A stretch of 64,000 nucleotides of DNA from Candidatus Kaiserbacteria bacterium (GTDB lineage Bacteria > Patescibacteriota > Minisyncoccia > Phycocordibacterales > UBA2100): assembly GCA_016217965.1 (NCBI GenBank), contig JACRFI010000016.1, positions 1,837 to 65,836 on the forward strand, given 5' to 3'. Every line of letters starts with the position of its first letter. Within the stretch, counting starts at the first letter, position 1. The position numbers were made by a program, and so were the translations under genes. This document shows, in pieces, positions 1 through 64,000 of this stretch. Below the pieces are notes generated by a model. The model did no database searches and was not told the DNA's origin. It worked only from the letters and a program-made list of their open reading frames with translations.

Positions 1-111
1 AAAAAGCGGCTTATTGCAGCGTTATCAGAAAGAATCCAAAAAGATCGAAAAGCATTTCTCTCTGCACTCACTGTGATGCTCGATAAGAAACGGAAAGACT
101 TGATACACTGA
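1..111 (+). CDS. 3' end of an upstream gene running off the window (hypothetical)
   Basis: Open frame from window edge, stop TGA at 109-111 (…KKRLIAALSERIQKDRKAFLSALTVMLDKKRKDLIH*); no recognisable domain. Confidence 0.25.
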   Translation, partial: KKRLIAALSERIQKDRKAFLSALTVMLDKKRKDLIH

Positions 112-115
112 CGAC

Positions 116-982
116 ATGCGAGAAGGAGAGAGGGCCGTACAACCAAAACGGCATGACGTCGCGGCGCACTGGGATCCTGGGCCGGATATGGCAGGGCCTA
201 TCTATGCGATGCTTAATACATCGGGAGTCGATGCAATCGATGAACTAGGGGAAAAGTTAAAGCATATAGCGGAGATCGATCATTTTCATGGCGGCAGTGA
301 CGAGACGACCGAGATTTTGAGATTGATGATGAATATCCCGCCTTCATACGATTTGCACGGTCTAGATGTCGGATGCGGCGTAGGCGGACCTATGCGTTGG
401 TTTGCCCACAAAACGGGCGCCAAGATGGAAGGGGTCGACATCACTTCCGATTTCGTTGCGATTGCGAACGGAATCTCGAATCGCCTCGGTATGCAGGGTG
501 CCTGCACTGCGCAGGAGGGCGATGCGACAAATCTACCGTACCCAGGAGCTTCCTTTGATTTCGCAACAATGATGGCGGTGAGTCCCAACGTAATCGACAG
601 GCCGAAGCTGTATCAGTCGATTGAACGAGTTATAAAGCCCGGTGGAATAATCGGCATGTTGGATTTAACGCAAGGGGCAGGAGGTCCGCCCATATTTCCT
701 GCACCTTGGTCTATCGACGGTTCACCAAAGACGAGCCTGCTGTTAACCCACGAGGATACGGTCGCGGAAGCTGGGAAAGCCGGACTTACTTTATCCGATA
801 CGCGAAACATAACCCCTGAAGTATTGAGATGGTTTCAGAAAGAGCAAAAAGAACTTAAGGTAGGTCGACGAGTAGGACGCGAGCAATACCTGGGACGCTA
901 CCAAGAGATGGTCGATAATCAGATACGGAATCTGAGCGAAGATCGGGTAAGATTCGAATGTCTCGTATTCAGAAAGCAATGA
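116..982 (+). CDS. class I SAM-dependent methyltransferase
   Basis: Glycine-rich motif I 'LDVGCGVGGP', acidic motif II 'VDIT'; 288 aa ORF. Confidence 0.7.
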   Translation: MREGERAVQPKRHDVAAHWDPGPDMAGPIYAMLNTSGVDAIDELGEKLKHIAEIDHFHGGSDETTEILRLMMNIPPSYDLHGLDVGCGVGGPMRWFAHKTGAKMEGVDITSDFVAIANGISNRLGMQGACTAQEGDATNLPYPGASFDFATMMAVSPNVIDRPKLYQSIERVIKPGGIIGMLDLTQGAGGPPIFPAPWSIDGSPKTSLLLTHEDTVAEAGKAGLTLSDTRNITPEVLRWFQKEQKELKVGRRVGREQYLGRYQEMVDNQIRNLSEDRVRFECLVFRKQ

Positions 983-1488
983 AAGAAATCCTTGTCCTCA
1001 ATCCTGAAAATGCGTCCGAGGACGAGGTAAAGACGTATCGGATACGGAATGCTGCGCGAGCTATCGTTACCGACGATGTAGGCTTGATTGCATTGCTCCA
1101 CGTGTCGAATCATGGGTATTACAAACTTCCAGGCGGCGGGTTTGAAGAGGGAGAAGGTACGGAAGCGGCGCTGCGACGAGAATGTTTAGAGGAAATTGGA
1201 TGCGAGATAGAGGTGTTGAACGAGATAGGGTCTGTCGTTGAACATCGGAAATTCAAGTCGCTGAAACAAATCTCATATTGCTACACGGCGCGAGTGAAGG
1301 GCGAAAAAGGTGTGTCGAATTTTACAGAGCATGAAATGAAAGGTGGCTTCGCGCTTGTATGGGTGACATACGATGAAGCGTTGCGTTTCATGGCAGAAAG
1401 CTCAAAAACGGCGAAAAATATAGAAGGGGAAAAATACATCGTTCCTAGGGATACGCGTGTGTTAAAGGAGGGCAAATCGCTGCTTTGA
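979..1488 (+). CDS. NUDIX hydrolase
   Basis: Nudix box 'GGGFEEGEGTEAALRRECLEEIG' (GX5EX7REUXEEXGU). ATG at 979 overlaps methyltransferase stop as ATGA; ORF track offers 958 as alternative start. Confidence 0.8.
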   Translation: MKEILVLNPENASEDEVKTYRIRNAARAIVTDDVGLIALLHVSNHGYYKLPGGGFEEGEGTEAALRRECLEEIGCEIEVLNEIGSVVEHRKFKSLKQISYCYTARVKGEKGVSNFTEHEMKGGFALVWVTYDEALRFMAESSKTAKNIEGEKYIVPRDTRVLKEGKSLL

Positions 1489-1518
1489 CCACGATGACAG
1501 TATTTCTCATGAGTATGC

Positions 1519-1887
1519 ATGTTCCGGGTCATGCGCGAGACATGTTACTGTGGGCGTATGACAACACGGCGCGTTCGGTCAGCAGAGTTTGGAGGTTACG
1601 ACAAGGCATTGGAAAAGCGGAAAGAAATAGAGCGGAAGCTTTCAGAAGCGGGTTGGCGATCAACAGGGGATTTGCCATATTTCTTTGGACATTCTCTCGG
1701 TTTGCAGAAGAAAACGGTGCATATAACAAGTCAGATAAAGGGTTTTCTCGGTGAGGTGATGGAAGGACGCGATGATGAATATCGAAACAATCATGTTAAG
1801 AAACTCGGACTCAAGACTTATGTGAGTCCCGAAGTTATTCAAGGACTCGAAATGAAGGTCAGGGAGAGATTTCTCACTTCTGAATAA
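1519..1887 (+). CDS. hypothetical protein
   Basis: 122-aa charged ORF between NUDIX and membrane protein; no domain recognised. Confidence 0.3.
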   Translation: MFRVMRETCYCGRMTTRRVRSAEFGGYDKALEKRKEIERKLSEAGWRSTGDLPYFFGHSLGLQKKTVHITSQIKGFLGEVMEGRDDEYRNNHVKKLGLKTYVSPEVIQGLEMKVRERFLTSE

Positions 1888-1890
1888 AAG

Positions 1891-2328
1891 TTGCTATCGT
1901 ATAATGTCCCTATAGCACTCACCGATATCAGCATGTTAAAAAGCATTTTCGCAGTAGTCGCAGGGTTTCTTACCGTCGTCGTTCTATCTATGGGTACAGA
2001 TATGGTTCTTGAAAAGACGGGCATCTTTCCTCCGCCATCTGAAATGGGACTCTTTGTAACGTGGATGCTCGCTCTCGCTCTTTTCTATCGCACCATCTAC
2101 ACGATACTCGGTGGGTATGTGACCGCGTGGCTCGCACCGCAGAATGCGATGAAGCATGTGTGGACCTTGGCTGCATTGGGGCAACTTGGTGGCATCGCGG
2201 GCGTTATCGCTGGATGGAATCTTTCTGCACACTGGTACCCGATAGCGCTCGCTGTCCTCGCTATCCCTTCCGTCTGGCTTGGCGGTTGGCTCAGAACTCG
2301 AAACGATTTGAACACTACTGCTCTGTAA
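1891..2328 (+). CDS. hypothetical polytopic membrane protein
   Basis: 145 aa with about 4 hydrophobic helices. Confidence 0.5.
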   Translation: MLSYNVPIALTDISMLKSIFAVVAGFLTVVVLSMGTDMVLEKTGIFPPPSEMGLFVTWMLALALFYRTIYTILGGYVTAWLAPQNAMKHVWTLAALGQLGGIAGVIAGWNLSAHWYPIALAVLAIPSVWLGGWLRTRNDLNTTAL

Positions 2329-3396
2329 CTACCCCTGTTTCTCAAGCCAATCCAAGACTTGTTCGTTGCGGAGGGCGTGCGAGAGGTGCGCGTGGAGCGC
2401 GTCGGGATCCGCTTGCGGATGATGTTTCTTGGCGTGCTCGAATTCGTGTGCCAATTTTTCTGGGTCGGCCTCTACCTTTTCTTGCCGAGCTATCTCACTG
2501 AGTACCAAGCGGATTTTCGCGCGCTTGTCTGCCGCGTCTTTCCACTCAGCGCGGAGCTGTTCACGTGTTTTTTTCGTTTCAGCGAGGTACGAGTCGAGTT
2601 TCTTGCCCATCCTTTCAACGTCGCTCTGGAGCCGTCCTTCCATGTCATCGAGCTCATACTCACGAAGCATCGAAGGGTAAGAGATACGTGAGTCTTTCAC
2701 GAGCGCCTCCAATAGCTCGGCGCGGAATTTGTTCTTCGCCCCCAATTCTTTTTCCGTCTTGATGTGTTCGCGCAGCTTGTTCGAGAAATCTTCTGCGCTC
2801 TCATAGCCTAGGCTTTTCACGAACTCGTCGTCGAGAGCGGGCAAGTCCTTTTCTTCTGCCTTCTGCGCTTCTTCGAGCGCTTTGTCCGGCGCTGCTCCCG
2901 CTTCTATCTTTTCTATGCGCGCTCGTTCGCGGCGCAAATGGATCGTGGTGTCCTTGTGTTCGTCGTCAGAAACGGTGATCACCTCTTTTTTTGCCACCAT
3001 TTTCTTCGCGATTCCTTTGTAGTCGGGAAGTTTTATTTCCGGCGCGAGGGGCGCACGGGCAGAGAATTTGAGAGGGGAGCCGGCGACGGGCGTATCGACA
3101 GATACTCGCGGCGCCTCGACGATATTCGCTTTCTCCTCCGCCAAAATTTCTGGCAACTCACTCTTCACGGCAAGTTCCGCGGCTTCATTCAAAATCGCGG
3201 TTTCACCGTACTGTTTTATCAAAACCGTTTCTGGTACATGTCCTGGCCTGAATCCGGCGATTTGGGCATTTCTCCCAATATCCTTCAGCGCCTCAGCTCG
3301 ATATTTCTGGACTACGTCCGCAGGCAACTCTGCTTCCAGGACGAATTCCCAGTTCTTCTCGTCGCGCGACACTTTAACGTTTTTTGCAGAAGACAT
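2329..3396 (-). CDS. tig: trigger factor (short form)
   Basis: N-terminal ribosome-binding signature 'GFRPGHVP', acidic C-terminal arm; 355 aa. Confidence 0.75.
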   Translation of the reverse strand: MSSAKNVKVSRDEKNWEFVLEAELPADVVQKYRAEALKDIGRNAQIAGFRPGHVPETVLIKQYGETAILNEAAELAVKSELPEILAEEKANIVEAPRVSVDTPVAGSPLKFSARAPLAPEIKLPDYKGIAKKMVAKKEVITVSDDEHKDTTIHLRRERARIEKIEAGAAPDKALEEAQKAEEKDLPALDDEFVKSLGYESAEDFSNKLREHIKTEKELGAKNKFRAELLEALVKDSRISYPSMLREYELDDMEGRLQSDVERMGKKLDSYLAETKKTREQLRAEWKDAADKRAKIRLVLSEIARQEKVEADPEKLAHEFEHAKKHHPQADPDALHAHLSHALRNEQVLDWLEKQG

Positions 3397-3534
3397 CGCG
3401 AGAGTCTACCCGGTAGTAGAATTTGAGCAAGGGGATAGTTAACATTTTTTGTCGTCAACGTTCAAATTTCACTCCGGGTCTACCAGAAAAAAGCGTTCCA
3501 GCACATACGGGAGCGCTTTACACGAACAGGAAAA

Positions 3535-3873
3535 CTAGAGCGAGGAATCGACTGCTTGCATGTCTGCTTCAACTCCACTTTCGAACGTATTCATATCTGT
3601 TGCCGCAACGTCCGCCTCGATATCTGCCATCGAATCTGACGAGCGTGTTGGCGGAAGCCCGGCCGAATCATCGCCCAATATCATCGGCGGCGCGTTATTC
3701 GCACGATCTTTATTCAGTTTTGCACCCCAAAAATAAAGCCCTCCTGCGGCGAGGATGACAAGGATGATAAGTGCGCCGACAATAGGGCCGACGGAGCTTT
3801 TCTCGGGCACAGATACCGATGGCTCTGGCGCTTGTGGTGCTCCGCTCTGAGGCGCTGTGTTCATTTGTTCCAT
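3535..3873 (-). CDS. small Pro/Ala-rich single-pass membrane protein
   Basis: One TM helix 'VGPIVGALIILVILAAGGLYFW'; same strand as neighbours. Confidence 0.35.
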   Translation of the reverse strand: MEQMNTAPQSGAPQAPEPSVSVPEKSSVGPIVGALIILVILAAGGLYFWGAKLNKDRANNAPPMILGDDSAGLPPTRSSDSMADIEADVAATDMNTFESGVEADMQAVDSSL

Positions 3874-3898
3874 GAAAAATGTGATTAATTAGTAATAA

Positions 3899-4789
3899 TT
3901 AGTTACCAGTATCCACTGACCCTTCTGCTTCGACTGATGCGGAAGCATCAACCGAAGGAATGATGCTCTTCAAGGTACGGACAGCTTCTTTCAGTGCAGC
4001 ATGTGCCTCCTTGACCGCATCAACGGCAGCGCGGACTGCTGCGCGCACTTCTTCCAGATGTTCTCGCGGCGTCTCGGAGGCTGCTGCAACATCTATTGCG
4101 GCTTTTGCATCTGCAACCGCGGCTGTTGCGACATCAATGGAGGCGCTTGCCTCTGCGCTAGCTGTTACGGCGGCGGCTACATCTACGCCATCTTCCTGAA
4201 GTTTCTCGATGCGCGAATCGATGCGAGCGAGGATTTGGTCGAATCTCTCAAGCGCGTTTACAAGGCGGCTCATTATCATGTGGAAACGTTCTGCCACGAG
4301 TTCTTTGGCGCTTGCTCGAACGCCCTTCCACTCTGCCTTGAAACCGGCGCGCATGTCAGCCGAATCCTCCTTCACCTGCATGCGGAATTCTGCGCGATCC
4401 TTTCGTGCATCTTGCAGGATTGCCTGTTTTTCCTCTGGTGTTGCTGCGGCATCGAGCTCTGCTTTTACGCCCGATTGCATTTGCATGCGATCGCCTTTCA
4501 CGCCAGACCAGAAGTCCATTCGCTCGGTTTTGATGCCCGCTTTTACGTCTTTAGCTCCCTCAATGAATGCTTTTTTATCATCGCGAAACTCTTGATTCTG
4601 CATCTGGATGTTGGCCTTGACCTGTCCCGCCTTGTCCTTCAGTGCTTTCAGAGGATTTCGGGGGAGCCCTACCGGCGTTATCTGTACCTCTGCTTCAGCA
4701 TCGACTGATACGTCTTGCGCGGCTGCAAATTGGAAGCCCACTGACGCTATAAGGGCGGAAACGAAGAGAACTAAGAATGATTTTTTCAT
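3899..4789 (-). CDS. secreted amphipathic-helix repeat protein (hypothetical)
   Basis: Signal peptide 'MKKSFLVLFVSALIASVGFQFAAA'; repeated 'KAG.K.E / DFWSGVKGDRMQMQSGVKAE' apolipoprotein/LEA-like units, Ala-rich C-terminus. Confidence 0.5.
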   Translation of the reverse strand: MKKSFLVLFVSALIASVGFQFAAAQDVSVDAEAEVQITPVGLPRNPLKALKDKAGQVKANIQMQNQEFRDDKKAFIEGAKDVKAGIKTERMDFWSGVKGDRMQMQSGVKAELDAAATPEEKQAILQDARKDRAEFRMQVKEDSADMRAGFKAEWKGVRASAKELVAERFHMIMSRLVNALERFDQILARIDSRIEKLQEDGVDVAAAVTASAEASASIDVATAAVADAKAAIDVAAASETPREHLEEVRAAVRAAVDAVKEAHAALKEAVRTLKSIIPSVDASASVEAEGSVDTGN

Positions 4790-4891
4790 ATGTTGAGATT
4801 AAAAACTGTTTCTACTAGAATAGCACGCAACAGATGCGTGCTACTCGCTTCAGACGGGCGAATATGGGGATTTCTTACTGTCCCGCTTACC

Positions 4892-5479
4892 TTAGTCTAC
4901 GAGCTTCGGCTTGTACTCTTTCTCGTACCGCTCAGCGCACTCTTTGATGATGTCGCGGGCCTCTTTCACATCGAAAAATCCGAGCACTTTGCACGTGCCG
5001 GGTTTCTTGAGGTCTTTGTAGTGCTCGAAATAGTGCTGCGTTTCTTTCTGCCAGTGCTCGCCCAGATCTTCGTACGAATCGATATGGTCCATCCGTTTGT
5101 CGTCCGAAAGAACGGTGATGACTTTGTCGTCACGCTCGCCGCCATCTTCAAATTTCATGATGCCAATGACTCGGACTTCTGCGAGAGAGCCGGGAACGAG
5201 CGGTTCCGTCACGTTCGCAATGATGAAATCAAGCATATCGTTGTCCTGGTCCCACGTCTGGGGGATAAGGCCGTATGCAACAGGGTAGGTGAGCGAGGAG
5301 TAGCCAACACGGTCCAATTTCAGCTGGCCTGATTCGGTGATGAATTCGTACTTATTGATGGAGTTCGTATTTATCTCCACAAGCCCGTTCAATACCCCTT
5401 TTTCCTCGTTCGCGTATGGCGGAAGGACGTGCAACAGGTTGTACGTGTATCTCGAGGGTTTGATATCTATGTTTGCCAT
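4892..5479 (-). CDS. ppa: inorganic pyrophosphatase (family I)
   Basis: Full-length similarity to soluble PPase, Asp-rich active-site segments 'DQDNDMLD', 'DDKV'. Confidence 0.9.
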   Translation of the reverse strand: MANIDIKPSRYTYNLLHVLPPYANEEKGVLNGLVEINTNSINKYEFITESGQLKLDRVGYSSLTYPVAYGLIPQTWDQDNDMLDFIIANVTEPLVPGSLAEVRVIGIMKFEDGGERDDKVITVLSDDKRMDHIDSYEDLGEHWQKETQHYFEHYKDLKKPGTCKVLGFFDVKEARDIIKECAERYEKEYKPKLVD

Positions 5480-5537
5480 ACGGGTGGGTTATAGGTACTA
5501 GCTTCTTGCTGCTAGGTAATGCACAGAGTGTACCAGA

Positions 5538-6743
5538 TTACGCAGCCTCTTTCTCGCTCTTTTCCTCAGGTTTTTCCGCCTCCGTCTCCGTTGGCTTTTC
5601 TTCCGGCAACGATTCAGGAGCTGCTTCTTTTTTCTCTAATGTTTCGCCGCTAGCAGAACGGATATCTATCTTCCATCCCGTGAGGCGGGCTGCGAGGCGC
5701 ACATTTTGTCCGCCACGGCCGATAGCGAGCGATTGCTGGTCTTCCGCGACTTGCACTTCCGCACGGTTTTCGTCTTCAAACAGTTGGATGCCCAGAACTT
5801 GTGCCGGTTTCAGCGCTTCTTTCACGAAGTCTCCCGGATTTTCGGACCATTCGACAACGTCTATTTTCTCGCCGCCGAGTTCCGACGTGACGACCGCGAC
5901 GCGTACGCCGCGTTGCCCGACGAGAGCGCCAACAGGGTCAACGTGCTCGTCCTTCGAAGAAACAGCTATCTTTGCGCGGCTTCCCGGCTCACGAACAATC
6001 CCCTTTGCTTCGACGATCTTGTTAGCCATCTCGGGGACCTCGACTTCAAAAAGTTTTTCGAGGAAGCGAGGATGAGAGCGGGAGAGGCGGATGAATGTGC
6101 CGCGTACGCCTTCGTCCACGCGAAGGAGAAGCGCGCGCACGCGCTCGCCCTGACGGTACCGCTCGCCCGGGATCTGTTCGTCATACGGAAGGATGGCGGT
6201 CGCGCGGCCGAGGTCAACATAGAGGTTGCCACGCTCGAAACGTTGTACGTGTCCCGTTACAATCTCGCCTTCGCGCTCGCCGTATTCGGAAATGATAGAG
6301 CTTCTCTCTGCTTCGCGGATCTTTTGCATGATGACCTGCTTTGCTGCTTGAGCCGCGATACGCCCGAAATCTTCTCGAGTTTCAAGGGGGAACGAAATCT
6401 CTTCATCGAGCTTCGCGTCTTTTTTGATGCGCTTGGCGTCCTCGAGCATGATGTGTTGCTCGGGATTGAAGCGAGAGCGATGGTCGTCATCACCTGTCGG
6501 CTCCTCGTCTTCCTTTCGGACCAGTGTTTCATCTACCACTATTTTTGCCTGGCGAAATTCGATGTCGCCAGTTTGTGCGTTGAACGTCGCACGGATTATT
6601 TGTCCGCGTTTGCCGTATTCGCGGCGATATGCGGCAGCGAGTGCCGTTGCGAGAGCATCGACGACGCTTTCGCGAGAGATGCCGCGCTCCTGTTGGAGCT
6701 CGTCTAGGGCTGCATTAAGAGTTTTGAGGTCGAATAACGCCAT
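5538..6743 (-). CDS. nusA: transcription termination/antitermination factor NusA
   Basis: NusA N-terminal domain, S1 and KH regions recognisable; acidic Lys/Glu-rich tail. Confidence 0.9.
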   Translation of the reverse strand: MALFDLKTLNAALDELQQERGISRESVVDALATALAAAYRREYGKRGQIIRATFNAQTGDIEFRQAKIVVDETLVRKEDEEPTGDDDHRSRFNPEQHIMLEDAKRIKKDAKLDEEISFPLETREDFGRIAAQAAKQVIMQKIREAERSSIISEYGEREGEIVTGHVQRFERGNLYVDLGRATAILPYDEQIPGERYRQGERVRALLLRVDEGVRGTFIRLSRSHPRFLEKLFEVEVPEMANKIVEAKGIVREPGSRAKIAVSSKDEHVDPVGALVGQRGVRVAVVTSELGGEKIDVVEWSENPGDFVKEALKPAQVLGIQLFEDENRAEVQVAEDQQSLAIGRGGQNVRLAARLTGWKIDIRSASGETLEKKEAAPESLPEEKPTETEAEKPEEKSEKEAA

Positions 6744-6856
6744 ATTATAGGTAGCTTCTAGTTGCTAGCTTCAAGTGATTAGTAAAGACAAAATGTACAG
6801 CCTTTTAAAAAAAACGTCCCGCAAGGCGGGACTAAATACATCGCTGTATTCAGCTG

Positions 6857-7408
6857 TTGTGCGAGTGTAGCAGGAAAAAGGTTCTTGTCAAATTTGGTGC
6901 TACACTTTTATGCATGATTAATTCTTCTGAGCCCAAACCACAGGGCGAAACAATTCCTGGCCTGCCGCAAGATTTACAGCTAGTTGGCCGGTATTTCCTA
7001 AGCAAAGTTAAAGACGTCGAATTTGAAATAGGTTACAGAGAAAGAGATAAACGAGCAATCGAGGTTGATCCTACGGAAGAAGAACTGGACATTGAAGAAG
7101 AGGCGAAGATCTTTGGCATGAATAAAAAAGAGCTTGCGGCAGAAAAAGAGCAACGTTTAAATCCGGACAAACTTCAAGAAGAAATCGATGACTTGCGAAA
7201 CGAGCGAGAGTATTATCTTGGGTTACTGGACGGATTAAAGAAGGGTGAGTTCAAGCCATGTATTGATTATTTAAGACAGAGCCTGGAAGCAAAAGAACTG
7301 GCGAAGTCGCTCATAACATTTGAACATACAAGCCCTCAGTACAAGGAGAAAAGTTTGGCAGAAACGCGAGTGTTACGCGAGTATATACGTTTACTAGAGA
7401 GTAAATAG
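6857..7408 (+). CDS. hypothetical acidic coiled-coil protein
   Basis: 183-aa ORF (start may be internal at MINSSEP…); no domain recognised. Confidence 0.35.
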   Translation: MCECSRKKVLVKFGATLLCMINSSEPKPQGETIPGLPQDLQLVGRYFLSKVKDVEFEIGYRERDKRAIEVDPTEEELDIEEEAKIFGMNKKELAAEKEQRLNPDKLQEEIDDLRNEREYYLGLLDGLKKGEFKPCIDYLRQSLEAKELAKSLITFEHTSPQYKEKSLAETRVLREYIRLLESK

Positions 7409-7517
7409 TGAAAATTCCACGCACATTGCCTGCTATACTGTTCATGCGTGCGATTCCACCTCACTGTATGTTGAATTTTCCTAGCAGCTAGAAGCTCGCA
7501 CCTAGAAGCTATCCAAT

Positions 7518-9254
7518 ATGTACATCTCCGACACACATCTAAAATCCTTTCTCGCCGACGCGAACTTAGTGTCGCAGAAAGATTTCGATGCAGCAGAAAC
7601 AGAGGCCAAATCAAGCGGCAAAACGATAGGTGATATTCTGACGGCGCGGGGCGCTATCGGGGAAGACGAGTTGCGCCGCACGTACGCATACATTCTCGGC
7701 ATACCATTCGTCTCTCTCGTTGGCACGAGCATCCCATATGACACGCTATCTCAGATACCGGAGCCGGTTGCCCGCCGCAACAATATTATTTCGTACAGCC
7801 GAAAAGGGGATGAGCTTGAGGTCGCCATGCTCGACACCGACGATCTGGCCGCAATCGATTTCATAAAGAAAAAAACACACCTCAAGATATTGCCGCGCCT
7901 CACTGATGCGGCATCCATCAAAACCGCGCTCAAACAGTACCAACAGGGGCTCAAAGATACGCTGGGCGATGTCATTAAACGCGAAACGACCGCGCTCGAG
8001 AAAGAAAAGGGAGGGGATGGGGAAGCGGCGCTGAAACAAATGGCAGAAGGCGTGTCTGCCGTGCGCATCGTAGACACGCTCCTGCGCCACGCGAGCGCAC
8101 AGAACGCGTCCGACATCCATATAGAACCGCTAGAAAATTCACTCCTTATTCGCTACCGAATCGACGGCATCCTCCACGACGCGATGGAATTGCCGAAACA
8201 TGCAGCTCCTGCGATAACTGCTCGCGTTAAAGTGCTTTCGAACATGCGCCTCGACGAGCATCGGCTGCCACAAGATGGGCGTTTCAGTGCCGAGTCGGCA
8301 GGCGAGAGGATATCGTTTCGTGTATCTATATTGCCGACTTACTACGGCGAGAAGATCGTCATGCGCCTCCTTCGCGATTCTATTTCCGGCTTCACACTGG
8401 AGGGCATTGGTTTTCACGGCACGGGATTGGAACGAATGCATGATGCGATGCGCCGCACGACGGGCATGATACTGACGACCGGCCCCACTGGCGCGGGTAA
8501 ATCGACGACGCTCTACACTCTTCTCGACATCATCAACACGCCGGATGTGAACATCTCAACTGTCGAAGATCCTATTGAATATCAAATGGCGAGAGTGAAC
8601 CAAACGCAAGTGCGTCCGGAGATAGGTTTCACTTTTGCCTCCGGCCTTCGCTCACTTGTTCGCCAGGACCCGGATATCATCATGGTCGGTGAAATTCGCG
8701 ACAAAGAAACTGCTTCCCTTGCTATCAATGCCGCGCTCACTGGCCACTTGGTGCTCTCCACGCTCCATACAAATTCCGCGTCCGGTGCCATTCCACGCCT
8801 TCTCGACATGGGCGTCGAGCCATTCCTTCTTGTCTCGACGCTTCGCGTTGTCATCGGGCAGCGCCTCGTGCGGAAACTTGCGGCGCACGATCCGTATGAA
8901 CTCTCGCGCGACGAACAGACGCAACTCGAGAAATTAGTTGACCCCGCAGCTGTCCTGAAGCATCTCAAAGAAGAAAAAGCCGTTGCAAAAGAAATGACCT
9001 GGAACAAGGTCCCGTTCTACAAGCCAAAACCCACCCCGACAAGCCAAGACGGATACGCTGGCCGCATCGGCATCTACGAAGTCTTGCCGGTCACGTCGAC
9101 GATAAAAGACCTCGTCATGAAAAATGCGACGGGGGATGAAATAGACAAGCAAGCAAAGAGCGAAGGCATGCTCACAATGGCGGAAGACGGGATATTTAAG
9201 GCCGTCCAGGGTATAACCACCATAGAGGAAGTTCTCCGCGTCATTTCAGAATAG
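7518..9254 (+). CDS. pilB: type IV pilus assembly ATPase PilB (GspE family)
   Basis: N-terminal GspII_E domain, Walker A 'TGPTGAGKST', Asp box, Walker B, tetracysteine-less CPR-type. Confidence 0.9.
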   Translation: MYISDTHLKSFLADANLVSQKDFDAAETEAKSSGKTIGDILTARGAIGEDELRRTYAYILGIPFVSLVGTSIPYDTLSQIPEPVARRNNIISYSRKGDELEVAMLDTDDLAAIDFIKKKTHLKILPRLTDAASIKTALKQYQQGLKDTLGDVIKRETTALEKEKGGDGEAALKQMAEGVSAVRIVDTLLRHASAQNASDIHIEPLENSLLIRYRIDGILHDAMELPKHAAPAITARVKVLSNMRLDEHRLPQDGRFSAESAGERISFRVSILPTYYGEKIVMRLLRDSISGFTLEGIGFHGTGLERMHDAMRRTTGMILTTGPTGAGKSTTLYTLLDIINTPDVNISTVEDPIEYQMARVNQTQVRPEIGFTFASGLRSLVRQDPDIIMVGEIRDKETASLAINAALTGHLVLSTLHTNSASGAIPRLLDMGVEPFLLVSTLRVVIGQRLVRKLAAHDPYELSRDEQTQLEKLVDPAAVLKHLKEEKAVAKEMTWNKVPFYKPKPTPTSQDGYAGRIGIYEVLPVTSTIKDLVMKNATGDEIDKQAKSEGMLTMAEDGIFKAVQGITTIEEVLRVISE

Positions 9255-9360
9255 TTCTCAATCGCACTCATCCTAGAGGGTTTTTAGAGTGAATTGCGAG
9301 CTTGCGTGCCAATAATCCAGCGCTATCATTACCGTATTACTTAACTAATCTGGCTAGAAT

Positions 9361-9678
9361 ATGAGCATGAGGGGAATGAATAAGATGAATCGGATGGATC
9401 CGGAGGAGAGGAAGGCTATGATGGATAAGTGGCGCAGCGACAGTGAATTTATAGATGAGTTCCACAAAAAACATGAAGAGGTAGTAAGGGCAACGCTGGA
9501 AAGAAGCGGAGAAGGAGTCGATGCAAAAAAAGTAACTAATATTTTGGCGAATCGTCATTTGAACAATCCGGATTTGCAACGAGAGGGGAATCTTCCAATT
9601 GCGGAAATTACAGCTGCGCAAGAGACATTGACGGCAAGACGTAAGCGAAAGGAGGATGATTTCTATAAAGATAAGTAA
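9361..9678 (+). CDS. hypothetical small charged protein
   Basis: 105 aa between pilB and pilC. Confidence 0.3.
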   Translation: MSMRGMNKMNRMDPEERKAMMDKWRSDSEFIDEFHKKHEEVVRATLERSGEGVDAKKVTNILANRHLNNPDLQREGNLPIAEITAAQETLTARRKRKEDDFYKDK

Positions 9679-9724
9679 TCTGTTGTTGTCGGACAATTCT
9701 GGCGGCTAAAATGTGCGATAATAC

Positions 9725-10948
9725 TTGTTAATGTCGCGGTTTACATACACCGCCGAGAAAGCGGACGGCGAGGTCTACAAAGGCGTTGCGGAAGCGCGCG
9801 ACCGTTTTGACCTCTATACCATCGTCCGGCGCGAAGGCGGGCGCATCATTGGCGTTGATGAGTCGAAGAGCCGTGATCTTCTCAGCCTTTCATATTGGAA
9901 TTCAAAGCTGACCACCGTTTCGGAATACGAGCGAATTCTTCTCGCGCGCAACCTTGGTGCAATGCTTTCGGCCGGCCTCGCTCTTTCCCGCGCGCTCGCC
10001 GTTTTGGAGCGGCAGACAAGGAACGCGAAACTATCGAATGTAGTATCGCAACTTGCGAGCGAAGTGAGGCGCGGCGACCCTCTGCACACTGCACTATCGA
10101 AATTTCCGAATATTTTCTCGAAACTGTTCGTCGCGATGGTGCGCTCGGGGGAAGAAGGGGGAGATTTGCCGCAGTCCCTCTCGGTCATCGCGGACCAAAT
10201 GGAGCGGATGTACAACCTGAAGAAAAAAGTGCGAGGCGCGCTCATCTATCCCGCTATCGTCCTCGGCGCGATAGTCGGCATCGGGGTTCTCATGATGATA
10301 AAAGTGGTGCCGACTCTGGCGCAGACATTTGCCGAAATGGGAGCGGAGTTGCCCGCTTCCACGCAAACCATCATTGCTATCAGTAATTTCCTCGTCCGCT
10401 ACACCATCCTTGCTGCAGCGCTTTTCATTTTTATCGTTGGAAGCATTTATTTTGCGGTTAAAACGCCAGTTGGGGGGCGGGTGCTCGATTTCATTTTCCT
10501 CAAGCTGCCTCTCATCGGAAAATTAGTGCGGGAAGTGAATGCTGCACGCACATCGCGCACGCTCTCCTCGCTCCTTTCATCTGGCGTGGACATGCTTACG
10601 TCCCTAGATATCACCACAGAAGTCATACAAAATAGTTATTTCAAAGAAGTCGTTCAGATTGCAAAAGCGAGCGTTGGAAAGGGCGAACCTCTTTCGGCGG
10701 CGTTCACCAGGCGCGAAGACCTCTATCCGGCGTTCGTGGGGGAGATGATGTCCGTCGGCGAAGAAACGGGGCAACTGACAGAAATGATGAAGCGCCTTGC
10801 TATCTACTATGAGGACGAAGTGGATAGGCAGACGAAAGATATGTCGACCGTTATCGAACCGTTCCTCATGGTATTCATCGGCGGCGCTGTCGGATTCTTT
10901 GCAGTCTCGATGATCTCTCCGATATATTCTCTTTCGCAGGCGATTTGA
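9725..10948 (+). CDS. pilC: type IV pilus inner-membrane platform protein PilC (GspF family)
   Basis: Two T2SS-F repeats, 3 TM segments, 407 aa. Confidence 0.85.
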   Translation: MLMSRFTYTAEKADGEVYKGVAEARDRFDLYTIVRREGGRIIGVDESKSRDLLSLSYWNSKLTTVSEYERILLARNLGAMLSAGLALSRALAVLERQTRNAKLSNVVSQLASEVRRGDPLHTALSKFPNIFSKLFVAMVRSGEEGGDLPQSLSVIADQMERMYNLKKKVRGALIYPAIVLGAIVGIGVLMMIKVVPTLAQTFAEMGAELPASTQTIIAISNFLVRYTILAAALFIFIVGSIYFAVKTPVGGRVLDFIFLKLPLIGKLVREVNAARTSRTLSSLLSSGVDMLTSLDITTEVIQNSYFKEVVQIAKASVGKGEPLSAAFTRREDLYPAFVGEMMSVGEETGQLTEMMKRLAIYYEDEVDRQTKDMSTVIEPFLMVFIGGAVGFFAVSMISPIYSLSQAI

Positions 10949-10951
10949 TGC

Positions 10952-13198
10952 ATGTCGGAGATGAAAGACAGCTTGGGAGGTGGGGAACATGCTCTTGAAC
11001 TTGAGGAGCAGGTAGAAAAACGGCACGGTGACATATACATAAATCTCTATGAGAAGAATAAAAAAAGAGAATGGGTCGAGGACCCGGAAGATAAAACAAA
11101 AAAAATCGAAAAACCAGCAGCATTTGCAAAGCTACACGAGTATGAAGATTTTTTTTACATCAAGTACATGTATGTGGATCCCGAATACCGGGAAAAGGGC
11201 ATCGGGAGTAAGTTTTTGCATCCAAAAATAAAGCGGTTCTTGGATGCTCAAACTGGTACAAAAAAGCTCGGACTTCGTTTTAGTGAGCGTTCCTATGACC
11301 ACGCTGAGCCTGAAATAGCGGCTGATCTCGGATGGAAGAAATTGTCTTCACGCCCTTGGTATATGTATGTGCCTGAGGGTGCCAGTATGCCCGATGAAGA
11401 ACGCGTCATGCAAATGATACTCACTGCGGCGCCAGAATACGAAGAGTATTTGGTTCGCTCTGGAGCGCGTGGAGTAACACTCATCGACACCATCGTCGGC
11501 ACGGCGCTTCTTGTGCTTGTCTTTGTTGGGATTACTGCCGCATTTCAGCTCTCTGTTGATGTCGTGACAAATAATAAAGCGAGGGCGGGGGCCATCGCGC
11601 TTGCGAACGAGCGTATCGAATACATCCGCAGCCTTCCGTATGATTCTGTCGGCACAACGGGCGGCGTTCCAGCGGGGACTATCGTCCAGACGGAAGCTGT
11701 GGAACTGAATGGCATTTCCTACACACGCCGCACCATCATTCTCTATCGTGACGACCCGAAAGACGGCACGGGCGCGGGGGATACCAATGCGAACACCGCC
11801 GATTACAAAGCGGCAAAAACTGAAGTTTCGTGGGTGCCGCGCCAGGGCGGGCTTCGCAAAATTTCGCTTACAACTCGCGTTTCTCCCATCGGCATCGAGC
11901 AGGCGGTGCCGGGTGGAACACTTGCGCTCAGTATCCTGAACGCTGGTGCCGCGCCTGTCCCCGACGCACAGGTATTCATACAGAACAACAGCACGTTTCC
12001 CACGATACAAATGACTCTGTTTTCAGATGCTAACGGGAACGTAACAGTCATCGGGGCCCCCGCCAGTGCTGGGTATCGAATAGTGGTATCGAAAAGCGGA
12101 TACTCGACGGCGCAAACGTACGATTCGTCCGCGGAGAATACGAATCCGACGCCGGGGCATCTCACTGTTGCGTTGAACCAGACGACATCGTTCCCATTTT
12201 CGATAGACGTTATATCAATTAAGAACGTAAGGACATTTTCTCCTGTCGAGTCGTCGACAACAACTGACCCGCTGAATGACTCATCAAGCATTGCGGATAT
12301 CGCAAATGTTGAGATCGTGGGGGGCAGCGCAAAACTTGTCGGGCCTGCGCCCCACTCGACGCCAGGGCATCTGCGCTCTACTGCGATCGCGCCGACATAT
12401 CTGCAGGCGTGGAGAATGTTCAATTGGAGCGATGTGAAGCCAGCTCAAACAAATATCCTGCACCGCCTATACTCAGGTGATGGAAGCCAGCTGATTCCAG
12501 ATGAGATGGTGCCGGGGAATAGTTTGGGGTTCAGCATGCCGCCTATCGATATTTCACTTGTTTCGACCACAACGTATCCATCACTCGCACTCCATGCAAC
12601 ACTTGGCACTGCAGACGAGAATACAACGCCTGAACTCTTGATGTGGGAAGTATCGTACGACGAAGGCCCGATCCCGCTTCCCAACATCACGTTTGGGTTG
12701 AAGGGTGCAAAGACAATCGGGAATGGCCCGGGCGGGCTTGTCTACAAATACAGTACGACCACACTCGCGACAGGAGCGACAGCAGGCGTCGGCGTCGGCA
12801 ATCTTGAGTACGACACATACACGACGACTGTTGATTCGGCGACGGGATACGACATTGCCTCGTCATGCGAGCCGCAACCAGAGAGCCTTCCCCCCAACAC
12901 CTACCAAGAAACAAAACTTATTCTTGTTCCCCACACAACTAATTCGCTTCTTGTGGACGTGAGAGCGAATAATGCGCTTGTCCCGAATGCAACGGTGCGC
13001 CTGTATCGGTCGCCCGGATACAACATCACGGAAACAGCAGATTATTGCGGCCAAGCGTTCTTTGAAGGTCTTGGAGTTGGGACGCAGGGGGGCGGAAACC
13101 CGTATTCAATAGAAGTATCGGCGCCCGGATATGCCACCTTTAATGCGGCGGATGTGAATGTGTCAGGGACTTCACGGCTGTCGGTAGTGCTAAATTAG
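10952..13198 (+). CDS. large pseudopilin-like protein with GNAT-like N-terminal extension
   Basis: Prepilin-type segment 'RG|VTLIDTIVGTALLVLVFVGITAAF' at residues about 165-190 preceded by about 145 aa containing GNAT motif-A-like 'YVDPEYREKGIGSKFL'; C-terminal about 560 aa beta-rich with CarboxypepD_reg-like end. Alternative internal starts at 11387/11408/11414. Confidence 0.55.
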   Translation: MSEMKDSLGGGEHALELEEQVEKRHGDIYINLYEKNKKREWVEDPEDKTKKIEKPAAFAKLHEYEDFFYIKYMYVDPEYREKGIGSKFLHPKIKRFLDAQTGTKKLGLRFSERSYDHAEPEIAADLGWKKLSSRPWYMYVPEGASMPDEERVMQMILTAAPEYEEYLVRSGARGVTLIDTIVGTALLVLVFVGITAAFQLSVDVVTNNKARAGAIALANERIEYIRSLPYDSVGTTGGVPAGTIVQTEAVELNGISYTRRTIILYRDDPKDGTGAGDTNANTADYKAAKTEVSWVPRQGGLRKISLTTRVSPIGIEQAVPGGTLALSILNAGAAPVPDAQVFIQNNSTFPTIQMTLFSDANGNVTVIGAPASAGYRIVVSKSGYSTAQTYDSSAENTNPTPGHLTVALNQTTSFPFSIDVISIKNVRTFSPVESSTTTDPLNDSSSIADIANVEIVGGSAKLVGPAPHSTPGHLRSTAIAPTYLQAWRMFNWSDVKPAQTNILHRLYSGDGSQLIPDEMVPGNSLGFSMPPIDISLVSTTTYPSLALHATLGTADENTTPELLMWEVSYDEGPIPLPNITFGLKGAKTIGNGPGGLVYKYSTTTLATGATAGVGVGNLEYDTYTTTVDSATGYDIASSCEPQPESLPPNTYQETKLILVPHTTNSLLVDVRANNALVPNATVRLYRSPGYNITETADYCGQAFFEGLGVGTQGGGNPYSIEVSAPGYATFNAADVNVSGTSRLSVVLN

Positions 13199-13229
13199 TC
13201 ACCAGTCATTAGTCATAAGTCACAAGAGC

Positions 13230-13862
13230 ATGCAATTCCCCAAAAACACTCATGACTGCAGACTCATGACCCATGACTGTTCGCGTTCACGCGGCATGAC
13301 ATTCATTGAGGTACTTGTTTCCATAGCGGTGTTCGTGTTCGCTATTATCGCCATCGTTTCTTCGGTTCTGTACTTCTATCGCACGAACACATATGCCATC
13401 GAGCAGGCGAGCGCTGTCTCAAGCGCGCAGCGCGGCATCGAGGAAACGGTGAAAACCATTCGTGAGGCGTCATATGCATCAAATGGCGCGTATCCTGTCG
13501 TGTCGATTGCGCCGAACGACTTTACGTTCTATGCGGACATTGATGCAGACCCATTCGTCGAACGTATCCGGTATTATGTGCAAGGGACATCGTTCTTCCG
13601 CGACGTTACGAACCCGGCGGGCGACCCGCCTACGTATGGCGCGCCACAAACGACCTCGGTCATCTCGGAGACAGTACGCAATATCGAACAGGGCATTCCG
13701 ACATTCCAATACTATAATTTAACTGGAGGGGAGATAACGAACTTTGCGCAGATAGCGGAAGTGCGGCTTGTCACAATGAATATCGTGGTCAACGTGGACC
13801 CGTACCGGTTGCCGAACCAATTAACACTGCGCTCGAATGCGGCACTCCGAAACCTGAAATAG
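13230..13862 (+). CDS. type IV pilin/pseudopilin (prepilin-type N-terminal cleavage/methylation domain)
   Basis: Canonical 'G|MTFIEVLVSIAVFVFAIIAIV'; leader 'MQFPKNTHDCRLMTHDCSRSRG' (alternative start 13266 gives 10-aa leader). Confidence 0.75.
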   Translation: MQFPKNTHDCRLMTHDCSRSRGMTFIEVLVSIAVFVFAIIAIVSSVLYFYRTNTYAIEQASAVSSAQRGIEETVKTIREASYASNGAYPVVSIAPNDFTFYADIDADPFVERIRYYVQGTSFFRDVTNPAGDPPTYGAPQTTSVISETVRNIEQGIPTFQYYNLTGGEITNFAQIAEVRLVTMNIVVNVDPYRLPNQLTLRSNAALRNLK

Positions 13863-13878
13863 TCCAAAGTCCAAAGTC

Positions 13879-15411
13879 ATGAGTCATAAGAAAATACAAA
13901 AGAATAGATTGCGTCCCACTGATGACTCAAGACTCATGACTCATGACTGCTCGCGAAGCTCGCGTGGTGTGACCATCATTCTCGTCGTTGCCTACATGGC
14001 AATTTTCGCGCTCGTCTTAGGCACTATCACGAGCTACTCCTTCATGCAGGCGCGCTACGGTAGGGCACTTTTTGCCAGGGAACAGGCCGTCCAAATTGCC
14101 GAAGCAGGGCTCGAATACTACCGATGGTTCCTCTCGCACACGGCAAGTGTCATGCAGAATGGGGTGGGACTCGAAACGCCGGTCACATATGTGGTGAGCG
14201 ATCCAGAAACGACGCGCATCGGTGATGCGACGGTGAGCGCAATCATCGCGTCTGCATGCGGCGTTCCGCAGTATGCCAATATCACATCGCTTGGCCGCTC
14301 CGACCAAAATCCGTCATTTACCCGCACGCTGCTCGCGCGTTACATGCGCCCGTCTGTTGCGGAATATTCGCACATCGTGAATCAGAACGTATGGGCTGGG
14401 TCAGATAGAAACATAACCGGCGCATACCATTCGAATGGCGGTGTGCGGATGGACGGCACGAACAATTCTGACGTGACGAGCGCGGTTTCTACGTGGATAT
14501 GCGATTCAGGCTTCGGGTGCGCACCGACGAATAACAGTGCTCCAGGCGTGTTCGGCTCCGGCTCCGGGAGCGCATTGTGGGACTACCCTGAGCCGCAGAT
14601 AAGCTTTGAAGGTATCGGCTCCAATTTTTCCGCGCTTCGCGGCTACGCGTATGTAGACGGCATTCTCTTATCCGGGACGACGACCCGCGTAAATGGCGCA
14701 CAGCAGGGGGGTTCGTATTCATCAGTTGCGGCGAGTGACCAGCGTGGATATCGGCTCGTATTCAATTCGAATGGCACAGTCAGCATCTACCGGGTGACTG
14801 GCACTTCATATGTTCGCGGATACAACAACATGCTTGGCTGGCATAACGATTACTCCATTATCTCGAGCTCGGTTTCTCTCGGCACATTCACACCGCCATC
14901 AGACTGTGCGCTCATCTATGTGAACGCTAAAACGTGGATAGAAGGAACTGTTTCCGGAAAAATAACGCTCGTCGCCGCAGACACCGGCTCGTACAGCCCG
15001 GATGTGATCTTCAATAACAACCTTACGTATGCCACAGCAGACGGCTCTACTGGGCTCACCGTTATCGCAGAGCGCTCGATCCAGGTGCCGCTCGTGTCGC
15101 CTGACACAATGACGATACGAGGTATCTTCGTCGCCCAAAGTGGCTTATTCGGGCGCAATCATTTCACCTCGTCTGGCTCGAATGAAGTGCCATCACAATA
15201 TGACCAGTATGTTTCGCAATCGACGCTGACAACGAACGGCTCCGTGGTATCGAATCTGCGCGTCGGGACAAAGTGGATCTGCGGCGGCACGTACTGCTCT
15301 GGGTATAATACGCGTGTCGACAATTACGACCGTGTGCTTGCGCTTGATCCGCCGCCATTTACGCCCGCTGCGTCGACGGACTACAAATTTGTACTATGGC
15401 GCGAGCAGTAA
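13879..15411 (+). CDS. large pilin-like (minor pilin/tip) protein
   Basis: 'RLMTHDCSRSSRG|VTIILVVAYMAIFALVLGTI' leader and hydrophobic N-terminus paralogous to 13230 gene but lacking Glu+5; about 480-aa beta-rich body. Confidence 0.6.
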   Translation: MSHKKIQKNRLRPTDDSRLMTHDCSRSSRGVTIILVVAYMAIFALVLGTITSYSFMQARYGRALFAREQAVQIAEAGLEYYRWFLSHTASVMQNGVGLETPVTYVVSDPETTRIGDATVSAIIASACGVPQYANITSLGRSDQNPSFTRTLLARYMRPSVAEYSHIVNQNVWAGSDRNITGAYHSNGGVRMDGTNNSDVTSAVSTWICDSGFGCAPTNNSAPGVFGSGSGSALWDYPEPQISFEGIGSNFSALRGYAYVDGILLSGTTTRVNGAQQGGSYSSVAASDQRGYRLVFNSNGTVSIYRVTGTSYVRGYNNMLGWHNDYSIISSSVSLGTFTPPSDCALIYVNAKTWIEGTVSGKITLVAADTGSYSPDVIFNNNLTYATADGSTGLTVIAERSIQVPLVSPDTMTIRGIFVAQSGLFGRNHFTSSGSNEVPSQYDQYVSQSTLTTNGSVVSNLRVGTKWICGGTYCSGYNTRVDNYDRVLALDPPPFTPAASTDYKFVLWREQ

Positions 15412-16283
15412 CCATTCTTGTTATAGTGTTGCTTGCGGGTATCGCATCCGCGGACCAATTTAATGACAATTATTTCCAACAGCCGGGGGATCCACCACTT
15501 GATCTCACACACGAAAGTGGGGAAAAGGGTGGATACATACCAGAACCGCCTCCCAGCAACGAAGATGATTCTGAGGAAGATGAGAAAACAAACGATGTTC
15601 CTGTCGTGCCTCCCCAGCAAACTGTAATAGAAACCGAAGAAGATGCGCTCCAGGTTCTTGTCGAAGAAGGGGCGGTGAGCGTCGAAGATGCGGGAGTAGC
15701 GGCAATCGGGATCGAGGAGGACGACGGCGGAGGGTACAGCATCGTAGTTGATGGCGACAAAGTGCGGGCCTCCGCAGGCAGCAATGTCGATATTGGAAGC
15801 GTTCTCAAATTCTGGAGAGGCATAAAAGGGAAATTCTCGACCAGTAAGGGAAAAAATGTCGCGAATAAGGGGCGACTGACAACAGGAGAGTACTATGCGC
15901 TCATCGCAAGCGAGCTTGCGGTCGATGACGAAAATCTTGATGAAGCAGCACTTTCGGCGTCCCGTTTCGAGATATCGTATCGTTCTCGGGGCAAACTGTT
16001 TGCGCTTATACCACTTTCGTTCCCCGTCCGTGTGGAGGTGACAGGTGCCGCAGAGATTTCGGCTGACCGCGTGCATATAAAACTACCGTGGTACCGGTGG
16101 TTTGTGCGCAAGTACTTCTCCGCAAGCTCGCTGGCCTCTGAAGTGGATGCAGTAGTCCTTAAAGAATTATCGGCGCTTCCACCGGAAGCGGAAGATGTGC
16201 AAGCCGTCCTATTCACTGCGGTCACGGACTTTTTACGCCAGAAAGTGCAGACTATTTCTGACTCGATCCTACTTGGTGCTTGA
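15396..16283 (+). CDS. secreted acidic protein (hypothetical, pilus-operon associated)
   Basis: Signal peptide 'MARAVTILVIVLLAGIASA', highly acidic Glu/Asp stretch. Confidence 0.4.
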   Translation: MARAVTILVIVLLAGIASADQFNDNYFQQPGDPPLDLTHESGEKGGYIPEPPPSNEDDSEEDEKTNDVPVVPPQQTVIETEEDALQVLVEEGAVSVEDAGVAAIGIEEDDGGGYSIVVDGDKVRASAGSNVDIGSVLKFWRGIKGKFSTSKGKNVANKGRLTTGEYYALIASELAVDDENLDEAALSASRFEISYRSRGKLFALIPLSFPVRVEVTGAAEISADRVHIKLPWYRWFVRKYFSASSLASEVDAVVLKELSALPPEAEDVQAVLFTAVTDFLRQKVQTISDSILLGA

Positions 16284-17318
16284 GATGGTACGAGCGATTT
16301 GTGTTTTCACAGAGAAATCGCGCCGCAGCTCTCTTTTTGTTACTTGAAATATGACATTCTCGATTTTGCGCATGAATCTCTCTACTACTTGGGCTGTATT
16401 GCCCGTACCATACTTGATTTGAAATTCGCGAGAAGGTTGATTCCCGAACTTCGTCACGTACGCATCAACCAACTCTGGATCGATGCCCGTATCCGCGAGT
16501 TGAGTCATAACACTGCTCCGAATGTCCTGGTTTCCAGAAAATAACTGGCGGAATACAGGCATCAGCAACTGTTCAATATCTGCTGTCCATCCATGTTCCG
16601 CCAGCGATTCTAAGAAATTTTTGGCATCTGATGAACGCATCATTGCGATGACACAATCTTCAGCACGATCTTCTGAATACACGAAGCCGAGTCTTTGCAG
16701 TTGTGCCGTCGCCATATCAATCTGCAGTCTACGAGCCTGTGCCCCGCGCTGATAGTCTTGGAAGAGAGACTGTAGATCAACTTCCACACGTTTCAGCTCG
16801 TCCTCGGTAAGTTTGAATTCGCGAAGCATGCGCTTTGTCGTCTTCCATGTGTTCTGTAAATGTTTGCTCATCAGTGCAGTCACAAGTGATTCAATCCCCC
16901 TGCGATCATGTGCAAGAAATATATTCGTATGTTTCGCCATAATGTTAATAGAAGGCCGTATTCGTTTTGAAGATAATGTGGCCAGATATTCTCTCGCAAT
17001 GTCTGCAGCCGGTTTTGATCGAGGGAACTCGTGTTCGAGGATGAACGGAAGAAATATCATACAGAAACGCAAGGCATTGTTTCCCATTTCTTGCACGAGA
17101 ATCTCATACTGTTTTACTGCTCGCTTAAATACAGGATCTTGTTCTCGTTCCATATCAGGCAACGTAAGAAGCCTATTAGCATCTGCGGGACCTACCAGAT
17201 CTATCATCCGTTGAACTTGCTTGCCTATGGCATCTGAAATTTCATCAGCAGAATCTACTCTGGCCTTGCCGACTCGTTCAATCACAGATTTCCGTGGTCT
17301 AGGAACGTCAATCGTCAT
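16269..17318 (-). CDS. hypothetical protein
   Basis: 349 aa, no recognisable motif. Confidence 0.45.
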   Translation of the reverse strand: MTIDVPRPRKSVIERVGKARVDSADEISDAIGKQVQRMIDLVGPADANRLLTLPDMEREQDPVFKRAVKQYEILVQEMGNNALRFCMIFLPFILEHEFPRSKPAADIAREYLATLSSKRIRPSINIMAKHTNIFLAHDRRGIESLVTALMSKHLQNTWKTTKRMLREFKLTEDELKRVEVDLQSLFQDYQRGAQARRLQIDMATAQLQRLGFVYSEDRAEDCVIAMMRSSDAKNFLESLAEHGWTADIEQLLMPVFRQLFSGNQDIRSSVMTQLADTGIDPELVDAYVTKFGNQPSREFQIKYGTGNTAQVVERFMRKIENVIFQVTKRELRRDFSVKTQIARTISSTK

Positions 17319-17413
17319 TCCTTAAGGGTATCTTGACTTGCCCGTAGCTTCAAATGCTGGCGTAGCATAATATTCCTATCTTTACCACGGGGAGGACATG
17401 CTACAATCGCGCC

Positions 17414-18166
17414 ATGTCGAAGGCGCTCATTGTGGCGAATTGGAAAATGAACCCGGCGACGTTCAAAGAAGCAAGAAAACTGCTCGACGAAACACAGAAA
17501 GCTGCGGAACGAACAAAAATCTCGGTTGTTATCGCGCCGCCCGCAATTTTCTTACGCGAATTTACCTCTCGCTCGAGAGGTGCGCGCATCTCCTTTGCGG
17601 CGCAGCATGCACACCAAGAGGCGGGCGGCGCACATACCGGCGAAATTTCTATCCAGCAAATGAGGGACGCGAAAGCAAAATACGTGCTCATCGGCCATGC
17701 GGAGCGCCGCGCTCGGGGAGAGACGAACGATGATACGAGGCTTAAAGTTGCCGCATCGCTCGCAAAGGGCCTTACGCCCATCCTGTGTGTTGGCGAAACA
17801 AAACGTACGCAGAGCGGCGAATATTTCAATGTGATAGCCGAGCAGCTACGAACGGCGCTCGCGGATGTTGCTGCGAACAAACTCGCTCACATCATCATCG
17901 TGTACGAGCCACTCTGGACGATAGGGTCGGACAAAACGATGGACCCTCGCGAGATGCAGATGATGGCGATTTTCATTCGAAAGACCATTGTGGATTCATT
18001 CGGCGAAGGCGGACACGATATAAGAATACTCTATGGAGGTTCGGTAGATGCGGCGAGTGCACCTGCAATGCTTCGGGATGGAGATGTCCACGGTCTCCTC
18101 GTCGGGCGGGCGAGTTGGAGTGCGGTAGAATTTGCGCATCTTTTAACCGCTGCAGAAAATGCATGA
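17414..18166 (+). CDS. tpiA: triosephosphate isomerase
   Basis: 'VANWKMN' N-terminus, catalytic 'IGHAERR', 'YEPLWTIG' (TIM signature). Confidence 0.9.
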   Translation: MSKALIVANWKMNPATFKEARKLLDETQKAAERTKISVVIAPPAIFLREFTSRSRGARISFAAQHAHQEAGGAHTGEISIQQMRDAKAKYVLIGHAERRARGETNDDTRLKVAASLAKGLTPILCVGETKRTQSGEYFNVIAEQLRTALADVAANKLAHIIIVYEPLWTIGSDKTMDPREMQMMAIFIRKTIVDSFGEGGHDIRILYGGSVDAASAPAMLRDGDVHGLLVGRASWSAVEFAHLLTAAENA

Positions 18167-19299
18167 AAATTATTACTGATCTTCCCGCGAGTGATTTGAA
18201 AGGAAAGCGGGTTGTTGTGCGTGCAGATTTTAATGTGCCTATTGGGCAGGATGGAGAAGTTGCGGAAGCCTTTCGCCTAAAACAAGGATGGAGCACCATC
18301 CAATATTTGAAAGAAAGGGGCGCGAAAGTCATCGTGCTTTCGCACATCGGCAGGAAGCCGGAAGAGACGCTCGCGCCAGTAGGGAGGGCGCTCAAGCACA
18401 TTGGACAGGCTGTGTATGTTCCGGATCTCTTGGGGCCAGCCGCGAGGGGCGCTGTCCAGTCGATCAAAGATGGCGAAGTGTTACTTTTGGAGAACGTGCG
18501 CAGTGACGCGAGAGAGACGGAAAATGATGAGTCGCTTGCGAAAGAGCTTGCCTCGTATGGAGAACTTTTTGTGAATGACGCTTTTGCAGCGGCGCATCGC
18601 GCACATGCCTCGACAGTCGGCATCGCGAAATTCCTACCATCGTACGCAGGACTCCTTGTCCGCGACGAAGTGTTGCAGCTTGAGGCAGCTTTGTCTCCCC
18701 AAAGTCCCTCGTTCGCAATCCTTGGAGGCGCGAAATTCGAAACAAAAGCGCCACTCATAAAATCCCTTCTGCAGAATTATGATCATTTGTTCATCACGGG
18801 TGCGCTTGCGAACGATGTTTTCAAGGCTCGAGGGCTTCCTGTTGGGCGCTCGCTTATCTCAAAAGAATTGCCGAGTGAAGATATCTTGAAACACCCGGGC
18901 TTTATTGCTCCTGTTGACGTGACCGCGGAACGCTCCGACGGGCAAGCGCGAGTAAAAGAACCGGAAGATGTCGAAGCTGACGATAAAATTGTCGATATAG
19001 GGCCGGATTCTTTGGCGCTCATCGCACCATACATTGAAAAAGCTAATTTTATTCTTTGGAACGGCCCCACCGGCCTCTACGAAGATGGCTACACGTCGTG
19101 GACGCATGCAATCGCTGTACTTGTTGCAAAGGCTCATGCGCGAGGCGCATCTGTAGTTATCGGTGGCGGCGATACTATCGCAGCTATCGAAGGGTCAGGC
19201 ATAAAACAGTCTGACCTTGGATTTCTCTCAACAGGTGGCGGCGCTATGCTTGAGTATCTTATGAAAGGAACACTTCCTGCGATTGAGGTTTTGGGGTAG
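18163..19299 (+). CDS. pgk: phosphoglycerate kinase
   Basis: 'KRVVVRADFNVP' N-terminal signature; ATG 18163 overlaps tpiA stop as ATGA (the track's 17785 start is a spurious upstream extension). Confidence 0.9.
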   Translation: MKIITDLPASDLKGKRVVVRADFNVPIGQDGEVAEAFRLKQGWSTIQYLKERGAKVIVLSHIGRKPEETLAPVGRALKHIGQAVYVPDLLGPAARGAVQSIKDGEVLLLENVRSDARETENDESLAKELASYGELFVNDAFAAAHRAHASTVGIAKFLPSYAGLLVRDEVLQLEAALSPQSPSFAILGGAKFETKAPLIKSLLQNYDHLFITGALANDVFKARGLPVGRSLISKELPSEDILKHPGFIAPVDVTAERSDGQARVKEPEDVEADDKIVDIGPDSLALIAPYIEKANFILWNGPTGLYEDGYTSWTHAIAVLVAKAHARGASVVIGGGDTIAAIEGSGIKQSDLGFLSTGGGAMLEYLMKGTLPAIEVLG

Positions 19300-19308
19300 T
19301 CTCGAAGC

Positions 19309-20001
19309 ATGCAGGCTGTTGTACTTGCCGCGGGTCTAGGAACGCGGATGGGGGAATGGACAAAAACGAAACCGAAATCGCTCGTTGAAATTGCTGGGAA
19401 GACGATTCTCGAGCATAAATTTGATGAGTTCCCGGAACCAATAGATGAACTGGTGCTTGTGATAGGTCATTTTGGCGAGCAAATTCGAGCGAAATTTGGC
19501 AATGTCTACAAAGGAAAAAAAATTACCTACGTCGATTGCCCGAACCCAGTGGGGGGGACGATGTATGCTCTCGCATGCGCGAGATCAGTTTTGCATGGAA
19601 GATTTCTTGCAACAAACGGGGACGATATCCATCTGAAAGGCGACATTGAGAACTGTTTGCAACACGAATGGGCACTTGCCATCATGCAATTGGCTGACCT
19701 GGGAACTGCTTCGAAAGTTGAAATTGACGCAAGTGGAAAGATTTTGAATATTGTCGAAGCGGACACACATGGGGGCGGTGCCGGGCTTGGTGGCGTTGGC
19801 CTGTACATTCTCGATCAAAGAGTTTTCGATGTACCGCCTGTTGTAGTGCGCGGACGCACCGAAACTGGTCTCCCACAGACGATGGTGGCCGCGTCCAAAG
19901 CGCTAGGTATACCAATAACGACTGTTAAGGTCTCGAAAGTTGTACACATCACAACACTTCGTGACGTGGTGGCCGCAGAAGCGGAGAAAATATTTGGGTA
20001 A
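19309..20001 (+). CDS. sugar-phosphate nucleotidyltransferase (NTP_transferase family)
   Basis: 'VLAAGLGTRMGEWTKTKPK' G-x-G-T-R signature. Confidence 0.7.
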   Translation: MQAVVLAAGLGTRMGEWTKTKPKSLVEIAGKTILEHKFDEFPEPIDELVLVIGHFGEQIRAKFGNVYKGKKITYVDCPNPVGGTMYALACARSVLHGRFLATNGDDIHLKGDIENCLQHEWALAIMQLADLGTASKVEIDASGKILNIVEADTHGGGAGLGGVGLYILDQRVFDVPPVVVRGRTETGLPQTMVAASKALGIPITTVKVSKVVHITTLRDVVAAEAEKIFG

Positions 20002-20069
20002 GAAATCCACACCCGTGGCGTCAGAGGGTGTATGATAACCGCATTACTTATTAGCGCCCTTTCATATCT

Positions 20070-21677
20070 ATGGCTAAAAAGACGATCGCGGGCCTCATAA
20101 TCGGCTCGGCTGTGTTTTTCTCCTTCGGCATCAGTGTTTTGCCGGCGTCCGCTCTTACAATCGACGAGGTCCAGTCCCAGATACAATCGCTTTTGCAGCA
20201 GATATCGAGCCTTACCAATATCCTCAATTCTCTCAAAGGGCAGACCAACGCATCTATACAATCATCGGTGAATTCAGCTATCTCGATAGCCCCATCACAG
20301 CATCGAATCTGCAATGTTCTCGCAAGAAATCTTGCGCAGGGCACACAGGGCGATGATGTGATGAGTCTGCAAGAGTTTCTAAAAGCAGAAGGATATCTCT
20401 CCGCAAATGCGACTGGCTATTTTGGTCCAATGACAGCACAAGCTGTTGCAAAGTGGCAGGCGAAAGAAGGAGTATCCGCGGTCGGGCATTTTGGCCCGAT
20501 GTCACGCGAGCGCATCAAAATTTGGTGTGGAGGCGGAGGATGGGGTAACCAAGAGCGATTCTCGGCATCTCCCGCGCGCGGCTCGGCGCCACTAACGGTG
20601 GTTTTCGACACGTGGCTATCGGGTTTCAGGGTGCAGAGCATCTACTACACCATCGATTTTGGTGATGGAACGAGCGAAAGAGCTGCTGACTGCTATGCGC
20701 CGGCAGATGCGTGTTTGTCTCCTGGACAGAATAAGCATACGTACTCGCAAAATGGAACGTATACGGCGACCTTGAACAAGATCAGCGATCCATGCCAGGG
20801 AAATCCGGCATGCATGGCGCCGATATCTTCAGAAGTTGTCGCAAAACAGCAGATACATGTGGGGCAAACGGCATGTACAAAAGAATATGTACCGATGTGT
20901 GGCTCCAAACAGATCTACTGCATCACGACACCGTGCAATCCTATCCAGCAAACGTACAGCAATCGCTGCATGATGGAGGCAGATGGTGCATCGTTCTTGC
21001 ATGACGGCCAGTGCCGATCAGATTGGGAGGACCCCGCAAACGACCCGCGGTGCAAGGCTTGGTATGATGGGTGCAATAGTTGTTCGCGTTCTGCACCCGG
21101 ACAGCCTGCGATGTGTACGCTCCGTGCATGTATGTCCGACATGATGGCGAAACCATACTGCACTGCGTACTTCGACGGCACTACAAACAAACCGCCAACG
21201 ATCTCTGGCTTTTCGGGGCCTACGACGCTCAGAGTAAATGAAGCAGGCACATGGACGATCAATGCATCGGACCCAGAAAACGGGCAGCTGAGCTACCAAG
21301 TGTGGTGGGGAGATGAAGGCTACGCGCCGATGGCGAACATGGCTTCGTATGCGCGTGAGTTCACACAGACTACGACGTTCACGCATGCGTATGTAAACTC
21401 GGGTACCTACACCGTGTCGATCATTGTGCGCGACTCATCTGGACAGGAAGCGAAAACTTCCGCGACGGTGAACGTGAACACCGATGTCGCATGCATCGCG
21501 ATATACGATCCAGTCTGCGGCAGGCCCACAGGATGCGCAAACACGTGTCCTCCTGGGCAGTACTGCACTATGATCTGCCAACTGAAACGTCCGGAAACGT
21601 ATTCAAACCGCTGCGCGCTCAATGCAGCAGGAGCAGAATTTCTCTACAACGGCAACTGTGCGAGCACGACGTACTAG
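20070..21677 (+). CDS. secreted peptidoglycan-binding-domain protein with PKD-like and Kazal-like modules
   Basis: Signal peptide, coiled coil 'IQSLLQQISSLTNILNSLKG', PG_binding_1-like 'DDVMSLQEFLKAEGYL…GYFGPMTAQAVAKWQ', 'FGDGTS' PKD-like, Cys patterns 'C..PMCG…TYSNRC…C' Kazal-like (twice). Confidence 0.65.
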   Translation: MAKKTIAGLIIGSAVFFSFGISVLPASALTIDEVQSQIQSLLQQISSLTNILNSLKGQTNASIQSSVNSAISIAPSQHRICNVLARNLAQGTQGDDVMSLQEFLKAEGYLSANATGYFGPMTAQAVAKWQAKEGVSAVGHFGPMSRERIKIWCGGGGWGNQERFSASPARGSAPLTVVFDTWLSGFRVQSIYYTIDFGDGTSERAADCYAPADACLSPGQNKHTYSQNGTYTATLNKISDPCQGNPACMAPISSEVVAKQQIHVGQTACTKEYVPMCGSKQIYCITTPCNPIQQTYSNRCMMEADGASFLHDGQCRSDWEDPANDPRCKAWYDGCNSCSRSAPGQPAMCTLRACMSDMMAKPYCTAYFDGTTNKPPTISGFSGPTTLRVNEAGTWTINASDPENGQLSYQVWWGDEGYAPMANMASYAREFTQTTTFTHAYVNSGTYTVSIIVRDSSGQEAKTSATVNVNTDVACIAIYDPVCGRPTGCANTCPPGQYCTMICQLKRPETYSNRCALNAAGAEFLYNGNCASTTY

Positions 21678-22102
21678 ATAACGCCCCGGATCTTTTCGGC
21701 GATTTTTGCAGCTTCTCCCGCACCGTATGGCTTTCCTTTCCATAGCTCATGCCCGTCGTTCTGGAAGCGAGGCATGATGTGAACGTGCGCGTGAAAAACA
21801 ACTTGCCCTGCTCCGCTTTTATTGTTCATACCAAGATTTATTCCCGTTGGTTGGAGTGCTTTTTCTACTGCTAGCGAAATTTTCTTGACTGCCCCCATTA
21901 CGGCATTCCACTCCTCTTCGTCTATCTCGAACACATCGACAGCGTGTTTTTTGGGCACTACCAGCGTGTGTCCCGGATTTACGGGATTGATATCGAGAAA
22001 CGCAAACGTCTTTTCATCCTCGTATATCTTATTTGTGGGCAATTCTCCGCGAATTATTTTGCAAAAAAGGCAATCAGGCATGGAACTCAGTATAGGATAC
22101 AA
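21674..22102 (-). CDS. HIT-family (histidine triad) nucleotide hydrolase
   Basis: 'HAHVHIMPR' histidine triad, 'CLFCKI' N-terminus. Confidence 0.85.
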   Translation of the reverse strand: MYPILSSMPDCLFCKIIRGELPTNKIYEDEKTFAFLDINPVNPGHTLVVPKKHAVDVFEIDEEEWNAVMGAVKKISLAVEKALQPTGINLGMNNKSGAGQVVFHAHVHIMPRFQNDGHELWKGKPYGAGEAAKIAEKIRGVI

Positions 22103-23790
22103 TGGTCGGAATGGAAGTTTCAGATTTGGTGCGCACGTTGCTTGGGAAACGAGGCATCATCGAGAAAGATACCGTCGATAGATTTTTGGTCCCGGATTTT
22201 TTACGGGACACGCACGATCCGTTCCTGTTAGAAGGAATGGAACGTGCGGTTGCCAGGATTTTCGCGGTGATGGCTCAGAATGAACGCATCGCGATATACG
22301 CCGACTTCGATTGTGACGGAATTCCGGGTGCGGCACTTTTGTCGGATTTTTTTAGGAAAATTGGTTACGAGAATGTTCAAGTCTATATTCCGCATCGGGA
22401 TAGAGAAGGGTATGGATTCCACATTGCCGCGATAGAAAAACTGAAGCAGCAAGGTGTGTCTCTTATCATCACCATAGACGTTGGCACGACTGCGATTGAG
22501 GCTGTAAAACGAGCGAAAGAACTTGGTATCGATGTCATTGTCACCGACCATCATGAATTGAAAGACATTCTTCCTGACGCGGTTGCCGTAATTAACCCTA
22601 AGAACGGTACATATCCCTTTAAAGATCTCTGTGGAGCGGCAGTTGCATGGAAATTAGCATGTGCGCTCCTTGTTGAAGGCCGGAAGCGGGGCGATGCGCG
22701 ATTCACTTCAATTCCGGAGGGATGGGAAAAATGGCTTTTGGATATGGTTGCGATTGCGACCGTTGCAGATCTCGTGCCTCTCGTCGGGGAAAATAGGACT
22801 CTCGCGCACTACGGGCTTAAGGTTCTTCGTAAATCTCCGCGGCTTGGCATAAAGGCGCTCTGTGCGCGTGCACGAGTGCGGCAATTCGAAATTACGGAAG
22901 ACGATATCGCTTTTTCTTTTGCGCCGCGCATCAATGCGGCATCCCGCATGGATGAGCCGGAAGCTGCTTTCAGGTTGTTGACGACGACTGATGGTGACGA
23001 GGCCGAAAAATGCGCGGCGCATCTTGAAAGTTTAAATACGAAACGTCGAGGCGTCGTGGGAGCGGTTGTTCGGGAGGCAAGAAATCGCATCAAGGCACGT
23101 TTTTCGACAGGTGAAAAAGTCATCGTGCTTGGAGATACTGCGTGGAAACCGGCGCTCATGGGACTCGCGGCGAATTCCATCATGGGAGAACGTGGCGGGG
23201 TCGTCTGTATGTGGGGCAGGGACGCAAATGGGCGTCTAAAAGGTTCATGTCGTTCCGACGGCAGCCTATCTGTTGTCGAACTGTTCACGCGCGCCAGTGT
23301 TTCATTTGAGGAATTCGGCGGGCACCATGCATCCGGTGGATTTTCCGTCTCGCATGAATCGGTACACACGCTACACGAATCCCTATCGCGCGCAGCCGGA
23401 GATTTACCGCCCGCAAACGACATCGAAAAGAGGGATCCAGATGCAGAACTCTCCCTCTCGCGCGTAACGAACGTACTCCTCAAAGAACTTTCACAGATGG
23501 CGCCATTCGGGATCGGGAATCCGAAACCGCTTTTTCGTGTCCGAAACACGCGCATTACATTTGCACGCCAATTTGGGAAAGATATGAATCACACCGAAGT
23601 GACATTGGTATGTCCCGATTCTGGCGCGCAGTGCCGCGGATTCCAATTTTTCAAAACCCCAATGGATTTTACTGTTGCACCGTCTCCCGACACACTTGTC
23701 GACGTCTTGGCAACTGTGGAAAGAGACACATTTCGGGGGCCGGATCGCCTAGCGCTCAGGCTCTCTGATATTGTTGCGCCTCTGCAATAG
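22102..23790 (+). CDS. recJ: single-stranded-DNA-specific exonuclease RecJ (DHH family)
   Basis: DHH motifs 'DFDCDG', 'ITIDVG', 'VTDHHE', DHHA1-like C-terminal part. Confidence 0.85.
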   Translation: MVGMEVSDLVRTLLGKRGIIEKDTVDRFLVPDFLRDTHDPFLLEGMERAVARIFAVMAQNERIAIYADFDCDGIPGAALLSDFFRKIGYENVQVYIPHRDREGYGFHIAAIEKLKQQGVSLIITIDVGTTAIEAVKRAKELGIDVIVTDHHELKDILPDAVAVINPKNGTYPFKDLCGAAVAWKLACALLVEGRKRGDARFTSIPEGWEKWLLDMVAIATVADLVPLVGENRTLAHYGLKVLRKSPRLGIKALCARARVRQFEITEDDIAFSFAPRINAASRMDEPEAAFRLLTTTDGDEAEKCAAHLESLNTKRRGVVGAVVREARNRIKARFSTGEKVIVLGDTAWKPALMGLAANSIMGERGGVVCMWGRDANGRLKGSCRSDGSLSVVELFTRASVSFEEFGGHHASGGFSVSHESVHTLHESLSRAAGDLPPANDIEKRDPDAELSLSRVTNVLLKELSQMAPFGIGNPKPLFRVRNTRITFARQFGKDMNHTEVTLVCPDSGAQCRGFQFFKTPMDFTVAPSPDTLVDVLATVERDTFRGPDRLALRLSDIVAPLQ

Positions 23791-23807
23791 GTTGTTACAC
23801 TTGCGCC

Positions 23808-24455
23808 ATGAATACCTTTTCAGTAGGTGAGGCGATCAGGTTCGGGTGGGAATTATTCAAGAAACGTCCCTGGCTCGTGATCGGTGCATTTGTGCTGACT
23901 GGAATGCTTAGTGTCAGTATCCAGTTCACTTTTGGCCCAGAAGAAGGAGCTCCCGTGAATATCCCCGCTATGGTCCTCATTGGCATTTTGTCGGTTGTCG
24001 TGGGCACGCTCGCAGAGATAGGCATGATCACCTTTTCGCTTCGAGCGCATGATGCTATCGATACAGTCGGGATCAGAGACATCTGGAACCCGAAACTGTT
24101 CCTTCCGTATGTATTCGGCAGGATTCTGGTGGGAATCGTCGTCATCGTCGGACTCATCCTTTTAATTGTACCGGGCGTGATCTTGTCATTCGGTTTCATG
24201 TTTACTTCCTACCTGATTGTCGATAAAGGTCTCGGGCCTGTTGCGGCGATGAAGGAGAGTTGGCGTATCACGAAAGGTCATAAGTGGCAGCTTGCTTTGC
24301 TTGGTCTTGCATTTGCAGGATTAAACATTCTCGGACTGCTAGCCTTGGTAGTCGGACTCCTCGTCACGATACCCGTTACTTTGCTTGCGGCTGTGCACGT
24401 GTATCGAACTCTCGAGCACAAAGCGAGCGAAATGGTTTCCTCAACGGGCGTATAA
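23808..24455 (+). CDS. polytopic membrane protein (DUF975/YciC-like, hypothetical)
   Basis: 215 aa, 5-6 TM helices. Confidence 0.55.
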   Translation: MNTFSVGEAIRFGWELFKKRPWLVIGAFVLTGMLSVSIQFTFGPEEGAPVNIPAMVLIGILSVVVGTLAEIGMITFSLRAHDAIDTVGIRDIWNPKLFLPYVFGRILVGIVVIVGLILLIVPGVILSFGFMFTSYLIVDKGLGPVAAMKESWRITKGHKWQLALLGLAFAGLNILGLLALVVGLLVTIPVTLLAAVHVYRTLEHKASEMVSSTGV

Positions 24456-24464
24456 ATTCGTGAT

Positions 24465-24527
24465 ATGTCGGTAGTCATTTACACCGACGGCGGAGCGCGC
24501 GGCAACCCTGAGCCGTCGTCGCAATGA
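24465..24527 (+). pseudogene. rnhA 5' fragment (20 codons, MSVVIYTDGGARGNPEPSSQ*)
   Basis: Encodes the RNase HI N-terminal motif (I-YTDGGARGNPGP) with GC-rich codons unlike the intact rnhA 116 bp downstream; followed by GC-rich hairpins 24528-24640. Confidence 0.5.
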
Positions 24528-24642
24528 ACTGCTCCTCCTTGAGAACCCTCGGTTCTCAACGGCTTCGCCTGCTCTCCGACACGGGGAACTCCCGTTCCCC
24601 GACCCTCTTCCCCGACCCCGGATTACCTGTAGACTGTTTCTG

Positions 24643-25077
24643 ATGTCAGCGACACAAAACATAATTATTTATACAGATGGAGGAGCAAGAGGTAATCCGG
24701 GACCGGCAGGTGCTGGGATTGTTGCTTATAATGACGAGAAGAAGATTTTTGAATTAAAGAAATATCTTGGCGATAACCGGACAAATAATTGGGCGGAATA
24801 CGAAGCGCTTATTCTTGCGCTAACTGAGGCAAAGAAGAAGGGTCTGGGAGGAAAAGAACTTGAAATTCGCATGGACAGCGAACTTATTGTGCGGCAGATG
24901 ACGAATGAATATCAAGTAAAAGAAGAAACTCTCTGGCCGCAGTACATGAAAGCGCACAATCTTCTTGTTGCCCATTTTCCGAATGTGAAGTTCGTTCACG
25001 TCCGTCGTGAAGAAAACAAAGAGGCAGACAAGTTGGTAAACGAGGCTATAGACACAATGTTACAGGTCACTGATTAA
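24643..25077 (+). CDS. rnhA: ribonuclease HI
   Basis: 'IIYTDGGARGNPGPAG', catalytic D/E/D, 'YEALILAL' motif. Confidence 0.9.
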   Translation: MSATQNIIIYTDGGARGNPGPAGAGIVAYNDEKKIFELKKYLGDNRTNNWAEYEALILALTEAKKKGLGGKELEIRMDSELIVRQMTNEYQVKEETLWPQYMKAHNLLVAHFPNVKFVHVRREENKEADKLVNEAIDTMLQVTD

Positions 25078-25833
25078 ACTCTTTAGTCTAGATTTCTGCT
25101 CCAGATCGAGTCTCGCAATGACAGCTCGCAGATATTCTTCTGAGAGCCGCACGCGAAAACCTTTTCTCATCTCGTACAGACCTTTTGCTACGTCGCTTAT
25201 TTTTACACCGGAAGATAAGGCCGATTGTTGTGTATCTATCTGAAGCGCAATTTGTTCCAGCACCTCGAATTTCCTGTGAGGGTTAGATGGGAGCAAAATA
25301 CCGATTTCCGACACACTCGACACAGTGTCAGCGGGGTCTCTCTCGATATTCTTTTTTCTGAAATCTCTTTTTTGCTTTCCGACCACGGTAACGCCAAATG
25401 CTTCTACAAGGCCTGGATATCGTTGATATAAATACTGGTAGATGGCCCCGGGCTTTTTCTCGATTCGAGTAGCATATTCAGTATAGGTTATAGTTTTTTC
25501 TTGCGTCTGCGCAGTCTCCCAAAGTGGTGTGCGGTAAATTTTGTAAATGGTAACGATGAGTTCAAATTTTTTTACGTGTTCTTCGAGCAAGTGGAGCAAA
25601 TCAGTGGCGTTGCTCATTGTGCAGACGGCTTCGAGTATGTCGAATGCGCGAGTTCCATCTCTCAGCTCTTCGGAGATAGCTTCTAGAGACACCCTCTCCC
25701 CCCTTCCTTCTAGGTTTGTGATGGCACCTTCGCACTTTTCATATGAGACCTCCCTGAAACCAGGCATTGTTATGTCTCGGTTGATATTCTCGTCTGGCGC
25801 GAGCGCAGGTTTGGGGTCCCAGATCTCTTTCAT
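25060..25833 (-). CDS. hypothetical protein
   Basis: 257 aa, no motif recognised; 3' end overlaps rnhA by 18 bp on opposite strand. Confidence 0.45.
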   Translation of the reverse strand: MKEIWDPKPALAPDENINRDITMPGFREVSYEKCEGAITNLEGRGERVSLEAISEELRDGTRAFDILEAVCTMSNATDLLHLLEEHVKKFELIVTIYKIYRTPLWETAQTQEKTITYTEYATRIEKKPGAIYQYLYQRYPGLVEAFGVTVVGKQKRDFRKKNIERDPADTVSSVSEIGILLPSNPHRKFEVLEQIALQIDTQQSALSSGVKISDVAKGLYEMRKGFRVRLSEEYLRAVIARLDLEQKSRLKSLISDL

Positions 25834-25890
25834 GTTGCTCAGTATATCGCAAGACGCATGCTACACTTTTTGCATTATGAGTAATGCTAC

Positions 25891-26352
25891 TTGCTAACAG
25901 CTACAAGCTATTTGCGTATGGAAATTCCAATTAACTATCTTGCCGTACTGGCAGCGGCGATATCAAACATGGTCCTTGGTTTTTTGTGGTATGGGCCTCT
26001 TTTCGGGAAAATGTGGTCTCAGCTCATGGGTTGGGGCGAGATGACGCCTGAAAAAATGGCGGAAATGCAGAAAAAGGCACGATCCGCCTATGCAGCGAGC
26101 TTCGTAGGAGCGCTTGTTATGAGTTACGTTCTGGCACACGCCATCATTTTTGGGACGACGTACACGCAGATGTTTGGTGTACTCGGAGGAATGACCGGGG
26201 CATTTTGGTACTGGCTTGGATTCGTTGCTCCCGTCACCGTCGGCTCTGTTCTGTGGGATGGGAAGCCGTGGAAATTGTGGTTCATAAATGCCGGCTATTA
26301 CCTAGCAGCAATGCTAGTGATGGGCGCTATTTTGGGAGGTTGGACGGCATAG
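25891..26352 (+). CDS. DUF1761-like membrane protein
   Basis: 'LGFLWYGPLFGKMW' N-terminal signature, 4 TM. Confidence 0.5.
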   Translation: MLTATSYLRMEIPINYLAVLAAAISNMVLGFLWYGPLFGKMWSQLMGWGEMTPEKMAEMQKKARSAYAASFVGALVMSYVLAHAIIFGTTYTQMFGVLGGMTGAFWYWLGFVAPVTVGSVLWDGKPWKLWFINAGYYLAAMLVMGAILGGWTA

Positions 26353-26353
26353 T

Positions 26354-26737
26354 ATGGCCGACGAAGAGATAAAAATTGTTCCTGATGAGCCGCGTCGAGG
26401 ATGGCGCGAGCGGGGACAAACCATTTTTGCCGCTCCGAGAAGCGGGCTTGTTGGATTTGCAGATTTTATACGCGAGCGCGGTGTGATGGGACTTGCGATA
26501 GGATTTGTCTTGGGTACCTCGGTGCAGAAAGTGGTGACGGCATTCGTGAACGACATTGTGACACCATTCATAAATATTTTCTTGGGGCGCACTGACGGGT
26601 TTGCAAAATTCACTGTGGGACCCTTCGCGATAGGGGATTTTTTGTCGGTGACTATCGATTTCCTCATCCTCCTTGCGATAATCTACTTTGTTTTTAAAGG
26701 CCTTGGTTTAGATCGGTTGGATAAGCAGAAGGAATGA
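26354..26737 (+). CDS. mscL: large-conductance mechanosensitive channel
   Basis: 'FIRERGVMGLAIGFVLGTSVQKVVTAFVNDIVTP' MscL signature. Confidence 0.85.
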   Translation: MADEEIKIVPDEPRRGWRERGQTIFAAPRSGLVGFADFIRERGVMGLAIGFVLGTSVQKVVTAFVNDIVTPFINIFLGRTDGFAKFTVGPFAIGDFLSVTIDFLILLAIIYFVFKGLGLDRLDKQKE

Positions 26738-26831
26738 TCTGTCCCGTTAGAGGCAGGTCGCGTTTTCGCCGAAATATTGCAAAGAATAAAATGTGGATGT
26801 TCGGTACTATGTCACTTAACTCTGATGACTT

Positions 26832-28352
26832 GTGACCGCGGCCTCTAACGGGATGCGTTCGCACTTATTTTGGGTGGCAGTACTTGGATTCTTAGTTGGT
26901 GTTTTTGTTCGTTCGTTTCTTCCGCTTGGTTGGTACGCAGGACTCTTCGTTTTGCTTCTCGCCGGAGCACTTTTTCTCCTTACTATCGCCACGCGCCGCA
27001 CCCCGGCGATTATCCTAGGAGTTGCACTTGCTTCCAGCAGTGTAGGGGTTGTTCGTATGCACGTTTCAACTCTCGTTCTCGCCCCGGAGTTGCATGCGCA
27101 ATTGGAGAAAAAAGTCACTCTGGAGGGATATATATTCGAAGAACCGGACGCACGCGAGAGTAACGCCCGCTTTTCTATCCGGGTCGATACATTGGTAACG
27201 AGAGCAGGAACAACAGCCATTTCTGCAGGAGTTCTCGCCATTGGCCCATTGCATGCGAGTGTCGAATACGGGGATCGCGTACGTGCGGAAGGAGAATTGC
27301 GGCTTCCCGAGAGTTTTGAATCCGGCACAGGGCGTGAATTCAATTACCCCGCATACCTTAAGAAAGATGGTATTGGATACGAGCTTGCGTTTGCCCAGAT
27401 AGAAAAAATCGGCGAAGGTAGACAGAACCCGATTAAAGCCGGTGCGATTTGGATAAAACAAATATATCTCGCGGGTATTGCACTTGCGCTGCCGGAGCCT
27501 CATGCAGGACTTGCTGGCGGTATCACTGCCGGAGACAAGCGTGCGCTCGGAGGAGAACTCACAGATATATTCCGGACCGTCGGGCTTATTCATATCATCG
27601 TTCTTTCCGGCTATAACATCATGGTCGTTATCGGTTTCATTGACCGCATATTCAGTCCACGGCCCGTCGTGTTGAAAGTTTTTGGCGGCGCGCACCGGTG
27701 GGTTCGATTCTCTCTTGGCATTCTAGTCGCTATATTTTTTGCGCTCATAACTGGGCTTGCCGCCGCATCGGTGCGCGCGGCGGCGATGGCAATCATTGCA
27801 ATATTGGGGAAAGCGAGCGGCCGAACGTATCTTGCGCTCCGCGCACTGGCTCTCGTTGCATTCGGAATGGTGTTGTGGAACCCGTGGATACTCGCGTTCG
27901 ATCCTGGCTTTCAACTCTCCATTATCGCAACGTGGGGAATCATCTCTATTTCGCCTCTTATCGCTTCGCGGCTAGGTTTCGTCACGGAAAGACTGGGGCT
28001 CAGAGAGATTGCTGCGACAACAATCGGTACGCAAATTGCCGTACTACCGCTTCTGCTATATCAAAGCGGCACGTTATCCCTCGTTTCGCTGCCTGCGAAC
28101 TTGCTCACGCTCATCGTGGTTCCTTGGGCGATGCTCGCCTCTTTTATTGCAGGGGTTTTTGGAATACTTGCTGGACCGCTTGCGCCTATCGTCGGCTTTC
28201 CCGCATACGTTTTGCTCTCGTACATTCTTTTCGTCGCCGACTTGGCAGCACGCCTGCCGTTCGCGTCAATCTCGGTGGGCATCGTTGGCTTCTGGGTGTT
28301 GGTCCTGTCCTATGCATTGATAGGTGCCGTGTTTGCGAAAAGAGAAAAGTAA
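26832..28352 (+). CDS. comEC: ComEC/Rec2 competence membrane channel domain (DUF4131 + Competence), no MBL domain
   Basis: Multi-TM, 'IIVLSGYNIMVV' competence-domain signature. Confidence 0.75.
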   Translation: MTAASNGMRSHLFWVAVLGFLVGVFVRSFLPLGWYAGLFVLLLAGALFLLTIATRRTPAIILGVALASSSVGVVRMHVSTLVLAPELHAQLEKKVTLEGYIFEEPDARESNARFSIRVDTLVTRAGTTAISAGVLAIGPLHASVEYGDRVRAEGELRLPESFESGTGREFNYPAYLKKDGIGYELAFAQIEKIGEGRQNPIKAGAIWIKQIYLAGIALALPEPHAGLAGGITAGDKRALGGELTDIFRTVGLIHIIVLSGYNIMVVIGFIDRIFSPRPVVLKVFGGAHRWVRFSLGILVAIFFALITGLAAASVRAAAMAIIAILGKASGRTYLALRALALVAFGMVLWNPWILAFDPGFQLSIIATWGIISISPLIASRLGFVTERLGLREIAATTIGTQIAVLPLLLYQSGTLSLVSLPANLLTLIVVPWAMLASFIAGVFGILAGPLAPIVGFPAYVLLSYILFVADLAARLPFASISVGIVGFWVLVLSYALIGAVFAKREK

Positions 28353-28372
28353 CCGTATTGCTGCTGCGCTCC

Positions 28373-28708
28373 CTACCATTTCTTTTTTTGATCAGGATCA
28401 GAGTTCAATAGGTCTTCAAGCATTTCACCAACATCCATTTCTTGAGGCACAGTCGTGAGTTTGTTGATGACGCCAAGTTCCTGGGCTTTTTCAAGAACAG
28501 CTTCGAGTGCGGCAACCTTCGCATCATGTTCAAGAGCCGAATCGAATGTTTGTTGGCCTATGTTGTGCAATGCTTCCACCGCATTTGAATCTTCCTTTGT
28601 GATCTTGCCGAGAGCGGCACTGATCTCTTCGGGGGCCGTCCCCCCAGCGATGTTTTTTCTTTCTACCGATCTTTTTGATGGAGACACGTCTCGATCATCA
28701 AGATTCAT
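28373..28708 (-). CDS. hypothetical protein
   Basis: Track ORF 28373..28936 trimmed to internal ATG (MNLDDRD…) whose start overlaps sodA stop (ATGA). Confidence 0.4.
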   Translation of the reverse strand: MNLDDRDVSPSKRSVERKNIAGGTAPEEISAALGKITKEDSNAVEALHNIGQQTFDSALEHDAKVAALEAVLEKAQELGVINKLTTVPQEMDVGEMLEDLLNSDPDQKKKW

Positions 28709-29292
28709 ATATGTACCGTTGCGAACCTCTTTTCGATCACACCCCAATTCAAATTCTTGAAGAACGCGTCGATGTATTTTCCTTTGCCCGTTGCGCCATA
28801 GTCGAGGATAAATGCGTGTTCCCATACATCCATAGCGAGAATAATAGGGAGCGTAACGAAATGCCCCTGATGTTGCTCGCCCGTGAATCCGGCGAGAAAT
28901 TGCTCCGCCTCGGGATCCCAGTACAGGATAGCCCACCCTGGTCCGCGCATATTTCCTATCGCTTTGAAATACTGCTCGAAGTAACCCATGTATTCTTTCT
29001 GCAATTGCTTGGCGAGCGCACTCTCTGAGCCTAGTCCTTTTGCGCCACCTTCGAATTGCGAGAAATATAATTCGTGCAGGCGCATGCCACCGAATTCAAA
29101 CGAGCGGCGGCGGATCAATTCAGAGAGTGCGTGGGCATTTTTTTCGGTGTCAGCCGCATATTCGATTAGTTTCGCCGATATCGCATTGAAATTTTTTACA
29201 TAGCCTTGGTACAACCCCAGGTGTTCGTCCATCGTCTTTTTCGAGATGCCTTCTGTTTCGGGGAGGTTGAATGTTTTTGCAGTGTAGTCCAT
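28705..29292 (-). CDS. sodA: Fe/Mn superoxide dismutase
   Basis: 'HH..HH' N-terminal metal ligands, 'DVWEHAF' C-terminal signature (DxWEHAYY). Confidence 0.9.
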   Translation of the reverse strand: MDYTAKTFNLPETEGISKKTMDEHLGLYQGYVKNFNAISAKLIEYAADTEKNAHALSELIRRRSFEFGGMRLHELYFSQFEGGAKGLGSESALAKQLQKEYMGYFEQYFKAIGNMRGPGWAILYWDPEAEQFLAGFTGEQHQGHFVTLPIILAMDVWEHAFILDYGATGKGKYIDAFFKNLNWGVIEKRFATVHI

Positions 29293-29378
29293 AAGAAGAT
29301 TCGTATTTGGTATTCAGTATACGGTATGCGGTATGAAATGCGAAGGAAGACCGAGCAATAGAGCAGTATAATTTCCAA

Positions 29379-30242
29379 ATGCAAAAAAGCACGAAAGTTC
29401 TACTCCTCGTGCTCGCGATACTTGTTCTCATCAACGCGGTTATCTGGTATGCGGTTATCCGGAATCAACGAGACGGCACGCTCACCGTTTCATTTCTCAA
29501 TATTGGGCAAGGGGACGCGACATTCATTGAATCGCCCAGTGGCGTACAGGTCCTCATCGACGGCGGCAAAGGGCGTGCGGTACTTCGTGAACTGTCTGGC
29601 GTCATGCCATGGTTCGATCGTTCAATCGATGTTGTTATCGGCACTCATCCGGACCAAGACCACATCGGCGGGCTTCCTGATGTGCTTGCACGGTATCGCG
29701 TTTCGACGGTACTACGCTCGAGCGTTTTGGACGAAGAGGGTTCGGATTTTGCCGCATTCAACGAGGCAATCGCCAAAGAAAAAGAATCCGGCGGAGTGGA
29801 AATGATAGCTGAGCGCGGACAGGTATTTGACCTTGGAGATGGGGCCACGCTCACCATTTTATTTCCTGATCGAGATGTTCCTGGACTCGAAACAAATACA
29901 GGCTCTGTCGTCGCGCGGCTCAAATACGGAAACACATCGTTCATGCTGACGGGGGATTCGCCGCAAAGTATTGAAGAATATTTAGTGCGGCTCGATGGTG
30001 AGGCACTGCACTCGAGCGTCCTCAAAGCGGGACACCATGGTTCTCGCACGTCGTCATCGCCGCTTTTCGTGGGGTTTGTGGATCCGGAATACGCCGTGTT
30101 TTCTCGCGGATGCGACAATTCATACGGTCATCCGCATGAAGAAGTCGTGGAATTATTCAAACGGTTCGAAGTGCAAACGCGTGACACCTGCGATGGCAGG
30201 GTCACGTTCGTATCAGACGGGCAGAGTGTGCGGACTAGATGA
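29379..30242 (+). CDS. MBL-fold metallo-hydrolase (ComEC C-terminal beta-lactamase-like domain as separate gene)
   Basis: N-terminal TM, 'VSFLNIGQGDA', 'GTHPDQDHIGG' HxHxDH motif. Confidence 0.75.
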   Translation: MQKSTKVLLLVLAILVLINAVIWYAVIRNQRDGTLTVSFLNIGQGDATFIESPSGVQVLIDGGKGRAVLRELSGVMPWFDRSIDVVIGTHPDQDHIGGLPDVLARYRVSTVLRSSVLDEEGSDFAAFNEAIAKEKESGGVEMIAERGQVFDLGDGATLTILFPDRDVPGLETNTGSVVARLKYGNTSFMLTGDSPQSIEEYLVRLDGEALHSSVLKAGHHGSRTSSSPLFVGFVDPEYAVFSRGCDNSYGHPHEEVVELFKRFEVQTRDTCDGRVTFVSDGQSVRTR

Positions 30243-30477
30243 GTCCGGCTTTCTTGAGAGTCAAAAACGCACCTCTTTTTTGCATGGTCTTCAGGGCCTT
30301 TGCGGAAACAGTAACAGTGACTTTTCTTCCGAGTTCTGGAATGAAAAGCGTCTTTTTCTGCATGTTTACCTGTCGGCGGCGTGCACCGGTAGGGTTGAAT
30401 TTGGTCGCACGTGTGCGATTAGAATAGCCACCTCCGACGCGGCTTCTTTTCCCTGTGATGTCGCAAACTCGTGACAT
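30235..30477 (-). CDS. rpmB: 50S ribosomal protein L28
   Basis: 'MSRVCDITGKR' L28 N-terminus; ORF track start 30507 is an upstream extension. Confidence 0.75.
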   Translation of the reverse strand: MSRVCDITGKRSRVGGGYSNRTRATKFNPTGARRRQVNMQKKTLFIPELGRKVTVTVSAKALKTMQKRGAFLTLKKAGLI

Positions 30478-30515
30478 AGCGCCGCGAATACTAGCATTAG
30501 CGGGCATTCAAAGCA

Positions 30516-31163
30516 ATGTGCTACCATGCAGCGATGGAAATTTTCGACTCCATATTTGTTGTCGCCATCATCATGTTCTCTGCGGTCATTCATGAGGTGA
30601 TGCATGGCGTCGCAGCAGACAAATTGGGTGATCCGACCGCACGGTATGCGGGGCGCCTTACCTTGAACCCGATAAAGCACCTCGACCCGTTTGGTTCCGT
30701 TCTCCTTCCGGTCATTCTTGTGCTCACCAATTCTCCGATACTGTTTGGTTGGGCGAAACCCGTTCCCTACAATCCCTACAATCTCGTGCGTTCGCCAAAG
30801 TGGGGGGAAGCGATAGTCGCGGGAGCGGGGCCTGCCTCTAACTTTGCAATTGCACTCATCGCATCGGTGTTTATCCGCGCAAATTTTTTCTCGTCGGAAC
30901 TCGACAGCGTTCTTTTCCTAATAGTTTCCGTAAATGTGATGCTCGGCATATTCAATCTGATACCGATACCGCCCCTCGATGGCTCCAAAGTTCTTTCTGC
31001 ACTATTGCCCCGTGGCCTCGCGCGGGCGTATGACGAATTCCGGGTCCGCCTCGAATACAATCCGTTTCTTGGGTTCGGGCTCGTCCTCGTCATTATCATG
31101 GTCTTCGGCGGTGCGTTCGGGAGCCTGATCTATAGCGTTGCGAGGTTTCTTGCGGGAATGTAG
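30516..31163 (+). CDS. site-2 protease family (peptidase M50) membrane metalloprotease
   Basis: 'HEVMH' zinc motif in TM helix, 'PLDGSKV' second motif. Confidence 0.7.
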   Translation: MCYHAAMEIFDSIFVVAIIMFSAVIHEVMHGVAADKLGDPTARYAGRLTLNPIKHLDPFGSVLLPVILVLTNSPILFGWAKPVPYNPYNLVRSPKWGEAIVAGAGPASNFAIALIASVFIRANFFSSELDSVLFLIVSVNVMLGIFNLIPIPPLDGSKVLSALLPRGLARAYDEFRVRLEYNPFLGFGLVLVIIMVFGGAFGSLIYSVARFLAGM

Positions 31164-31236
31164 CCCTAATCTTGCATTCCGGGGTTCTCCATAGTACATT
31201 TCTCGGTACCCCGCACAGGGGTTTTAGTTTGCTTTC

Positions 31237-31653
31237 ATGGCCACAATCAACCAATTGATCAAACGCGGCAGGCACGACAAAATACGCCGCACAAAGACCA
31301 TCGCCCTGGGGCGCGGTTTCAATACGCTCAAAAACAGGCCTACGTTCTATCCTGCGCCCTTCAAACGCGGTGTGTGCACTCGCGTCACCACGAAAACCCC
31401 TCGTAAACCGAACTCGGCTATCCGAAAGATCGCCCGCGTCCGCCTCACGAACGGCATGGAGATCACCGCATACATTCCAGGAGAGGGACACAATTTGCAG
31501 GAACACTCGGTTGTCTTGGTACGCGGAGGTCGCGTGAAGGACATCGGACTTCGATACACAATAGTACGTGGCAAGCTTGATACCGCAGGCATCGAGAAGC
31601 GCCGACGTGGCCGTTCGCTCTATGGTGCAAAGCGCCCGAAAGGAGATAAATAA
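31237..31653 (+). CDS. rpsL: 30S ribosomal protein S12 (with about 14-aa N-terminal insertion)
   Basis: 'KRGVCTRV…PNSA(I)RK…RVRLTNG…[10 protein letters not shown](V)RGGRVKD' conserved core. Confidence 0.9.
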
Positions 31654-31656
31654 TCT

Positions 31657-32118
31657 ATGAGACGCGCCGTAAAAAACAGAAAGCAACCGGAACCAGATCC
31701 TGTATACGGATCATTCAAAGTCGCGAAGCTCGTCAATTACGTGATGGAGCGCGGCAAGAAGGATACGGCGCGCAAGATTGTGTACAAAGTGATGGAAGAG
31801 TTGAAGAAAGAAGGGGACCCTGTCCTCATTCTTGAAGATGCGCTTGATAAGGCATCTCCGACGGTGGAAGTCCGCTCTCGCCGCGTTGGTGGTGCGAACT
31901 ACCAGGTTCCGCGCGAAGTTCGTCCTGAAAGGCGTCTCGCGCTCGGTATGCGTTGGATTGTTGAAGCTGCGGAATCAAAAAAAGGAGTCCCGATGGCAGA
32001 AGCGCTTCTCGTAGAATTGAAAGCGGCTCACAAAGGAGAGGGTGAGGCAGTCACGAAGAAAGAAACGACTCATAGGATGGCAGAGGCAAACAAAGCGTTT
32101 GCGCACTTTGCGTGGTAA
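31657..32118 (+). CDS. rpsG: 30S ribosomal protein S7
   Basis: S7 core 'VEVRSRRVGGANYQVP'. Confidence 0.9.
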   Translation: MRRAVKNRKQPEPDPVYGSFKVAKLVNYVMERGKKDTARKIVYKVMEELKKEGDPVLILEDALDKASPTVEVRSRRVGGANYQVPREVRPERRLALGMRWIVEAAESKKGVPMAEALLVELKAAHKGEGEAVTKKETTHRMAEANKAFAHFAW

Positions 32119-32164
32119 TTTCGGGTACCTGAGCGCACTCTAGGCGCGTGCTAGTATTTTTCGC

Positions 32165-32482
32165 ATGGTGAAAGGCATTGCGATCATTGCCGCCGTTATT
32201 GTTGTCTCGTTTTATTTTCTTTTCCGGCCGGCCTTTATCAATGGCACGGTGCTAGAGAACGGGACGGCGATTCAGACACATTTTGGCTTCTGTTACCACC
32301 CATTAGGGATGCCGATACCGTTCAGGACGACACTCGTCAAGATACCGAAGAACGTCGAGCCTATCCAAAATGCAGATACACGCGGGACGAATTGGACATC
32401 ATGTAAGGATCGATACGGTATTGTTTTCGGGCTTCTCTTGCCGCTGCGCGAAACAATAGTGGTTGAGGTAAGATACCAGTAA
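32165..32482 (+). CDS. small hypothetical membrane protein (possibly spurious, in rpsG-fusA spacer)
   Basis: 105 aa, one TM; unusual position inside str operon. Confidence 0.25.
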   Translation: MVKGIAIIAAVIVVSFYFLFRPAFINGTVLENGTAIQTHFGFCYHPLGMPIPFRTTLVKIPKNVEPIQNADTRGTNWTSCKDRYGIVFGLLLPLRETIVVEVRYQ

Positions 32483-32563
32483 GTTCGCGGATTAGTACGC
32501 TCCGTGAAAGTCCCCTTGTTTCTTGCATTTCCCCTAGTTTCCGCTACATTATGAGGCGCTAGG

Positions 32564-32590
32564 GCTCCGCCAGAAAGGCGGATATTTTTT
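32564..32590 (+). terminator. hairpin + T-run immediately upstream of fusA (attenuator/terminator-like)
   Basis: 'ctccgccagaaaggcggatatttttt'. Confidence 0.35.
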
Positions 32591-32598
32591 GAAAAATC

Positions 32599-34740
32599 AT
32601 GGCAAGAGACTATCCACTAGAAAAAGTCCGTAACTTTGGGATTGTCGCGCACGTGGACGCGGGCAAAACAACCACATCCGAACGAATTCTGTACTACACC
32701 GGAGAGAGCCATAAGATCGGCGAAGTGCACGAAGGGAACACGGTCACAGACTGGATGGAACAAGAGAGGGAGCGCGGCATCACCATCACCGCCGCTGCCA
32801 TCACATGCTTCTGGAACCCAACGTACATGGGGACGGATATATCGCAGAAAGTCCGCTTCAACATTATTGATACCCCAGGACACATCGACTTTACGTCTGA
32901 AGTGAAGCGTTCGATGCGTGTTCTCGACGGAGCGGTTGTCGTGTTTGACGGCGTTGCAGGCGTTGAACCGCAGTCAGAGACGAACTGGCGCTACGCAGAA
33001 GAAGCAGAAGTGCCGAGAATTTGTTACATCAACAAATTGGACCGCACCGGAGCGTCTTTTGAGAAGTCCTATGCGTCCATTCTTGATAGGCTTTCTACCA
33101 AGGCAGTTCGCCTGCAGATCCCAATCGGCGCTGAGGGAGATTTTGAAGGTGTCGTGGATGTTTTGGAAATGAAAGCGTTCAAATTCGAAGGCGAGATGGG
33201 GAAGAATGTCGTTGCATACGATATCCCGGATAGCCTCAAGGCCGATGCGCAGAAATATCACGATGAGGTGGTAGAACGAATTGTTGAGACTGATGATGCG
33301 ATGATGACGGAATTTCTCGAGGGGAAGAAGCCGTCGCTTGAGGCGCTCAAGAAGCAATTGCGCGCTGCCGTCTGCACGAACAAGCTCTTTCCAGTCCTCA
33401 CGGGATCGTCTCTCAAGAACAAGGGGGTGCAGCGCGTTCTTGATGCGGTTGTTGACTATCTGCCGTCGCCTCTCGATCTTCCATCGGCGAAGGGAATCAA
33501 TACTGATACTGGTGCCGAAGAAACTCGCCCAGCAACCGACGATGGACCGTTTGCTGCGCTTGTATTCAAGCTCCAAGTTGACCCATTCGTCGGCGCTCTC
33601 ACATTCTTCCGCGTATATTCTGGGCATGTTGCTGCGGGGGACACTGTATACAATTCTGCGAACAACAAGAAAGAACGCATTGGGCGCATGGTGCGTTTGC
33701 AGGCGGACAAGCGCGAGGACGTGAAAGAAGTTTTTGCGGGCGAAATTGCTGCATTCGTCGGCATGAAAGAAGTAAAAATTGGAAATACGGTCTGCGACGC
33801 AGAGCATCCAATTGCGCTCGAGAAAATAATCTTCCCGGAACCCGTTGTTTCGATGCGCATCGAGCCGAAGACAAAGGCAGACCAGGAGAAAATGGGCATC
33901 GCACTCTCGCGCCTTTCGGACGAGGACCCGACATTCCGCATCAAATCTGATCCGGAGACCGGAGAGACCATCATTTCCGGAATGGGTGAGCTGCACCTAG
34001 AGATAATCGTCGATCGCATGAAGCGCGAATTTGCAGTTGAAGCGACGACAGGAAAACCGCAAGTTGCGTACCGCGAGACGATAACAGGTACGGCGGATGT
34101 CGAATACAAGCACATCAAGCAGACAGGCGGTCGCGGCCAGTACGGCCATGTGAAGATCCGCATGAAGCCGCTCGAACCAGTCGAGGAGGGAAAAAAGGTG
34201 AAGAACAACGTCGAGCGCGAAGACCATTTCGAATTCATCAACAACATCAAAGGCGGCGTCATCCCGCAGGAATACATCCAGCCCATCAAGAAGGGACTCA
34301 AAGAAGCGATGGATCGCGGCGTTCTCGCGGGCTTTCCCGTTGTTGATGTATCAGTCGATCTCTACGACGGTTCATATCACGAAGTTGACTCGTCCGAGAT
34401 CGCATTCAAACTCGCTGCCATTAATGCATTCCAAGATGCGGCTAAACTCGCGAAGCCTGCACTTCTCGAGCCGATCATGAAATTGGAAGTCGTCACGCCG
34501 GAAAAATTCATGGGCGATGTGACGGGCATGATAAATAGTAAGCGTGGTTCCATAGAGGCTATGGGCGAGCGCGGCCAAGCGCGAGTCATCACCTCCAAAG
34601 TCCCACTTTCGGAGCTTTTCGGATTCACCACACAGCTTCGCTCCGCGACCGAAGGCCGCGGTGTTCCCAACGTCGAATTCTCGCATTACGCCGTTGTACC
34701 GCGGAATGTGGCAGACGAAGTTATTGCAAGCAGAAAGTAG
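32599..34740 (+). CDS. fusA: elongation factor G
   Basis: G-domain 'AHVDAGKTT', 'DTPGH', full five-domain EF-G length 713 aa. Confidence 0.95.
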   Translation: MARDYPLEKVRNFGIVAHVDAGKTTTSERILYYTGESHKIGEVHEGNTVTDWMEQERERGITITAAAITCFWNPTYMGTDISQKVRFNIIDTPGHIDFTSEVKRSMRVLDGAVVVFDGVAGVEPQSETNWRYAEEAEVPRICYINKLDRTGASFEKSYASILDRLSTKAVRLQIPIGAEGDFEGVVDVLEMKAFKFEGEMGKNVVAYDIPDSLKADAQKYHDEVVERIVETDDAMMTEFLEGKKPSLEALKKQLRAAVCTNKLFPVLTGSSLKNKGVQRVLDAVVDYLPSPLDLPSAKGINTDTGAEETRPATDDGPFAALVFKLQVDPFVGALTFFRVYSGHVAAGDTVYNSANNKKERIGRMVRLQADKREDVKEVFAGEIAAFVGMKEVKIGNTVCDAEHPIALEKIIFPEPVVSMRIEPKTKADQEKMGIALSRLSDEDPTFRIKSDPETGETIISGMGELHLEIIVDRMKREFAVEATTGKPQVAYRETITGTADVEYKHIKQTGGRGQYGHVKIRMKPLEPVEEGKKVKNNVEREDHFEFINNIKGGVIPQEYIQPIKKGLKEAMDRGVLAGFPVVDVSVDLYDGSYHEVDSSEIAFKLAAINAFQDAAKLAKPALLEPIMKLEVVTPEKFMGDVTGMINSKRGSIEAMGERGQARVITSKVPLSELFGFTTQLRSATEGRGVPNVEFSHYAVVPRNVADEVIASRK

Positions 34741-34784
34741 GTTGCGCTGGCAAAAATCCACAGTTATCGCTCAAATAGACTTGC

Positions 34785-34809
34785 ATTATCGCTCATAATG
34801 AGCGATAAT
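34785..34809. promoter_or_regulatory. perfect 12+1+12 palindrome ATTATCGCTCAT-a-ATGAGCGATAAT (operator-like) upstream of fic-like gene
   Basis: Half-site 'TTATCGCTCA' also at 34764-34774 and as 'ATGAGCGATA' overlapping the ATG at 34820. Confidence 0.5.
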
Positions 34810-34819
34810 GTGATTTAAT

Positions 34820-35875
34820 ATGAGCGATAGTAATCTCAGTCAAAGACAGGCTTCCATACTTGCCAGTATGGGACTTGATACAGACTATTCAGCAGAAAGC
34901 TTGGCGAACTTGTTCGACATTGCTCCTGCCCCAGCGACATTGCGCAGAGACATGCAAAAATTGGAATTACACGGCTACGTAACTCGGCGAGGAGAAAAAA
35001 GGGGAAGGAAATATGCAAAGACGGAACTTGGTGCCCTCTTGAGCCCCTTGGATGCACACGCGTACTTCCTCAAAGAAACAGATGTGCGCCGCGGATTAAA
35101 GACGTATCGTCACGGACTCTGGAATGCCGTACCTGAATCTCTTTTCACCACAGGTGAGCGAGCCGCATTCGCTGCTGCTACCGACATCTATCACGCGCGA
35201 TCGCGCGATATTTCCGAGGTCGTGCGTGCGAAGGAGCTTGAACGCTTCGTGATCGAGCTTTCGTGGAAATCTTCGAGGATCGAAGGCAATACGTATACGC
35301 TTCTTGATACCGAGCGCCTTCTGCGTGAGGGAGTGGAGGCACCCGGGCATGGGAAAGGCGAGGCTATGATGATTCTCAACCACAAGAAAGCGTTCCAGTA
35401 TATCTTGGAATCAAAAAATAAGCGTGAGTTTGTGAATAAGCATTTTGTCGAGGATGTGCATGGCATTCTTGTCGAGAATCTCGGCGTATCACGAGGATTC
35501 AGAAAGGGCGTTGTCGGGGTCACCGGCTCTTCGTATCGGCCTCTCGACATTCCCGCGCAACTGGAAGAAGAGACTGGCGTCTTGTGCCAGGCTGCGGCAC
35601 AGATCAAAGACGCGTATTCGCAAGCACTTCTCATGCTCGTTGGAATAAGTTATATACAGCCTTTTGAAGATGGCAATAAGCGCACCGCGCGACTCATTGC
35701 AAATGCGGTTCTCATTGCGCACGAGAAGGCGCCGCTCTCATATCGAAGCGTCGATGAAACGCTCTATCGCGAAAGTATGCTTACGTTCTACGAACAACTC
35801 TCCATCGTCCCAATGAAAAAGATATTCTCTGATCAATATCTTTTCGCCTGCGAACAGTATCTGAAAAGTTCGTAA
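34820..35875 (+). CDS. Fic/Doc-family protein with N-terminal wHTH-like region and degenerate motif [12 protein letters not shown]
   Basis: Fic/Doc core '[20 protein letters not shown]' (canonical HxFx[DE]GN[GK]R; His replaced by Gln). Confidence 0.7.
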
Positions 35876-35933
35876 AAACGGGTTTTCCGTCAAACACTCC
35901 AGTAGAATCTGCCAGCTTCAAGAGCCTGACCAT

Positions 35934-36081
35934 TGCCAAAGTGCCGCTTTCGGAGCTTTTCGGATTCACCACACAGCTTCGCTCCGCGACCGAAGGCCGC
36001 GCCGTCCCGAACCTTGAGTTCTCGCACTACGTCGTAGTACCACGTAATGTGCAGGAGGAGATAATTGCGTCTCGTAAGTAA
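35934..36081 (+). repeat. fusA 3'-end remnant copy 1 (encodes …[47 protein letters not shown])
   Basis: About 56 nt identical to 34601-34656 of resident fusA then diverged; ends with in-frame stop. Confidence 0.85.
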
Positions 36082-36129
36082 TTCCCAAATACCTGTCCCC
36101 ACCGCGGCCGCCCTGAGCGAAGTCGAAGG

Positions 36130-38412
36130 GTGGCCGCGTGTCATGATGTGTGCATGAACAAAAGCGTTGTAGCGTTTGTGGCAGTCGTCGCGTCGTTTTT
36201 CGTCCCCTTTTTCGCCTCGGCACAAGTTCCTACACCGTCTGCCGGAGGACCGTATTCTGGCGGCGTAAATCCAACCATCAGTTCCCAAAGTGGTACTTCC
36301 GTCGGCGTGTCTATCTCTTCTGTCGGGTCGAACACGTCTATTTCACAATCTTTTGTATGTCCGACGTTGATTCGCACCCTTGTCCGCGGTTCTCGAGGCG
36401 GTGATGTCGCTGGAGTACAAAATTTTCTCATCGCCCAAAAAGATTTGGCGGCAGGCAACAACACCGGCTACTTCGGTACTCTCACTGAAACGGCAGTGAA
36501 ATCGTTCCAGCGAAGAAATAATATAGTCTCAAGTGGCACACCAGGAACGACGGGGTATGGCCTCGTCGGCGCAAAGACACGTGCGGCGATCCAAAGAGCA
36601 TGTGCTGGATCAATGGCCGCACCAACCAATTCGTACTCGTCTCCATCACTAGGTTCGAATTCAGAAATAGACAAACTCCTCGCGCAGATTCAATCGCTTC
36701 AGGCGCAAATGAACCAGGAAGCTAACAAGAGCACTGGAAATTCTTCGGGGACAACGTATGTGCAAGGCTCGTACGCACAAACAAACGCGCCTGTGTATTC
36801 GGAAACGAATTATTACAATCAGGGATCATATACACCCACAGACGACCAGGTCCGACCAGCTTCACCACCGTACTATGGGGTTAACTATTTCGCATCTGGA
36901 TACGGGAATTTCCTCACGGACCAGTTCGATGTGTCAAGGACGCGCATCCAGAACGACATCGGACTCATGCAAAGCATGGGAATCAACGTCGTACGTATAA
37001 GCGTCGCCGGTTTCGCCAACGGGCTTGTGCCATGGACCTACAACCAACCGCGGGGACGAGAATATTTCGACACAGCAAATTGGGAGCTTGCCGGAAACAA
37101 CCTTGCAAAGTTGATCAAGCAATTTAAAGCAGCCCGCATAAAAGTTATTGTGGATTTTGTATCGATAAATTATTTCTTGTTCGCACCGAGCGCGACTGAA
37201 CTCGCCATCCACCCAGTAAGCCAGGCATGCAAAGACGGGTTTGCGTCCGGTTCGATGGGCGTATGGTGGCAGTGCCGGTATCCGAACAGATGGGATGATT
37301 TTGTATGGGACTATACGACCTGGGTGAACGGCATCGTGTGGCTCGTCGAGAATGATTCCGAGGCAGCGTCAAACGTCCTCTACTACGATCCGATCGGAGA
37401 ACTCCAATTTTCGGACCGGACAGGCACCGACATGAAGGCATTCGCGAACATCATTATCGCAAACAACAACATTCCGGCAGGGAAACTTGGCATATCGGTA
37501 CTTAATCCTGAATCGACCACTCCCGCCTCAATCGCGCTTCCGAACCTTAAAACTCTTCTCGATGCGGCAGGCAAAAAACTTTCGTTCATTGATGTGCATT
37601 GTTATCCTGGTATCTCTTGTGCGTTTGGTAGCCAGACTGTTGCCCAGTGGTTTACGGACGCATATACAAATGCGCGGAGATCATTTCCCGCATCTGAAAC
37701 AAAGTTTGTCGTGGGAGAATGGGGCTCCAATTATGATGGTGGAAAAGGCTTGGGCCAAGCGAATTACGATGCACAAGTTGTCAATTGGGCGAAATCCAAC
37801 GGCGATGTCACGGCGCTCGTGCACTGGAATCTCTATGATGACAATCCGAGTTACAACGAATATCACATCGGAGTTGCGCCGACGGCCGGCGTTGCGCAAG
37901 GTACACGAAATACCTATATGGTCCTCGGGACGATGCGCGGGGACTTAATCGATGGTGATTTTGAAAGTGGTATTTCGAAGTGGTTTAACGGCGGCAGTGG
38001 GTCGAACCTAAAGCAGATGCCCATCGAAGCAGTGACGGGTTCGTACTATGGACGCATGCAGGTGACGGCACCCGGACAAAATTGGTTCTGCACGCCAAAT
38101 TTCGTGCTCGCCAATGGCACGCATGTCGCGACCGGCGGTTTCATTCGGACAGCACTTGCAAATGTGACGCTTTCGACCCGATATTTCGATTCAAATTGGA
38201 AACTGATCGGGCAAGATGACATCACGCTTACACAACCAGCGGCTTGGCAGTGGCGGCAAATACAAGAGCAATCGCTGTCAAAACGCGCTACTACGTGGAC
38301 GGGTGCCCCTTATGCTGCACAGGTTTGCTTCGTTTTGAACGGTCCAGCTGGCACATCCGCTACAAATCCGCAGTATCTTGATTTGGATTCGATCACGGTG
38401 CACGATTATTAG
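36130..38412 (+). CDS. secreted peptidoglycan-binding-domain protein with GH5-like TIM-barrel glycoside hydrolase domain
   Basis: Probable true start ATG 36154 (MNKSVVAF…, signal peptide); PG_binding_1-like 'GDVAGVQNFLIAQKDL…GYFGTLTETAVKSFQ'; 'GINVVRISV' and 'VVGEWGSNYDGG' GH5-like strands. Confidence 0.6.
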   Translation: MAACHDVCMNKSVVAFVAVVASFFVPFFASAQVPTPSAGGPYSGGVNPTISSQSGTSVGVSISSVGSNTSISQSFVCPTLIRTLVRGSRGGDVAGVQNFLIAQKDLAAGNNTGYFGTLTETAVKSFQRRNNIVSSGTPGTTGYGLVGAKTRAAIQRACAGSMAAPTNSYSSPSLGSNSEIDKLLAQIQSLQAQMNQEANKSTGNSSGTTYVQGSYAQTNAPVYSETNYYNQGSYTPTDDQVRPASPPYYGVNYFASGYGNFLTDQFDVSRTRIQNDIGLMQSMGINVVRISVAGFANGLVPWTYNQPRGREYFDTANWELAGNNLAKLIKQFKAARIKVIVDFVSINYFLFAPSATELAIHPVSQACKDGFASGSMGVWWQCRYPNRWDDFVWDYTTWVNGIVWLVENDSEAASNVLYYDPIGELQFSDRTGTDMKAFANIIIANNNIPAGKLGISVLNPESTTPASIALPNLKTLLDAAGKKLSFIDVHCYPGISCAFGSQTVAQWFTDAYTNARRSFPASETKFVVGEWGSNYDGGKGLGQANYDAQVVNWAKSNGDVTALVHWNLYDDNPSYNEYHIGVAPTAGVAQGTRNTYMVLGTMRGDLIDGDFESGISKWFNGGSGSNLKQMPIEAVTGSYYGRMQVTAPGQNWFCTPNFVLANGTHVATGGFIRTALANVTLSTRYFDSNWKLIGQDDITLTQPAAWQWRQIQEQSLSKRATTWTGAPYAAQVCFVLNGPAGTSATNPQYLDLDSITVHDY

Positions 38413-38419
38413 TCTTCGC

Positions 38420-38485
38420 TTCGTTCTCGCACTATGCGATTGTCCCAAAAACGTTGCAGATGAAGTGATCGCCTCGCGCAAATAG
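38420..38485 (+). repeat. fusA 3'-end remnant copy 2 (…FSHYAIVPKNVADEVIASRK*, 1-nt frameshift)
   Basis: Matches last about 22 codons of fusA. Confidence 0.75.
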
Positions 38486-38554
38486 AAAACGTCACATGGC
38501 ATAGCCTGAACAATGTCCACAGGCGTCTCCGCTGCCCCATTGAAAAAAGCAAGA

Positions 38555-38562
38555 GGGGGGGG
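38555..38562 (+). repeat. G8 homopolymer tract 13-20 nt upstream of ATG 38575
   Basis: 'aagaGGGGGGGGtagcattgggacATG'. Confidence 0.8.
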
Positions 38563-38574
38563 TAGCATTGGGAC

Positions 38575-39858
38575 ATGAAAAACATCCCACGGGTTGGTGT
38601 GCTTATCAGTGCTATTCTCCTTGCGCCTGCGTTCGCGGCAGCTCAAGACGCGCTCGGAAGTCCTATGCCTTCAATGGGTCCGGGAATAATTTGCCAAGCG
38701 GAAATGAATGCCGCCATTGCGGTCGGTCTGCAAAATAGGGAAAAGGCCGAGGTAAAGGCGCTCGATGCGTGCCTAAAAAATAACGCGTCGACACTACCCA
38801 TGCCCTCAATGACCTCTGAGGCAAGCGACTCTGGCAGCGTAACATCGGGTATTACCCCGAACACGAATGGCAGCGGCGCTTCATGCCCCAAAATTCTTCG
38901 TACGCTTTTCGTCGGCAGCACTGGGGATGACGTGGTGGCATTGCAGGTATTCCTTATTGCGCAAGGCGATCTTGCCGCAGGCAATACCACCGGCTACTTT
39001 GGCGTTCTTACGGAAGCGGCGGTAAAAGCATTTCAGTCGGCGCATGGTATAGAGAACGCTGGCATGGTGGGTCCGAAGACTCGCGCGGCGATCGCGCAAA
39101 TATGCGGCGGTACCGTTTCCACGAACACCCCTTCCTCTAGCGGCGGTTCAACGGGCAATCAATCGCTCATTGATTCGCTTCTACAGCAGATAAAAGTTCT
39201 GCAGGAGCAGATAAAGAATATCTCAGGGAACACAAACACAAACACAAATACGAATACAACGTCAACCAACACCAATACGACATCAACCAATATCAACACA
39301 ACTTCTTCGACTGCCGCGACTCCGCAAACTTTCGACTACATGGCGTCATTCCATTCCGGCCCGCAATCTGGGGGCGACCAGAGCCTGGCGCCGTACTTCG
39401 GCCAGAACCCGTCGGGACCATGGTGGTATGGGTATGCGGATTCCGTAACCGGCGCGACGAAGTTCATGTCGTGGGACGGGACCGTCCCCTCATGGATCGG
39501 CGGCTATGGAGGATTCCCGCGTCTCTACAACTGGGGTGGGTACGTCTACGGCTCGTCGGCAATAATCGTTTGGGTGGCACCGCGTGCGGGTACCGTCACG
39601 ATAGCCGGAAGTGTCTCGCGACAAGGGATTGGCGGGGCTGATGCGACGTGCTCAGGCGCGACGCCGATCGTCGCGTATGTCTATCAGGATGGAAAGGCTT
39701 TGTGGTCGGCGAGCATGATGCCGGGAGATGCTGGCAAAGCGTATTCACTCTCCGGCACAGTGAATCAGGGCAGCAACGTGTCGTTCATCATGCAGCCGGC
39801 AGGTGCAAGCCCGGCCTGCAACATCGTGTACTGGAATCCGACTGTCGTGCTTAAATAA
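38575..39858 (+). CDS. secreted peptidoglycan-binding-domain protein with (TN)n linker
   Basis: Signal peptide 'MKNIPRVGVLISAILLAPAFAAA', PG_binding_1-like 'DDVVALQVFLIAQGDL…GYFGVLTEAAVKAFQ', 'NTNTNTNTNTTSTNTNTTSTN' linker, C-terminal beta domain. Confidence 0.65.
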   Translation: MKNIPRVGVLISAILLAPAFAAAQDALGSPMPSMGPGIICQAEMNAAIAVGLQNREKAEVKALDACLKNNASTLPMPSMTSEASDSGSVTSGITPNTNGSGASCPKILRTLFVGSTGDDVVALQVFLIAQGDLAAGNTTGYFGVLTEAAVKAFQSAHGIENAGMVGPKTRAAIAQICGGTVSTNTPSSSGGSTGNQSLIDSLLQQIKVLQEQIKNISGNTNTNTNTNTTSTNTNTTSTNINTTSSTAATPQTFDYMASFHSGPQSGGDQSLAPYFGQNPSGPWWYGYADSVTGATKFMSWDGTVPSWIGGYGGFPRLYNWGGYVYGSSAIIVWVAPRAGTVTIAGSVSRQGIGGADATCSGATPIVAYVYQDGKALWSASMMPGDAGKAYSLSGTVNQGSNVSFIMQPAGASPACNIVYWNPTVVLK

Positions 39859-39879
39859 AAAGTTCGCATACCCACTAAC

Positions 39880-39945
39880 CCAAAGTTTGATGCTGGGTGC
39901 TGAATTTGGAATTCTCTCACTACGCTATCGTCCCCAGAAATGCCT
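39880..39945 (+). repeat. fusA 3'-end remnant copy 3 (internally deleted; …EFSHYAIVPRN…)
   Basis: 'ccaaagt' junction plus 'gaattctctcactacgctatcgtccccagaaatg'. Confidence 0.65.
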
Positions 39946-40044
39946 GCCCCGTTAGAACTTTAGTTTCTAATGGGGTTGCTAACTAAGTGATAGGCGCGAG
40001 GACGCTCGTATTGACGAATTGGCTAATTGGGCTACTATTGGCGC

Positions 40045-40314
40045 ATGAGCAAGATAACCATGCCTACATTTGCGGCGAGCGAGGCGAAGAATAACTTCGG
40101 GAGGCTTATCGATGCCGCGCAGCGCTCGCCTGTCGCGATCAAGCGGCGCGGCCGCTCCGTTGCGTTCGTCATCTCGCCGTCAGACATGGAGACGATTGAG
40201 GATCTATGGCTGGGTATGCAAGCGCATAAAGCGATGCGGCGAGGTAAATTCTTGAGCGCTGAGGAAACGAAGAAATATATGGACGGTGTGCTGAAGCACC
40301 ATGCTCGACGTTAG
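40045..40314 (+). CDS. Phd/YefM-family antitoxin
   Basis: 'MPTFAASEAKNNFGRLIDAAQRSPVAIKRRGRSVAFVISPSDMETIEDL' YefM fold signature; overlaps toxin gene by 14 nt. Confidence 0.7.
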   Translation: MSKITMPTFAASEAKNNFGRLIDAAQRSPVAIKRRGRSVAFVISPSDMETIEDLWLGMQAHKAMRRGKFLSAEETKKYMDGVLKHHARR

Positions 40315-40576
40315 GATACTCGACGAGGCGCAGGAAATCCTGGATGCGCTATCAGAAAAACATCGGCATCAAATTGTCAAAAAGATCGCACTGCTCGCGC
40401 AGCAGCCATATCACCCGCGTTCGAAACAGTTGGAAGGATATGCGCCGCTTCGACGCATGTCTTCTGGAGAATATCGCATTGTGTATTTCATTGAGGGCAA
40501 AGTTCTGAAAGTTCCGCTTATCGATAAGCGAGGGGATAACAAAGTATACCGACGACTTAAGCAGTTATTCGGATGA
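40301..40576 (+). CDS. RelE/ParE-family toxin
   Basis: 91 aa, 'PLRRMSSGEYRIVYFIEGKVLKV' RelE/ParE C-terminal core. Confidence 0.75.
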   Translation: MLDVRILDEAQEILDALSEKHRHQIVKKIALLAQQPYHPRSKQLEGYAPLRRMSSGEYRIVYFIEGKVLKVPLIDKRGDNKVYRRLKQLFG

Positions 40577-40605
40577 TAAATTGCTTTGAACGTCGTTATC
40601 GAAAA

Positions 40606-40773
40606 AAAGCCTGCTCTCCGAAATGTTCGGATTTACAACACAATTACGGTCGTTGACGGAGGGAAGATCTGTCCCAAACCTCGAGTTTTCTCACTACCCC
40701 AGTAGGTGATTGTACTCAATCAGCTGTTGTCCCTCGAAATGTTGCGGATGAAGTTATTGCGGCGAGGAAATAG
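40606..40773 (+). repeat. fusA 3'-end remnant copy 4 (…[26 protein letters not shown]-[28-bp insert]-VVPRNVADEVIAARK*)
   Basis: Translated similarity to EF-G C-terminus ending in in-frame TAG. Confidence 0.8.
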
Positions 40774-40785
40774 AAAAATCCTCTC

Positions 40786-40836
40786 CACACACTGCCGCGC
40801 TTAATGCGCGGCAGTGTGTCATGATTACCGCATTAC
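40786..40836 (+). promoter_or_regulatory. 14-bp perfect hairpin (CACACACTGCCGCGC-ttaat-GCGCGGCAGTGTGT) followed by GTGTCATGATTACCGCATTAC box
   Basis: Same architecture at 20008-20048, 36103-36147, 42595-42636 upstream of paralogous genes. Confidence 0.55.
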
Positions 40837-42577
40837 ACATCACCCATCTCTATTCATGCTAAAAAAAGTCGCATTCAGCAGCATCGGATTACTCCTCCTA
40901 ATCTCTCCGTTCGCAGCATCTGCAGATCTCCTTAGCGACCTCCAAGCGCAGATACAAGCACTTCTTGCGCAGATTGCGGCATTGCAGGGGACATCAATGA
41001 TCCCTGACTCGGACACTCCGACAGAGCATCCGACATCATCATGCCCACATCTGACAGTCGCTCTCCAACGGGGCAGTCGCGATGCAAATACGGGAGGACA
41101 AGTCTCAGAACTTCAAATATTTCTCGCAAATCGTTACGGTCTCAACGACGATGATATCGTGAGCGGATTCTTCGGCGCAATGACAGAGAAATACGTCATC
41201 AAATTCCAACAAGAACAAGGACTTCCCGTGTTCGGCCTCGTAGGTCCTATGACCAGGGCGAAGATCGCAGAGGTGTGCGGGGGCATCATCTCTCCGTCGA
41301 ATGCCGCATCCGAGGCAAACCCGGTACTTGTCTTTCCGCCTCGTAGAATCACGAGCGACACAAACAGCTTCTCCAACAGCTTCTCCGCGTCGCCGATGTC
41401 AGGAAGTGCGCCACTCACCGTAACGTTCTCCATGACTCAATACGGGGCGAGATCCCTACTGATAGATTTCGGAGACGGTGCGGTACAAAAAACCGACGAC
41501 TCTTGCCTTGTCGGCCCGGATTGTAAAGAACCGTACGTACGTTCGCACACTTACATCTCACCAGGCACGTATATTGTCCGACTCTCAAATGCATCCGTCT
41601 GCGACGCGCCACCCGGGGTACTGTGTTCACTCGCCCCCGATCAGATTGTCGGTACGGTGACGATCACCGTCACGGACGGGACCCGCAAATGTGGTGTAAA
41701 TTCATTTAAAGTAGTGAACCAATGTGGCACAAGCGAATACAGAAATGCGTACTTCCAGTGTTATGACGGGTATGAGCAGACCATCGGTGAGAGCAGTTCG
41801 TGCAAACCGCCCTCGGTATGGGAAGAATATGCCCGCGATGCGTGTGCCAAACATTGTTCGAACACTGCAAGCAGTATTACCGTCACATCACCCAATGGCG
41901 GAGAGCAGATCGAAATCGGACAGCCACATAAAATTACTTGGAAACAAGTCGGGCTCTCGAATGTATCCATTGCACTGTACAGAGACGATCAAGTGAAACA
42001 GTGGATTGCGCGAGATATTAGCTTGGAGAAAGATGCCGTTGACACATATGCGTACGTCTGGACACCGGCGCAAACCGACACTAACATTAATGCGTTCACA
42101 ATCTACATCACCGGCCCAAAAGCCGACGGCACAGGCTCCATCGACGACAAAAGTGACGCTCCATTCAGTTTTGCCAGTGATGCAAGCGGAGTGTGTCAAG
42201 TTGTTGACCTCTACGCCACGCAAGTCCCGGGGTATGTCTACTCTGATCTCTTTATGGTCGTGCGCGGACTGCCGACAGGATCTGGTCAGGTTAGTATCAC
42301 CGGAGCAGATTCATGGAACAATTTGATGTTCTCTTCCCAGGGGCTTGATTCTGCGGGAAATCTCCTCTTGCAAGCAAATCAAACGATTAATTCGACGGGT
42401 GTCTCGTATATTCTTGAGCGCGAGAATGCCATCACGCCAATTTCCTACGGCGGTGTATCAATATCGTGTCAATCTATTTCTGGCACGACCGCATCCGCAC
42501 AGAGTACGCAATTAGCATCAGCACTCGTTGCACTCGAATCAGCCCTCAAAGCAATGCTGAAATTGTTGGGGCAATAG
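40814..42577 (+). CDS. secreted peptidoglycan-binding-domain protein with PKD-like domains
   Basis: Probable true start ATG 40856 (MLKKVAFSS… signal peptide); coiled coil; 'GQVSELQIFLANRYGL…GFFGAMTEKYVIKFQ'; 'FGDGAVQKTDDSC' PKD-like. Confidence 0.65.
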   Translation: MCHDYRITHHPSLFMLKKVAFSSIGLLLLISPFAASADLLSDLQAQIQALLAQIAALQGTSMIPDSDTPTEHPTSSCPHLTVALQRGSRDANTGGQVSELQIFLANRYGLNDDDIVSGFFGAMTEKYVIKFQQEQGLPVFGLVGPMTRAKIAEVCGGIISPSNAASEANPVLVFPPRRITSDTNSFSNSFSASPMSGSAPLTVTFSMTQYGARSLLIDFGDGAVQKTDDSCLVGPDCKEPYVRSHTYISPGTYIVRLSNASVCDAPPGVLCSLAPDQIVGTVTITVTDGTRKCGVNSFKVVNQCGTSEYRNAYFQCYDGYEQTIGESSSCKPPSVWEEYARDACAKHCSNTASSITVTSPNGGEQIEIGQPHKITWKQVGLSNVSIALYRDDQVKQWIARDISLEKDAVDTYAYVWTPAQTDTNINAFTIYITGPKADGTGSIDDKSDAPFSFASDASGVCQVVDLYATQVPGYVYSDLFMVVRGLPTGSGQVSITGADSWNNLMFSSQGLDSAGNLLLQANQTINSTGVSYILERENAITPISYGGVSISCQSISGTTASAQSTQLASALVALESALKAMLKLLGQ

Positions 42578-42649
42578 TTTCAATGGGATCTATCCACACA
42601 AAGCTGCCTCGATCGAGGCGGCTTTGTGTCATGATGAGGGTATAACGGC

Positions 42650-43276
42650 ATGGCTTCTTTCATCATGTTTAAAAAGGTAGCGTGTGGCCTCGGATTATTT
42701 CTGCTCGTTACCCCGCTCGCTGCATCAGCGGCTCCGGTGGACGAACTCTACCTGGAATCACAATTGCACGTGTCAGAGATACTCGCTCTTCAAGTACGTT
42801 TGAACGCATTATTGACGCAGCTTGCGATATTGCAGGGACAACAGACCAACCAAGTGCCACTGCATCCAACCACGTGCCCCAAGCTCACTGTTTCTTTTTC
42901 ATTCGGTGCGTACGGCAATGATGTCTTAGAACTCCAGCGATATTTGGTCACCAACGGCTATTTAACCGCAGATTCAGTCACAGGGTTTTTTGGCGATACA
43001 ACCGATGCCGCTGTCAGGCGTTTTCAACTGGACCGAGGCATTGTGCATGGAGGAACGACGCGAACGACCGGGATCGGGATAGTGGGCCCTGCGACGAGGT
43101 TGGCGATCGCGACAAGTTGCAGTTATGGAACAGACGGCAATTACGCAACATCAACCATCGCCGCTTCGACATCGCCATCAACTACGAATACGGATCTAGT
43201 GTCGCAACTCACGATCATCTCGCAACAATTGCAGATATTGCGCGAACAAGTTCTTAACCTGCAGGCGCAGCATTGA
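42650..43276 (+). CDS. secreted peptidoglycan-binding-domain protein (short paralog)
   Basis: Signal peptide, 'NDVLELQRYLVTNGYL…GFFGDTTDAAVRRFQ', C-terminal coiled coil; RBS 'gaggg' 9 nt upstream. Confidence 0.65.
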   Translation: MASFIMFKKVACGLGLFLLVTPLAASAAPVDELYLESQLHVSEILALQVRLNALLTQLAILQGQQTNQVPLHPTTCPKLTVSFSFGAYGNDVLELQRYLVTNGYLTADSVTGFFGDTTDAAVRRFQLDRGIVHGGTTRTTGIGIVGPATRLAIATSCSYGTDGNYATSTIAASTSPSTTNTDLVSQLTIISQQLQILREQVLNLQAQH

Positions 43277-43336
43277 AAAGAGTATCCCCACTGCAGCCGC
43301 CCAATAGGGCAGTCGCGTTCGTTTTGGCTGTACACT

Positions 43337-44857
43337 GTGTCCATGCTTTCGCGCGCACGTGCATTTGGGAGGATGATGCTTCGTATCCTGTTACTCTTAG
43401 TAATATTTGGCGTGTTCGCGCCGAACTTTACATTCGCGCAGTCCTGTTCCATTTCAATTTCGCCCCAGACGGGCGTTGCGGGTTCGGGAAGGACGTTGTA
43501 TTGGTCCGTCAGCGATTATGTCGGGACGCTCGACATCAGTGGTATCGGACGTGTGGTTACAACATGTTATGCATCGGGAGAGGGTAACGGCGGTTGTACC
43601 ATGCCCCCAGTTTCCGGATCTCTCGGTATTTCGCCGTCCTATTCCACAACCTACACTGGTACAGCAGTAGACGTCTGGGGGACGGATACCTACTGCTCCG
43701 ACACCGCATACGCCACGCCCGCATACTCCCAGGCTAGTTACTACGCCCAATCCTACTACCAATCCTCATACTACAGCCCCGCCTCCTGCTCCGTCTCCCT
43801 CTCGCCAAACCCCAAATCATACGCCGGCAGCGCCACGCTCTCATGGTCCTCCTCGCAGGCACACTACTGGGTCTACATCAATAACGTCGGCTATGTGGGA
43901 GGGAGCGGCTCCATTTCAGTCTCACCATCATCAAGCACCGACTATTCCTGCTACGCGAATGGCTACGGCGGCTCTGACGGCTGGCACAGCTACACACTCA
44001 CGGTGAATCCGCCTGCCAACTGTTCCTTCAACGGCTCGACAGTCAATCACGGCAGTTCAGTCACGGCATACCAAGCAGCCACCGTCCCATACGGGCAGTC
44101 ATGTGCTTCACAATCACAATCACGCAGCTGCTCAAACGGCACGCTCTCGGGCACATACCAGTACGAAAGCTGTACCGTCGACAACCCAGCGCCTACTTGC
44201 TCTATTGCTGTCGCACCAACCACCATCACATCAGGAGAGTCTTCAACACTCACCTGGTCCTCATCAAACGCTACGACTTGCACCGGCACCAATTTCTCAA
44301 CTGGTGGTGCGACATCAGGCTCCACATCGGTCTCTCCTTCATCTAGCACCAACTACTCTGCAAGTTGCACTGGTACTGGTGGCACGACAGCATGCACTGA
44401 CACGAGCAGTGGAGGAGGGGGCGACACCACAGCCACTCTGTCAGTTGCTTGCACCGAAAGCTGGGCATGCACCGGTTCTCCAAGCAACACCATCACACAC
44501 ACCTTAGCGAATTGCTCGACAGAAACCGTTGACACCTGCGTCACGCCAGAGTTTTGTACCACAGGCTCCGCCACCTGCCTCTACAACGCGGTCTCAGGCT
44601 CCATCAGCGCTTCCCCCCGCTTGGTACGATCCGGCGCCACCACACAAGTCTCGTGGAGCACTGACGATGCGTCCTCGTGCACCGTCACAGGCAATGGAGA
44701 CACGTGGACCGGCACCACAGGCTCACAAACATCAAGCCCGATCACCGAACTCACCACCTACACCATCCATTGTGATGATGGTGATCCTGACAGTACACAA
44801 GATGATTTCACAGACAGGGTGATTGTGGTGAGGTTGCCGGGGTGGTTGGAGTTATAA
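43337..44857 (+). CDS. secreted Cys-rich Ig-like repeat surface protein (paralog of 47073 gene)
   Basis: Signal peptide, repeated 'C…SLSPNPK…TLSWSS…', Ser/Thr/Gly-rich; last about 360 aa about 85-90% identical to 47073 product; C-terminal 'VRLPGWLEL'. Confidence 0.6.
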   Translation: MSMLSRARAFGRMMLRILLLLVIFGVFAPNFTFAQSCSISISPQTGVAGSGRTLYWSVSDYVGTLDISGIGRVVTTCYASGEGNGGCTMPPVSGSLGISPSYSTTYTGTAVDVWGTDTYCSDTAYATPAYSQASYYAQSYYQSSYYSPASCSVSLSPNPKSYAGSATLSWSSSQAHYWVYINNVGYVGGSGSISVSPSSSTDYSCYANGYGGSDGWHSYTLTVNPPANCSFNGSTVNHGSSVTAYQAATVPYGQSCASQSQSRSCSNGTLSGTYQYESCTVDNPAPTCSIAVAPTTITSGESSTLTWSSSNATTCTGTNFSTGGATSGSTSVSPSSSTNYSASCTGTGGTTACTDTSSGGGGDTTATLSVACTESWACTGSPSNTITHTLANCSTETVDTCVTPEFCTTGSATCLYNAVSGSISASPRLVRSGATTQVSWSTDDASSCTVTGNGDTWTGTTGSQTSSPITELTTYTIHCDDGDPDSTQDDFTDRVIVVRLPGWLEL

Positions 44858-45405
44858 ATGCTTATTCAATTAAAAAATGTATGGACCACATGTCACTTCG
44901 AACGCAGATAGGGCTTCTCGCGCTTCTCCTTGCATGCGTTTTTATACTGTACTTATTTACAAAAGGCGGCTCGCGCGAACTTGGCAATGCAAGCAATACT
45001 TCTCAACGACAGATGGAAAGTTCTCTATCGGAGAGCATTCGGGAGGGGAAGGTGCCGCTTCCGGAATTTACGGACGAGACCAAGGCGAAACTCGATGCAA
45101 GCAAAGGCTTCCAACACTTGGTGTCCTACACGGATGGTGGCTTCGAACCCAGGGCGCTCGCGATGTCACGAGGCGAAAGTGTACGATTTACGAATAATTC
45201 TTCAATGAATCTTTGGATAGCTGCAGATGGATCAGAGGTGCAGATATATCCGCGTACGAAAGAAGTGTGTGGTTCAAGTGATCTCGATTCTTGTGAGCCA
45301 TTCATGCCGCAAGATTTTTGGGAGTTCACATTCGAGAATGCGGGGACATGGGGCATCGTGAATAATTTGGACAAAGCGAAGAGCGGGATAATCATCGTCG
45401 AATAG
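44842..45405 (+). CDS. membrane-anchored protein with cupredoxin-like domain (hypothetical)
   Basis: TM 'IGLLALLLACVFILYLF' (likely start about 44890); beta-sandwich-like 'RGESVRFTNNSS…GTWGIVNN…GIIIV'. Confidence 0.4.
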   Translation: MVGVINAYSIKKCMDHMSLRTQIGLLALLLACVFILYLFTKGGSRELGNASNTSQRQMESSLSESIREGKVPLPEFTDETKAKLDASKGFQHLVSYTDGGFEPRALAMSRGESVRFTNNSSMNLWIAADGSEVQIYPRTKEVCGSSDLDSCEPFMPQDFWEFTFENAGTWGIVNNLDKAKSGIIIVE

Positions 45406-45411
45406 GCTTCG

Positions 45412-46938
45412 CTACGTAGCACGTGCCGCTTTCTTGAACCACGAGAGCAGCCTCTCCACATCTGCCTTCCGATCCTCCGAACCGAGGACGATGATAGCGA
45501 CAGTTGCAGTTTCGTTGTGCGTAAGAACTTCAAAAATAGTTACCATTGTTTCGCGCGCTTCGTCCGTGTAGCCCGTCTTGCCACCAAGGAAGCCTTCTTT
45601 GCCGGCGAACACATTGAAGTTATTCAGCGTGTAATTGCGGCCGCTCTCCGCGCGTATCTCTTTGGTTTTCTCACGGCTGATATTGAGAATGTACGATTGG
45701 TTGTCATGAATATAGCGGGTGAGAAGAAAGAGGTCGTTTGCGGTAGACGTATTGTGGGGCGAAATGCCTGATGGGTCTTCGAGCGATGTGTTCTTCATCC
45801 CTATCGCTTGTGCCTTATCATTCATCCAGCGCAGAAAATTATCCGCTCCGTAATATCGCGACAGTGCGTACGCGACGGAATTATTCGATTCCATGAGAAG
45901 GGGATACAGAAGATTGCCGACTGCGAACGAATCATTTGCGGCGATAGAGCCTGGCGTGCCCTCTGTTTGCCTGCGGTCTTCTGCCGTAATGGCTAGTGTG
46001 CGGTCGTACTGTATTGTCTCATTCGCGACGAGCGCGGTGAGGAGTTTTGAGAGCGATGCGATCGCGCGCGGCCCATCAGTATCCCGCTCGGCGAAAACCT
46101 GGCCGCTATGTACATCGGCGATGAGAAATGCTCTTGCCGAGATTTTCGGCAGTGGCACGCCGCTCAAATTTATGACCTGCTCGTCCCTCGCGGGATCGAG
46201 GGAACCACCTGCGGTGAGCGTAGACGACTTGTCCTGAGTGGAGTCGAAGGAACTGTTCCACACAAAAATCGGCGTTCCGTTCGCAGCGAAATCGAATATC
46301 GCGGTCGCATCTTCGTTTGAGAGCCGGATGCAGCCGCCGGAATATCCTTCGGATACGGGCGTGCCATTCGGGTAGTACGGCCAGCCGTGGATGAAAAAGT
46401 TGCCGAAGAATTGCATTGAGTGAGGCATATGCACTTCACCGATTGATGAAAAATGATCATCCTCTTTCGATTGGATTTTATAGAGACCGGTCGGCGTTTC
46501 CCAGCGACTGCCGCGTTTGCCTTTGGAAAGAATGTCATATTCGGCTACGGCCTCGCCATGTTCAAAAAGGTACAGCTTCATCGCGGAAAGATCCGCTCCG
46601 ATGAGCCGCTCGTGCGCCATCTTCAGCGTTTCTATTGAAGCGGTTCCGATGGTGCGCGTTGCCAACTTGCGTTCATATTCGTTCAGTTCCTGCAAAAGCT
46701 GCACTTCGCCGACAGAGCGCATCGTGCGTTTCGCTTTTATTTCCTCAATTTGCAGCTCCAGGTTTGCTATTTCAGGGTTAAGAGCGGCGGCGATCACCAT
46801 CTCGGAACCGAACGCGGTGCCAAAGTGCGCGATAGAAACCAACACAAGGAAGCCCGCGGTGAATTTCGTAATAAATCGGAGTCCGTGCGAATCGTACGAA
46901 ATGCCCGCTTCCGAATCGCGCTCTTTTGAATCGAACAT
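45412..46938 (-). CDS. bifunctional L,D-transpeptidase (YkuD) / D-Ala-D-Ala carboxypeptidase (S11) fusion
   Basis: YkuD catalytic 'HGWPYYPNGTPVSEGYSGGCIRL'; S11 'ASLSKLLTA' SxxK motif; N-terminal membrane anchor. Confidence 0.75.
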   Translation of the reverse strand: MFDSKERDSEAGISYDSHGLRFITKFTAGFLVLVSIAHFGTAFGSEMVIAAALNPEIANLELQIEEIKAKRTMRSVGEVQLLQELNEYERKLATRTIGTASIETLKMAHERLIGADLSAMKLYLFEHGEAVAEYDILSKGKRGSRWETPTGLYKIQSKEDDHFSSIGEVHMPHSMQFFGNFFIHGWPYYPNGTPVSEGYSGGCIRLSNEDATAIFDFAANGTPIFVWNSSFDSTQDKSSTLTAGGSLDPARDEQVINLSGVPLPKISARAFLIADVHSGQVFAERDTDGPRAIASLSKLLTALVANETIQYDRTLAITAEDRRQTEGTPGSIAANDSFAVGNLLYPLLMESNNSVAYALSRYYGADNFLRWMNDKAQAIGMKNTSLEDPSGISPHNTSTANDLFLLTRYIHDNQSYILNISREKTKEIRAESGRNYTLNNFNVFAGKEGFLGGKTGYTDEARETMVTIFEVLTHNETATVAIIVLGSEDRKADVERLLSWFKKAARAT

Positions 46939-47072
46939 GTATCACTATTGTAATGGACAAAAGTTCACGCAGTCTGTCCTTTTCCCCACCACAAGGCCGC
47001 ATGTTTCGTACACTCAAGCGTACCTGGGGATAGCGCACCGACGCAGCCCATCCCGACGCTATACTTTCTCAT

Positions 47073-48680
47073 ATGTCGGGGACGCGTTCCTATGTCGTCG
47101 TTCTTACGTTTGTGGCGCTCTCTATCGCCCCGTATTTTGCGCACGCTGCGTCGCTGCCGGGCGGTGTCTTCAACCTCATCATGCGCTCCGACGGCCTGTG
47201 CATGGACGTGTACGCCAACCAGGCCGTGAGCGGCCAAAACATCGACAACTGGCACTGCAACGGTACGACAGCTCAGACGTTCCGCGCCGAGTCGCTCGGC
47301 GGCGATGTGTACCGCATCATCAACACAAATTCCGGCATGTGCGTGGACGTCTACGGAAACGACACCAGTGAAGGAGCAGATGTGGTCCAAGCGTGGTGCA
47401 ATGGGTCCAGCGCGCAATCGTTCCAGGCTGCTGATGCTGGCAGCGGGTATGTGTATCTCGTCAACACCAATAGCGGCAAGTGCGTAGGATTCGGCGGCAC
47501 GTTCCAGTGGCAAAATACCGACCAAGGCAATTGGCAGTGGGTTCCGGACGTGCGGATGTATTCGTGTAATGGCGCCGCCGACCGGCAGTGGTATCCGGCA
47601 GCGCCCGCATCGTGTTCCATCTCCCTCTCACCGAATCCGAAAGACTATGCCGCAGCGGCGACGCTTTCCTGGTCAAGCTCATACGCAAACTCCTGGCTCT
47701 ACATCAATAACGTGGGATACGTGGGGGCTTCCGGCGCAGTTACCGTCGCGCCAACTTCAAATACCGACTATTCATGCGTCGCCTACGGTTCCGGCGGCAG
47801 CGACGGCTGGCACAGCGCAATCTTGTACGTGAATGCTCCTTCCAATTGCACCGCGCCGTGGGGAAGCGCAGTCTCGCACGGCTCGTCTGTCATCGCATAC
47901 CAAGCAGCAACGGTGCCATATGGTTCCTTGTGCGTTTCCCAAACACGCTCTTGTTCTAACGGAAGCCTCAGCGACTCATACGAGTATCAATCCTGCTCCG
48001 TGGATAATCCTGCACCCACCTGCTCCATCTCTGTCGCTCCAACCACAATTACCTCAGGAGAATCATCAACACTCACCTGGTCCTCATCAAATGCCACGAC
48101 CTGTACCGGTACCAATTTCTCCACAGGAGGCGCCACCTCCGGCTCGACATCAGTATCTCCCTCATCCAGCACCAACTACTCTGCAAGTTGCACAGGTACC
48201 GGGGGCACAACAGCATGCACTGACACGAGCAGTGGAGGAGGAGGCGACACCACCGCCACTCTGTCAGTTGCATGCACTGAAAGTTGGGCTTGCACCGGCG
48301 CAGGCGGAAGCACCATCACACACACCTTAGCGAATTGCTCAACAGAAACCATCGACACCTGCGTCAGCCCTGAGTTCTGCACCACAGGCTCTGCCCTCTG
48401 CCTCTACGACGCCGTCACCGGTTCCATCACTGCTTCCCCCCGCCTCGTCACCTCAGGCAAGACGACAACCGTCTCCTGGTCTACTGACGATGCCGTCTCC
48501 TGCACTGTCACAGGAAACGGAGACACCTGGATTGGTACCTCAGGCTCACAGACATCAAGCCCCATCACCGAACTCACTACGTACACCATCCGCTGTGATG
48601 ATGGCGACCCTGATACCACACAAGACGATTTCACAGACAAAGTGCATATCGTGCGGTTGCCGGGGTGGTTGGAGTTATAA
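47073..48680 (+). CDS. secreted ricin-B-lectin + Ig-like repeat surface protein
   Basis: Signal peptide; beta-trefoil repeats with Q-x-W ('AQTF','AQSF','RQWY') and 'CMDVY/CVDVY'; C-terminal about 360 aa paralogous to 43337 gene. Confidence 0.7.
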   Translation: MSGTRSYVVVLTFVALSIAPYFAHAASLPGGVFNLIMRSDGLCMDVYANQAVSGQNIDNWHCNGTTAQTFRAESLGGDVYRIINTNSGMCVDVYGNDTSEGADVVQAWCNGSSAQSFQAADAGSGYVYLVNTNSGKCVGFGGTFQWQNTDQGNWQWVPDVRMYSCNGAADRQWYPAAPASCSISLSPNPKDYAAAATLSWSSSYANSWLYINNVGYVGASGAVTVAPTSNTDYSCVAYGSGGSDGWHSAILYVNAPSNCTAPWGSAVSHGSSVIAYQAATVPYGSLCVSQTRSCSNGSLSDSYEYQSCSVDNPAPTCSISVAPTTITSGESSTLTWSSSNATTCTGTNFSTGGATSGSTSVSPSSSTNYSASCTGTGGTTACTDTSSGGGGDTTATLSVACTESWACTGAGGSTITHTLANCSTETIDTCVSPEFCTTGSALCLYDAVTGSITASPRLVTSGKTTTVSWSTDDAVSCTVTGNGDTWIGTSGSQTSSPITELTTYTIRCDDGDPDTTQDDFTDKVHIVRLPGWLEL

Positions 48681-48920
48681 CTCAAGCCGCACAAAGAATT
48701 TCGATGTAGCGAGAATCGTGAGAATTTTACTTGCACTCCAGAAGTCTTTTGATACTATGCCGGTACGCACGCTCTGTGCGTATTTCTTTGCCTAATTTCT
48801 TCTGTGTGGAGTAGCGACCCACCATCAAGCAGGGAGGGGCGGCAAGAAACTACCGGAGCACCGAGGCGTTCGCCTCACTCGCGTTGGCAATTATCATTAC
48901 TAGTTAATTTATTTTTTGCG

Positions 48921-48953
48921 GCTGCTAGCTACAAGCTACCAGCTACAAGCTAA
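48921..48953 (+). promoter_or_regulatory. CTAGCT/AGCTAC-type repeat block upstream of tuf
   Basis: 'gctgctagctacaagctaccagctacaagcta'; related blocks at 5505-5530, 6749-6775, 7481-7512, 25884-25912, 50161-50205. Confidence 0.4.
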
Positions 48954-48958
48954 TCTAT

Positions 48959-50158
<1,200 letters not shown>

Positions 50159-50160
50159 AA

Positions 50161-50205
50161 TAGCTTCTAGCTTCTAGCTTCTAGCTTCTAGGTGCTAGCT
50201 GCTAG
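50161..50205 (+). repeat. tandem octamer (CTTCTAGC)x4 plus degenerate units directly after tuf stop
   Basis: 'tagcttctagcttctagcttctagcttctaggtgctagctgctag'. Confidence 0.85.
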
Positions 50206-50210
50206 AAAAG

Positions 50211-50236
50211 AAAACCCGCCGAGAGGCGGGTTTTCT
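50211..50236 (+). terminator. rho-independent terminator of tuf
   Basis: 'aaaacccgcc-gagag-gcgggtttt'. Confidence 0.75.
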
Positions 50237-50298
50237 CGTGCTTGACAGCCTTTACACCCTGATTAGAATGTTGTTATAACAAAAATAAGCATCACGAT

Positions 50299-50529
50299 AT
50301 GACTCAAAAAGTTCTTAAGGTCGGCTCTTCGGCAGCGGTCACGATACCAAAGAAGTCTCTTGCCGAACTCGGCCTCAAGATCGGCGATCGCGTGACTTTG
50401 ACCGTCAATAGGGAGCATAAGAGTATCGTGGTTCAGCCATCTGTGTCTGTGGACGCCGAGACGGTGCAATGGGCGCGAGATTTCATCGAAAAATATCGCT
50501 CTGCGCTCGAGGCGTTGGCGCGTCAGTAG
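50299..50529 (+). CDS. AbrB/MazE/SpoVT-type antitoxin (Phd-equivalent for Doc)
   Basis: 'KVLKVGSSAAVTIPKKSLAELGLKIGDRVTL' swapped-hairpin motif; 2-nt spacing to toxin gene. Confidence 0.65.
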   Translation: MTQKVLKVGSSAAVTIPKKSLAELGLKIGDRVTLTVNREHKSIVVQPSVSVDAETVQWARDFIEKYRSALEALARQ

Positions 50530-50530
50530 C

Positions 50531-50932
50531 ATGCGATACCTCTCAGCGGAGGAATTACTAGTCCTCCATGCGCTCGTTGTTGATGAGACAGGCGGTTCGC
50601 ATGGCGTGCGTGATACGGCGCTTCTCGCGTCAATTGCGCACAAGCCGCAAGCAAAATTTGATGGGAAAGATCTATACCCAACTATTTTTCTGAAAGCGGC
50701 GATACTTCTCGAAGCGGTTGCTAATTACCACGTTTTTATCGACGGGAACAAACGTACGTCGTTCATTGCGGCTGCGAGATTCTTGTTCGTGAATGGATAT
50801 AACATTACGGCAGACAACGTAGATGTCGAGAAGATTGTAGTTGCTGTCGCAATGAAGAAGTTAGCGATTGGGGAGCTTGCGGAATGGCTTAAAGAAAATA
50901 GTTCGAGTATCTACATCCATGCCAAAAAATGA
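50531..50932 (+). CDS. doc: Doc (death-on-curing) Fic-family toxin
   Basis: 'HVFIDGNKRTSF' Doc motif HxFxDGNKR. Confidence 0.8.
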   Translation: MRYLSAEELLVLHALVVDETGGSHGVRDTALLASIAHKPQAKFDGKDLYPTIFLKAAILLEAVANYHVFIDGNKRTSFIAAARFLFVNGYNITADNVDVEKIVVAVAMKKLAIGELAEWLKENSSSIYIHAKK

Positions 50933-51304
50933 TGCCGGACACGTTATCTCTCGGCACTCATCGAGAGTTGGGTTTTCAACACCGTTATGCACTCATTTTC
51001 CACAGAATCGCCTCGATTTGCTTCATCTAAGCATAATCTGTGGTTGATATAGTCACTCTTGTAACGCTTTACGGCGCTACAGCGAAGAAGGAAACCTTTC
51101 GCAAGTCAGGATTCCTTCTCTCGCTTCCCAGATTCGCTAGATGGCGCTTACGTCTAGCCACTCGGGAGATTTGGATCAGAGAGTCAAGTGAACGCGTAGA
51201 GGGATGTCGAAGAGATTCGGAATCCCAGATACCAGAGCCACGGTGTTAAGCAGCCTATTCATCTCTGGAATCGCAGCTAAACCGAATCGTAATGATCCAT
51301 AGCA

Positions 51305-51335
51305 GAAGCCTCCCGTAAGGGAGGCTTCTTGCTTT
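51305..51335 (+). terminator. hairpin 'gaagcctccc-gtaa-gggaggcttc' + T-rich tail
   Basis: 10-bp perfect stem. Confidence 0.4.
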
Positions 51336-51478
51336 ACGGCACTGTTTGCTATAGCGCTTCCATTATATGCGCTAGGGGGCAATAGTTGAGATCCCGGTGG
51401 GGATAGCGAATTCTCCTGGAGAAGATGAGATACATCGGTGACACCTCAGACGTCCAGATTTGAGGCAGAATTGGCGGC

Positions 51479-52726
51479 GTGATTAGCAGCCTCACGCACC
51501 CATATATGGCACTCGCAGCCTCTGTTCGGCAGGTTAACCTGTGGCTCGTCCCAGAGGTCACACTCCTCTCCACTCATGAGCGTTGGAGAAAGCAGGCAGA
51601 GATACTAAGGCTCTCCAAAGAAGCCCGCATACGTCTCGAGTGGTTCATCTGGCACAAAGAACACGGAAAGAATGCCTCCAAGACCGCGCGTCACTTCGGC
51701 ATCTCACGTCAGTGCTTCCACACGTGGAAGAAGAGATTCGATGCAGTCAATCTTCGCTCGCTCGAGACACACGATCGCGCTCCGAGGCGGGTGAGGCAGA
51801 AAGAGATCACTCCGGAAGAGGAAGGCAGGGTCATCATGCTCCGACACGCGCACATCCGCTGGGGCAAGATGAAGATCGCGAAGGTGTACGAGGCAACATA
51901 CAGAAAGAAGATCTCTGCATGGAAGGTACAGTACACGATCAAGAAGAATGCTCTGTACTATCATCCGAAAAAGAACGCACAGACACACGCCAAACGGAAA
52001 CGTTCGAAAGAGAAGAAGCGCATCACAACACTCCACAAGAAGCCCTTCCCCGGCTTCCTCATTGCACTCGATACCATCGTCCTGTGGATCGGCAACCAGA
52101 GGCGGTACGTGTTCACGGCGATCGATACGGTCTCCAAGATCGCCTTTGCGCGAATGTATACGACCAAAAGCTCGAAGAACGCAGCGGATTTCGTGAAGCG
52201 CATGGTGTATCTCTTGGATCATGAGGTCTGGAATGCGGGGCATGACAACGGGAGCGAGTTCCACAAACATTTCCAAGCAACGGTCACACAGCTCGGTCTT
52301 GGCGACTATTGGAGCCGTGTGAAGACCCCCACCGACAACCCGATCAACGAACGCTTCAACAGGACACTGCAAGAAGAGTTCATCGCACTCGGACATCTCA
52401 CTGACGACACCGAGAGATTCAATCACGAACTCACAAACTGGCTCATCGAGTACACATTCGTGCGTCCGCATCAGTCGCTTGGATACGAAACTCCTTGGCA
52501 GTATTATTCCAAGGCCGCCAAAGTGTCACCGATGTACTCGTCTCGTACATCTCCTTGTTTTTTGCGGGAAGATAGTGCATACTCCCTCGCGTTCCTTTAC
52601 ATATGCCTGCAGCAAAGACGAAAAAAACAGCGAAGTCTCCGCGCGCTAAGAAAGGCGATGCAGGAGCACATCGTCTGCGCATCAAAGTGCGCGCGTATGA
52701 ACATGGGGTTCTCGATACGTCGGTGA
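51479..52726 (+). mobile_element. IS481-like (IS3-superfamily) DDE transposase gene; 3' boundary uncertain, ORF overlaps rpsJ start
   Basis: N-terminal HTH, rve core with D ('ALDTIV'), D ('AGHDNGSEF'), E ('NERFNRTLQEE'); last about 40 codons are probably read-through. Confidence 0.65.
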
Positions 52727-52971
52727 AGCAGATAATCGATACAGCGGCTCGCTACAGCGCGACTGTTGTGGGTCCAGTTCCTCTTCCTATAGACATAAAA
52801 AAGTACACGGTGAATCGCGCGGCATTTATCGACAAAGATTCTCGCGAGCAATTTGAAATGCGCATCCACAAGCGCATGATAGACATTTTAAATCCAGCGC
52901 CGAAAGTCATCGAAGCGCTCACAAATATCGACCTTCCTTCAGGAGTTTCAATAGACGTGAAGATGATGTAG
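52603..52971 (+). CDS. rpsJ: 30S ribosomal protein S10 with Lys-rich N-terminal extension
   Basis: 'HRLRIKVRAYEH…GPVPLP…[12 protein letters not shown]' S10 core. Confidence 0.85.
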   Translation: MPAAKTKKTAKSPRAKKGDAGAHRLRIKVRAYEHGVLDTSVKQIIDTAARYSATVVGPVPLPIDIKKYTVNRAAFIDKDSREQFEMRIHKRMIDILNPAPKVIEALTNIDLPSGVSIDVKMM

Positions 52972-52977
52972 CAGGTG

Positions 52978-53646
52978 CTACTTTATAATGCTTTGCGCCA
53001 GTGTTTTTGCTTCTGCTTGACAAAATGTGCGCCATTCCTTTGGATCCAAAGCGTTGATCATTCTCGGCAAATCCTCGGCTCCTTCGGATTTTAGAAGTTG
53101 CGCACTCATCTGCAGCGGATCAAGATGATGATCAAATTTGATCTGCGCTTTACGCATGAGGTCGGACATGCTCCACTCTGGCTTCTCGCGTAAGATGAAA
53201 TAGAGATCGATAAAATCGCGCGCGCGGGGCTTCTGATAGATCGTAAACACTTTATTCACTGCGATATCCAAAAGGCTATCGACGCGAAGGGCCCCGATCG
53301 TCGGCCCCTTTTCTATAGCTGGGAATGGGAAATAGGTGAATTCTGTCTTAATGACATCATCGCCGATATGGAGGAAGAAGAGGTTGCGGTTGAAACTTTG
53401 TTCAAAGGTGAACGAATCGATACTAAGGGAACCCTGCAATTTCTTGAGGAAGACCGATATCGCCTGCGGGTCGAATTCGTGTTCCGTGAAAAAATCGAGA
53501 TCTTCAGAATAACGATGATGCAAGTAAAATTCAGCAAGAGCCGTTCCGCCGGAGAGAATAAATGCAGCTGTAATCGCTCTCTCGCGGGCAATTGCTGAGA
53601 GAACTTTCTGTTGGTTCGCAGAAAGAATTGTGGGCATGCTACTCAA
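52978..53646 (-). CDS. AbiEii/DUF1814-family nucleotidyltransferase (type IV TA toxin-like)
   Basis: 'FILSGGTALAEFYLHHRYSEDLDFF' (GGTAL + S-x-D-L-D-F signature). Confidence 0.65.
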   Translation of the reverse strand: MSSMPTILSANQQKVLSAIARERAITAAFILSGGTALAEFYLHHRYSEDLDFFTEHEFDPQAISVFLKKLQGSLSIDSFTFEQSFNRNLFFLHIGDDVIKTEFTYFPFPAIEKGPTIGALRVDSLLDIAVNKVFTIYQKPRARDFIDLYFILREKPEWSMSDLMRKAQIKFDHHLDPLQMSAQLLKSEGAEDLPRMINALDPKEWRTFCQAEAKTLAQSIIK

Positions 53647-53824
53647 GCGCGAGTGCGAGCGCCTTGCGTTTCCACGGATCTATAATGATTGCATCCCATT
53701 CACTACGCAGCACTTCAGCGGATATTTTTTCATCCCCGATACCGAAGTTTATCCGCTGTTCGAGGCTCCACGTAGAGCTTGGGGCATTTTGAACCGACCA
53801 GTGTTTTTTTATCATTACCCGCAT
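53639..53824 (-). CDS. small ORF upstream of AbiEii-like gene (possible truncated partner/antitoxin)
   Basis: 61 aa overlapping toxin start by 8 nt; no domain. Confidence 0.25.
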   Translation of the reverse strand: MRVMIKKHWSVQNAPSSTWSLEQRINFGIGDEKISAEVLRSEWDAIIIDPWKRKALALALE

Positions 53825-53854
53825 TATACCACATATTGAGCCGTCTTTTCCGGA

Positions 53855-54586
53855 TTATTCTCTCGCAAGTTTCAGGAGCGGCTCTTGCCAATCAAAGCAG
53901 GTCTCTCGGTCTTCGAGAATTTTGAACTGCCCTAGACATGAAGGTTCGAGCGCAGCGAATTGCTCCAACATCTTTACCGCAGACTCGATAAATCCGCCTA
54001 CAGTGCCGTCTGAATCATCAACGCCGCCTTGGCACAATTTCTTATCGAGCTTGAGTAGGGTTTGTATAACCATTCGTGCCGCTTCTTCACAGACGGGAAG
54101 TTTGGAGAAGACAGCTGACAGGCGGTTGCATCCTTCGGCGAGTCCGCCTTGATACGCGAACCACATTCGCGAAGGTCCGCGATATGCTTTGATGAATTTC
54201 ATTACGACTTTGATGGCGGATTGCGTTGAAAGCAATTCGTCTTTGCTTAGTGGTCCGATTCTCCCGCTGCAGAGAGGTTCACTTTGCATTTCCTTGTCGG
54301 TCTCTGAGAGAGGTTGGCCTGCTGCGGCAGCATGTATGGCAACTGCGACCATATGCTTACAGAGCTCTTCTTTTTGACCGACATAGCAATTACATTCTCC
54401 CACATCGAATTTCTCACTCGACACCCATACTTCGTATGAGTTACTGCCAATTACAACAGCAGAGAAAATGCCGTCAGTTTTCTTGCATTGTGTGACCTTG
54501 CCAAGCTCATACAAATAAACAGCCCTCGACCATGTGGGGTTTCCCGTTGCGAACTTTATCTTTGGCACGTCATATGCGGGAACCAT
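53855..54586 (-). CDS. SWIM zinc-finger domain protein
   Basis: '[15 protein letters not shown]' CxCx9CxH SWIM signature. Confidence 0.55.
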
Positions 54587-54619
54587 ACTGTCAATCTACC
54601 AGCACTTTGCACATTCTCC

Positions 54620-54763
54620 ATCAATAAAGATTCGCGCGAACAATTCGAAATGCGCATCCACAAGCGCATGACAGATATTTTAAATCCAGCGCCGAAAGTC
54701 ATCGAAGCGCTCACAAATATAGATCTCCCATCAGGTGTTTCAATCGACGTCAAGATGATGTAG
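54620..54763 (+). repeat. rpsJ 3'-end remnant (…[47 protein letters not shown]), direct repeat of 52828-52971
   Basis: About 90% nt identity over 144 bp. Confidence 0.85.
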
Positions 54764-54790
54764 CTGTTCCCACAGAGCAACCCAGTCCAT

Positions 54791-56647
54791 CTATTCGGTG
54801 GGTGCTACGTACATGCCAAACATTCCCATAGCACCTCGTATAGGCACCTCAAACCCATTGTCATACACGGCCTCTATTGAGAGCACGTCTTCCTTTTTAA
54901 GAGCGATCTCAGTTGCGTAGTGAGGAGTGTCATAACGATAGGGATTATCATTTGATCTTACCGTCTCGAAGACGGACAAAAGTTCACCGTTACGTCTTAT
55001 GGCAACGTTCTTGCCGCTTTGCCAACCATGCAAATGAGCTCCCATATACACAATTGTCGCATTGTGCTCGATGATCATCCGGTTTTGGCCCTTCTCTACC
55101 CAACCAGGACCGCCATATACATATCCTTTCGAATGCGGCGGCACTGTGAACACATGAGTCTGGGAAGCACACGCATCCTCGTCAAGCTTGAGGACGTGAA
55201 AATAAACCGGAGTTGCTCGCTCAGGGTTGCTAACGCTCTTTAGTTTAACGGTGGCAAACACGTCCTCAAAGGTTCCGCCTGGTCCGATGGGGGGTAGTGG
55301 ATTGTGCAGCGCTACGGCGAGCTGGAGCCGAGTGCCTTTTATGATCGTAAGCGCATAATCTTGCGGAAGAGAAATCTTTCTCGTGTGCATCTGATCCTGG
55401 CCGACGGCAGCGAGTTCCCTCCCGTAAAACTGCGGGCAAATGACGTCCGGTTTATCGATGTCAACCAATAGAGCATGATGCAGAATAATATCCGGCGCAT
55501 TATGTATCTCAAACTCTATCTCTGAGACGTTTACATCATCCGGAACCGTATATATGGGAGAATATATTTCATAATGGTGGCCTTTATCTATTGCTGAATC
55601 TCCAGCAACGTGGGGATGTGAAGATAGCTCTGGCAGATGTTGCGTTTCTAGAACGATTGTCGGACGGTGAGAGACGAAAAAACCGCTAAGAATTACGATT
55701 GCCAGGACACATGTTCCCATCAGTACGTACGCCAACTTCCTCGTGGACCGGCTAAACTCGGAGATGTGCTTCCAAATAGCATCTGGTATCCAACGTGAGT
55801 CGAACAGGAAGAGGAAGTATAGCAGCATCCCCAGGACGACTTCCGTAAGATCAAGAGTGGCCAGCACATATATAAACATGAGTACCCAAAGCAGCCATAT
55901 GATGCTCCGGGTTCTCTCCCAGAATATCAGTGGAAGTGAGAGTGTGTATGTTGATGCGGCGGCCCATGTTTGCCCGGCGATGGTCCAGTGTGGAAGTGAT
56001 TGAAGATAGTGCACGAACCAATAGTCGAATGCGATCGGTTGATGAAGGATATAATACATTGCCGTCCCGTTTTGCCACGTCTCTGAAAATAACCTATCGA
56101 TGCCGCTTGCAGTAAACGAGAGCCCAAGCACGAACCATGCGCCCCAATACACGCCCCACGGCATATACCATTCCTCTGGACCTCTCCTTCCAAAAAGAAA
56201 TCGATCGGTCGACAAAGGCTCTCTGGACGGAATGATGCAAAGGAATATGAGAAGCAATCCCGTAAAAGGAAGCGAGGGGTCTTCGGTTAGTACATTCCGC
56301 CCGAAGAGCATGGAGAGTATCAGCCACGTAATAAGTGCATTCGGAAGCCGAAAAAAGCCGATAATTATGCAGATCACGCTCAAAAACAGGACGGCAAATA
56401 CGAGAGTGATCGTTTCAGGAGAATCGAATACGTTAAGAAAATTCGGAAGGTAACCGTATATGTAACTGATGACTGGGTCTGGCAACATGCCGACGGATGT
56501 ATACAATTCGTATCGGTAGGGAAACTCTCGGATCGCGTAGAAGAGAAGGTAGATGCCGAACAGGGCGCGCCACAAAGAGAATTGTACTGGAGCGTATGTT
56601 GCTACAAGGGGTATCGTCATGAAGCGCATGCGATCTCGTATTGCCAC
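54791..56647 (-). CDS. polytopic membrane protein, HTTM-like N-terminal domain + extracytoplasmic C-terminal domain
   Basis: About 8 TM helices in first 300 aa, Trp/Tyr-rich loops; beta-rich C-terminus. Confidence 0.45.
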
Positions 56648-57102
56648 ACACGGGCGTCCATAAATTCAGGTAGATATCTGATCGAGACCGAAATACTATC
56701 CAGATCCTGTAATTTCGCAACGTATGTATCGTGCACGTCTCCTTTGCAGAACATGTATGATAGCGTCGCAAGCACCATTGGACGGGGGAAGCGGGGAGCA
56801 AACCGGAGTATTTGCAAGTAAGGGATCTTTCTACGATGAGGCCCGGTTAAGGTTTCCATGAGAAAAGTGTCGAGTTCAACGTCTTGGCTTTCACCATTCC
56901 TGAAATGCAATGTATATGTGCGATATGCCAATATGCTGTCATATCCTCGTATGCCCGAGAAAGGGAACGGAAACGGAGCGAACATCAGCGACTTGGCGAA
57001 GAATTTGATATGGTCCGACCCAATGGCATATCCAAAAAGTTGGGAACAAGCCAAGAGCGTGACGACTCCCGCAGCAATGTTTATTCTCAGTTTGGCACTC
57101 AC
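56617..57102 (-). CDS. hypothetical protein
   Basis: 161 aa; N-terminal hydrophobic segment; overlaps downstream gene by 31 nt. Confidence 0.35.
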   Translation of the reverse strand: MSAKLRINIAAGVVTLLACSQLFGYAIGSDHIKFFAKSLMFAPFPFPFSGIRGYDSILAYRTYTLHFRNGESQDVELDTFLMETLTGPHRRKIPYLQILRFAPRFPRPMVLATLSYMFCKGDVHDTYVAKLQDLDSISVSIRYLPEFMDARVWQYEIACAS

Positions 57103-57157
57103 ACGGTAAATTCTAGCAATAATTCCAGGCGAAAAAGAGACGCTCTATCGTGATACG

Positions 57158-58624
57158 ATGCGTGAAATGCGTGTTCTGACGAGTGTGCTTGTTGTCTTGT
57201 TCGCTGGCATTGTTCTTGGGTGTACGACATTTACGTCCTGGCTTTGGCCCATCGCGCCTCTTTCCATAGCTTTGCTTCTCTACCTTCTTGCCGGCTCCGA
57301 GCGCGTTAATGCATTCTGGCTCGGACAAAGTTTTGGGTTTGGCGTTTTGGGAGCCTCATTTTTCTGGGGATTTGACGCATTACCCCTGGATTGGCTCGGC
57401 ATAACACAACCTCTCATTGGTTTTTTGATCGTAGGATTCTTATGGTTTTTTTATTCGTTTGTTATCGGATCCTCGATCGGCTTTTTTGCGCTTTGTATCT
57501 TGCCTCTTGCACGAAGCTTCTGGCTTCTTGCGGCTGCACCTGTCTTGTGGGTGGCCTTCGAATTTTTGCGCGCATTTGCATACTCCGCCATATCCTGGGG
57601 GCCAGGATCCGTGCTAGGCGTGGACTTCTCCGTCGGTTTTGCCGGATATGCAGCCGCTTGGTCAAGCGGCTTATTATGGTTTTCAAAATTTGGTGGTGTG
57701 GCAGCCTTGAGCGCGACAGTTGTAGTGATTGCATCCACCTTGTCCCTGCTATCGACGGGTGCCACTTCGCACAAGCGCGTAGCAACGATCTGGGTGCTGT
57801 TTGTTGCCTTTTGTTTTATCGCATGGATCGTGCCCAGTCCCATTATACTCGTCATGAACCCCGGGTTGGTCACGGTGAATGGGCTTCGCATTGTCCCCGT
57901 GTCTACACATATCAAACCAGCGATCATTATTTCTCCAGAAAAGCGCAGGACTGACTCAACTGCAATCGCGAATGCTCTTCGGCAAGCGCTGGAACAGAGG
58001 CCGGATATCGTCATCTTGCCGGAATATGCGCGCTACGTGCGCAGAGAGGGGCAGATACCGGAGGCATTAGCAGCGGATATACGGAAGAGCCTCAAAGAGA
58101 CAAAAACTCTGGTCGTTGATTCAGAGCCAGGATACCAGAATCTGAATGGTGGACATCCATCGATCATCCTCATCGATGGCGAATCAGGCGAAGTACTCAA
58201 AAGGCAACACAAACGGTATCTCATCCCGCTTGGAGAATTTCTCCCGTACTTTGTCGAGAGAGCGTTGCGCTTGTTTGGCCTCGGTCCCACTATTGATGTC
58301 GTTCGAGAAAATAGGACGTATGCTCCCTCACTCGAATCGTATGCGTCCCGCGTTGTCGAGTGGCATGGTATCAAATTCGCGGCACTTCTTTGCTCGGAAT
58401 CGTTCTCCCCGTTCGGATACCGAAGCGTATCGGATGGCGGCGCAGACGTGCTCATCAATCTCGCATCGCATGCATTCTTTAGAGAACGATCAAGCATTAT
58501 CTTTGGCGAGACGCTCGCGATGGCCCTCGTTCATTCTGCATTTACCGGGAAAGTATATGTGCAAGCAACTAACTACGGCCCGTCGCTTGCCATATATCCG
58601 CGTGGCAAAGTGCCCGCGCCCTGA
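57158..58624 (+). CDS. apolipoprotein N-acyltransferase-like (polytopic N-domain + CN-hydrolase domain)
   Basis: About 6-8 TM N-terminus; nitrilase-fold 'IVILPEYA' (Glu), 'ALLCSESF' (Cys). Confidence 0.6.
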   Translation: MREMRVLTSVLVVLFAGIVLGCTTFTSWLWPIAPLSIALLLYLLAGSERVNAFWLGQSFGFGVLGASFFWGFDALPLDWLGITQPLIGFLIVGFLWFFYSFVIGSSIGFFALCILPLARSFWLLAAAPVLWVAFEFLRAFAYSAISWGPGSVLGVDFSVGFAGYAAAWSSGLLWFSKFGGVAALSATVVVIASTLSLLSTGATSHKRVATIWVLFVAFCFIAWIVPSPIILVMNPGLVTVNGLRIVPVSTHIKPAIIISPEKRRTDSTAIANALRQALEQRPDIVILPEYARYVRREGQIPEALAADIRKSLKETKTLVVDSEPGYQNLNGGHPSIILIDGESGEVLKRQHKRYLIPLGEFLPYFVERALRLFGLGPTIDVVRENRTYAPSLESYASRVVEWHGIKFAALLCSESFSPFGYRSVSDGGADVLINLASHAFFRERSSIIFGETLAMALVHSAFTGKVYVQATNYGPSLAIYPRGKVPAP

Positions 58625-58668
58625 TCGCGGCTCGTGACAGCGCAGGGCGCATTGCATACACTGGCAGG

Positions 58669-60489
58669 GTGAAGTGCGCAGATTACATAGCTGAGTTTCT
58701 CGCGAAGCGAGGGTTTAAAGATGTTTTCGCAGTTACTGGTGGGGCCATCGCGCACACTATTGATGCCATCGGCAGAAGATCGGCCTCACGCGGTGATGTT
58801 TCCTACACCTGTGTCGTACACGAACAAGCAGGAGCGATGGCGGCTGAAGCGTACTCGCGGCTTTCGCAGGGTATAGGAGTGGTGATGGCCACGAGCGGGC
58901 CAGGCGCGACAAACCTCATTACCGGCATCTGTGGAAGCTGGTTTGACTCAATACCGGCGCTTTTCATTACTGGGCAAGTTGGTAGAAGAGAATCAGTTGC
59001 TGCTTCAGATGCAAATCCGCGCCAAGTCGGATTTCAAGAAACTGATATTATTTCAATTGCGAAGCCTGTGACGAAGTACGCACGCGCTGTCGAATATCCT
59101 GAAGATATACGATATGTCCTGGAAGAAGCGATTTATATCGCGAGAAGCGGCCGACCGGGCCCCGTGCTCGTCGATATCCCGATAGATGTGCAGATGGCAA
59201 ACATCGAACCTTCCAAACTCAAAAGTTTCTCCCCAAAGGATACGCCGAAATTACATCCTTCCGCTACGGTGTTCAAAAAGAAAGTAAAGAGGATAGTTGC
59301 GTTACTTGCACAAGCGAAGCGGCCAGTGATTCTTCTTGGCGGAGGTGTCCGTATTGCGGGTGCAGAGAATGCGGCGCGAGATCTTTCCCTCCGGATAGGC
59401 GCGCCCGTTGTTTTGTCATGGAGTGGTTTCGATCTCCTGCCAGATAATTTTCCCTTGCTCGTAGGGCATGTGGGCATCTATGGCAGTCGCGGCGCGAACT
59501 TCACGGTACAAAACGCCGATCTCGTCCTTTCGATTGGTTCGCGGCTCGATACGAGGCAAACCGGCTCACGTCCGGAGTCTTTTGCGCGCGCGGCGAAGAT
59601 TGTTATGGTCGATATTGATGCGAATGAGATAAAAAAAGGAAGAGGGCTTTCGGTGGACGTCGGGGTTGTTGCCGAGGCGGGAGCGTTCATAAAAGAGCTC
59701 AGATCTCGGCTCCCAAAAAGATCCCCACGGCGTGACGATTGGTTTTTGCATGTACGGGCGTGGCAAGAATATCGCTATCCCGAGAGCTTATGTTCCAAAC
59801 GGGACAATCCGATGAGCGCGTATCCTGCCCTGCGCGCGTTGTCCGACTCACTCGCCAAGAATGATGTCGTTATTGCCGACGAGGGCGGAAATCTTGTGTG
59901 GACGATGCAGTCGTTTCGGATCAAAGACGGACAGCGGCTCATCTCGACCTTCGGCAATTCTCCGATGGGGTACGCGCTTCCCGCCGCAATCGGTGCGGCG
60001 CGCGCTCTTCCAGGGAAACGCATCGTTTGCATCGACGGTGACGGCGGATTCCAGCTCAACATCCAGGAATTACAGACAATTAGGTATTACGATCTGCCGA
60101 TTAAGATCTTCATCATCAATAATGAGAGCATGGGAATCATCAAGCAATTCCAAGAGCAGTATTTTGACGGAAGATTCCATGCCTCTTCTCCTGATCATGG
60201 CTATCGTGCTCCTGATTTCGTGAAGATAGCGAGGGCATATGGCATTCCTGCGCTACGAGCGCGCCGATTATCAGAAATCAAAGCCGTTATCCGAAAGGCG
60301 CTTGCGCAAAAAGGGCCAGTCTTGGTAGATGTGCGGGTTGATGAGAAACAAGAATTGCTGCCGAAAGTCGAATTCGGGCGCCCTATCGAAGACATGTCGC
60401 CGTATCTTGATCGAGACGTGCTGAAAAAACTAATGCTCATCGATCTACTGCCCGAATCAAAAGATATTCCGAGAAAAAAGCCTCGGTAG
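58669..60489 (+). CDS. thiamine-pyrophosphate-dependent enzyme (acetolactate-synthase-like)
   Basis: Pyr, central and PP domains; 'GDGGFQLNIQELQT' TPP-binding motif. Confidence 0.75.
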   Translation: MKCADYIAEFLAKRGFKDVFAVTGGAIAHTIDAIGRRSASRGDVSYTCVVHEQAGAMAAEAYSRLSQGIGVVMATSGPGATNLITGICGSWFDSIPALFITGQVGRRESVAASDANPRQVGFQETDIISIAKPVTKYARAVEYPEDIRYVLEEAIYIARSGRPGPVLVDIPIDVQMANIEPSKLKSFSPKDTPKLHPSATVFKKKVKRIVALLAQAKRPVILLGGGVRIAGAENAARDLSLRIGAPVVLSWSGFDLLPDNFPLLVGHVGIYGSRGANFTVQNADLVLSIGSRLDTRQTGSRPESFARAAKIVMVDIDANEIKKGRGLSVDVGVVAEAGAFIKELRSRLPKRSPRRDDWFLHVRAWQEYRYPESLCSKRDNPMSAYPALRALSDSLAKNDVVIADEGGNLVWTMQSFRIKDGQRLISTFGNSPMGYALPAAIGAARALPGKRIVCIDGDGGFQLNIQELQTIRYYDLPIKIFIINNESMGIIKQFQEQYFDGRFHASSPDHGYRAPDFVKIARAYGIPALRARRLSEIKAVIRKALAQKGPVLVDVRVDEKQELLPKVEFGRPIEDMSPYLDRDVLKKLMLIDLLPESKDIPRKKPR

Positions 60490-60509
60490 GCCTTCCGCGG
60501 CCTCGACGC

Positions 60510-61454
60510 ATGAAAAAGATATTGATAACAGGGGCGAGCGGATTTATTGGCTCTCATCTAGCGCGCACCCTCTCAAGGCGTGATCGCGTGCATGTGTGGC
60601 TACGCCCGACATCGAATACATGGAGGCTGCGGGACGTGCTTTCGAATGTTCGTGTTCACTACGTAGACATTACCGATTCGGCGGCGGTCTGGTCCTCGAT
60701 AGGTGAGGTTAAGCCCGACGTGATATATCACACGGCGAATGTCGGCGTGTATGCTGGAATTCCAACGTCTTCCTTAATGGATGCGGTAAATAGGGTCGGG
60801 TTTACGAACCTCATAGAAGCGGCATCTGCTACTTCGTGTTCAGCGTTCATCAACATTGGCAGCGTGTCAGAATATGGCCCAAAGAATACACCGATGTCGG
60901 AAGATGATGTCTGTGAGCCGGTGACCGAATACGGCCGTTCAAAATTGGCTGCGACGCTAGCAGCAGTGCAGTTGGGGGAAAGCGGATTTCCGATTGCTAC
61001 ATTTCGGCTTTTTTCTCCCTATGGTCCCTTTGATGACGAACGCCGCATCATCGCAAAAACGATACTCTCCATTGCCTCCGGTACTATGATGTGGCTTCCT
61101 TCGGAGCGCTTAGTTCGTGATTATCTTTTTGTGGAAGATGCGATTGATTTCCTTGCAGAAGTCTCAGGCCATATCAAATATCACGCTGGAGAAATATTTA
61201 ACTTGTCTGGTGGAGCGGAGATAAGAGCCATTGATGTAATGCGGGAGATCGCGAGAGAAATGGGAAAGGAGATTTCGTGGCCTAAAAAAGATGTGCCCCT
61301 CGAGGCGGAATCACCTACAGTTCAGGCGGATATGTCCAAGACCTTTAGCGCCTTTCCGTGGCGTCCCAAAGTGCCGCTTGAAACTGGCATCACAAAGACG
61401 ATTGATTGGTTCGTTCGGGAATATCCGGCGATTCGGCCCGCGCATTCGCGTTGA
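60510..61454 (+). CDS. NAD-dependent epimerase/dehydratase (SDR extended)
   Basis: 'ILITGASGFIGSHL' Rossmann motif, 'YGRSK' catalytic YxxxK. Confidence 0.8.
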   Translation: MKKILITGASGFIGSHLARTLSRRDRVHVWLRPTSNTWRLRDVLSNVRVHYVDITDSAAVWSSIGEVKPDVIYHTANVGVYAGIPTSSLMDAVNRVGFTNLIEAASATSCSAFINIGSVSEYGPKNTPMSEDDVCEPVTEYGRSKLAATLAAVQLGESGFPIATFRLFSPYGPFDDERRIIAKTILSIASGTMMWLPSERLVRDYLFVEDAIDFLAEVSGHIKYHAGEIFNLSGGAEIRAIDVMREIAREMGKEISWPKKDVPLEAESPTVQADMSKTFSAFPWRPKVPLETGITKTIDWFVREYPAIRPAHSR

Positions 61455-61481
61455 TGCCCGTCGTTATGCTACCTTTCCCAC

Positions 61482-62198
61482 ATGAAAAGAAAAGTAGGAG
61501 CGGTTATCCTTGCTGCAGGCCTCGGCTCGCGAATCGGAAAGAACTTACCGAAGCAGTTTTTGGAGATCGGCGGCAAAGAAATCTACATCTATTCTGTTGA
61601 AACATTCCTCGCTCACGAGGATATATCGAATGTGGTCGTTGTCGCGCCGCCTGCGAAATTGGGCCACGTGCGGCATACGATGTTGAAGTCATTCGGCGCA
61701 AAGGCTCGGCTGCGGGTTGTCGCGGGCGGCGCGACAAGGCGTGCATCATGCCTTGCAGGCATTCGCGCGATGGATCGCACTTTACGCGGCAATGATCTTG
61801 TTGTTTTTCACGATGCTGTCCGTCCGTTTATGACGGAGAGGCACCTTTCTGTTGTGATCAGAGCAGCTGCGAAACACGGCAGTGCCATCATCGGTACGAA
61901 GCCGCCAGAATTACTGGTCGTGGTCGAGGGCGGGCGCGTTACGCACTCAACGCACAGGAAGATACCGTATTTCTTATACCAAACTCCTGAATGTTTTCAT
62001 TTCCGCGCAATCCGCGATGCGCACGCGCGCATGCCATCCGGCGTCGATGCGACGAATCTCGAACTGATGCTACACGCTGGAAAGACGGTCCCATTTGTTT
62101 TGATTGATGATTTCAATACAAAACTGACATACGCAGGAGACATTCCCGTGTTTCGGACTTTGCTTCGGGGCCAGAAAGGACTCAGAGCCGCTTCATGA
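61482..62198 (+). CDS. IspD/TarI-family cytidylyltransferase
   Basis: 'GAVILAAGLGSRIGKNLPKQFLEIGGKEI' signature. Confidence 0.75.
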   Translation: MKRKVGAVILAAGLGSRIGKNLPKQFLEIGGKEIYIYSVETFLAHEDISNVVVVAPPAKLGHVRHTMLKSFGAKARLRVVAGGATRRASCLAGIRAMDRTLRGNDLVVFHDAVRPFMTERHLSVVIRAAAKHGSAIIGTKPPELLVVVEGGRVTHSTHRKIPYFLYQTPECFHFRAIRDAHARMPSGVDATNLELMLHAGKTVPFVLIDDFNTKLTYAGDIPVFRTLLRGQKGLRAAS

Positions 62199-62559
62199 AC
62201 TCTTCTGGGGTGGCTAGCACTTCGCGAAACAGCACATGGCGGCAAATTTCGTCGTCCTCCGAGAGAGCATAAAGTGGTTTTCCTGATGCAACCGCGAAGC
62301 CAATTTCTAGGGTGGTGCTGTTTCCGCAGTATCTGTCCTTGTTGTACACGAACACAACATCGGCAACACGGATCTTGTAAAAATGATCATGCGTGAGCCC
62401 CAGAGCCACGAACTTCTTTTCATCGCTTGATAAATGTTTCGCCTCGTTATCGTAGAGGTATGGCTCATGGACGACGGCGCCTAAGTCTTTGAGGCGTTTT
62501 GCGAATGCGCGTATTTCCTGTTTGAAGCGGCGGCTGCCGCAGATCGCGACTGATTTCAT
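62182..62559 (-). CDS. nucleoside 2-deoxyribosyltransferase-like protein
   Basis: Trimmed to internal ATG (MKSVAICGSRRF…); 'ADVVFVY…TTLEIGFAVASGKP' pattern. Confidence 0.4.
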   Translation of the reverse strand: MKSVAICGSRRFKQEIRAFAKRLKDLGAVVHEPYLYDNEAKHLSSDEKKFVALGLTHDHFYKIRVADVVFVYNKDRYCGNSTTLEIGFAVASGKPLYALSEDDEICRHVLFREVLATPEEFMKRL

Positions 62560-62630
62560 CGCACCACTGTACAATATTTTCTGCGCAGGCGTAATTGTGC
62601 ACGGCTCATAGTGTGATGTAATTGCGTTAC

Positions 62631-64000
62631 ATGGATTCGAACAATAATCGTGTGTACGATGGAAAACCGAATCCGCATGCACGTATCGGCTTCGTTGTAT
62701 TCTATCCGTTTCATTTCTACGTATATAAGAACATTTTTGCCAAACTCCGAGACGAAGCCGAATTCATAGTTGATCTCGGGGCTTATCGTCCGATGCGGCA
62801 GCCTCCTCAGCTACTGCACGACATTTGTCAGCTTCTCGACATGCATGACGTGCCGTATCGTATCCTGAACCACGACGATTATTTCTTCTCGAATTATCTT
62901 TCTAGTTTCTTCAAGCAATACGAAGCATTGGTCGGCGTGTGGGAGAGGGGCTGTATGTCAATCAAGGAAACGAGCAGGATAAAGAAGATTGATGTCGCTT
63001 ACGGCGCAGGCAAAGAGCTTACGATGGCGCGGCCTTCGCTCAGCATCTTCGATCTTGTCCTCGCGTTTGGTCCTCGTGATGCGAAACTTTGTTCGCATCA
63101 GACGAATGTTGCGATAGTGGGGAATTCAAAGTTCGACGATTGGTTCACCGGCACGGTTGATATCGGGGTGGCGAAGGATATCGCATCCCGCCTTCATCCT
63201 GAGAAGAAAACTGTTCTCTATCTTCCCACACACGGGGATTTATCATCTATTGATCTTCTGGCGCGCGATCTCATATCTCTTTCGCGCGAATATAACGTCA
63301 TCGTGAAAATGCACTATTTCACTCCGAGGGAAGAGCCAGAGCGCGTGAAGCTCCTTACACATAATTCAATCATTCTGTGCGCCGATGATACGGATCTTCT
63401 CCCGCTCTTAAAGCTTGCGGACGTGGTCGTAAGCGATAATTCGAGCGCGATATTCGACGCAATCCTAGCGGATAAGCCGCTCGTGGTGGCAGATTTCTGG
63501 GACGAACGGTATCTCGATGAGGTGCACAGAGAGCCAACGCTTTTACGCCGCGGACCGCAAGGGGCATTAACGTACTCACAGAGTATTGAGCAAGTTATCA
63601 AGCGCGAAGGAAAAGTGATAACGCTTAGGAAACGCGATTCTCTGAAGGAAAAAATTGCAGAGGCGCTTAGGGACGAGGAGAGGTACAAAAGTGCGCGCGC
63701 AGAAATTCGACAGAGCACATTCGCATTCAATGACGGAAGGTGCGCAGAGCGCGCTGCGAAAGCGATTGTTAGCTTCCTTGTGGATGTATCGGCAACTCAG
63801 CGTCCCATCATGTTCCATGTGTTCGAGTCTTTTAAGCGCCGCATCGGAATACTGTCGTATGCGAAAGAACGGGAGTTGAATAGGAAGGTAGCAGAATACC
63901 AAGCGTTTCTCTCTAAGAGTGAAGTTGAAAACGGCGAGGGCGTACTTTTCAGCATCATTCTCTTTGGAGATTTGCGCGGCTCAGGCCTCCTTTCGCTGCG
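62631..64000 (+). CDS. CDP-glycerol/ribitol glycerophosphotransferase (TagB/TagF family), 3' end beyond window
   Basis: Not in ORF track (no stop in window); open from ATG 62631 to window end; 'KKTVLYLPTHGD' and 'VVSDNSSAIFDAILADKPLVV' TagF motifs. Confidence 0.6.
   Translation, partial: MDSNNNRVYDGKPNPHARIGFVVFYPFHFYVYKNIFAKLRDEAEFIVDLGAYRPMRQPPQLLHDICQLLDMHDVPYRILNHDDYFFSNYLSSFFKQYEALVGVWERGCMSIKETSRIKKIDVAYGAGKELTMARPSLSIFDLVLAFGPRDAKLCSHQTNVAIVGNSKFDDWFTGTVDIGVAKDIASRLHPEKKTVLYLPTHGDLSSIDLLARDLISLSREYNVIVKMHYFTPREEPERVKLLTHNSIILCADDTDLLPLLKLADVVVSDNSSAIFDAILADKPLVVADFWDERYLDEVHREPTLLRRGPQGALTYSQSIEQVIKREGKVITLRKRDSLKEKIAEALRDEERYKSARAEIRQSTFAFNDGRCAERAAKAIVSFLVDVSATQRPIMFHVFESFKRRIGILSYAKERELNRKVAEYQAFLSKSEVENGEGVLFSIILFGDLRGSGLLSL

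Follow-up and report, generated by a model that had tools for sequence, protein, structure and literature searches.

A putative promoter with a facultative spacer hairpin upstream of secreted PG_binding_1 genes in Candidatus Kaiserbacteria

Within a 64-kb stretch of DNA from Candidatus Kaiserbacteria (Patescibacteria), here called the window, genes of one family are preceded by a hairpin and the box GTGTCATGAT, which raises the question of whether this pair is a functional RNA, a recombination site or a part of gene control. The proteins encoded by this family are secreted; each carries a signal peptide together with PG_binding_1, a domain that Pfam detects in all five paralogs. One 573-aa protein is identical to the NCBI entry 'peptidoglycan-binding protein [Candidatus Kaiserbacteria bacterium]', and the neighbours of the EF-G protein are from Kaiserbacteria and other Patescibacteria. 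To the reading that hairpin and box form a promoter shared by these genes, with a terminator or insulator hairpin embedded in its spacer, we assign a probability of roughly 0.6. So read, the element would be a neat yet fairly ordinary piece of gene control in a compact genome, and neither a new RNA nor a recombination site.

Four copies had been placed at 20008, 36103, 40786 and 42595 by an earlier sequence-only reading. All four sites exist at those positions, but the hairpin of copy 1 is no better than shuffles, and two further copies (38516-38574 and 43283-43342) had been missed. A motif remnant is also present (34757-34762). In the following list the motif is the conserved left flank TRTCCMCA, the spacer runs from motif to -10, and all -10, -35 and +1 assignments are predictions.

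20006..20047, + strand: copy 1, before the PG-binding/PKD gene (ATG 20070); motif TCCACA 20006-20011; spacer 19 nt; weak 6-bp stem 20009-20014 / 20026-20031; -10 TATGAT 20031-20036 with TG directly adjacent; N6 20037-20042; +1 A 20043 (ATTAC).
34757..34762, + strand: motif remnant (AAATCCACAG) 16 nt past the resident fusA stop, read directly from the sequence.
36096..36156, + strand: copy 2; motif TCCCCA 36096-36101; spacer 40 nt; stem 36100-36113 / 36128-36140 with one bulge and a G36110.T36131 wobble; -10 CATGAT 36142-36147 after TGT; N6 36148-36153; +1 at ATG 36154 (leaderless).
38516..38577, + strand: copy 6, before the fifth PG-binding paralog; motif TCCACA 38516-38521; spacer 41 nt; -35 TTGAAA 38540-38545 and, 17 nt apart, -10 TAGCAT 38563-38568; N6; ATG 38575 (leaderless); only a weak C-rich/G-rich stem.
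40784..40836, + strand: copy 3; motif TCCACA 40784-40789; spacer 30 nt; 14-bp stem 40787-40800 / 40806-40819 with loop TTAAT; -10 CATGAT 40820-40825 with TGT upstream; N6 40826-40831; +1 A 40832 (ATTAC); gene start ATG 40856.
42593..42646, + strand: copy 4; motif TATCCACA 42591-42598; spacer 31 nt; 15-bp stem 42596-42610 / 42615-42629 with a T42605.G42620 wobble, the 3' arm ending in CTTTGTGT; -10 CATGAT 42630-42635; N6; +1 A 42642 (ATAAC).
43283..43345, + strand: copy 5; motif TATCCCCA 43283-43290; spacer 40 nt; imperfect stem with a left arm nearly identical to that of copy 2, then TTCGTTTT; -10 TACACT 43331-43336; N6; ATG 43343 (leaderless).

Copy 1 follows an NTP-transferase gene (stop 19999-20001), copies 2 and 3 follow fusA 3' fragments (35935-36081 and 40596-40773), and copy 4 follows the stop codon of an upstream PG-binding gene (42575-42577). 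Next after the motif remnant come the promoter and operator of a Fic cassette; 41 nt separate the remnant from the Fic -10 (GATAAT 34804-34809). The suspicion that the GTG starts at 36130 and 40814 are spurious, the true starts being ATG 36154 and 40856, was borne out: the GTGs are part of the 3' arm or of the box, and homologues begin MLKK... For copy 4 the gene probably starts at ATG 42665 (MFKKVA) rather than at ATG 42650. The 504-aa protein read from ATG 43343 behind copy 5 has no Pfam match.

The box and the distal motif

The box GTGTCATGAT occurs exactly three times in 64 kb, always on the + strand and in intergenic sequence, against 0.14 occurrences expected, and no shuffle reached three. 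The enrichment is confined to the exact 10-mer and disappears when one mismatch is allowed (four found against 4.6 expected). Its supposed invariance holds in three copies, the box of copy 1 being one base short (GTGTATGAT); the second conserved string, ACCGCATTAC, is present as described in two copies, exact at 20038 and 40827.

The box was compared across about 35 related promoters from other Patescibacteria; those upstream regions of homologues that were fetched by protein similarity alone align on the box without gaps. Statistics for the 25 aligned promoters are partly circular, since part of the set was found via patterns or a model containing the box; a protein-selected subset of about 21 promoters has the same geometry by eye. 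Within the hexamer, A2 and T6 are each retained in 25 of 25 promoters and the remaining positions vary (CATGAT, CATACT, TAGAAT, CATTAT, CATTGT, CATAAT, AACAAT and CACAAT among related promoters). G-T-G occupies positions -4 to -2 in 20-22 of the 25, and an A stands 7 nt after the hexamer, past N6, in 24, as does a C or T before that A. This A is the start of ATTAC or ATAAC in leadered copies and the A of the ATG in leaderless ones, the ATG falling exactly at its position in four independent copies (36154, 38575, 43343 and one in the related locus L103). The same layout is found in relatives upstream of unrelated genes (L081 rplB-DUF5674, L010 and L012). The box is therefore most likely an extended -10 element, composed of (G)TG, one base and the hexamer (C/T)ATGAT, and the conserved A, exactly 7 nt past the hexamer, is the predicted transcription start. 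Conservation and geometry are directly observed here; the -10 and the start are what we infer. The proposal that CATGAT acts as the -10 is borne out by comparison, as about 29 promoters keep A2 and T6 in an otherwise varying hexamer, and the earlier candidate of a family-specific promoter or insulator is supported by the same comparative promoter analysis. A sigma-54 reading of the element was unsupported.

To the left of the spacer stands a second conserved motif distinct from the box, TRTCCMCA (T-R-T-C-C-(A/C)-C-A), with 1.5-2 bits per position, and the 30 nt upstream of it hold no conserved position (information content <0.45 bits). Its distance to the -10 is 30±1 or 40±2 bp, rarely about 20 or 8 bp; in an unbiased histogram over 1.8 Mb the peaks lie at 28-31 (10 cases) and 40 (6), with no more than two cases in any other bin. 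Periodicity of the spacing is strongest at 10.5-11 bp (R = 0.82), although it rests partly on homologous, non-independent promoters and the most conservative collapsing gives p = 0.05-0.08. Such steps of one helical turn suggest a protein-binding site in helical register, and TRTCCMCA may be bound by a regulator or contacted by RNA polymerase.

The hairpin in the spacer

Three of the four original hairpins are far more stable than shuffled sequence, with none of 200 shuffles as stable in each case: 36100-36140 (-27.9 kcal/mol, z = -3.6), 40787-40819 (-30.3 kcal/mol, z = -7.3) and 42596-42629 (-28.5 kcal/mol, z = -6.0). The hairpin of copy 1 (20008) is the exception (z -0.5; 50 of 200 shuffles as stable). 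Covariance-model scores divide in the same way, at 61, 71 and 67 bits for copies 2, 3 and 4 but 15.3 bits (E 0.06) for copy 1 under a model trained on the other copies.

Aligning the stems of copies 2, 3 and 4 in register with an independent copy from another metagenome (L132) gave pairing in 98% of cells, with 6 of 14 pairs changed on both sides and three showing G.U changes; shuffle and slide controls all scored far lower. The claim that stems vary while keeping their pairing thus stands for these four through compensatory changes, but not for copy 1, whose stem is only 6 bp. Among the wobble pairs, the + strand carries G.U in seven cases and A.C in one; G36110.T36131 had been identified correctly, but the pair in copy 4 is T42605.G42620 and not 42603/42621.

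A strong hairpin is present in only 8 of about 35 promoters (six scored at z <= -3, with L160 and L163 added by eye). All eight lie downstream of a co-directional coding end, often the 3' end of fusA, and the six promoters whose upstream gene is divergent all lack one; about 14 co-directional copies are without a strong hairpin, and the link to a co-directional upstream gene is not significant (p about 0.1, hand-computed Fisher test). Hairpin copies have no -35 (at most 2 of 6 matches); eight hairpin-free copies have one with 5 of 6 matches, either TnGACA at 16 nt or TTGAAA at 17 nt. The hairpin would seem to take the place of the -35 where it occurs, and it is facultative, not conserved across the promoter family.

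We propose that the spacer between TRTCCMCA and the -10 would have no required sequence, and that a GC-rich hairpin may have evolved in spacers located soon after a co-directional end, be it the fusA 3' end, a toxin-antitoxin cassette or a family member. The two flanking elements would supply the foot of the stem, their CAC(AC) and GTG(TG) being naturally complementary. The stability of the fold and the compensatory changes are observed directly; from these we infer that the hairpin most probably serves within the upstream transcript as terminator or insulator, with a U-rich tail that overlaps the -10.

Competing explanations

The alternative that survives best, though we consider it unlikely, is a cis-regulatory role for the hairpin as RNA within the 5' UTRs of PG-binding genes (a stabilising stem-loop, a protein-binding site or an attenuator), with transcription starting at or before TRTCCMCA and GUGUCAUGAU serving as a single-stranded recognition sequence. 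The covarying stems with G.U wobbles on the sense strand fit this, as do the AAATACCT-type sequence before the motif in copy 2, L085 and L086, which could be a weak -10, and the long leaders with a terminator-like hairpin in the distant members L087, L090 and L093. However, the unconserved 30 nt upstream of the motif hold no conserved promoter, most orthologous promoters are hairpin-free yet keep both flanks and their spacing, in four copies 6 nt separate the box and the start codon, the hexamer follows -10 rules, and no Rfam match was obtained even at E<=1. The earlier interpretation is supported in its promoter or insulator part, and unsupported where it took conserved structure as the signature of a functional RNA or proposed an attC-like site.

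That last proposal, a recombination site (attC-like or for a single-strand transposase) bounding mobile cassettes downstream of fusA, is less probable still. Its appeal lies in the attC-like geometry between cassette-like genes and in the setting, for between fusA and tuf lies a variable island of 14 kb in which repeated fusA 3' fragments flank Fic and Phd-ParE cassettes, the same arrangement recurs in L103, L155 and L160, and the motif past the resident fusA is located at the left edge of the Fic cassette. Yet a GTTRRRY/RYYYAAC core is lacking, the stems are perfect or nearly so and measure 33-42 nt as opposed to 57-141 nt, and no ORF of the 64 kb has a Pfam match to a tyrosine recombinase or an HUH transposase, there being just an rve transposase at 51479. 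Furthermore, a reading as promoter parts accounts fully for the flanks, which persist hairpin-free beside divergent genes, and the duplicated fusA segments begin within fusA, not at the hairpin.

Two readings have very little left in their favour. An upstream ORF or leader peptide that starts at the box ATG (in CATGAT) and couples or attenuates translation of the main gene would account for the ATG in all four original boxes, for the MITAL... peptides of copies 1 and 3 (sharing MITAL-x-I-(S/T) with three synonymous-type differences) and for MMCA* in copy 2, which overlaps the gene ATG and ends as ATGA across the gene start, but comparative data contradict it, as the ATG is unconserved in homologous promoters (CATACT, TAGAAT, CATTGT, CATAAT, AACAAT, CACAAT) and downstream conservation ends at ATTAC with no family-wide reading-frame pattern. 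Equally improbable are functionless leftovers of a recent joint duplication of upstream regions and paralogs, suggested by the identical 10-mer in three copies and the near-identical left arms of copies 2 and 5 but contradicted by cross-genome conservation: the same architecture recurs with different sequences in many unrelated metagenomes, stems keep pairing via compensatory changes, and the downstream proteins share only 18-32% identity with one another, so that neutral DNA would be randomised and the conserved flanks are not merely recent duplication.

Comparison with known systems

Integron attC sites share with the element complementary conserved ends, a variable paired centre and a position between co-directional genes, but the element is too short, has neither the core nor extrahelical bases, has no integrase nearby and contains a hairpin that is facultative, and its genes have promoters of their own. 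The motif TRTCCMCA is reminiscent of the DnaA box (TTATCCACA / TTATNCACA), with several copies matching 8-9 of 9 positions (window 42590-42598 CTATCCACA; L097 and L150 TTATCCACA; L140 TTATTCACA), but TCCCCA (C for A) stands in about half of the copies and in most of those from other genomes, and each promoter has a single box; we would treat the likeness as resemblance only. Class I/II activator sites and UP-element-like elements (CRP at -41.5, -61.5 and -71.5) also differ in distance by about 10-11 bp, and a short upstream motif at about 8, 20, 30 and 40 bp from the -10 implies face-of-helix dependence, although TRTCCMCA is not A/T-rich as UP elements are and phasing statistics here are only suggestive.

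Intrinsic (Rho-independent) terminators that abut the next promoter in a compact genome also resemble the element. Its GC-rich stems span 13-16 bp, with a loop of 4-5 nt in most copies and of 14 nt in copy 2, and are located 10-20 nt past a co-directional stop codon and in a position homologous to the canonical fusA terminators of L003, L005, L007, L010 and L012. The hairpin of copy 2 is homologous to the terminator-plus-promoter downstream of fusA in L010, the stem of copy 4 is similar to the canonical L151 terminator ACACAAAGCCGC...GCGGCTTTGTGTTTT, and copy 5 retains the TTCGTTTT tail. Differences are the absence of a clean, canonical U-tract, the -10 element doubling as the tail (UGUCAUGAU, 3-5 U among its first 8 nt according to the stem end chosen), and a location between two elements of the downstream promoter instead of upstream of the whole promoter; a consensus terminator scan of the + strand did not call the strong hairpins. 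Terminator-then-promoter tandems are common in these genomes (window 50205-50275; L081 7296-7340; L009; L012).

The sigma-70-type extended -10 promoter (TGn, or 'TRTG -16 region') departs from the element in three respects: the conserved ATTAC at the predicted +1, the conserved distal motif, and the C at hexamer position 1 in over half of the copies (CATGAT, CATACT), which is unusual for a housekeeping -10. The two agree in the TG one base before the hexamer, the invariant A2 and T6, a predicted start purine 7 nt after the hexamer and, in the hairpin copies, a dispensable -35. These promoters often have a G before the TG, like the Gram-positive TRTG motif, and as in promoters of leaderless mRNAs the predicted start is the A of the ATG in four copies.

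The box and the genes behind it

Upstream of four paralogous genes for secreted PG-binding proteins, the sequence-only reading had described a stem whose sequence varies while its pairing is kept, followed by an invariant GTGTCATGAT and, in two copies, by ACCGCATTAC. All four sites are present where it located them in the window sequence, and the observation is largely right and far above chance. Exact GTGTCATGAT occurs three times in the window (36138, 40816 and 42626), each time intergenic and on the + strand, against 0.14 occurrences expected from dinucleotide shuffles, none of which yielded three, but this enrichment is lost when one mismatch is allowed. ACCGCATTAC is exact at 20038 and 40827. 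Two copies (5 and 6) had been overlooked. The parts of the element are a left motif, TRTCCMCA, a spacer that forms a hairpin in some copies, a hexamer (the box), six nucleotides (N6) and a conserved A.

Copies of the element in the window (positions on the forward strand)
about 20006: start of copy 1
34757: motif remnant, after the resident fusA
36096: approximate start of copy 2
38516-38574: copy 6, upstream of a fifth PG-binding paralog; TCCACA, 41 nt, TAGCAT, N6, ATG 38575
40784: approximate start of copy 3
42593: approximate start of copy 4
43283-43342: copy 5; TATCCCCA, 40 nt, TACACT, N6, ATG 43343

The genes downstream of the four sites first described encode products with a signal peptide and a PG_binding_1 domain (Pfam) that share only 18-32% pairwise identity. 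They belong to a large and fast-evolving family of surface proteins, through which the cells probably attach to the cell walls of their hosts. A 573-aa protein of the window is identical to an NCBI Kaiserbacteria protein, and the EF-G neighbours of the window belong to Kaiserbacteria and other Patescibacteria. Start codons are revised for three of the genes: neither GTG 36130 nor GTG 40814 is a true start, which had been suspected, and ATG 42665 is the likely start of the 42650 gene, its predicted MFKKVA resembling MLKKVA at 40856.

Homologues were gathered by protein similarity alone and the regions 5' of their start codons were then compared, the set comprising 71 metagenome loci (aligned on the N-terminal domain) and 11 loci from ten encoding-contig look-ups of homologues. 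The element had first seemed genome-specific, exact GTGTCATGAT being absent from the EF-G neighbourhoods of 80 genomes, a suggestion that was overturned by diverged homologues in the protein-anchored metagenome scan. The homologous upstream regions align without gaps on the box, whose hexamers include CATGAT, TATGAT, CATACT, TAGAAT, CATGCT, CATTGT, CATAAT and CATTAT as well as CACAAT, AACAAT, AATAAT and TATACT. The proposal that CATGAT acts as a -10 element agrees well with an alignment of 25 promoters, in which, with the proviso that column counts are partly circular because some copies were found by patterns or a model containing the box, A2 and T6 are invariant (25/25 each), positions 1, 3, 4 and 5 vary, and G-T-G occupies -4 to -2 in 20-22 (T at -3 in 20, G at -2 in 22). 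The seventh base 3' of the hexamer is an A in 24/25, preceded by a pyrimidine in 24/25 and followed by T in 25/25, its context reading ATTAC, ATTAT, ATAAC or ATATC. In copies 1 and 5 the TG directly adjoins the hexamer; copy 6 is without the TG extension but has a -35. By eye, about 21 promoters picked by protein homology only have the same geometry, and four loci added later (L087, L090, L093 and L117) fit A2/T6.

An A at position 2, a T at position 6, a TG extension and a start at a purine after a pyrimidine are the defining features of sigma-70-type extended -10 promoters. Transcription usually starts at a purine 5-8 nt after the hexamer, and a -35 (TTGACA-like, 16-18 nt upstream) is optional. 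From the alignments we infer that the box is a sigma-70-type extended -10 promoter element and that the conserved A at N6+1 is the predicted transcription start. In four independent copies (window ATGs 36154, 38575 and 43343, and the related locus L103) this A is the A of the ATG, which is the arrangement expected for leaderless mRNAs. The combination hairpin-TGnTATGAT-N6-ATG is also found 5' of unrelated genes, in the rplB/DUF5674 gap of L081 and after fusA in L010 and L012. Several other window genes carry a -10-like hexamer 6-7 nt before the start, so that ACCGCATTAC would be the -10-to-start stretch plus the first transcribed bases. In all, many genes of the window have such a hexamer and no Shine-Dalgarno sequence; examples, copies 5 and 6 included, lie at 29361-29381, 47057-47075, 58651-58671, 43331-43345 and 38563-38577, and leaderless or Shine-Dalgarno-free initiation appears to be common in this Kaiserbacteria genome.

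Leadered family members have a CATAT(C/T) motif in common 3-8 nt before the ATG. Distant members (L087 4766-4915, L093 1599-1745 and L090 4352-4580) keep a motif-40-TGnAACAAT-N6-ATTATT promoter and have leaders of 90-170 nt that end in a terminator-like hairpin and T-run just before the ATG. This hairpin could be an attenuator or a riboswitch-like leader; no Rfam match was found in these leaders.

Two other readings of the box were rejected. A sigma-54 promoter would call for GG at -24 and, 10 nt away, GC at -12; the box is without GG in most copies (TGTCAT or TGCCAT), TGG standing at its position only in L083, L126 and L097. A uORF or leader peptide starting at the ATG of the box is contradicted by the absence of this ATG from homologous promoters, though copies 1 and 3 would encode similar peptides.

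The hairpin in the spacer

Of the four hairpins first described, three beat their shuffles (z -3.6, -7.3 and -6.0) and fold as RNA at -27.9 (36096 copy), -30.3 (40781 copy) and -28.5 kcal/mol (42590 copy); the 20003 copy has a stem of only 6 bp and the stability of its shuffles (z -0.5). Among about 35 promoters the spacer is strongly stable in eight (window copies 2, 3 and 4, and the outside loci L132, L128, L103, L160 and L163), with stem sequences that differ. That pairing is kept while the stem varies proved correct: in an in-register alignment of four strong hairpins 98% of cells pair, with compensatory changes in 6 of 14 pairs and G.U changes in 3, and the controls all lie far lower. One wobble had been misplaced in copy 4, at 42603/42621, the actual pair being T42605.G42620. 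A covariance-model search, which had been suggested as a check, was made with a model trained on these same four hairpins and not on the four copies first reported. It recovered L128 (48 bits), L103 (45 bits) and L140 from other metagenomes, with weaker matches in L083, L098, L158 and L085, but within the window it matched only its three training copies and copy 1, the last at only 15.3 bits (E 0.06).

Each of the eight strong hairpins comes after a co-directional coding end, which lies 10-20 nt before the motif and belongs to a fusA 3' end fragment in four cases, a family member in two, ParE in one and another ORF in one. Where the upstream gene is divergent, as in six promoters, there is no hairpin, a difference that is not significant given some 14 co-directional copies without a strong one (Fisher p ~0.1, by hand). 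In copies 2-4 (z -3.6 to -7.3) a stable GC-rich stem-loop thus stands close behind a co-directional stop or fusA fragment end, which is not so in copy 1. Relatives carry canonical A-tract/stem/U-tract terminators after fusA; copy 2 (CCCCACCGCGGCCGCCC...) has a hairpin homologous to the fusA terminator-plus-promoter of L010 (AAACACCGGCCGCCC-GAGA-GGGCGGCCGGTGTTTG-CGG-TATACT-N6-ATG), and the stem of copy 4 resembles the canonical terminator of L151. The -35 score is 5/6 in eight hairpin-free copies (seven with TnGACA at 16 nt, copy 6 with TTGAAA at 17 nt) and at most 2/6 in all six strong-hairpin copies examined, so the hairpin would take the place of a dispensable -35. These flanks and homologies point to a facultative hairpin of terminator origin that would terminate the upstream gene. 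The main weakness of this reading is the missing clean U-tract, with the -10 serving as the tail: no U-run was found right 3' of the stem in strong copies, where tails read TGTCATGAT, and a consensus terminator scan made no + strand call for the strong hairpins. If only the GC-rich upper part is taken as the stem, the tail is partly U-rich (copy 4 TTTGTGTC, 5 T in 8), and copy 5 retains a TTCGTTTT tail.

The spacer, free of sequence constraint, would repeatedly have been converted into the terminator of the upstream gene, whose tail would double as the -10 of the next. The stem foot CAC/GTG is made up of the last left-motif bases and the GTG of the extended -10, complementary by chance, and it is this chance complementarity that looks like conserved ends around a variable middle.

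A functional structured RNA, one of the readings offered for the covariation, fits poorly with a facultative hairpin, a missing upstream promoter and leaderless copies. In the motif-anchored alignment no conservation was found in the 30 nt 5' of the motif, which argues against a conserved promoter placing the hairpin in a 5' UTR. Rfam 15 gave no match at gathering score, either for the window or for any of 18 related loci, and even at E<=1 the stretch 35800-43500 had no hit; a tRNA/tmRNA scan was likewise negative. The resemblance to an attC recombination site does not extend to the core sites R'' (RYYYAAC) and R' (GTTRRRY), which are absent, the element ends reading TCCACAC on the left and GTGTCAT on the right; moreover, integron cassettes are promoterless, whereas here a separate -10 precedes every downstream gene. 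Essentially all window ORFs were annotated with Pfam, which gave no tyrosine recombinase (no Phage_integrase domain in any ORF of appreciable size) or HUH transposase, its sole transposase being of the rve type at 51479. A REP/RAYT or IS200-type hairpin site was dismissed for want of a core consensus and of a recombinase or HUH transposase, and a neutral leftover of duplication is excluded by the protein divergence and by recurrence in unrelated metagenomes.

Surroundings of the copies

Between the fusA stop and the tuf start (34741-48958) lies a variable island of 14 kb, the corresponding interval of relatives measuring 0.5-6 kb. It holds at least four truncated fusA 3' ends (35935-36081, ~38421-38485, ~39905-39945 and 40596-40773), and these border an HTH-Fic cassette (34820-35875) and a Phd/ParE cassette (40027-40576). 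Fragment 1 matches the resident fusA almost exactly over its first ~60 nt and has diverged over the rest of its length. This pattern, which also occurs in L103 (two fragments), L155 and L160, resembles the att-site duplications of integrative elements, but no integrase is present. The same theme recurs between tuf and the S10 region (51479-54790), where near-identical rpsJ-like 3' ends (~52687-52971 and ~54620-54763) flank an rve-type transposase (51479-52726), an AbiEii toxin gene (52978-53646, minus strand) and a SWIM-finger protein gene.

A separate conserved hairpin, CC(C/T)CGTTAGAAC-loop-GTTTCTAATGGGG, lies at or inside the 3' ends of translation genes, namely a fusA fragment (window 39937-39980), fusA (L006 12174-12211) and rplB (L081 3207-3240). 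A short recoded copy of the displaced gene 3' end comes after it in L006 and L081. One possibility is a small mobile or homing-type element with gene 3' ends as its targets. In L081 (Kaiserbacteria GCA_016217925.1) a family member, a DUF5674 gene and an acetyltransferase gene are inserted in the S10 ribosomal-protein operon (3296-7269), between rplB and rpsS; the block has its own terminator at its end and rpsS its own promoter, TTGACA-17-TATACA. Upstream of the HTH-Fic gene (34763-34819) a perfect 23-bp palindrome, TTATCGCTCATAATGAGCGATAA, with a further half-site, TTATCGCTCA, overlaps a TTGCAT-16-GATAAT promoter and is likely an autoregulatory operator of that gene. Short tandem repeats of the GCTTCTAGCT / CTAGCTACAAG type flank tuf and other highly expressed genes:

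6744-6790: repeat
7480-7517: repeat
48900-48958: repeat
50159-50205: repeat

The left motif and comparison with known systems

Alignment anchored on TCC(A/C)CA gave a nine-position motif, T-R-T-C-C-(A/C)-C-A-(C), with 1.5-2 bits at core positions. TATCCMCA alone shows no enrichment in the window (4 exact matches vs ~4 expected by a rough uniform-base estimate; with one mismatch 89 vs 62 expected, mostly noise). Most copies, window copies 3 and 4 among them, have 29-31 nt between the motif end and the -10. The distance is 39-42 nt in several others and in window copies 2, 5 and 6, whereas copy 1 and L097 have 19-21 nt and L158 has 8 nt. TCCACA as a -35 partner of CATGAT was rejected on its spacers of 19-41 nt. 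An unbiased histogram of distances from every T[AG]TCC[AC]CA to any TGn-nAnnnT in 1.8 Mb of collected sequence peaks at 28-31 (10 cases) and 40 (6 cases), all other bins holding at most 2. The spacing has its maximum resultant length at a period of 10.5-11 bp (R = 0.82), with a permutation p of 0.0016 when the 30-nt cluster is collapsed and 0.05-0.08 under most conservative collapsing. This periodicity suggests that TRTCCMCA is a protein-binding site confined to one helix face.

A family-specific promoter or insulator had been among the candidates of the sequence-only reading, and it survives in combined form. Judging from the flanks and from the -10 geometry in homologues, the element is most likely a compact promoter into which a terminator or insulator is built, common to a surface-protein gene family, and neither a new structured RNA nor a recombination site. 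A broader reading is tentative, with odds that we would put at a little under one in three: TRTCCMCA would be the operator shared by secreted PG-binding surface proteins in a regulon widespread among Patescibacteria, bound by a candidate regulator on one helix face relative to the -10, at 8, 20, 30 or 40 bp from it, with the spacer repeatedly turned into a terminator.

To our knowledge, there is almost no experimental work on promoters, terminators or regulons in Patescibacteria (Candidate Phyla Radiation), and we know of no characterised promoter; a full-text search on Patescibacteria promoter motifs and leaderless transcription found nothing relevant. The comparison presented here offers a testable promoter model (distal motif, extended -10, fixed start and frequent leaderless mRNAs) and a candidate regulator-binding motif, TRTCCMCA, with which a regulon could be defined in complete genomes. 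It is also a caution for motif hunters, as conserved ends with a covarying stem can come from a terminator squeezed between promoter elements and not from a dedicated RNA.

The motif was also compared with the DnaA box (9-mer TTATNCACA), of whose 9 positions a minority of copies match 8-9 (CTATCCACA at 42590; TTATCCACA in L097 and L150). Unlike the DnaA box, position 7 is C and not A in 11 of 22 copies, and about half of the copies, including most from other genomes, read TCCCCA. No dnaA gene was found among the collected related loci for a comparison of oriC boxes. Since part of the copies are DnaA-box-like, DnaA is one candidate regulator that may read TRTCCMCA, a likeness that we take only as a lead. 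If the regulator is DnaA, surface-protein expression would be coupled to replication initiation in these ultra-small symbionts. For Patescibacteria, the distal motif, the phased spacing and a -10 that would double as a terminator tail are of modest interest; the element itself is not a new class, and its parts are variations on known themes.

Follow-up and report, generated by a model that had tools for sequence, protein, structure and literature searches.

Secreted peptidoglycan-binding scaffold proteins with swapped C-terminal modules, and decayed fusA 3' ends, in a fusA-tuf island of a Kaiserbacterium

Results

A secreted scaffold common to five proteins

According to its protein names at NCBI, where the source label is 'Candidatus Kaiserbacteria', the stretch of DNA analysed here (64 kb, referred to as the window) belongs to a CPR bacterium. 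The five open reading frames listed there (P1 to P5) were present at the positions given and are real, but two of them probably start further downstream, at 36154 (MNKS...) in P2 and at 40856 (MLKK...) in P4, as in the gene calls of NCBI and Logan.

20070-21677, + strand: P1, 535 aa, outside the fusA island, between an NTP-transferase gene and recJ; signal peptide (aa 1-28), heptad helix (31-55), Cys-bracketed PG_binding_1 (81-153), PKD (164-264), Kazal-like module (269-315; P1 residue Lys271), pacifastin-like module (328-364), PKD (375-469), Kazal-like module with insert (475-530; P1 residue Ala477)
36154-38412, + strand: P2, 752 aa from MNKS (frame opens at 36130); signal peptide, S/T-rich linker, PG_binding_1 (36358-36603), heptad helix (36664-36723), predicted clan GH-A (beta/alpha)8 barrel (36874-37821), C-terminal beta domain (37924-38409)
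38575-39858, + strand: P3, 427 aa; signal peptide, linker, PG_binding_1 (38884-39105), heptad helix (39166-39222), (TN)n linker (39229-39309), rare jelly-roll domain of about 150 aa (39412-39855)
40856-42577, + strand: P4, 573 aa from MLKK (frame opens at 40814); signal peptide, heptad helix (40928-40987), PG_binding_1 (41042-41278), PKD-like (41381-41671), six-Cys module (41690-41857), Ig-like (41873-42175), region of about 130 aa with an amphipathic helix at its end
42650-43276, + strand: P5, 208 aa; signal peptide, heptad helix (42779-42835), PG_binding_1 (42875-43120), S/T linker, second heptad helix (43196-43264)

All five proteins exceeded the gathering cut-off of 23 bits for PG_binding_1 (PF01471; P1 41.7, P2 34.4, P3 50.5, P4 37.3 and P5 41.2 bits). 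In BLASTP the module region joined all 10 protein pairs, at 27-47% identity and E values of 1e-9 to 1e-30, and no further protein of the window was connected with P1-P5. Additionally, the six-frame translation of the window, searched with an HMM of the five modules, gave exactly five matches (118-131 bits; next best 6.9). Each protein possesses a Sec-type signal peptide with n-, h- and c-regions and A-x-A at its end, a Q-rich helix of three heptads with I/L at the a and d positions, and Cys residues flanking the module on both sides. The helix precedes the module in P1, P4 and P5, follows it in P2 and P3, and is found on both sides in P5. Between the payloads no similarity was detected by BLASTP. 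Sequence comparison therefore confirmed the proposed paralogous family, in which a secreted peptidoglycan-binding scaffold is combined with swapped C-terminal modules; the annotated signal peptides, Q-rich helix and PG_binding_1-like module were recovered in five of five proteins, and it is the module, not just the signal peptides, that connects them.

C-terminal modules of P2 to P5

A GH5-like hydrolase had been listed among the payloads, and for P2 this assignment holds at the level of clan GH-A. A barrel of this clan was recovered in a predicted structure of low confidence (mean pLDDT 49, alignment of four sequences), but no GH family HMM matched P2. The Glu codon of strand beta4 starts at 37399 within 'IGE', where relatives read 'INE' or 'NNE', and that of beta7 at 37717 within 'GEWG'. 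Since the Asn of the 'NE' motif, present in three P2 homologues, is replaced by Gly, P2 may be weakly active or inactive. With regard to the biochemical activities that we infer for the payloads, P2 would act as a clan GH-A beta-glycanase of the retaining type, equipped with a beta-sandwich module, and its substrates would be host or environmental glycans and not murein.

In P3 the annotated (TN)n linker is present, but the protein also has a genuine C-terminal domain of its own, and it might represent a lectin-like jelly roll atop a flexible TN stalk. P4 showed sub-threshold Pfam scores for PKD (16.2 bits), Kre9_KNH (15.5-19.4) and Big_7 (19.9); among its 193 homologues, all with a named source are Parcubacteria. 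It is possibly an adhesin-like stalk of the PKD/Ig type. PG_binding_1 was the sole Pfam match of P5, which is indeed the member without payload that had been announced and consists of the anchor only; this bare two-helix anchor could serve as partner or spacer for P1-P4.

Distribution of the scaffold

The scaffold recurs in more than 100 Parcubacteria proteins. The family was sampled by a P4-seeded search and is biased toward P4-like proteins; PKD/Ig-like modules dominate in this sample. In 101 related proteins carrying the module, it starts at a median residue of 67, preceded by a signal-peptide-like N-terminus in 94 and by a heptad helix in 62 of them, and the Cys bracket is found in 94. All relatives with a named source are labelled Kaiserbacteria, Parcubacteria, Paceibacterota, Minisyncoccia or Patescibacteria. 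Other payloads on the same scaffold include a cupredoxin (L012), an FKBP foldase (FKBP_C, P0017) and lectin domains. No peptidoglycan-hydrolase family was recognised in the precomputed Pfam lists of 120 listed relatives, and no peptidoglycan hydrolase was found in nine scaffold proteins from the fusA site of other genomes or among the payloads of P1-P5. The modules share 50-73% identity with their closest relative in another genome versus 35-57% within the window. Because the closest relative of each module sits in another genome, domain shuffling of the scaffold is, judged from these identities, old.

The fusA-tuf island

As annotated, four of the five genes lie within an island between fusA (end 34740) and tuf (start 48959).

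32599-34740, + strand: fusA, intact, EF-G of 713 aa (Pfam EF-G domains)
34820-35875, + strand: Fic/DOC protein with N-terminal HTH (Pfam Fic 43.2 bits), the cassette nearest fusA
35935-36078, + strand: fusA 3'-end remnant 1, between Fic and P2; 48 codons including stop
36104-36147, + strand: GC-rich hairpin, then GTGTCATGAT; the element stops 6 nt upstream of the P2 start codon
38424-38482, + strand: remnant 2, between P2 and P3; about 20 codons, frameshifted (FSHYAIVPK / NVADEVIASRK, stop)
39897-39941, + strand: remnant 3, between P3 and the Phd/ParE pair; 15 codons (VLNLEFSHYAIVPRN)
40027-40576, + strand: Phd/YefM antitoxin and ParE toxin, one cassette (Pfam PhdYeFM 38.1, ParE 25.7 bits; Logan gene calls)
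40596-40770, + strand: remnant 4, between ParE and P4; about 55 codons, ending in VPRNVADEVIAARK and stop, broken by a 25-nt insert and a frameshift
about 40786-40825 (before P4) and about 42595-42635 (before P5): equivalent hairpin and GTGTCATGAT elements
43337-48680: distal, more conserved part, with homologues in the relatives L002, L082 and L147
43337-44857: secreted Cys/Thr-rich protein
44842-45405: membrane protein of 187 aa, weak cupredoxin match
45412-46938, - strand: fusion of D,D-carboxypeptidase and L,D-transpeptidase
47073-48680: Ricin-lectin protein
48959-50158, + strand: tuf (EF-Tu, Pfam), distal border

The new observation at this locus is that the 14-kb insert between fusA and tuf contains four decayed fusA 3' ends, one between successive cassettes. 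They repeat the end of the live gene (about 34595-34740; direct repeat D3). Remnant 1 is 85% (amino acids) and 88% (nucleotides) identical to the live end, and its last 70 nt or so are closer to the fusA end of L002 than to the window's own. Remnants 2, 3 and 4 are likewise closer to the fusA end of L082. For the hairpin elements, three exact 10-mers were counted against 0.14 expected, and their occurrence upstream of three paralogues is unique to the window's genome; in L147 the live fusA is followed by a similar hairpin and GCTATGAT. Over 35972-44416 the sequence agrees completely (100% identity) with an independent Logan assembly, and the junction of fusA, Fic and remnant 1 is supported by the window's own assembly only. 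Eleven ORFs were called in the island, and an integrase family was matched by none of them. The window also encodes ComEC and the type IV pilus proteins PilB and PilC.

The site is variable in the clade. Relatives with 86-87% identical EF-G carry four, one or no non-orthologous scaffold genes there, and in L004 two scaffold genes are separated by a fusA scar of the same kind. The gap between fusA and tuf is 0.1-6.6 kb in the clade versus about 60-600 bp in most more distant bacteria.

Discussion

Origin of the cluster

That fusA remnants separate the cassettes and that relatives carry zero, one or four non-orthologous scaffold genes suggests stepwise capture of cassettes at fusA. The incoming DNA, made up of a fusA 3' end with a hairpin and the gene downstream, would have recombined with the fusA already present, and each capture would have shifted the old fusA end downstream and left it as a scar. 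As read from the scars, the route may have been one-sided homologous (homology-facilitated illegitimate) or Campbell-type recombination.

A rival origin of the four clustered genes, by tandem duplication in place together with shuffling of domains, is very improbable; the fusA-like fragments would then be incidental duplication debris or assembly chimeras. Such an origin would account for four paralogues inside 7 kb on one strand and for the upstream hairpin element that three of them share, and a clearly recent local duplication did occur in the island, where the C-terminal 361 aa of the Ricin-lectin protein are 82% identical to the secreted Cys/Thr-rich protein. However, the modules of the window are less similar to each other than to their relatives elsewhere, the payloads lack any mutual similarity, and three of the remnants are nearer to the fusA end of another lineage. 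The exact match of the Logan contig and the scar in L004 also speak against this origin.

Site of action of the proteins

Taken together, the data are somewhat better than evenly in favour of surface proteins that are anchored in the producer's own wall, with payloads directed outward and genes captured stepwise at fusA. The anchor would consist of a cleavable signal peptide, the short Q-rich heptad helix and the three-helix PG_binding_1 module closed by a disulfide. We infer that the mature proteins bind non-covalently to the peptidoglycan of the Kaiserbacterium, which would sit in an envelope without outer membrane so that the C-terminal modules point outward. Since the island encodes the D,D-carboxypeptidase/L,D-transpeptidase fusion, the organism most probably has its own murein. 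Oligomerisation via the helix is a guess, given a length of just three heptads or so. As a set, the five proteins might equip the cell surface of an epibiont or scavenger for contact, feeding and protection.

The initial annotation had instead proposed a toolkit for attacking or remodelling host peptidoglycan. That PG_binding_1 targets the host wall, either tethering an episymbiont or delivering effectors against host murein, is rather unlikely. The domain is genuine in all five proteins, characterised examples are usually paired with murein-active enzymes (e.g. the SleB matches and the endolysin 5nm7), CPR bacteria are often epibionts, and adhesin-like payloads and a glycanase are compatible with host contact. 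However, in the five proteins, the listed relatives and the nine locus proteins no payload that would lyse or modify murein was recognised, and the proposed attack found no support; because the payloads of the scaffold lack a peptidoglycan hydrolase, the proteins are seen as own-wall surface proteins and not as weapons. The cupredoxin and FKBP payloads make little sense at a host wall and would be sensible only beside the producer's own membrane, which favours anchoring in the own wall, and in about 100 proteins the anchor is N-terminal, directly after the signal peptide. In Gram-negative hosts, moreover, the peptidoglycan is not exposed, and the methanogen hosts of certain Paceibacteria lack peptidoglycan. 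In these parasites of methanogens, exoproteins with PG-binding domains are highly expressed (PMC10936435), which also argues against a host-wall target, although host attachment was proposed by the authors of that study as well. PKD and lectin payloads are compatible with host contact whichever wall is bound.

The anchor and helix could also tether murein to an S-layer-like outer protein layer, with payloads that are mainly Ig/PKD spacers. The composition of P5 (anchor and two helices only), the prevalence of PKD/Ig-like modules, the conserved heptad helices and the very high expression of similar proteins in relatives (PMC10936435) would agree with such structural envelope parts. We nevertheless regard this as very unlikely, as modules of P1 and P2 show conserved signatures of catalytic or reactive sites and the gene content of the locus turns over between close relatives, which one would not expect of a core envelope structure. 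Own-wall anchoring with outward payloads fits better than attack on a host wall.

Comparison of the P1 modules with known protease inhibitors

The annotated PKD-like domains are well supported in P1 (PKD_4 46.3, PKD 39.7 bits). The annotation as Kazal-like applies to module 1, which exceeded the Kazal_1 cut-off of 21 bits in the protein (21.6) and in isolation (24.7), whereas module 2 stayed below it and was recovered with a family profile only. The middle Cys module is instead pacifastin-like, below the Pfam threshold of 27.9 (20.6 bits, in isolation 25.7; E 9e-6), with PDB matches including LCMI-II; the PDB matches of the P1 modules included Kazal and pacifastin inhibitors. P1 may therefore be considered a putative wall-tethered, multi-headed canonical serine-protease inhibitor with a Kazal (Lys), a pacifastin-like and a Kazal (Ala) head, in which the PKD domains would act as spacers.

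The Kazal-like module also occurs in at least four further Parcubacteria proteins. With a profile of nine such modules, 53 of 57 PDB matches were Kazal inhibitors, with Galleria silk protease inhibitor 2 at the top (E 1e-7). In the alignment, ovomucoid residues 16-26 correspond to the CT-x-EY-x-PVCG loop, and the position of residue 18, the P1 residue (reactive site) of ovomucoid, is occupied by K, A, M or R in different copies. In contrast to canonical Kazal domains, the Kazal-like modules lack the first and the fifth Cys and contain an insertion.

A conserved secreted anchor with variable C-terminal modules

Five genes of the window encode secreted proteins (P1 to P5) in which one scaffold, consisting of a signal peptide, a Gln-rich heptad helix and a Cys-bracketed PG_binding_1 module, is combined with a variable C-terminal part, the payload:

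20070-21677 (+), P1: anchor with PKD domains and small Cys-rich modules
36154-38412 (+), P2: anchor with a putative, very divergent glycanase
38575-39858 (+), P3: anchor with a repeat domain
40856-42577 (+), P4: anchor with a PKD-like region and further modules
42650-43276 (+), P5: anchor without payload

The ORFs were located where the initial annotation had described them, the true starts of two of them likely being 36154 (P2) and 40856 (P4). An HMM built from the five modules gave exactly five matches in the six-frame translation (118–131 bits), the next best scoring 6.9 bits. PG_binding_1 (PF01471) had been proposed for all five proteins, and every score in the Pfam profile scan exceeded the gathering cut-off of 23 bits (41.7, 34.4, 50.5, 37.3 and 41.2 bits for P1 to P5). 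The module region links all ten pairs of the five proteins (BLASTP, 27–47% identity), so that the postulated paralogy indeed extends beyond the signal peptides; no BLASTP connection of P1 to P5 to the remaining window proteins was detected.

The N-termini are typical Sec signal peptides with basic residues, 12–18 hydrophobic residues and an A-x-A site. Each protein possesses a short helix with I/L at the heptad a/d positions and Gln-rich flanks, which precedes the module in P1, P4 and P5 and follows it in P2 and P3, P5 carrying it on both sides; Cys residues flank the module on both sides in all five. In the AF2 model of P2, the PG_binding_1 region comprises helices 68-78, 83-94 and 112-121, with a pLDDT below 60 there. 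Identical proteins are labelled by NCBI as 'peptidoglycan-binding protein [Candidatus Kaiserbacteria bacterium]'. These observations demonstrate that the secreted anchor is conserved and that the C-terminal modules are interchangeable. Judged by their sequences, P1 to P5 would belong to the non-covalently wall-anchored surface-protein paralogues, which are defined by a signal peptide, a shared wall-binding module, a variable domain and the presence of several paralogues.

A homology search with P4 yielded 193 proteins, and all matches with a named source were from Kaiserbacteria, Parcubacteria, Paceibacterota, Minisyncoccia or Patescibacteria. In this family sample, which is biased towards P4-like proteins due to the query, the module was present in 101 of 124 proteins with a median start at residue 67. 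A signal-peptide-like N-terminus and the Cys bracket each occurred in 94 of these 101 carriers, and the heptad helix preceded the module in 62. The precomputed Pfam lists of the relatives include PKD, Kre9_KNH-type Ig, SPRY, SdrD_B, Big_13, I-set and FKBP_C; no peptidoglycan-hydrolase family was recognised in the lists of these relatives. Each window module is closer to its nearest relative in another genome (50–73% identity) than to the other modules of the window (35–57%), and the paralogues are therefore old. On the basis of these identities, the view that the cluster arose by recent tandem duplication was rejected.

Inhibitor-like modules of protein P1

Protein P1 is encoded outside the insert between fusA and tuf (referred to as the island), between an NTP-transferase gene and recJ. 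It contains two PKD domains above the Pfam cut-off (PKD_4, 46.3 bits; PKD, 39.7 bits) and three small Cys-rich modules. Assessed as Kazal inhibitors (MEROPS I1; PF00050/PF07648), module 1 reached 21.6 bits with Kazal_1 in the whole protein and 24.7 bits in isolation (cut-off 21) as well as 10.5 bits with Kazal_2, and the second Kazal-like module stayed below the cut-off (13.0 and 12.5 bits). The module type was also found in four other family members, with the consensus CT-x-EY-x-PVCG(K)P...C...TY-x-N-x-C...G-A...G-x-C. The reactive-site loops of the window modules, CTKEYVPMCG (module 1) and CIAIYDPVCG (second Kazal-like module), correspond to the canonical loop C-T-P1-E-Y-x-P-x-C-G, in which P1 denotes the reactive-site residue and not the protein. 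Kazal inhibitors accounted for 53 of the 57 PDB matches of a profile of nine Parcubacteria Kazal-like modules, the best match being Galleria silk protease inhibitor 2 (E 1e-7). In the alignment with ovomucoid, positions 1-11 of the profile correspond to residues 16-26, of which residue 18 is the P1 residue. The aligned position is Lys in module 1, Ala in the second Kazal-like module and A, M or R in homologues; in canonical inhibitors, variation confined to the contact residue is typical.

Only equivalents of Cys II, III, IV and VI of the canonical six-Cys pattern (I-V, II-IV, III-VI) were found. An insertion of 10–45 residues splits the domain; in eight of the nine copies, among them both window modules, it contributes a further Cys pair. 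Since the first and fifth canonical Cys are absent, the domains are atypical, and they resemble atypical Kazal domains with two canonical disulfides. By score, the initial annotation of Kazal-like Cys knots agrees with module 1, the second Kazal-like module staying below the cut-off; the reactive loop is present in both, the six-Cys pattern in neither. With Galleria mellonella silk protease inhibitor 2 (PDB 2M5X/4HGU) and the ovomucoid third domain, the modules have the CT-P1-EY-x-PVCG loop and the GKTY-x-N-x-C...G-x-C core in common, and as in Kazal inhibitors the P1 residue is hypervariable between copies. Unlike these two inhibitors, they lack Cys I and Cys V, are split by an insertion and are embedded in a wall-anchored multidomain bacterial protein, for which inhibition is a prediction. 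The ten best matches of a literature search included no paper containing both Kazal and CPR terms.

The middle Cys module, flanked by the two Kazal-like ones, scored 25.7 bits (E 9e-6) with Pacifastin (PF05375, MEROPS I19; cut-off 27.9 bits) and matched LCMI-II in the PDB (E about 0.01). Of the pattern C-x-C-N-x-C-x-C-x-G-x-C-T-x3-C it keeps C-N-x-C and C-T-x3-C, Cys4 being replaced by Arg, and its sequence therefore qualifies it as pacifastin-like only. Pacifastin-like domains in CPR and Myxobacteria have been found by structural screening (Sci Rep 2026, PMC13388995). The window module is likewise located in a CPR genome, but it is detectable by sequence, has lost Cys4 and stands between Kazal-like modules on a PG anchor.

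Payloads of P2, P3 and P4

For P2, a GH5-like hydrolase had been suggested. The isolated domain did not match the GH5 model (PF00150) even at E ≤ 10, no match of P2 to glycosidase HMMs was obtained, and PDB sequence and profile searches matched the anchor only. A word-indexed search of 5.8 billion proteins revealed three homologues, which conserve the motifs YYD-x-(I/V/N)-NE, HCYP and GE(W/F)G. In the window protein, Gly replaces the Asn of the NE acid/base motif that is kept in all three homologues (codons 37396-37401), which suggests a possible loss or change of activity. In the AF2 model, which is of low confidence (pLDDT 49), residues 241-555 form eight strands alternating with helices, E416 following beta4 and E522 lying on beta7. 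This arrangement would agree with clan GH-A (4/7 superfamily), in which a (beta/alpha)8 barrel carries its acid/base Glu after beta4 and its nucleophile Glu on beta7.

Owing to the missing glycoside hydrolase HMM match, the conserved motifs and this low-confidence barrel with its two Glu residues, P2 is regarded as a very divergent putative glycanase of clan GH-A with a predicted GH5-like fold, and not as a GH5 member by sequence. The part of the earlier claim that stands is thus the modelled fold, not the family. GH5 beta-mannosidases and mannanases (1UUQ, 4LYP, 1RH9) share with P2 the (beta/alpha)8 architecture, the Glu positions, the H-x-Y motif of beta6 and the Trp of beta8; P2 is only 11–14% identical to them and, unlike them, has no GH5 HMM match. 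The C-terminal 160 residues of P2 are predicted to be beta-rich, and no domain family could be assigned to them.

The payload of P3 had no homologue in the word-indexed search, and an exhaustive HMMER search detected 57 distant relatives. It represents an uncharacterised repeat domain of about 150 aa without a Pfam model (relatives P0126-P0181); large proteins contain up to four to six copies of it, together with Big_7, fn3, RHS and DUF4185. Its consensus is FS..QG..W.Y...W.G...HPG..DAVR.W.AP..G.V.I.G...CGDGV...I.KN...LW...GD.I.F.VN...CD.T.W.P.I.

The PKD-like region of P4 scored 16.2 and 14.9 bits, below the PKD cut-off (PF00801/PF18911), although BLAST showed it to be homologous to the PKD region of protein P1; the proposed PKD-like domains are hence confirmed by score for P1 and sub-threshold in P4. 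In addition, P4 contains a six-Cys module, a sub-threshold Ig-like module and a C-terminus without assignment. Scanned against Pfam and NCBIfam, neither the whole proteins nor the isolated payloads yielded a glycosidase, CBM or lytic domain for P2, P3 and the P4 C-terminus. Among the window payloads, no family-level sequence match to CBM51 or jelly-roll carbohydrate-binding modules was found.

Remnants of fusA within the island

The str operon of the window comprises rpsL, rpsG, fusA (32599-34740) and tuf (48959-50158), and fusA and tuf are separated by 14.2 kb with eleven genes. These encode Fic, P2, P3, a Phd/ParE pair, P4, P5, two further secreted or membrane proteins, a D,D-carboxypeptidase/L,D-transpeptidase fusion on the minus strand and a Ricin-lectin protein. 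A direct-repeat scan showed that the final 133 nt of fusA recur at 35936-36068. Protein- and DNA-level searches identified the fusA 3' end in four decayed copies, each of which separates two cassettes, i.e. the gene or genes between successive remnants.

Decayed copies of the fusA 3' end in the island
Remnant 1: 35935-36078; 48 codons, 85% aa identity; after Fic
Remnant 2: 38424-38482; about 20 codons, frameshifted; after P2
Remnant 3: 39897-39941; 15 codons; after P3
Remnant 4: 40596-40770; about 55 codons, interrupted; after Phd/ParE

Remnants 2, 3 and 4 are nearer to the fusA end of a close relative (locus L082) than to the window's own fusA, and the distal half of remnant 1 resembles the fusA end of another (L002). 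An assembly chimera was rejected as the source of the array, as an independent Logan contig (run SRR12113407) reproduces 35972-44416 with 100% identity; the junction of fusA, Fic and remnant 1 is supported by a single assembly.

At three places, a GC-rich hairpin precedes an exact copy of the 10-mer GTGTCATGAT: at about 36104-36147 and 40786-40825, after remnants 1 and 4, and at about 42595-42635, before P5. The element ends 6 to 30 nt upstream of the P2, P4 and P5 start codons, and the three occurrences of GTGTCATGAT compare with 0.14 expected. Across 160 related loci this 10-mer was not conserved, the one match, in L088, being unrelated; it is therefore characteristic of the window genome rather than of the clade. 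In a third close relative (L147), a similar hairpin with GCTATGAT behind it lies after the live fusA. The element of the window could represent a terminator-like hairpin combined with an extended -10, or a common 5' leader; consensus scans for promoters and terminators did not exceed the shuffled expectation. We infer a repeated unit of fusA end, hairpin, possible extended -10 and next gene.

Further features were observed in and around the island. Between the fusA stop and the HTH-Fic start, a perfect 15-bp inverted repeat (34781-34813, CATTATCGCTCAT/ATGAGCGATAATG) could be an operator or terminator. Two secreted Cys/Thr-rich proteins (43337-44857 and 47073-48680) are 82% identical over their C-terminal 361 aa, both ending in ...RLPGWLEL, and differ in their N-termini (a domain of unknown type and a Ricin-type lectin, respectively). 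This pair is a second, much more recent module swap in the island; homologues are present in L002, L082 and L147. A 187-aa island protein (44842-45405) showed a weak plastocyanin-like match (TIGR02656, E 0.005). Beyond tuf, in the place expected for the S10 operon, lie genes for an rve-type transposase/integrase and an AbiEii toxin (51479-53646), representing further mobile or defence material around translation genes.

The fusA site in relatives

Among the loci retrieved with EF-G, fusA and tuf are mostly about 60–600 bp apart in distant bacteria; in Kaiserbacteria-like genomes the gap ranges from 0.1 to 6.6 kb. Scaffold genes lie directly 3' of fusA in L002, L004 (two genes), L012, L030 and L021, and in L004 a 47-codon fusA remnant (15231-15371) separates the two. 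At this site, the three closest relatives (EF-G 86–87% identical) differ in their number of scaffold genes, with four in L082, one in L002 and no such gene in L147; none is an orthologue of a window gene. The distal island genes are conserved. The content of the site varies in L002, L082, L147, L012 and L030, and fusA-tuf is demonstrated to be a hypervariable locus with fusA-end scars. Payloads at the site in relatives include Laminin_G_3, PKD, Kre9_KNH, DUF4214, TIG and cupredoxin; in L012, a cupredoxin/plastocyanin domain is found on the same PG anchor directly after fusA (3572-5650). The rpsG-fusA junction varies in the clade as well, measuring 0.5 kb in the window (32119-32598, a 105-aa ORF without assignment) and 2–7 kb in some relatives (L005, L009, L016, L025), so that more than one str-operon junction accepts inserts.

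A possible capture of cassettes at the fusA 3' end

Tentatively, and with more doubt than confidence, the fusA 3' end in Kaiserbacteria-type CPR may be considered an integrase-free capture site, at which single-gene cassettes from the DNA of relatives are stacked, as in a functional integron analogue diversifying the surface repertoire. Incoming DNA sharing the fusA end would recombine with the resident fusA, either by homology-facilitated illegitimate recombination or by Campbell-type integration, and each capture would leave a fusA-end scar and a hairpin-plus-promoter unit. The captured cassettes would mostly encode wall-anchored surface proteins, beside toxin-antitoxin and Fic genes, and Fic, nearest to fusA, would be the newest. 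From the scars only we infer this recombination route. If the proposal is true, the cell-surface repertoire, and perhaps the host range, is diversified inside one of the most highly transcribed operons.

Genes of the window that look like DNA-uptake and pilus machinery are relevant to this route. Within 7518-15411 they encode a type IV pilus ATPase (PilB-like) and a platform protein (PilC-like), after which come two proteins sharing the N-terminal approximately 66 aa (13230-13862 and 13879-15411); ComEC is encoded at 26832-28352.

Tandem island accretion at the 3' ends of tRNA or other conserved genes and homology-facilitated illegitimate recombination in transformable bacteria are both known. 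As in tandem accretion, decaying copies of the target's 3' end separate the inserts, and the site is conserved in relatives with differing content; four remnants in the window and one in L004 document this. Unlike in tandem accretion, no integrase family was matched among the eleven ORFs between fusA and tuf, the nearest rve-type transposase lying beyond tuf (51479-52726), no tRNA is present within the window, and no att/attC site was recognisable in the island; an adjacent integrase with defined att/attC sites, as in site-specific islands and integrons, was thus not found. Furthermore, the target is fusA in the str operon, and the cassettes are single genes, mostly for surface proteins.

Own wall or host wall

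The anchor probably holds P1 to P5 on the bacterium's own murein, from where the payloads would act outward as protease inhibitor, glycanase, lectin or adhesin-like stalk, a reading that we favour slightly. It is suggested by the cupredoxin and FKBP payloads that this scaffold carries in other proteins, by the location of the anchor at the N-terminus, by the murein-maturation enzyme of the organism encoded in the island, and by the strong expression of such proteins in Paceibacteria living on methanogens, which lack peptidoglycan. Binding to the host wall, as assumed initially, appears less likely, and the toolkit for attacking or remodelling host peptidoglycan was not borne out, as murein-lytic payloads are absent from P1 to P5, the relatives listed and the scaffold proteins at the fusA site. 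Both readings would be reconciled if the proteins acted as a bridge, anchored in the bacterium's own wall and contacting host glycans through the payload.

Significance and comparison with known systems

CPR/Patescibacteria constitute a large share of bacterial diversity, and to our knowledge it is largely unknown how they retain surface proteins and contact their hosts. For the many Parcubacteria proteins annotated as 'peptidoglycan-binding proteins', the locus provides a concrete, testable architecture, a generic wall anchor with interchangeable modules. New in this study are the dissection of the scaffold, the fusA-end scar array, the atypical Kazal and pacifastin-like modules predicted on a wall anchor, the very divergent putative GH-A enzyme and an undescribed jelly-roll family. 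Candidates for experiments are the wall-tethered Kazal/pacifastin inhibitor with its predicted Lys P1 residue, the divergent clan GH-A glycanase and the jelly-roll family. The fusA-end scars suggest a route for repertoire turnover between close relatives without enzymes of mobile elements, which is relevant to the evolution of host range and to gene flow in organisms believed to depend on DNA uptake.

PG-binding-domain exoproteins as such are already known in Paceibacteria; in Ca. Yanofskyibacterium / Minisyncoccus, extracellular proteins of this type are highly expressed (Kuroda et al. 2024, PMC10936435). They belong to the same bacterial class, combine a secreted PG-binding domain with Ig-like or PKD folds, and action at the cell surface was proposed for them as well. 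They were described by predicted folds and expression only, with host attachment assumed, and without Kazal/pacifastin or glycosidase payloads, an analysis of paralogues or a link to fusA (PMC10936435).

SleB, phage endolysins (5NM7) and Zn D-Ala-D-Ala carboxypeptidase share the Pfam domain PG_binding_1 with the window proteins, but pair it with a murein hydrolase, which is found neither in P1 to P5 nor in the relatives examined.

In kind, the family resembles the non-covalently wall-anchored paralogues of Gram-positive bacteria, such as the Cwp proteins of Clostridioides difficile (CWB2), SLH-domain exoenzymes and S-layer proteins, and the pneumococcal choline-binding proteins. In these families, too, one wall-binding module is common to many secreted paralogues with partly clustered genes, and the functional domain (enzyme, adhesin or inhibitor) differs from paralogue to paralogue. 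Unlike the triplicated CWB2 and SLH modules or the choline-binding repeats, the window anchor is a single disulfide-bracketed PG_binding_1 module with a short heptad helix, and its ligand is presumably murein itself and not a secondary polymer.

Follow-up and report, generated by a model that had tools for sequence, protein, structure and literature searches.

The genomes of Patescibacteria are tiny and carry few recognizable mobile elements, and the movement of DNA between them is poorly understood. MITE-type elements create target-site duplications of a fixed 2-10 bp, and integrases that use tRNA genes as att sites place the boundary in the T-loop or at the junction of the acceptor and T-stems, as do the repeats of the element described here. 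The 3′ ends of tRNA, rplL and rpsI genes are classic ICE sites in streptococci (PMC4701971). Folded DNA is the substrate in other systems: CTX-phi integrates as folded single-stranded DNA (ssDNA), with exchange of one pair of strands, after which replication is thought to finish the process (PMC3442271), and integron attC sites are recombined as hairpins (PMC4792948). Remnants of gene ends have also been described in genomic islands, in the tycheposon arrays of Prochlorococcus (bioRxiv 10.1101/2020.12.28.424599).

The locus presented here lies in a stretch of 64,000 nucleotides (hereafter, the window) from a metagenome-assembled genome (MAG). NCBI lists its rnhA product under Candidatus Kaiserbacteria, and the RecJ loci closest to that of the window come from Kaiserbacteria and Paceibacteria MAGs. 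The intact rnhA gene (24643..25077, + strand) codes for an RNase HI family protein of 144 aa (Pfam RVT_3, 3.5e-19; RNase_H, 6.9e-15), is 85-88% identical to Kaiserbacteria homologues, and has a whole-gene GC3 of 0.41, the second lowest of 62 ORFs. Its upstream neighbor, a gene for a DUF975-family membrane protein (23808..24455, + strand; Pfam DUF975), marks the ancestral context.

Between these two genes, 9 nt past the DUF975 stop, a second rnhA start is found. This spare direct copy of the rnhA 5′ end, designated copy (a) (24465..24514, + strand; ATG, 16 codons and 2 nt), encodes the canonical RNase HI start MSVVIYTDGGARGNPEP. A profile of the RNase H proteins of 51 relatives, searched against all 2091 six-frame peptides of the window, matches the fragment over profile positions 3-21 (27.6 bits, E=3.5e-7), and the intact rnhA is the sole other match. 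The similarity is not due to chance, and the concern of the first-pass annotation that the fragment might be too short to be statistically meaningful is thereby removed. The fragment contains the N-terminal strand and the motif of the first catalytic Asp (..YTDGG..) and lacks both the full RNase HI domain of ~135 aa and the remaining catalytic residues. Homology stops after 17 codons, and no RNase H similarity was detected by the profile past codon 17 in any frame of 24440-24660; the region was therefore rejected as a decayed rnhA interior. The first reading of a 20-codon rnhA fragment, based on the ORF 24465..24527 (+ strand; MSVVIYTDGGARGNPEPSSQ*), holds for the RNase HI start and fails at its end, as the homology boundary lies at 24514 (..GAGCC followed directly by GTCGTCGCA..), and the last four codons, SSQ* (TCG TCG CAA TGA), are element sequence and not rnhA. 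The TGA of this ORF overlaps the ATG of a 39-codon ORF (24524-24643), which itself ends in a TGA overlapping the ATG of rnhA; both short ORFs are putative, as predicted from the sequence.

The region downstream of the fragment had been taken for a hairpin-rich spacer. Instead, bases 24515-24628 represent one copy of a conserved element of ~110 nt, GC-rich and with three hairpins, which is found at other gene ends in Patescibacteria. Its core (24515..24611, no strand assigned) was delimited by alignment with 12 metagenome copies and by a covariance model, in which 24530-24611 scores 96 bits, the window being part of the training set. The core comprises a left-end motif (GTCGTCGCA, 24515-24523), a C-rich linker (GCTCCTCC) that leads to hairpin 1 (TTGAGAACC-CTC-GGTTCTCAA, 24539-24559), a small variable hairpin (GGC-TTC-GCC, 24561-24569), a second linker (CTGCTCTCCGACA), and hairpin 3 (CGGGGAAC-TCCC-GTTCCCCG, 24582-24601) followed by a C-rich tail. 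The two hairpins and the CCCCGACCC repeat agree with their description in the first-pass annotation. At the boundary of the core with the next segment (24595..24618, no strand assigned), an 11-nt direct repeat, TTCCCCGACCC, occurs twice (24595-24605 and 24608-24618; 13 nt from start to start); it is specific to the window, and the other copies read ..GTTCCCCGACCCCCTCCC once.

Directly after the core follows copy (b) (24612..24628, no strand assigned), an inverted rnhA segment, CCGACCCCGGATTACCT, which is complementary at 15 of 17 positions to 24690-24706 within the intact rnhA, here termed (c), and at only 10 of 17 to the matching part of (a). A 14-nt spacer (24629..24642, + strand), in which no Shine-Dalgarno-like sequence or consensus promoter was seen, precedes the present rnhA start. 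The duplicated 5′ segment that remains attached to the gene, copy T′ (24643..24705, + strand; MSATQNIIIYTDGGARGNPGP), contains (c) and has a GC3 of 0.24, compared to 0.76 for copy (a). The fold predictions for the window, both as RNA (z-score -3.5) and as ssDNA (z-score -4.45), contain hairpins 1 and 3 and a (b):(c) helix, with the rnhA start codon looped out; the alternative (a):(b) helix is predicted to be weak (10/17).

Further copies were retrieved with a gapped search pattern that specified the two hairpin stems only (28 specified bases). The 19 metagenome loci matched consist of 12 members of the family, L103 (identical to L100 over the region shown) and six "type 2" loci, a sample skewed to one subfamily by the use of an exact two-stem pattern on one metagenome collection. 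The "type 2" loci, found on AT-rich contigs, share the stems; the direct and inverted repeats are absent, and these loci were excluded from the family. The 12 metagenome loci and the window align throughout the core, including the linkers that were absent from the pattern, with the consensus GTCGTCGCA..GCTCCTCC-(TTGAGAACC CTC GGTTCTCAA)-CG-(small variable hairpin)-CTGCTCTCCGACA-(CGGGGAAC TCCC GTTCCCCG)-ACCCCCTCCC. A covariance model built from these 13 sequences adds two diverged copies, L006 (33.8 bits) and a second copy in L099 (33.1 bits), and the family thus counts 13 close copies (window included) and 2 diverged ones. Compensatory change is evident in 7 of the 17 stem pairs, which are altered on both sides, with 99.2% of cells paired (diverged copies included); both values rest on the model-fitted alignment and lean toward structure. 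The core is non-coding, since its copies differ in length by non-multiples of three, and protein searches that used the spurious ORFs through the core as a proxy gave no matches.

The hosts span Kaiser-, Yonath- and Kerfeldbacteria-type genomes, a taxonomy that rests on a few loci; besides the Kaiserbacteria window, those that can be named are Yonathbacteria, a Kerfeldbacteria relative and a "Patescibacteria group". Searches with Rfam 15 gave nothing at gathering in the window or the 19 loci apart from tRNA and rRNA, and at E<=10 only a 21.6-bit plastid 3′UTR match to one hairpin. No phage or plasmid match to the element was obtained by blastn, and a scan of viral contigs returned only an unrelated "type 2" sequence. 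The possibility that the spacer is a repeat within the window was also discarded: each motif occurs once, and the model, run with filters off, finds one copy in 64 kb. It is apparently a small element of Patescibacteria that has not previously been described; a shallow search of the literature found no described equivalent.

The architecture around the core is as constant as the core itself. In all 13 close copies, part of the adjacent gene end is directly repeated beyond the core, and in 12 of the 13 an inverted copy (b) follows directly after it. On the strand of the pattern, the order in these 12 is (a), core, (b), a loop that often includes the gene's own terminator, and the intact end (c), wherein (a) represents the terminal 10-60 nt of the neighboring gene and (b) the inverted last 10-27 nt of that terminal segment, for a whole element of ~130-250 bp. 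The target gene is intact at the element sites; its end is present twice, with one copy stranded past the core. The targets are tRNA 3′ ends (tRNA-Arg(gcg) twice, tRNA-Arg(cct), tRNA-Thr(ggt), tRNA-Thr(tgt) and tRNA-Gly(tcc)), the rplL 3′ end (..AGAKVTLK*) in four loci and the rpsI 3′ end (..APQWSKR*) in one; among the close copies, 5′ ends are represented by rnhA in the window and a glycosyltransferase gene in L090. No repeat stops more than a few bases from a start codon, stop codon or tRNA terminus, and for tRNA targets the repeat has its inner limit in the T-loop or where the acceptor stem meets the T-stem.

Some variation is evident within this plan. L090 is the exception to the order, with the intact gene on the other side of the core and a core-closing stem that is not derived from the target. 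The repeats are nearly identical in some loci (33/34 in L090 and 26/27 in L098), and in the orthologous pairs L091/L093 and L088/L095 copy (b) carries changes that match those of (c). The strand of the core relative to gene transcription is opposite at 5′ and 3′ targets. In the window, the element has no inverted repeat between its ends; the flanking repeats are variable, at 10-60 nt. Apart from spurious ORFs through the core, no protein family is repeatedly found around the copies of the 12 metagenome loci, be it an integrase, a transposase, a reverse transcriptase or any other, and in the window no recombinase gene lies between DUF975 and rnhA.

The gene order HIT-RecJ-(DUF975)-rnhA-(MscL)-ComEC is conserved in ~85 related loci. 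The first-pass annotation had suggested a check of relatives for the same remnant. The layout recurs in L006, and only two of the ~85 RecJ-rnhA loci carry the element, namely the window (with its twin, L001) and L006. In another Kaiserbacteria-like MAG, the diverged L006 copy separates RecJ from rnhA, with a stranded start, GTG..VEKIIIYTDGGARNN, at 7704-7749, the core at 7752-7826, and an inverted copy at 7830-7842 that is complementary to 7905-7916 of the intact gene. In the DNA of other relatives at the same locus, nothing resembles 24528-24642. In other lineages, copies at tRNA and rplL sites are almost identical to the window core, to which the L006 core at the same rnhA site bears only a distant similarity; this comparison of sequences argues for independent arrivals of the two rather than common descent. 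For the four copies linked to rplL, the more similar the rplL genes (0.66-0.81 identity), the more similar the cores (0.85-0.98); a constrained element inherited vertically would show this, as would transfer that takes place chiefly between relatives. No strain variants of the window locus, and hence no within-species pair of empty and filled sites, are on record, and mobility is judged from the patchy distribution only.

The product of the 257-aa gene downstream, hyp257, matched itself only in a word-based search and was a candidate for a co-inserted ORFan; it was rejected as such when tblastn gave syntenic homologues (32-34%) in L109 and L110, which identify it as a fast-evolving resident gene. 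Phylogenetic discordance of rnhA was considered as well: its 85-88% identity to L082, L083 and L087 is 2.6-3.0 SD above the expectation based on RecJ, but ComEC and HIT also point to L082, so that the excess does not set rnhA apart.

The divergence between stranded and in-gene copies was assessed in seven protein-coding cases (the window, L006, the four rplL loci and rpsI). Third codon positions account for 41 of the 50 differences (binomial p=2e-12), and 38 of the 43 changed codons still encode the same amino acid; in the rplL and rpsI cases this is true of every differing codon (21/21). Residues specific to a lineage are likewise common to the stranded rplL copy and its own gene (VGGKVNLK in L102 and AGGKVTLK in L105). 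In the window, 12 of 15 aligned codons differ between the fragment and the intact rnhA start (30/45 bases identical), and when 16 codons are counted, third positions hold 12 of the 16 base differences. Divergence therefore took place while both copies were working genes under protein-level selection, and a decayed local duplicate is excluded, in agreement with the first-pass annotation, which had argued against one. The stranded copies may have served as gene ends until not long ago, which would mean fast turnover and an origin of the copies in different alleles or lineages; alternatively, selection may still act on them, although no mechanism suggests itself.

We give about an even chance to the reading that the fragment and spacer are the footprint of a small, non-coding, non-autonomous element that inserts at the extremities of conserved genes. 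According to this scheme, the element would have inserted just inside the rnhA 5′ end, such that the former start became stranded behind DUF975 and the copy next to the element (24643-24705) now provides the start of the gene. A diverged lineage may have been the source of T′, possibly with the rest of the gene, arriving together with the element or later, and the gene would have been kept intact because its end was duplicated or replaced. The two window copies are nowhere identical over more than 5 nt, which argues against a recent crossover between them by a tyrosine recombinase or RecA. We infer mobility and a recombination function that would be supplied in trans, none being linked to the copies; the (b):T′ hairpin may serve in integration as a folded single-strand mimic of the target duplex.

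Whether the fragment or T′ is native bears directly on this scheme. The fragment is probably, if only somewhat so, the relic of a former resident allele rather than foreign DNA. It keeps the ancestral start position, as the spacing after the DUF975 stop is 0-26 nt in the closest relatives. In codon choice it resembles the rnhA start of L003 more closely than T′ does (24/30 vs 19/30 bases), and L003 is among the closest relatives by the flanking genes RecJ, DUF975, DUF1761 and MscL. The first-pass annotation had considered the fragment foreign on account of its GC-rich codons. The composition points the opposite way: the fragment lies in the upper 9% of same-length stretches of the genome, whereas the first 21 codons of T′ lie in the 0.6% tail of 21-codon stretches, and none of the 61 other gene starts has a GC3 as low. 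A comparison with the nearest relatives was confined to 36 nt of the duplicated segment, where synonymous sites are saturated, and is uninformative for that reason.

The alternative that survives best runs in the opposite direction, and we consider it unlikely, if still a serious contender. A mobile stem-loop, (a)-core-(b), bearing the gene end of its previous host, would have entered the interval from the DUF975 stop to the rnhA start, immediately outside the gene; the fragment would be foreign and the present gene native. Direct-repeat flanks alone cannot assign an insertion to one side, and several features of T′ accord with this alternative: T′ and the gene body share the same relatives, and the N-terminus and codons of T′ resemble those of L109 and L110, which also share the downstream 257-aa gene. 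The codon run AGA GGT AAT CCG GGA is common to T′ and these relatives, and the long N-terminus is like that of L109 (MSVAQRILIYTDGG). This N-terminus, 4 residues longer than in 110 of 120 homologues, had been a candidate sign of import, which is weakened by the native long starts in L108 and L109. In addition, at the tRNA-Arg loci L088 and L095 the stranded copy mismatches the 5′ acceptor strand of the resident tRNA, and the in-gene copy fits it. Taken together, the resemblance of T′ and the acceptor mismatch would favor the opposite direction unless the whole gene was imported. Against it, (b) fits the in-gene copy better than its supposed stem partner (a), the compositional outlier is T′ and not the fragment, the position of the fragment ATG at the ancestral DUF975 spacing would be a coincidence, and a carried stem arm has no reason to stop at start or stop codons. 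Arrival of the element together with the adjacent gene, or much of it, with the recipient's gene end left behind, would reconcile both sets of observations.

A cis-acting structured RNA is a more doubtful explanation. In this case the core would be a sensor or protein-binding domain and (b) would pair with either a decoy, (a), or with (c), controlling the start of translation in rnhA and the formation or stability of the 3′ end in tRNA, rplL and rpsI. The hairpins are maintained by compensatory changes, and the (b):(c) complementarity covaries in the orthologous pairs. The four rplL-linked cores, at 85-98% identity, are more conserved than the rplL coding sequence and track host divergence, and the predicted looping-out of the rnhA start codon by the (b):(c) helix would suit such a role. 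The inversion of the core strand between 5′ and 3′ targets speaks against it, as one co-transcribed RNA cannot serve both, and pairing cannot explain amino acids that are kept through synonymous changes, transversions included. Most relatives lack the element at the same locus, and neither a terminator-type U-run nor an Rfam match was found for it. Similarly, of the features of a leader-peptide attenuator, the window has the short ORF and the (b):(c) helix, the (a):(b) pairing is limited to 10/17, and there is no U-run terminator.

A bolder form of the preferred insertion scheme is, in our estimation, just as doubtful as the RNA switch: that the element is recombinase-less mobile DNA, whose folded core and programmable sense and inverted target arms direct its own integration. 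It might enter, for instance, as imported ssDNA in naturally competent Patescibacteria, the hairpin mimicking or splinting the target.

The first-pass annotation had proposed the replacement of a gene end by homologous exchange with a divergent donor. The gene end was indeed duplicated or replaced, but the agent is better described as the insertion of an element, since the spacer belongs to a conserved family. We consider it very improbable that the locus is the plain scar of homologous or illegitimate exchange, with the 115-nt spacer representing intergenic DNA of the donor or the 3′ end of a donor gene. Such exchange would be in keeping with the natural competence of Patescibacteria (PMC10633639), with comEC three genes downstream, and with the four fusA 3′ remnants of the window, which separate cargo genes between fusA and tuf. 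These remnants, of which the fragment had been called the 5′ counterpart, are real; no copy of the element adjoins them, and the parallel holds only loosely. The family to which the spacer belongs occurs at unrelated gene ends and in other lineages, and the fragment junction coincides with its constant left end. As a candidate C-terminus of a donor RecJ or DUF975 gene the spacer was rejected, its best score against 80 RecJ C-termini being 31 compared to a shuffle mean of 29.5, and it has no similarity to the DNA of relatives at this locus. Local tandem duplication with neutral decay, or an assembly chimera, for which the direct repeats 178 nt apart and the origin from a MAG might speak, can practically be dismissed: neutral decay would strike all positions and not spare the motif IYTDGGARGNP, the same sequence was recovered in a second assembler's contig (run SRR12113407; the same sample, hence only partly independent), a 5-nt identical run is too short to mislead an assembler, and 14 other loci have the same architecture.

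The significance of the element lies in the recurrence, in several class-level lineages, of a compact, conserved, non-coding sequence at the termini of essential genes. It would account for a class of puzzling gene-end remnants in Patescibacteria assemblies, and its covariance model may provide a searchable marker for recent DNA exchange in this group. For annotation, short ORFs that mimic gene starts or ends beside GC-rich hairpins should be treated as possible footprints of the element. Read conservatively, it would add a miniature, integrase-less member to the integrative elements that target gene ends. If the arms were to direct integration, it would represent a minimal, programmable, nucleic-acid-guided insertion system in <250 bp.

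Comparison with known systems places the element between several of them. Like MITEs, Correia elements, REP/BIME and the Rickettsia palindromic elements, it is small, non-coding, hairpin-rich and transposase-less, and lies near or within genes. Unlike MITEs, it is without terminal inverted repeats, and its flanks of 10-60 nt end at start or stop codons; unlike these small repeats in general, it is present once in 64 kb. Tycheposons and homology-facilitated illegitimate recombination leave partial gene-end copies that mark past insertions, as at fusA in the window; tycheposon-type islands, however, carry protein-coding cargo, and their junctions are not a constant structured core, just as the fusA remnants here are without a copy of the element.

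In the XerCD-dependent CTX-phi and IMEX and in attC sites, an inverted pair of target-like sequences folds to mimic a duplex, as (b) and T′ are predicted to do in silico. The targets of the present element are varied gene ends and not dif or attI, no Xer or IntI site was identified in it, and the likeness is structural only. With the integrative elements (tyrosine-integrase prophages, ICEs and IMEs, and the integrase-less CIMEs), it shares the same classes of target, a gene that remains intact and a partial end left behind. Integrase elements have an identical overlap at their junctions (~6-8 bp or more), compared to which none is found here in the diverged cases, the window maximum being 5 nt. 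The present element, at ~130-250 bp and with no integrase in or near the 13 copies, is further distinguished from ICEs, IMEs, prophages and CIMEs by its constant structured core, its inverted copy of the target and its use of 5′ gene ends as well.

Four 3'-end remnants of fusA (32599-34740) are present in the fusA-tuf island, each located after a successive cargo gene (35935-36078, 38421-38482, 39897-39947 and 40596-40770). Within the first remnant, approximately 75 nt are near-identical to fusA, beyond which the sequence is strongly diverged; this switch in identity is a mosaic breakpoint. The cargo region itself extends over about 14 kb (34741-48958) between fusA and tuf (48959-50158), and codes for a Fic/HTH gene, four PG_binding_1 secreted proteins, a ricin-lectin protein and an S11 peptidase/YkuD protein. 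It contains neither an integrase nor any copy of the hairpin element, the GC-rich three-hairpin family found at conserved gene ends. Two large secreted proteins (43337-44857 and 47073-48680) share a C-terminal region of about 360 aa that is 82% identical, and in one of them ricin-type lectin domains occupy the N-terminal part; the pair looks like a recent paralogous duplication within the island.

The segment directly 3' of tuf (50299-52726) is the position expected for rpsJ. It contains a putative small AbrB/MazE-like ORF (50299-50529), a Fic/Doc-like ORF (50531-50932) and a putative 415-aa IS481-type DDE transposase-like ORF (51479-52726), the first and the last being named by reading the sequence. 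The rpsJ remnant reported in the first-pass annotation was not located.

Examination of the surroundings of rnhA shows an overlapping chain of stop and start codons (24524-24643), wherein the TGA of the 20-codon ORF, a stray rnhA start, overlaps the ATG of a 39-codon ORF (24524-24643) as ATGA, and the TGA of the latter overlaps the rnhA ATG as TGATG. This chain could serve as a translation relay from the upstream DUF975 gene to rnhA, or else be a coincidence. On the minus strand, a gene for a 257-aa protein (25060-25833) shares 18 nt with the 3' end of rnhA. The protein has no match in Pfam or PHROG, and a word-indexed search returned no homologue; its counterparts in the rnhA-locus relatives L109 and L110 are 32-34% identical and occupy the same position, downstream of rnhA and on the opposite strand. 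The gene is fast-evolving and lineage-restricted.

Among the tRNA-linked copies of the element, the stranded tRNA 3'-end copies of metagenome loci L092 (~3620-3660) and L104 (~9010-9050) carry similar 9-nt insertions, CGCTTCGCT and CGCTACGCT, respectively, and the insertion point in the T-loop region is the same in both. A related motif, GCTTCGCT, occurs in the middle hairpin of the core and again in the tRNA-adjoining loop of L088. In L099 (76-200), a second, diverged element copy is followed by a partial tRNA-Met-like sequence, located directly 5' of an intact tRNA-Thr(cgt). From its anticodon loop (TTCATAA), T-arm and acceptor strand, this putative piece would correspond to the 3'-terminal two-thirds of a tRNA-Met; ARAGORN made no call for it.

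L090 (2205-2412) departs from the layout of the family: a glycosyltransferase gene on the minus strand has the element at its 5' end, and the intact gene lies on the left of the core. The inner part of its repeats is identical at 33 of 34 positions, the first 4-5 codons are unrelated, and the closing stem of the core is not target-derived.

The type 2 loci (L089, L094, L096, L097, L101, L106 and L107) lie on AT-rich contigs, one of which is a giant-virus MAG according to its IMG/VR label. Their sequence, GGGAGAGGTT..GGAGAACC GTA GGTTCTC..AGGGGAACC TT GGTTCCCC, is without flanking direct or inverted target copies, and the only part that it has in common with the hairpin element is the two hairpin stems.
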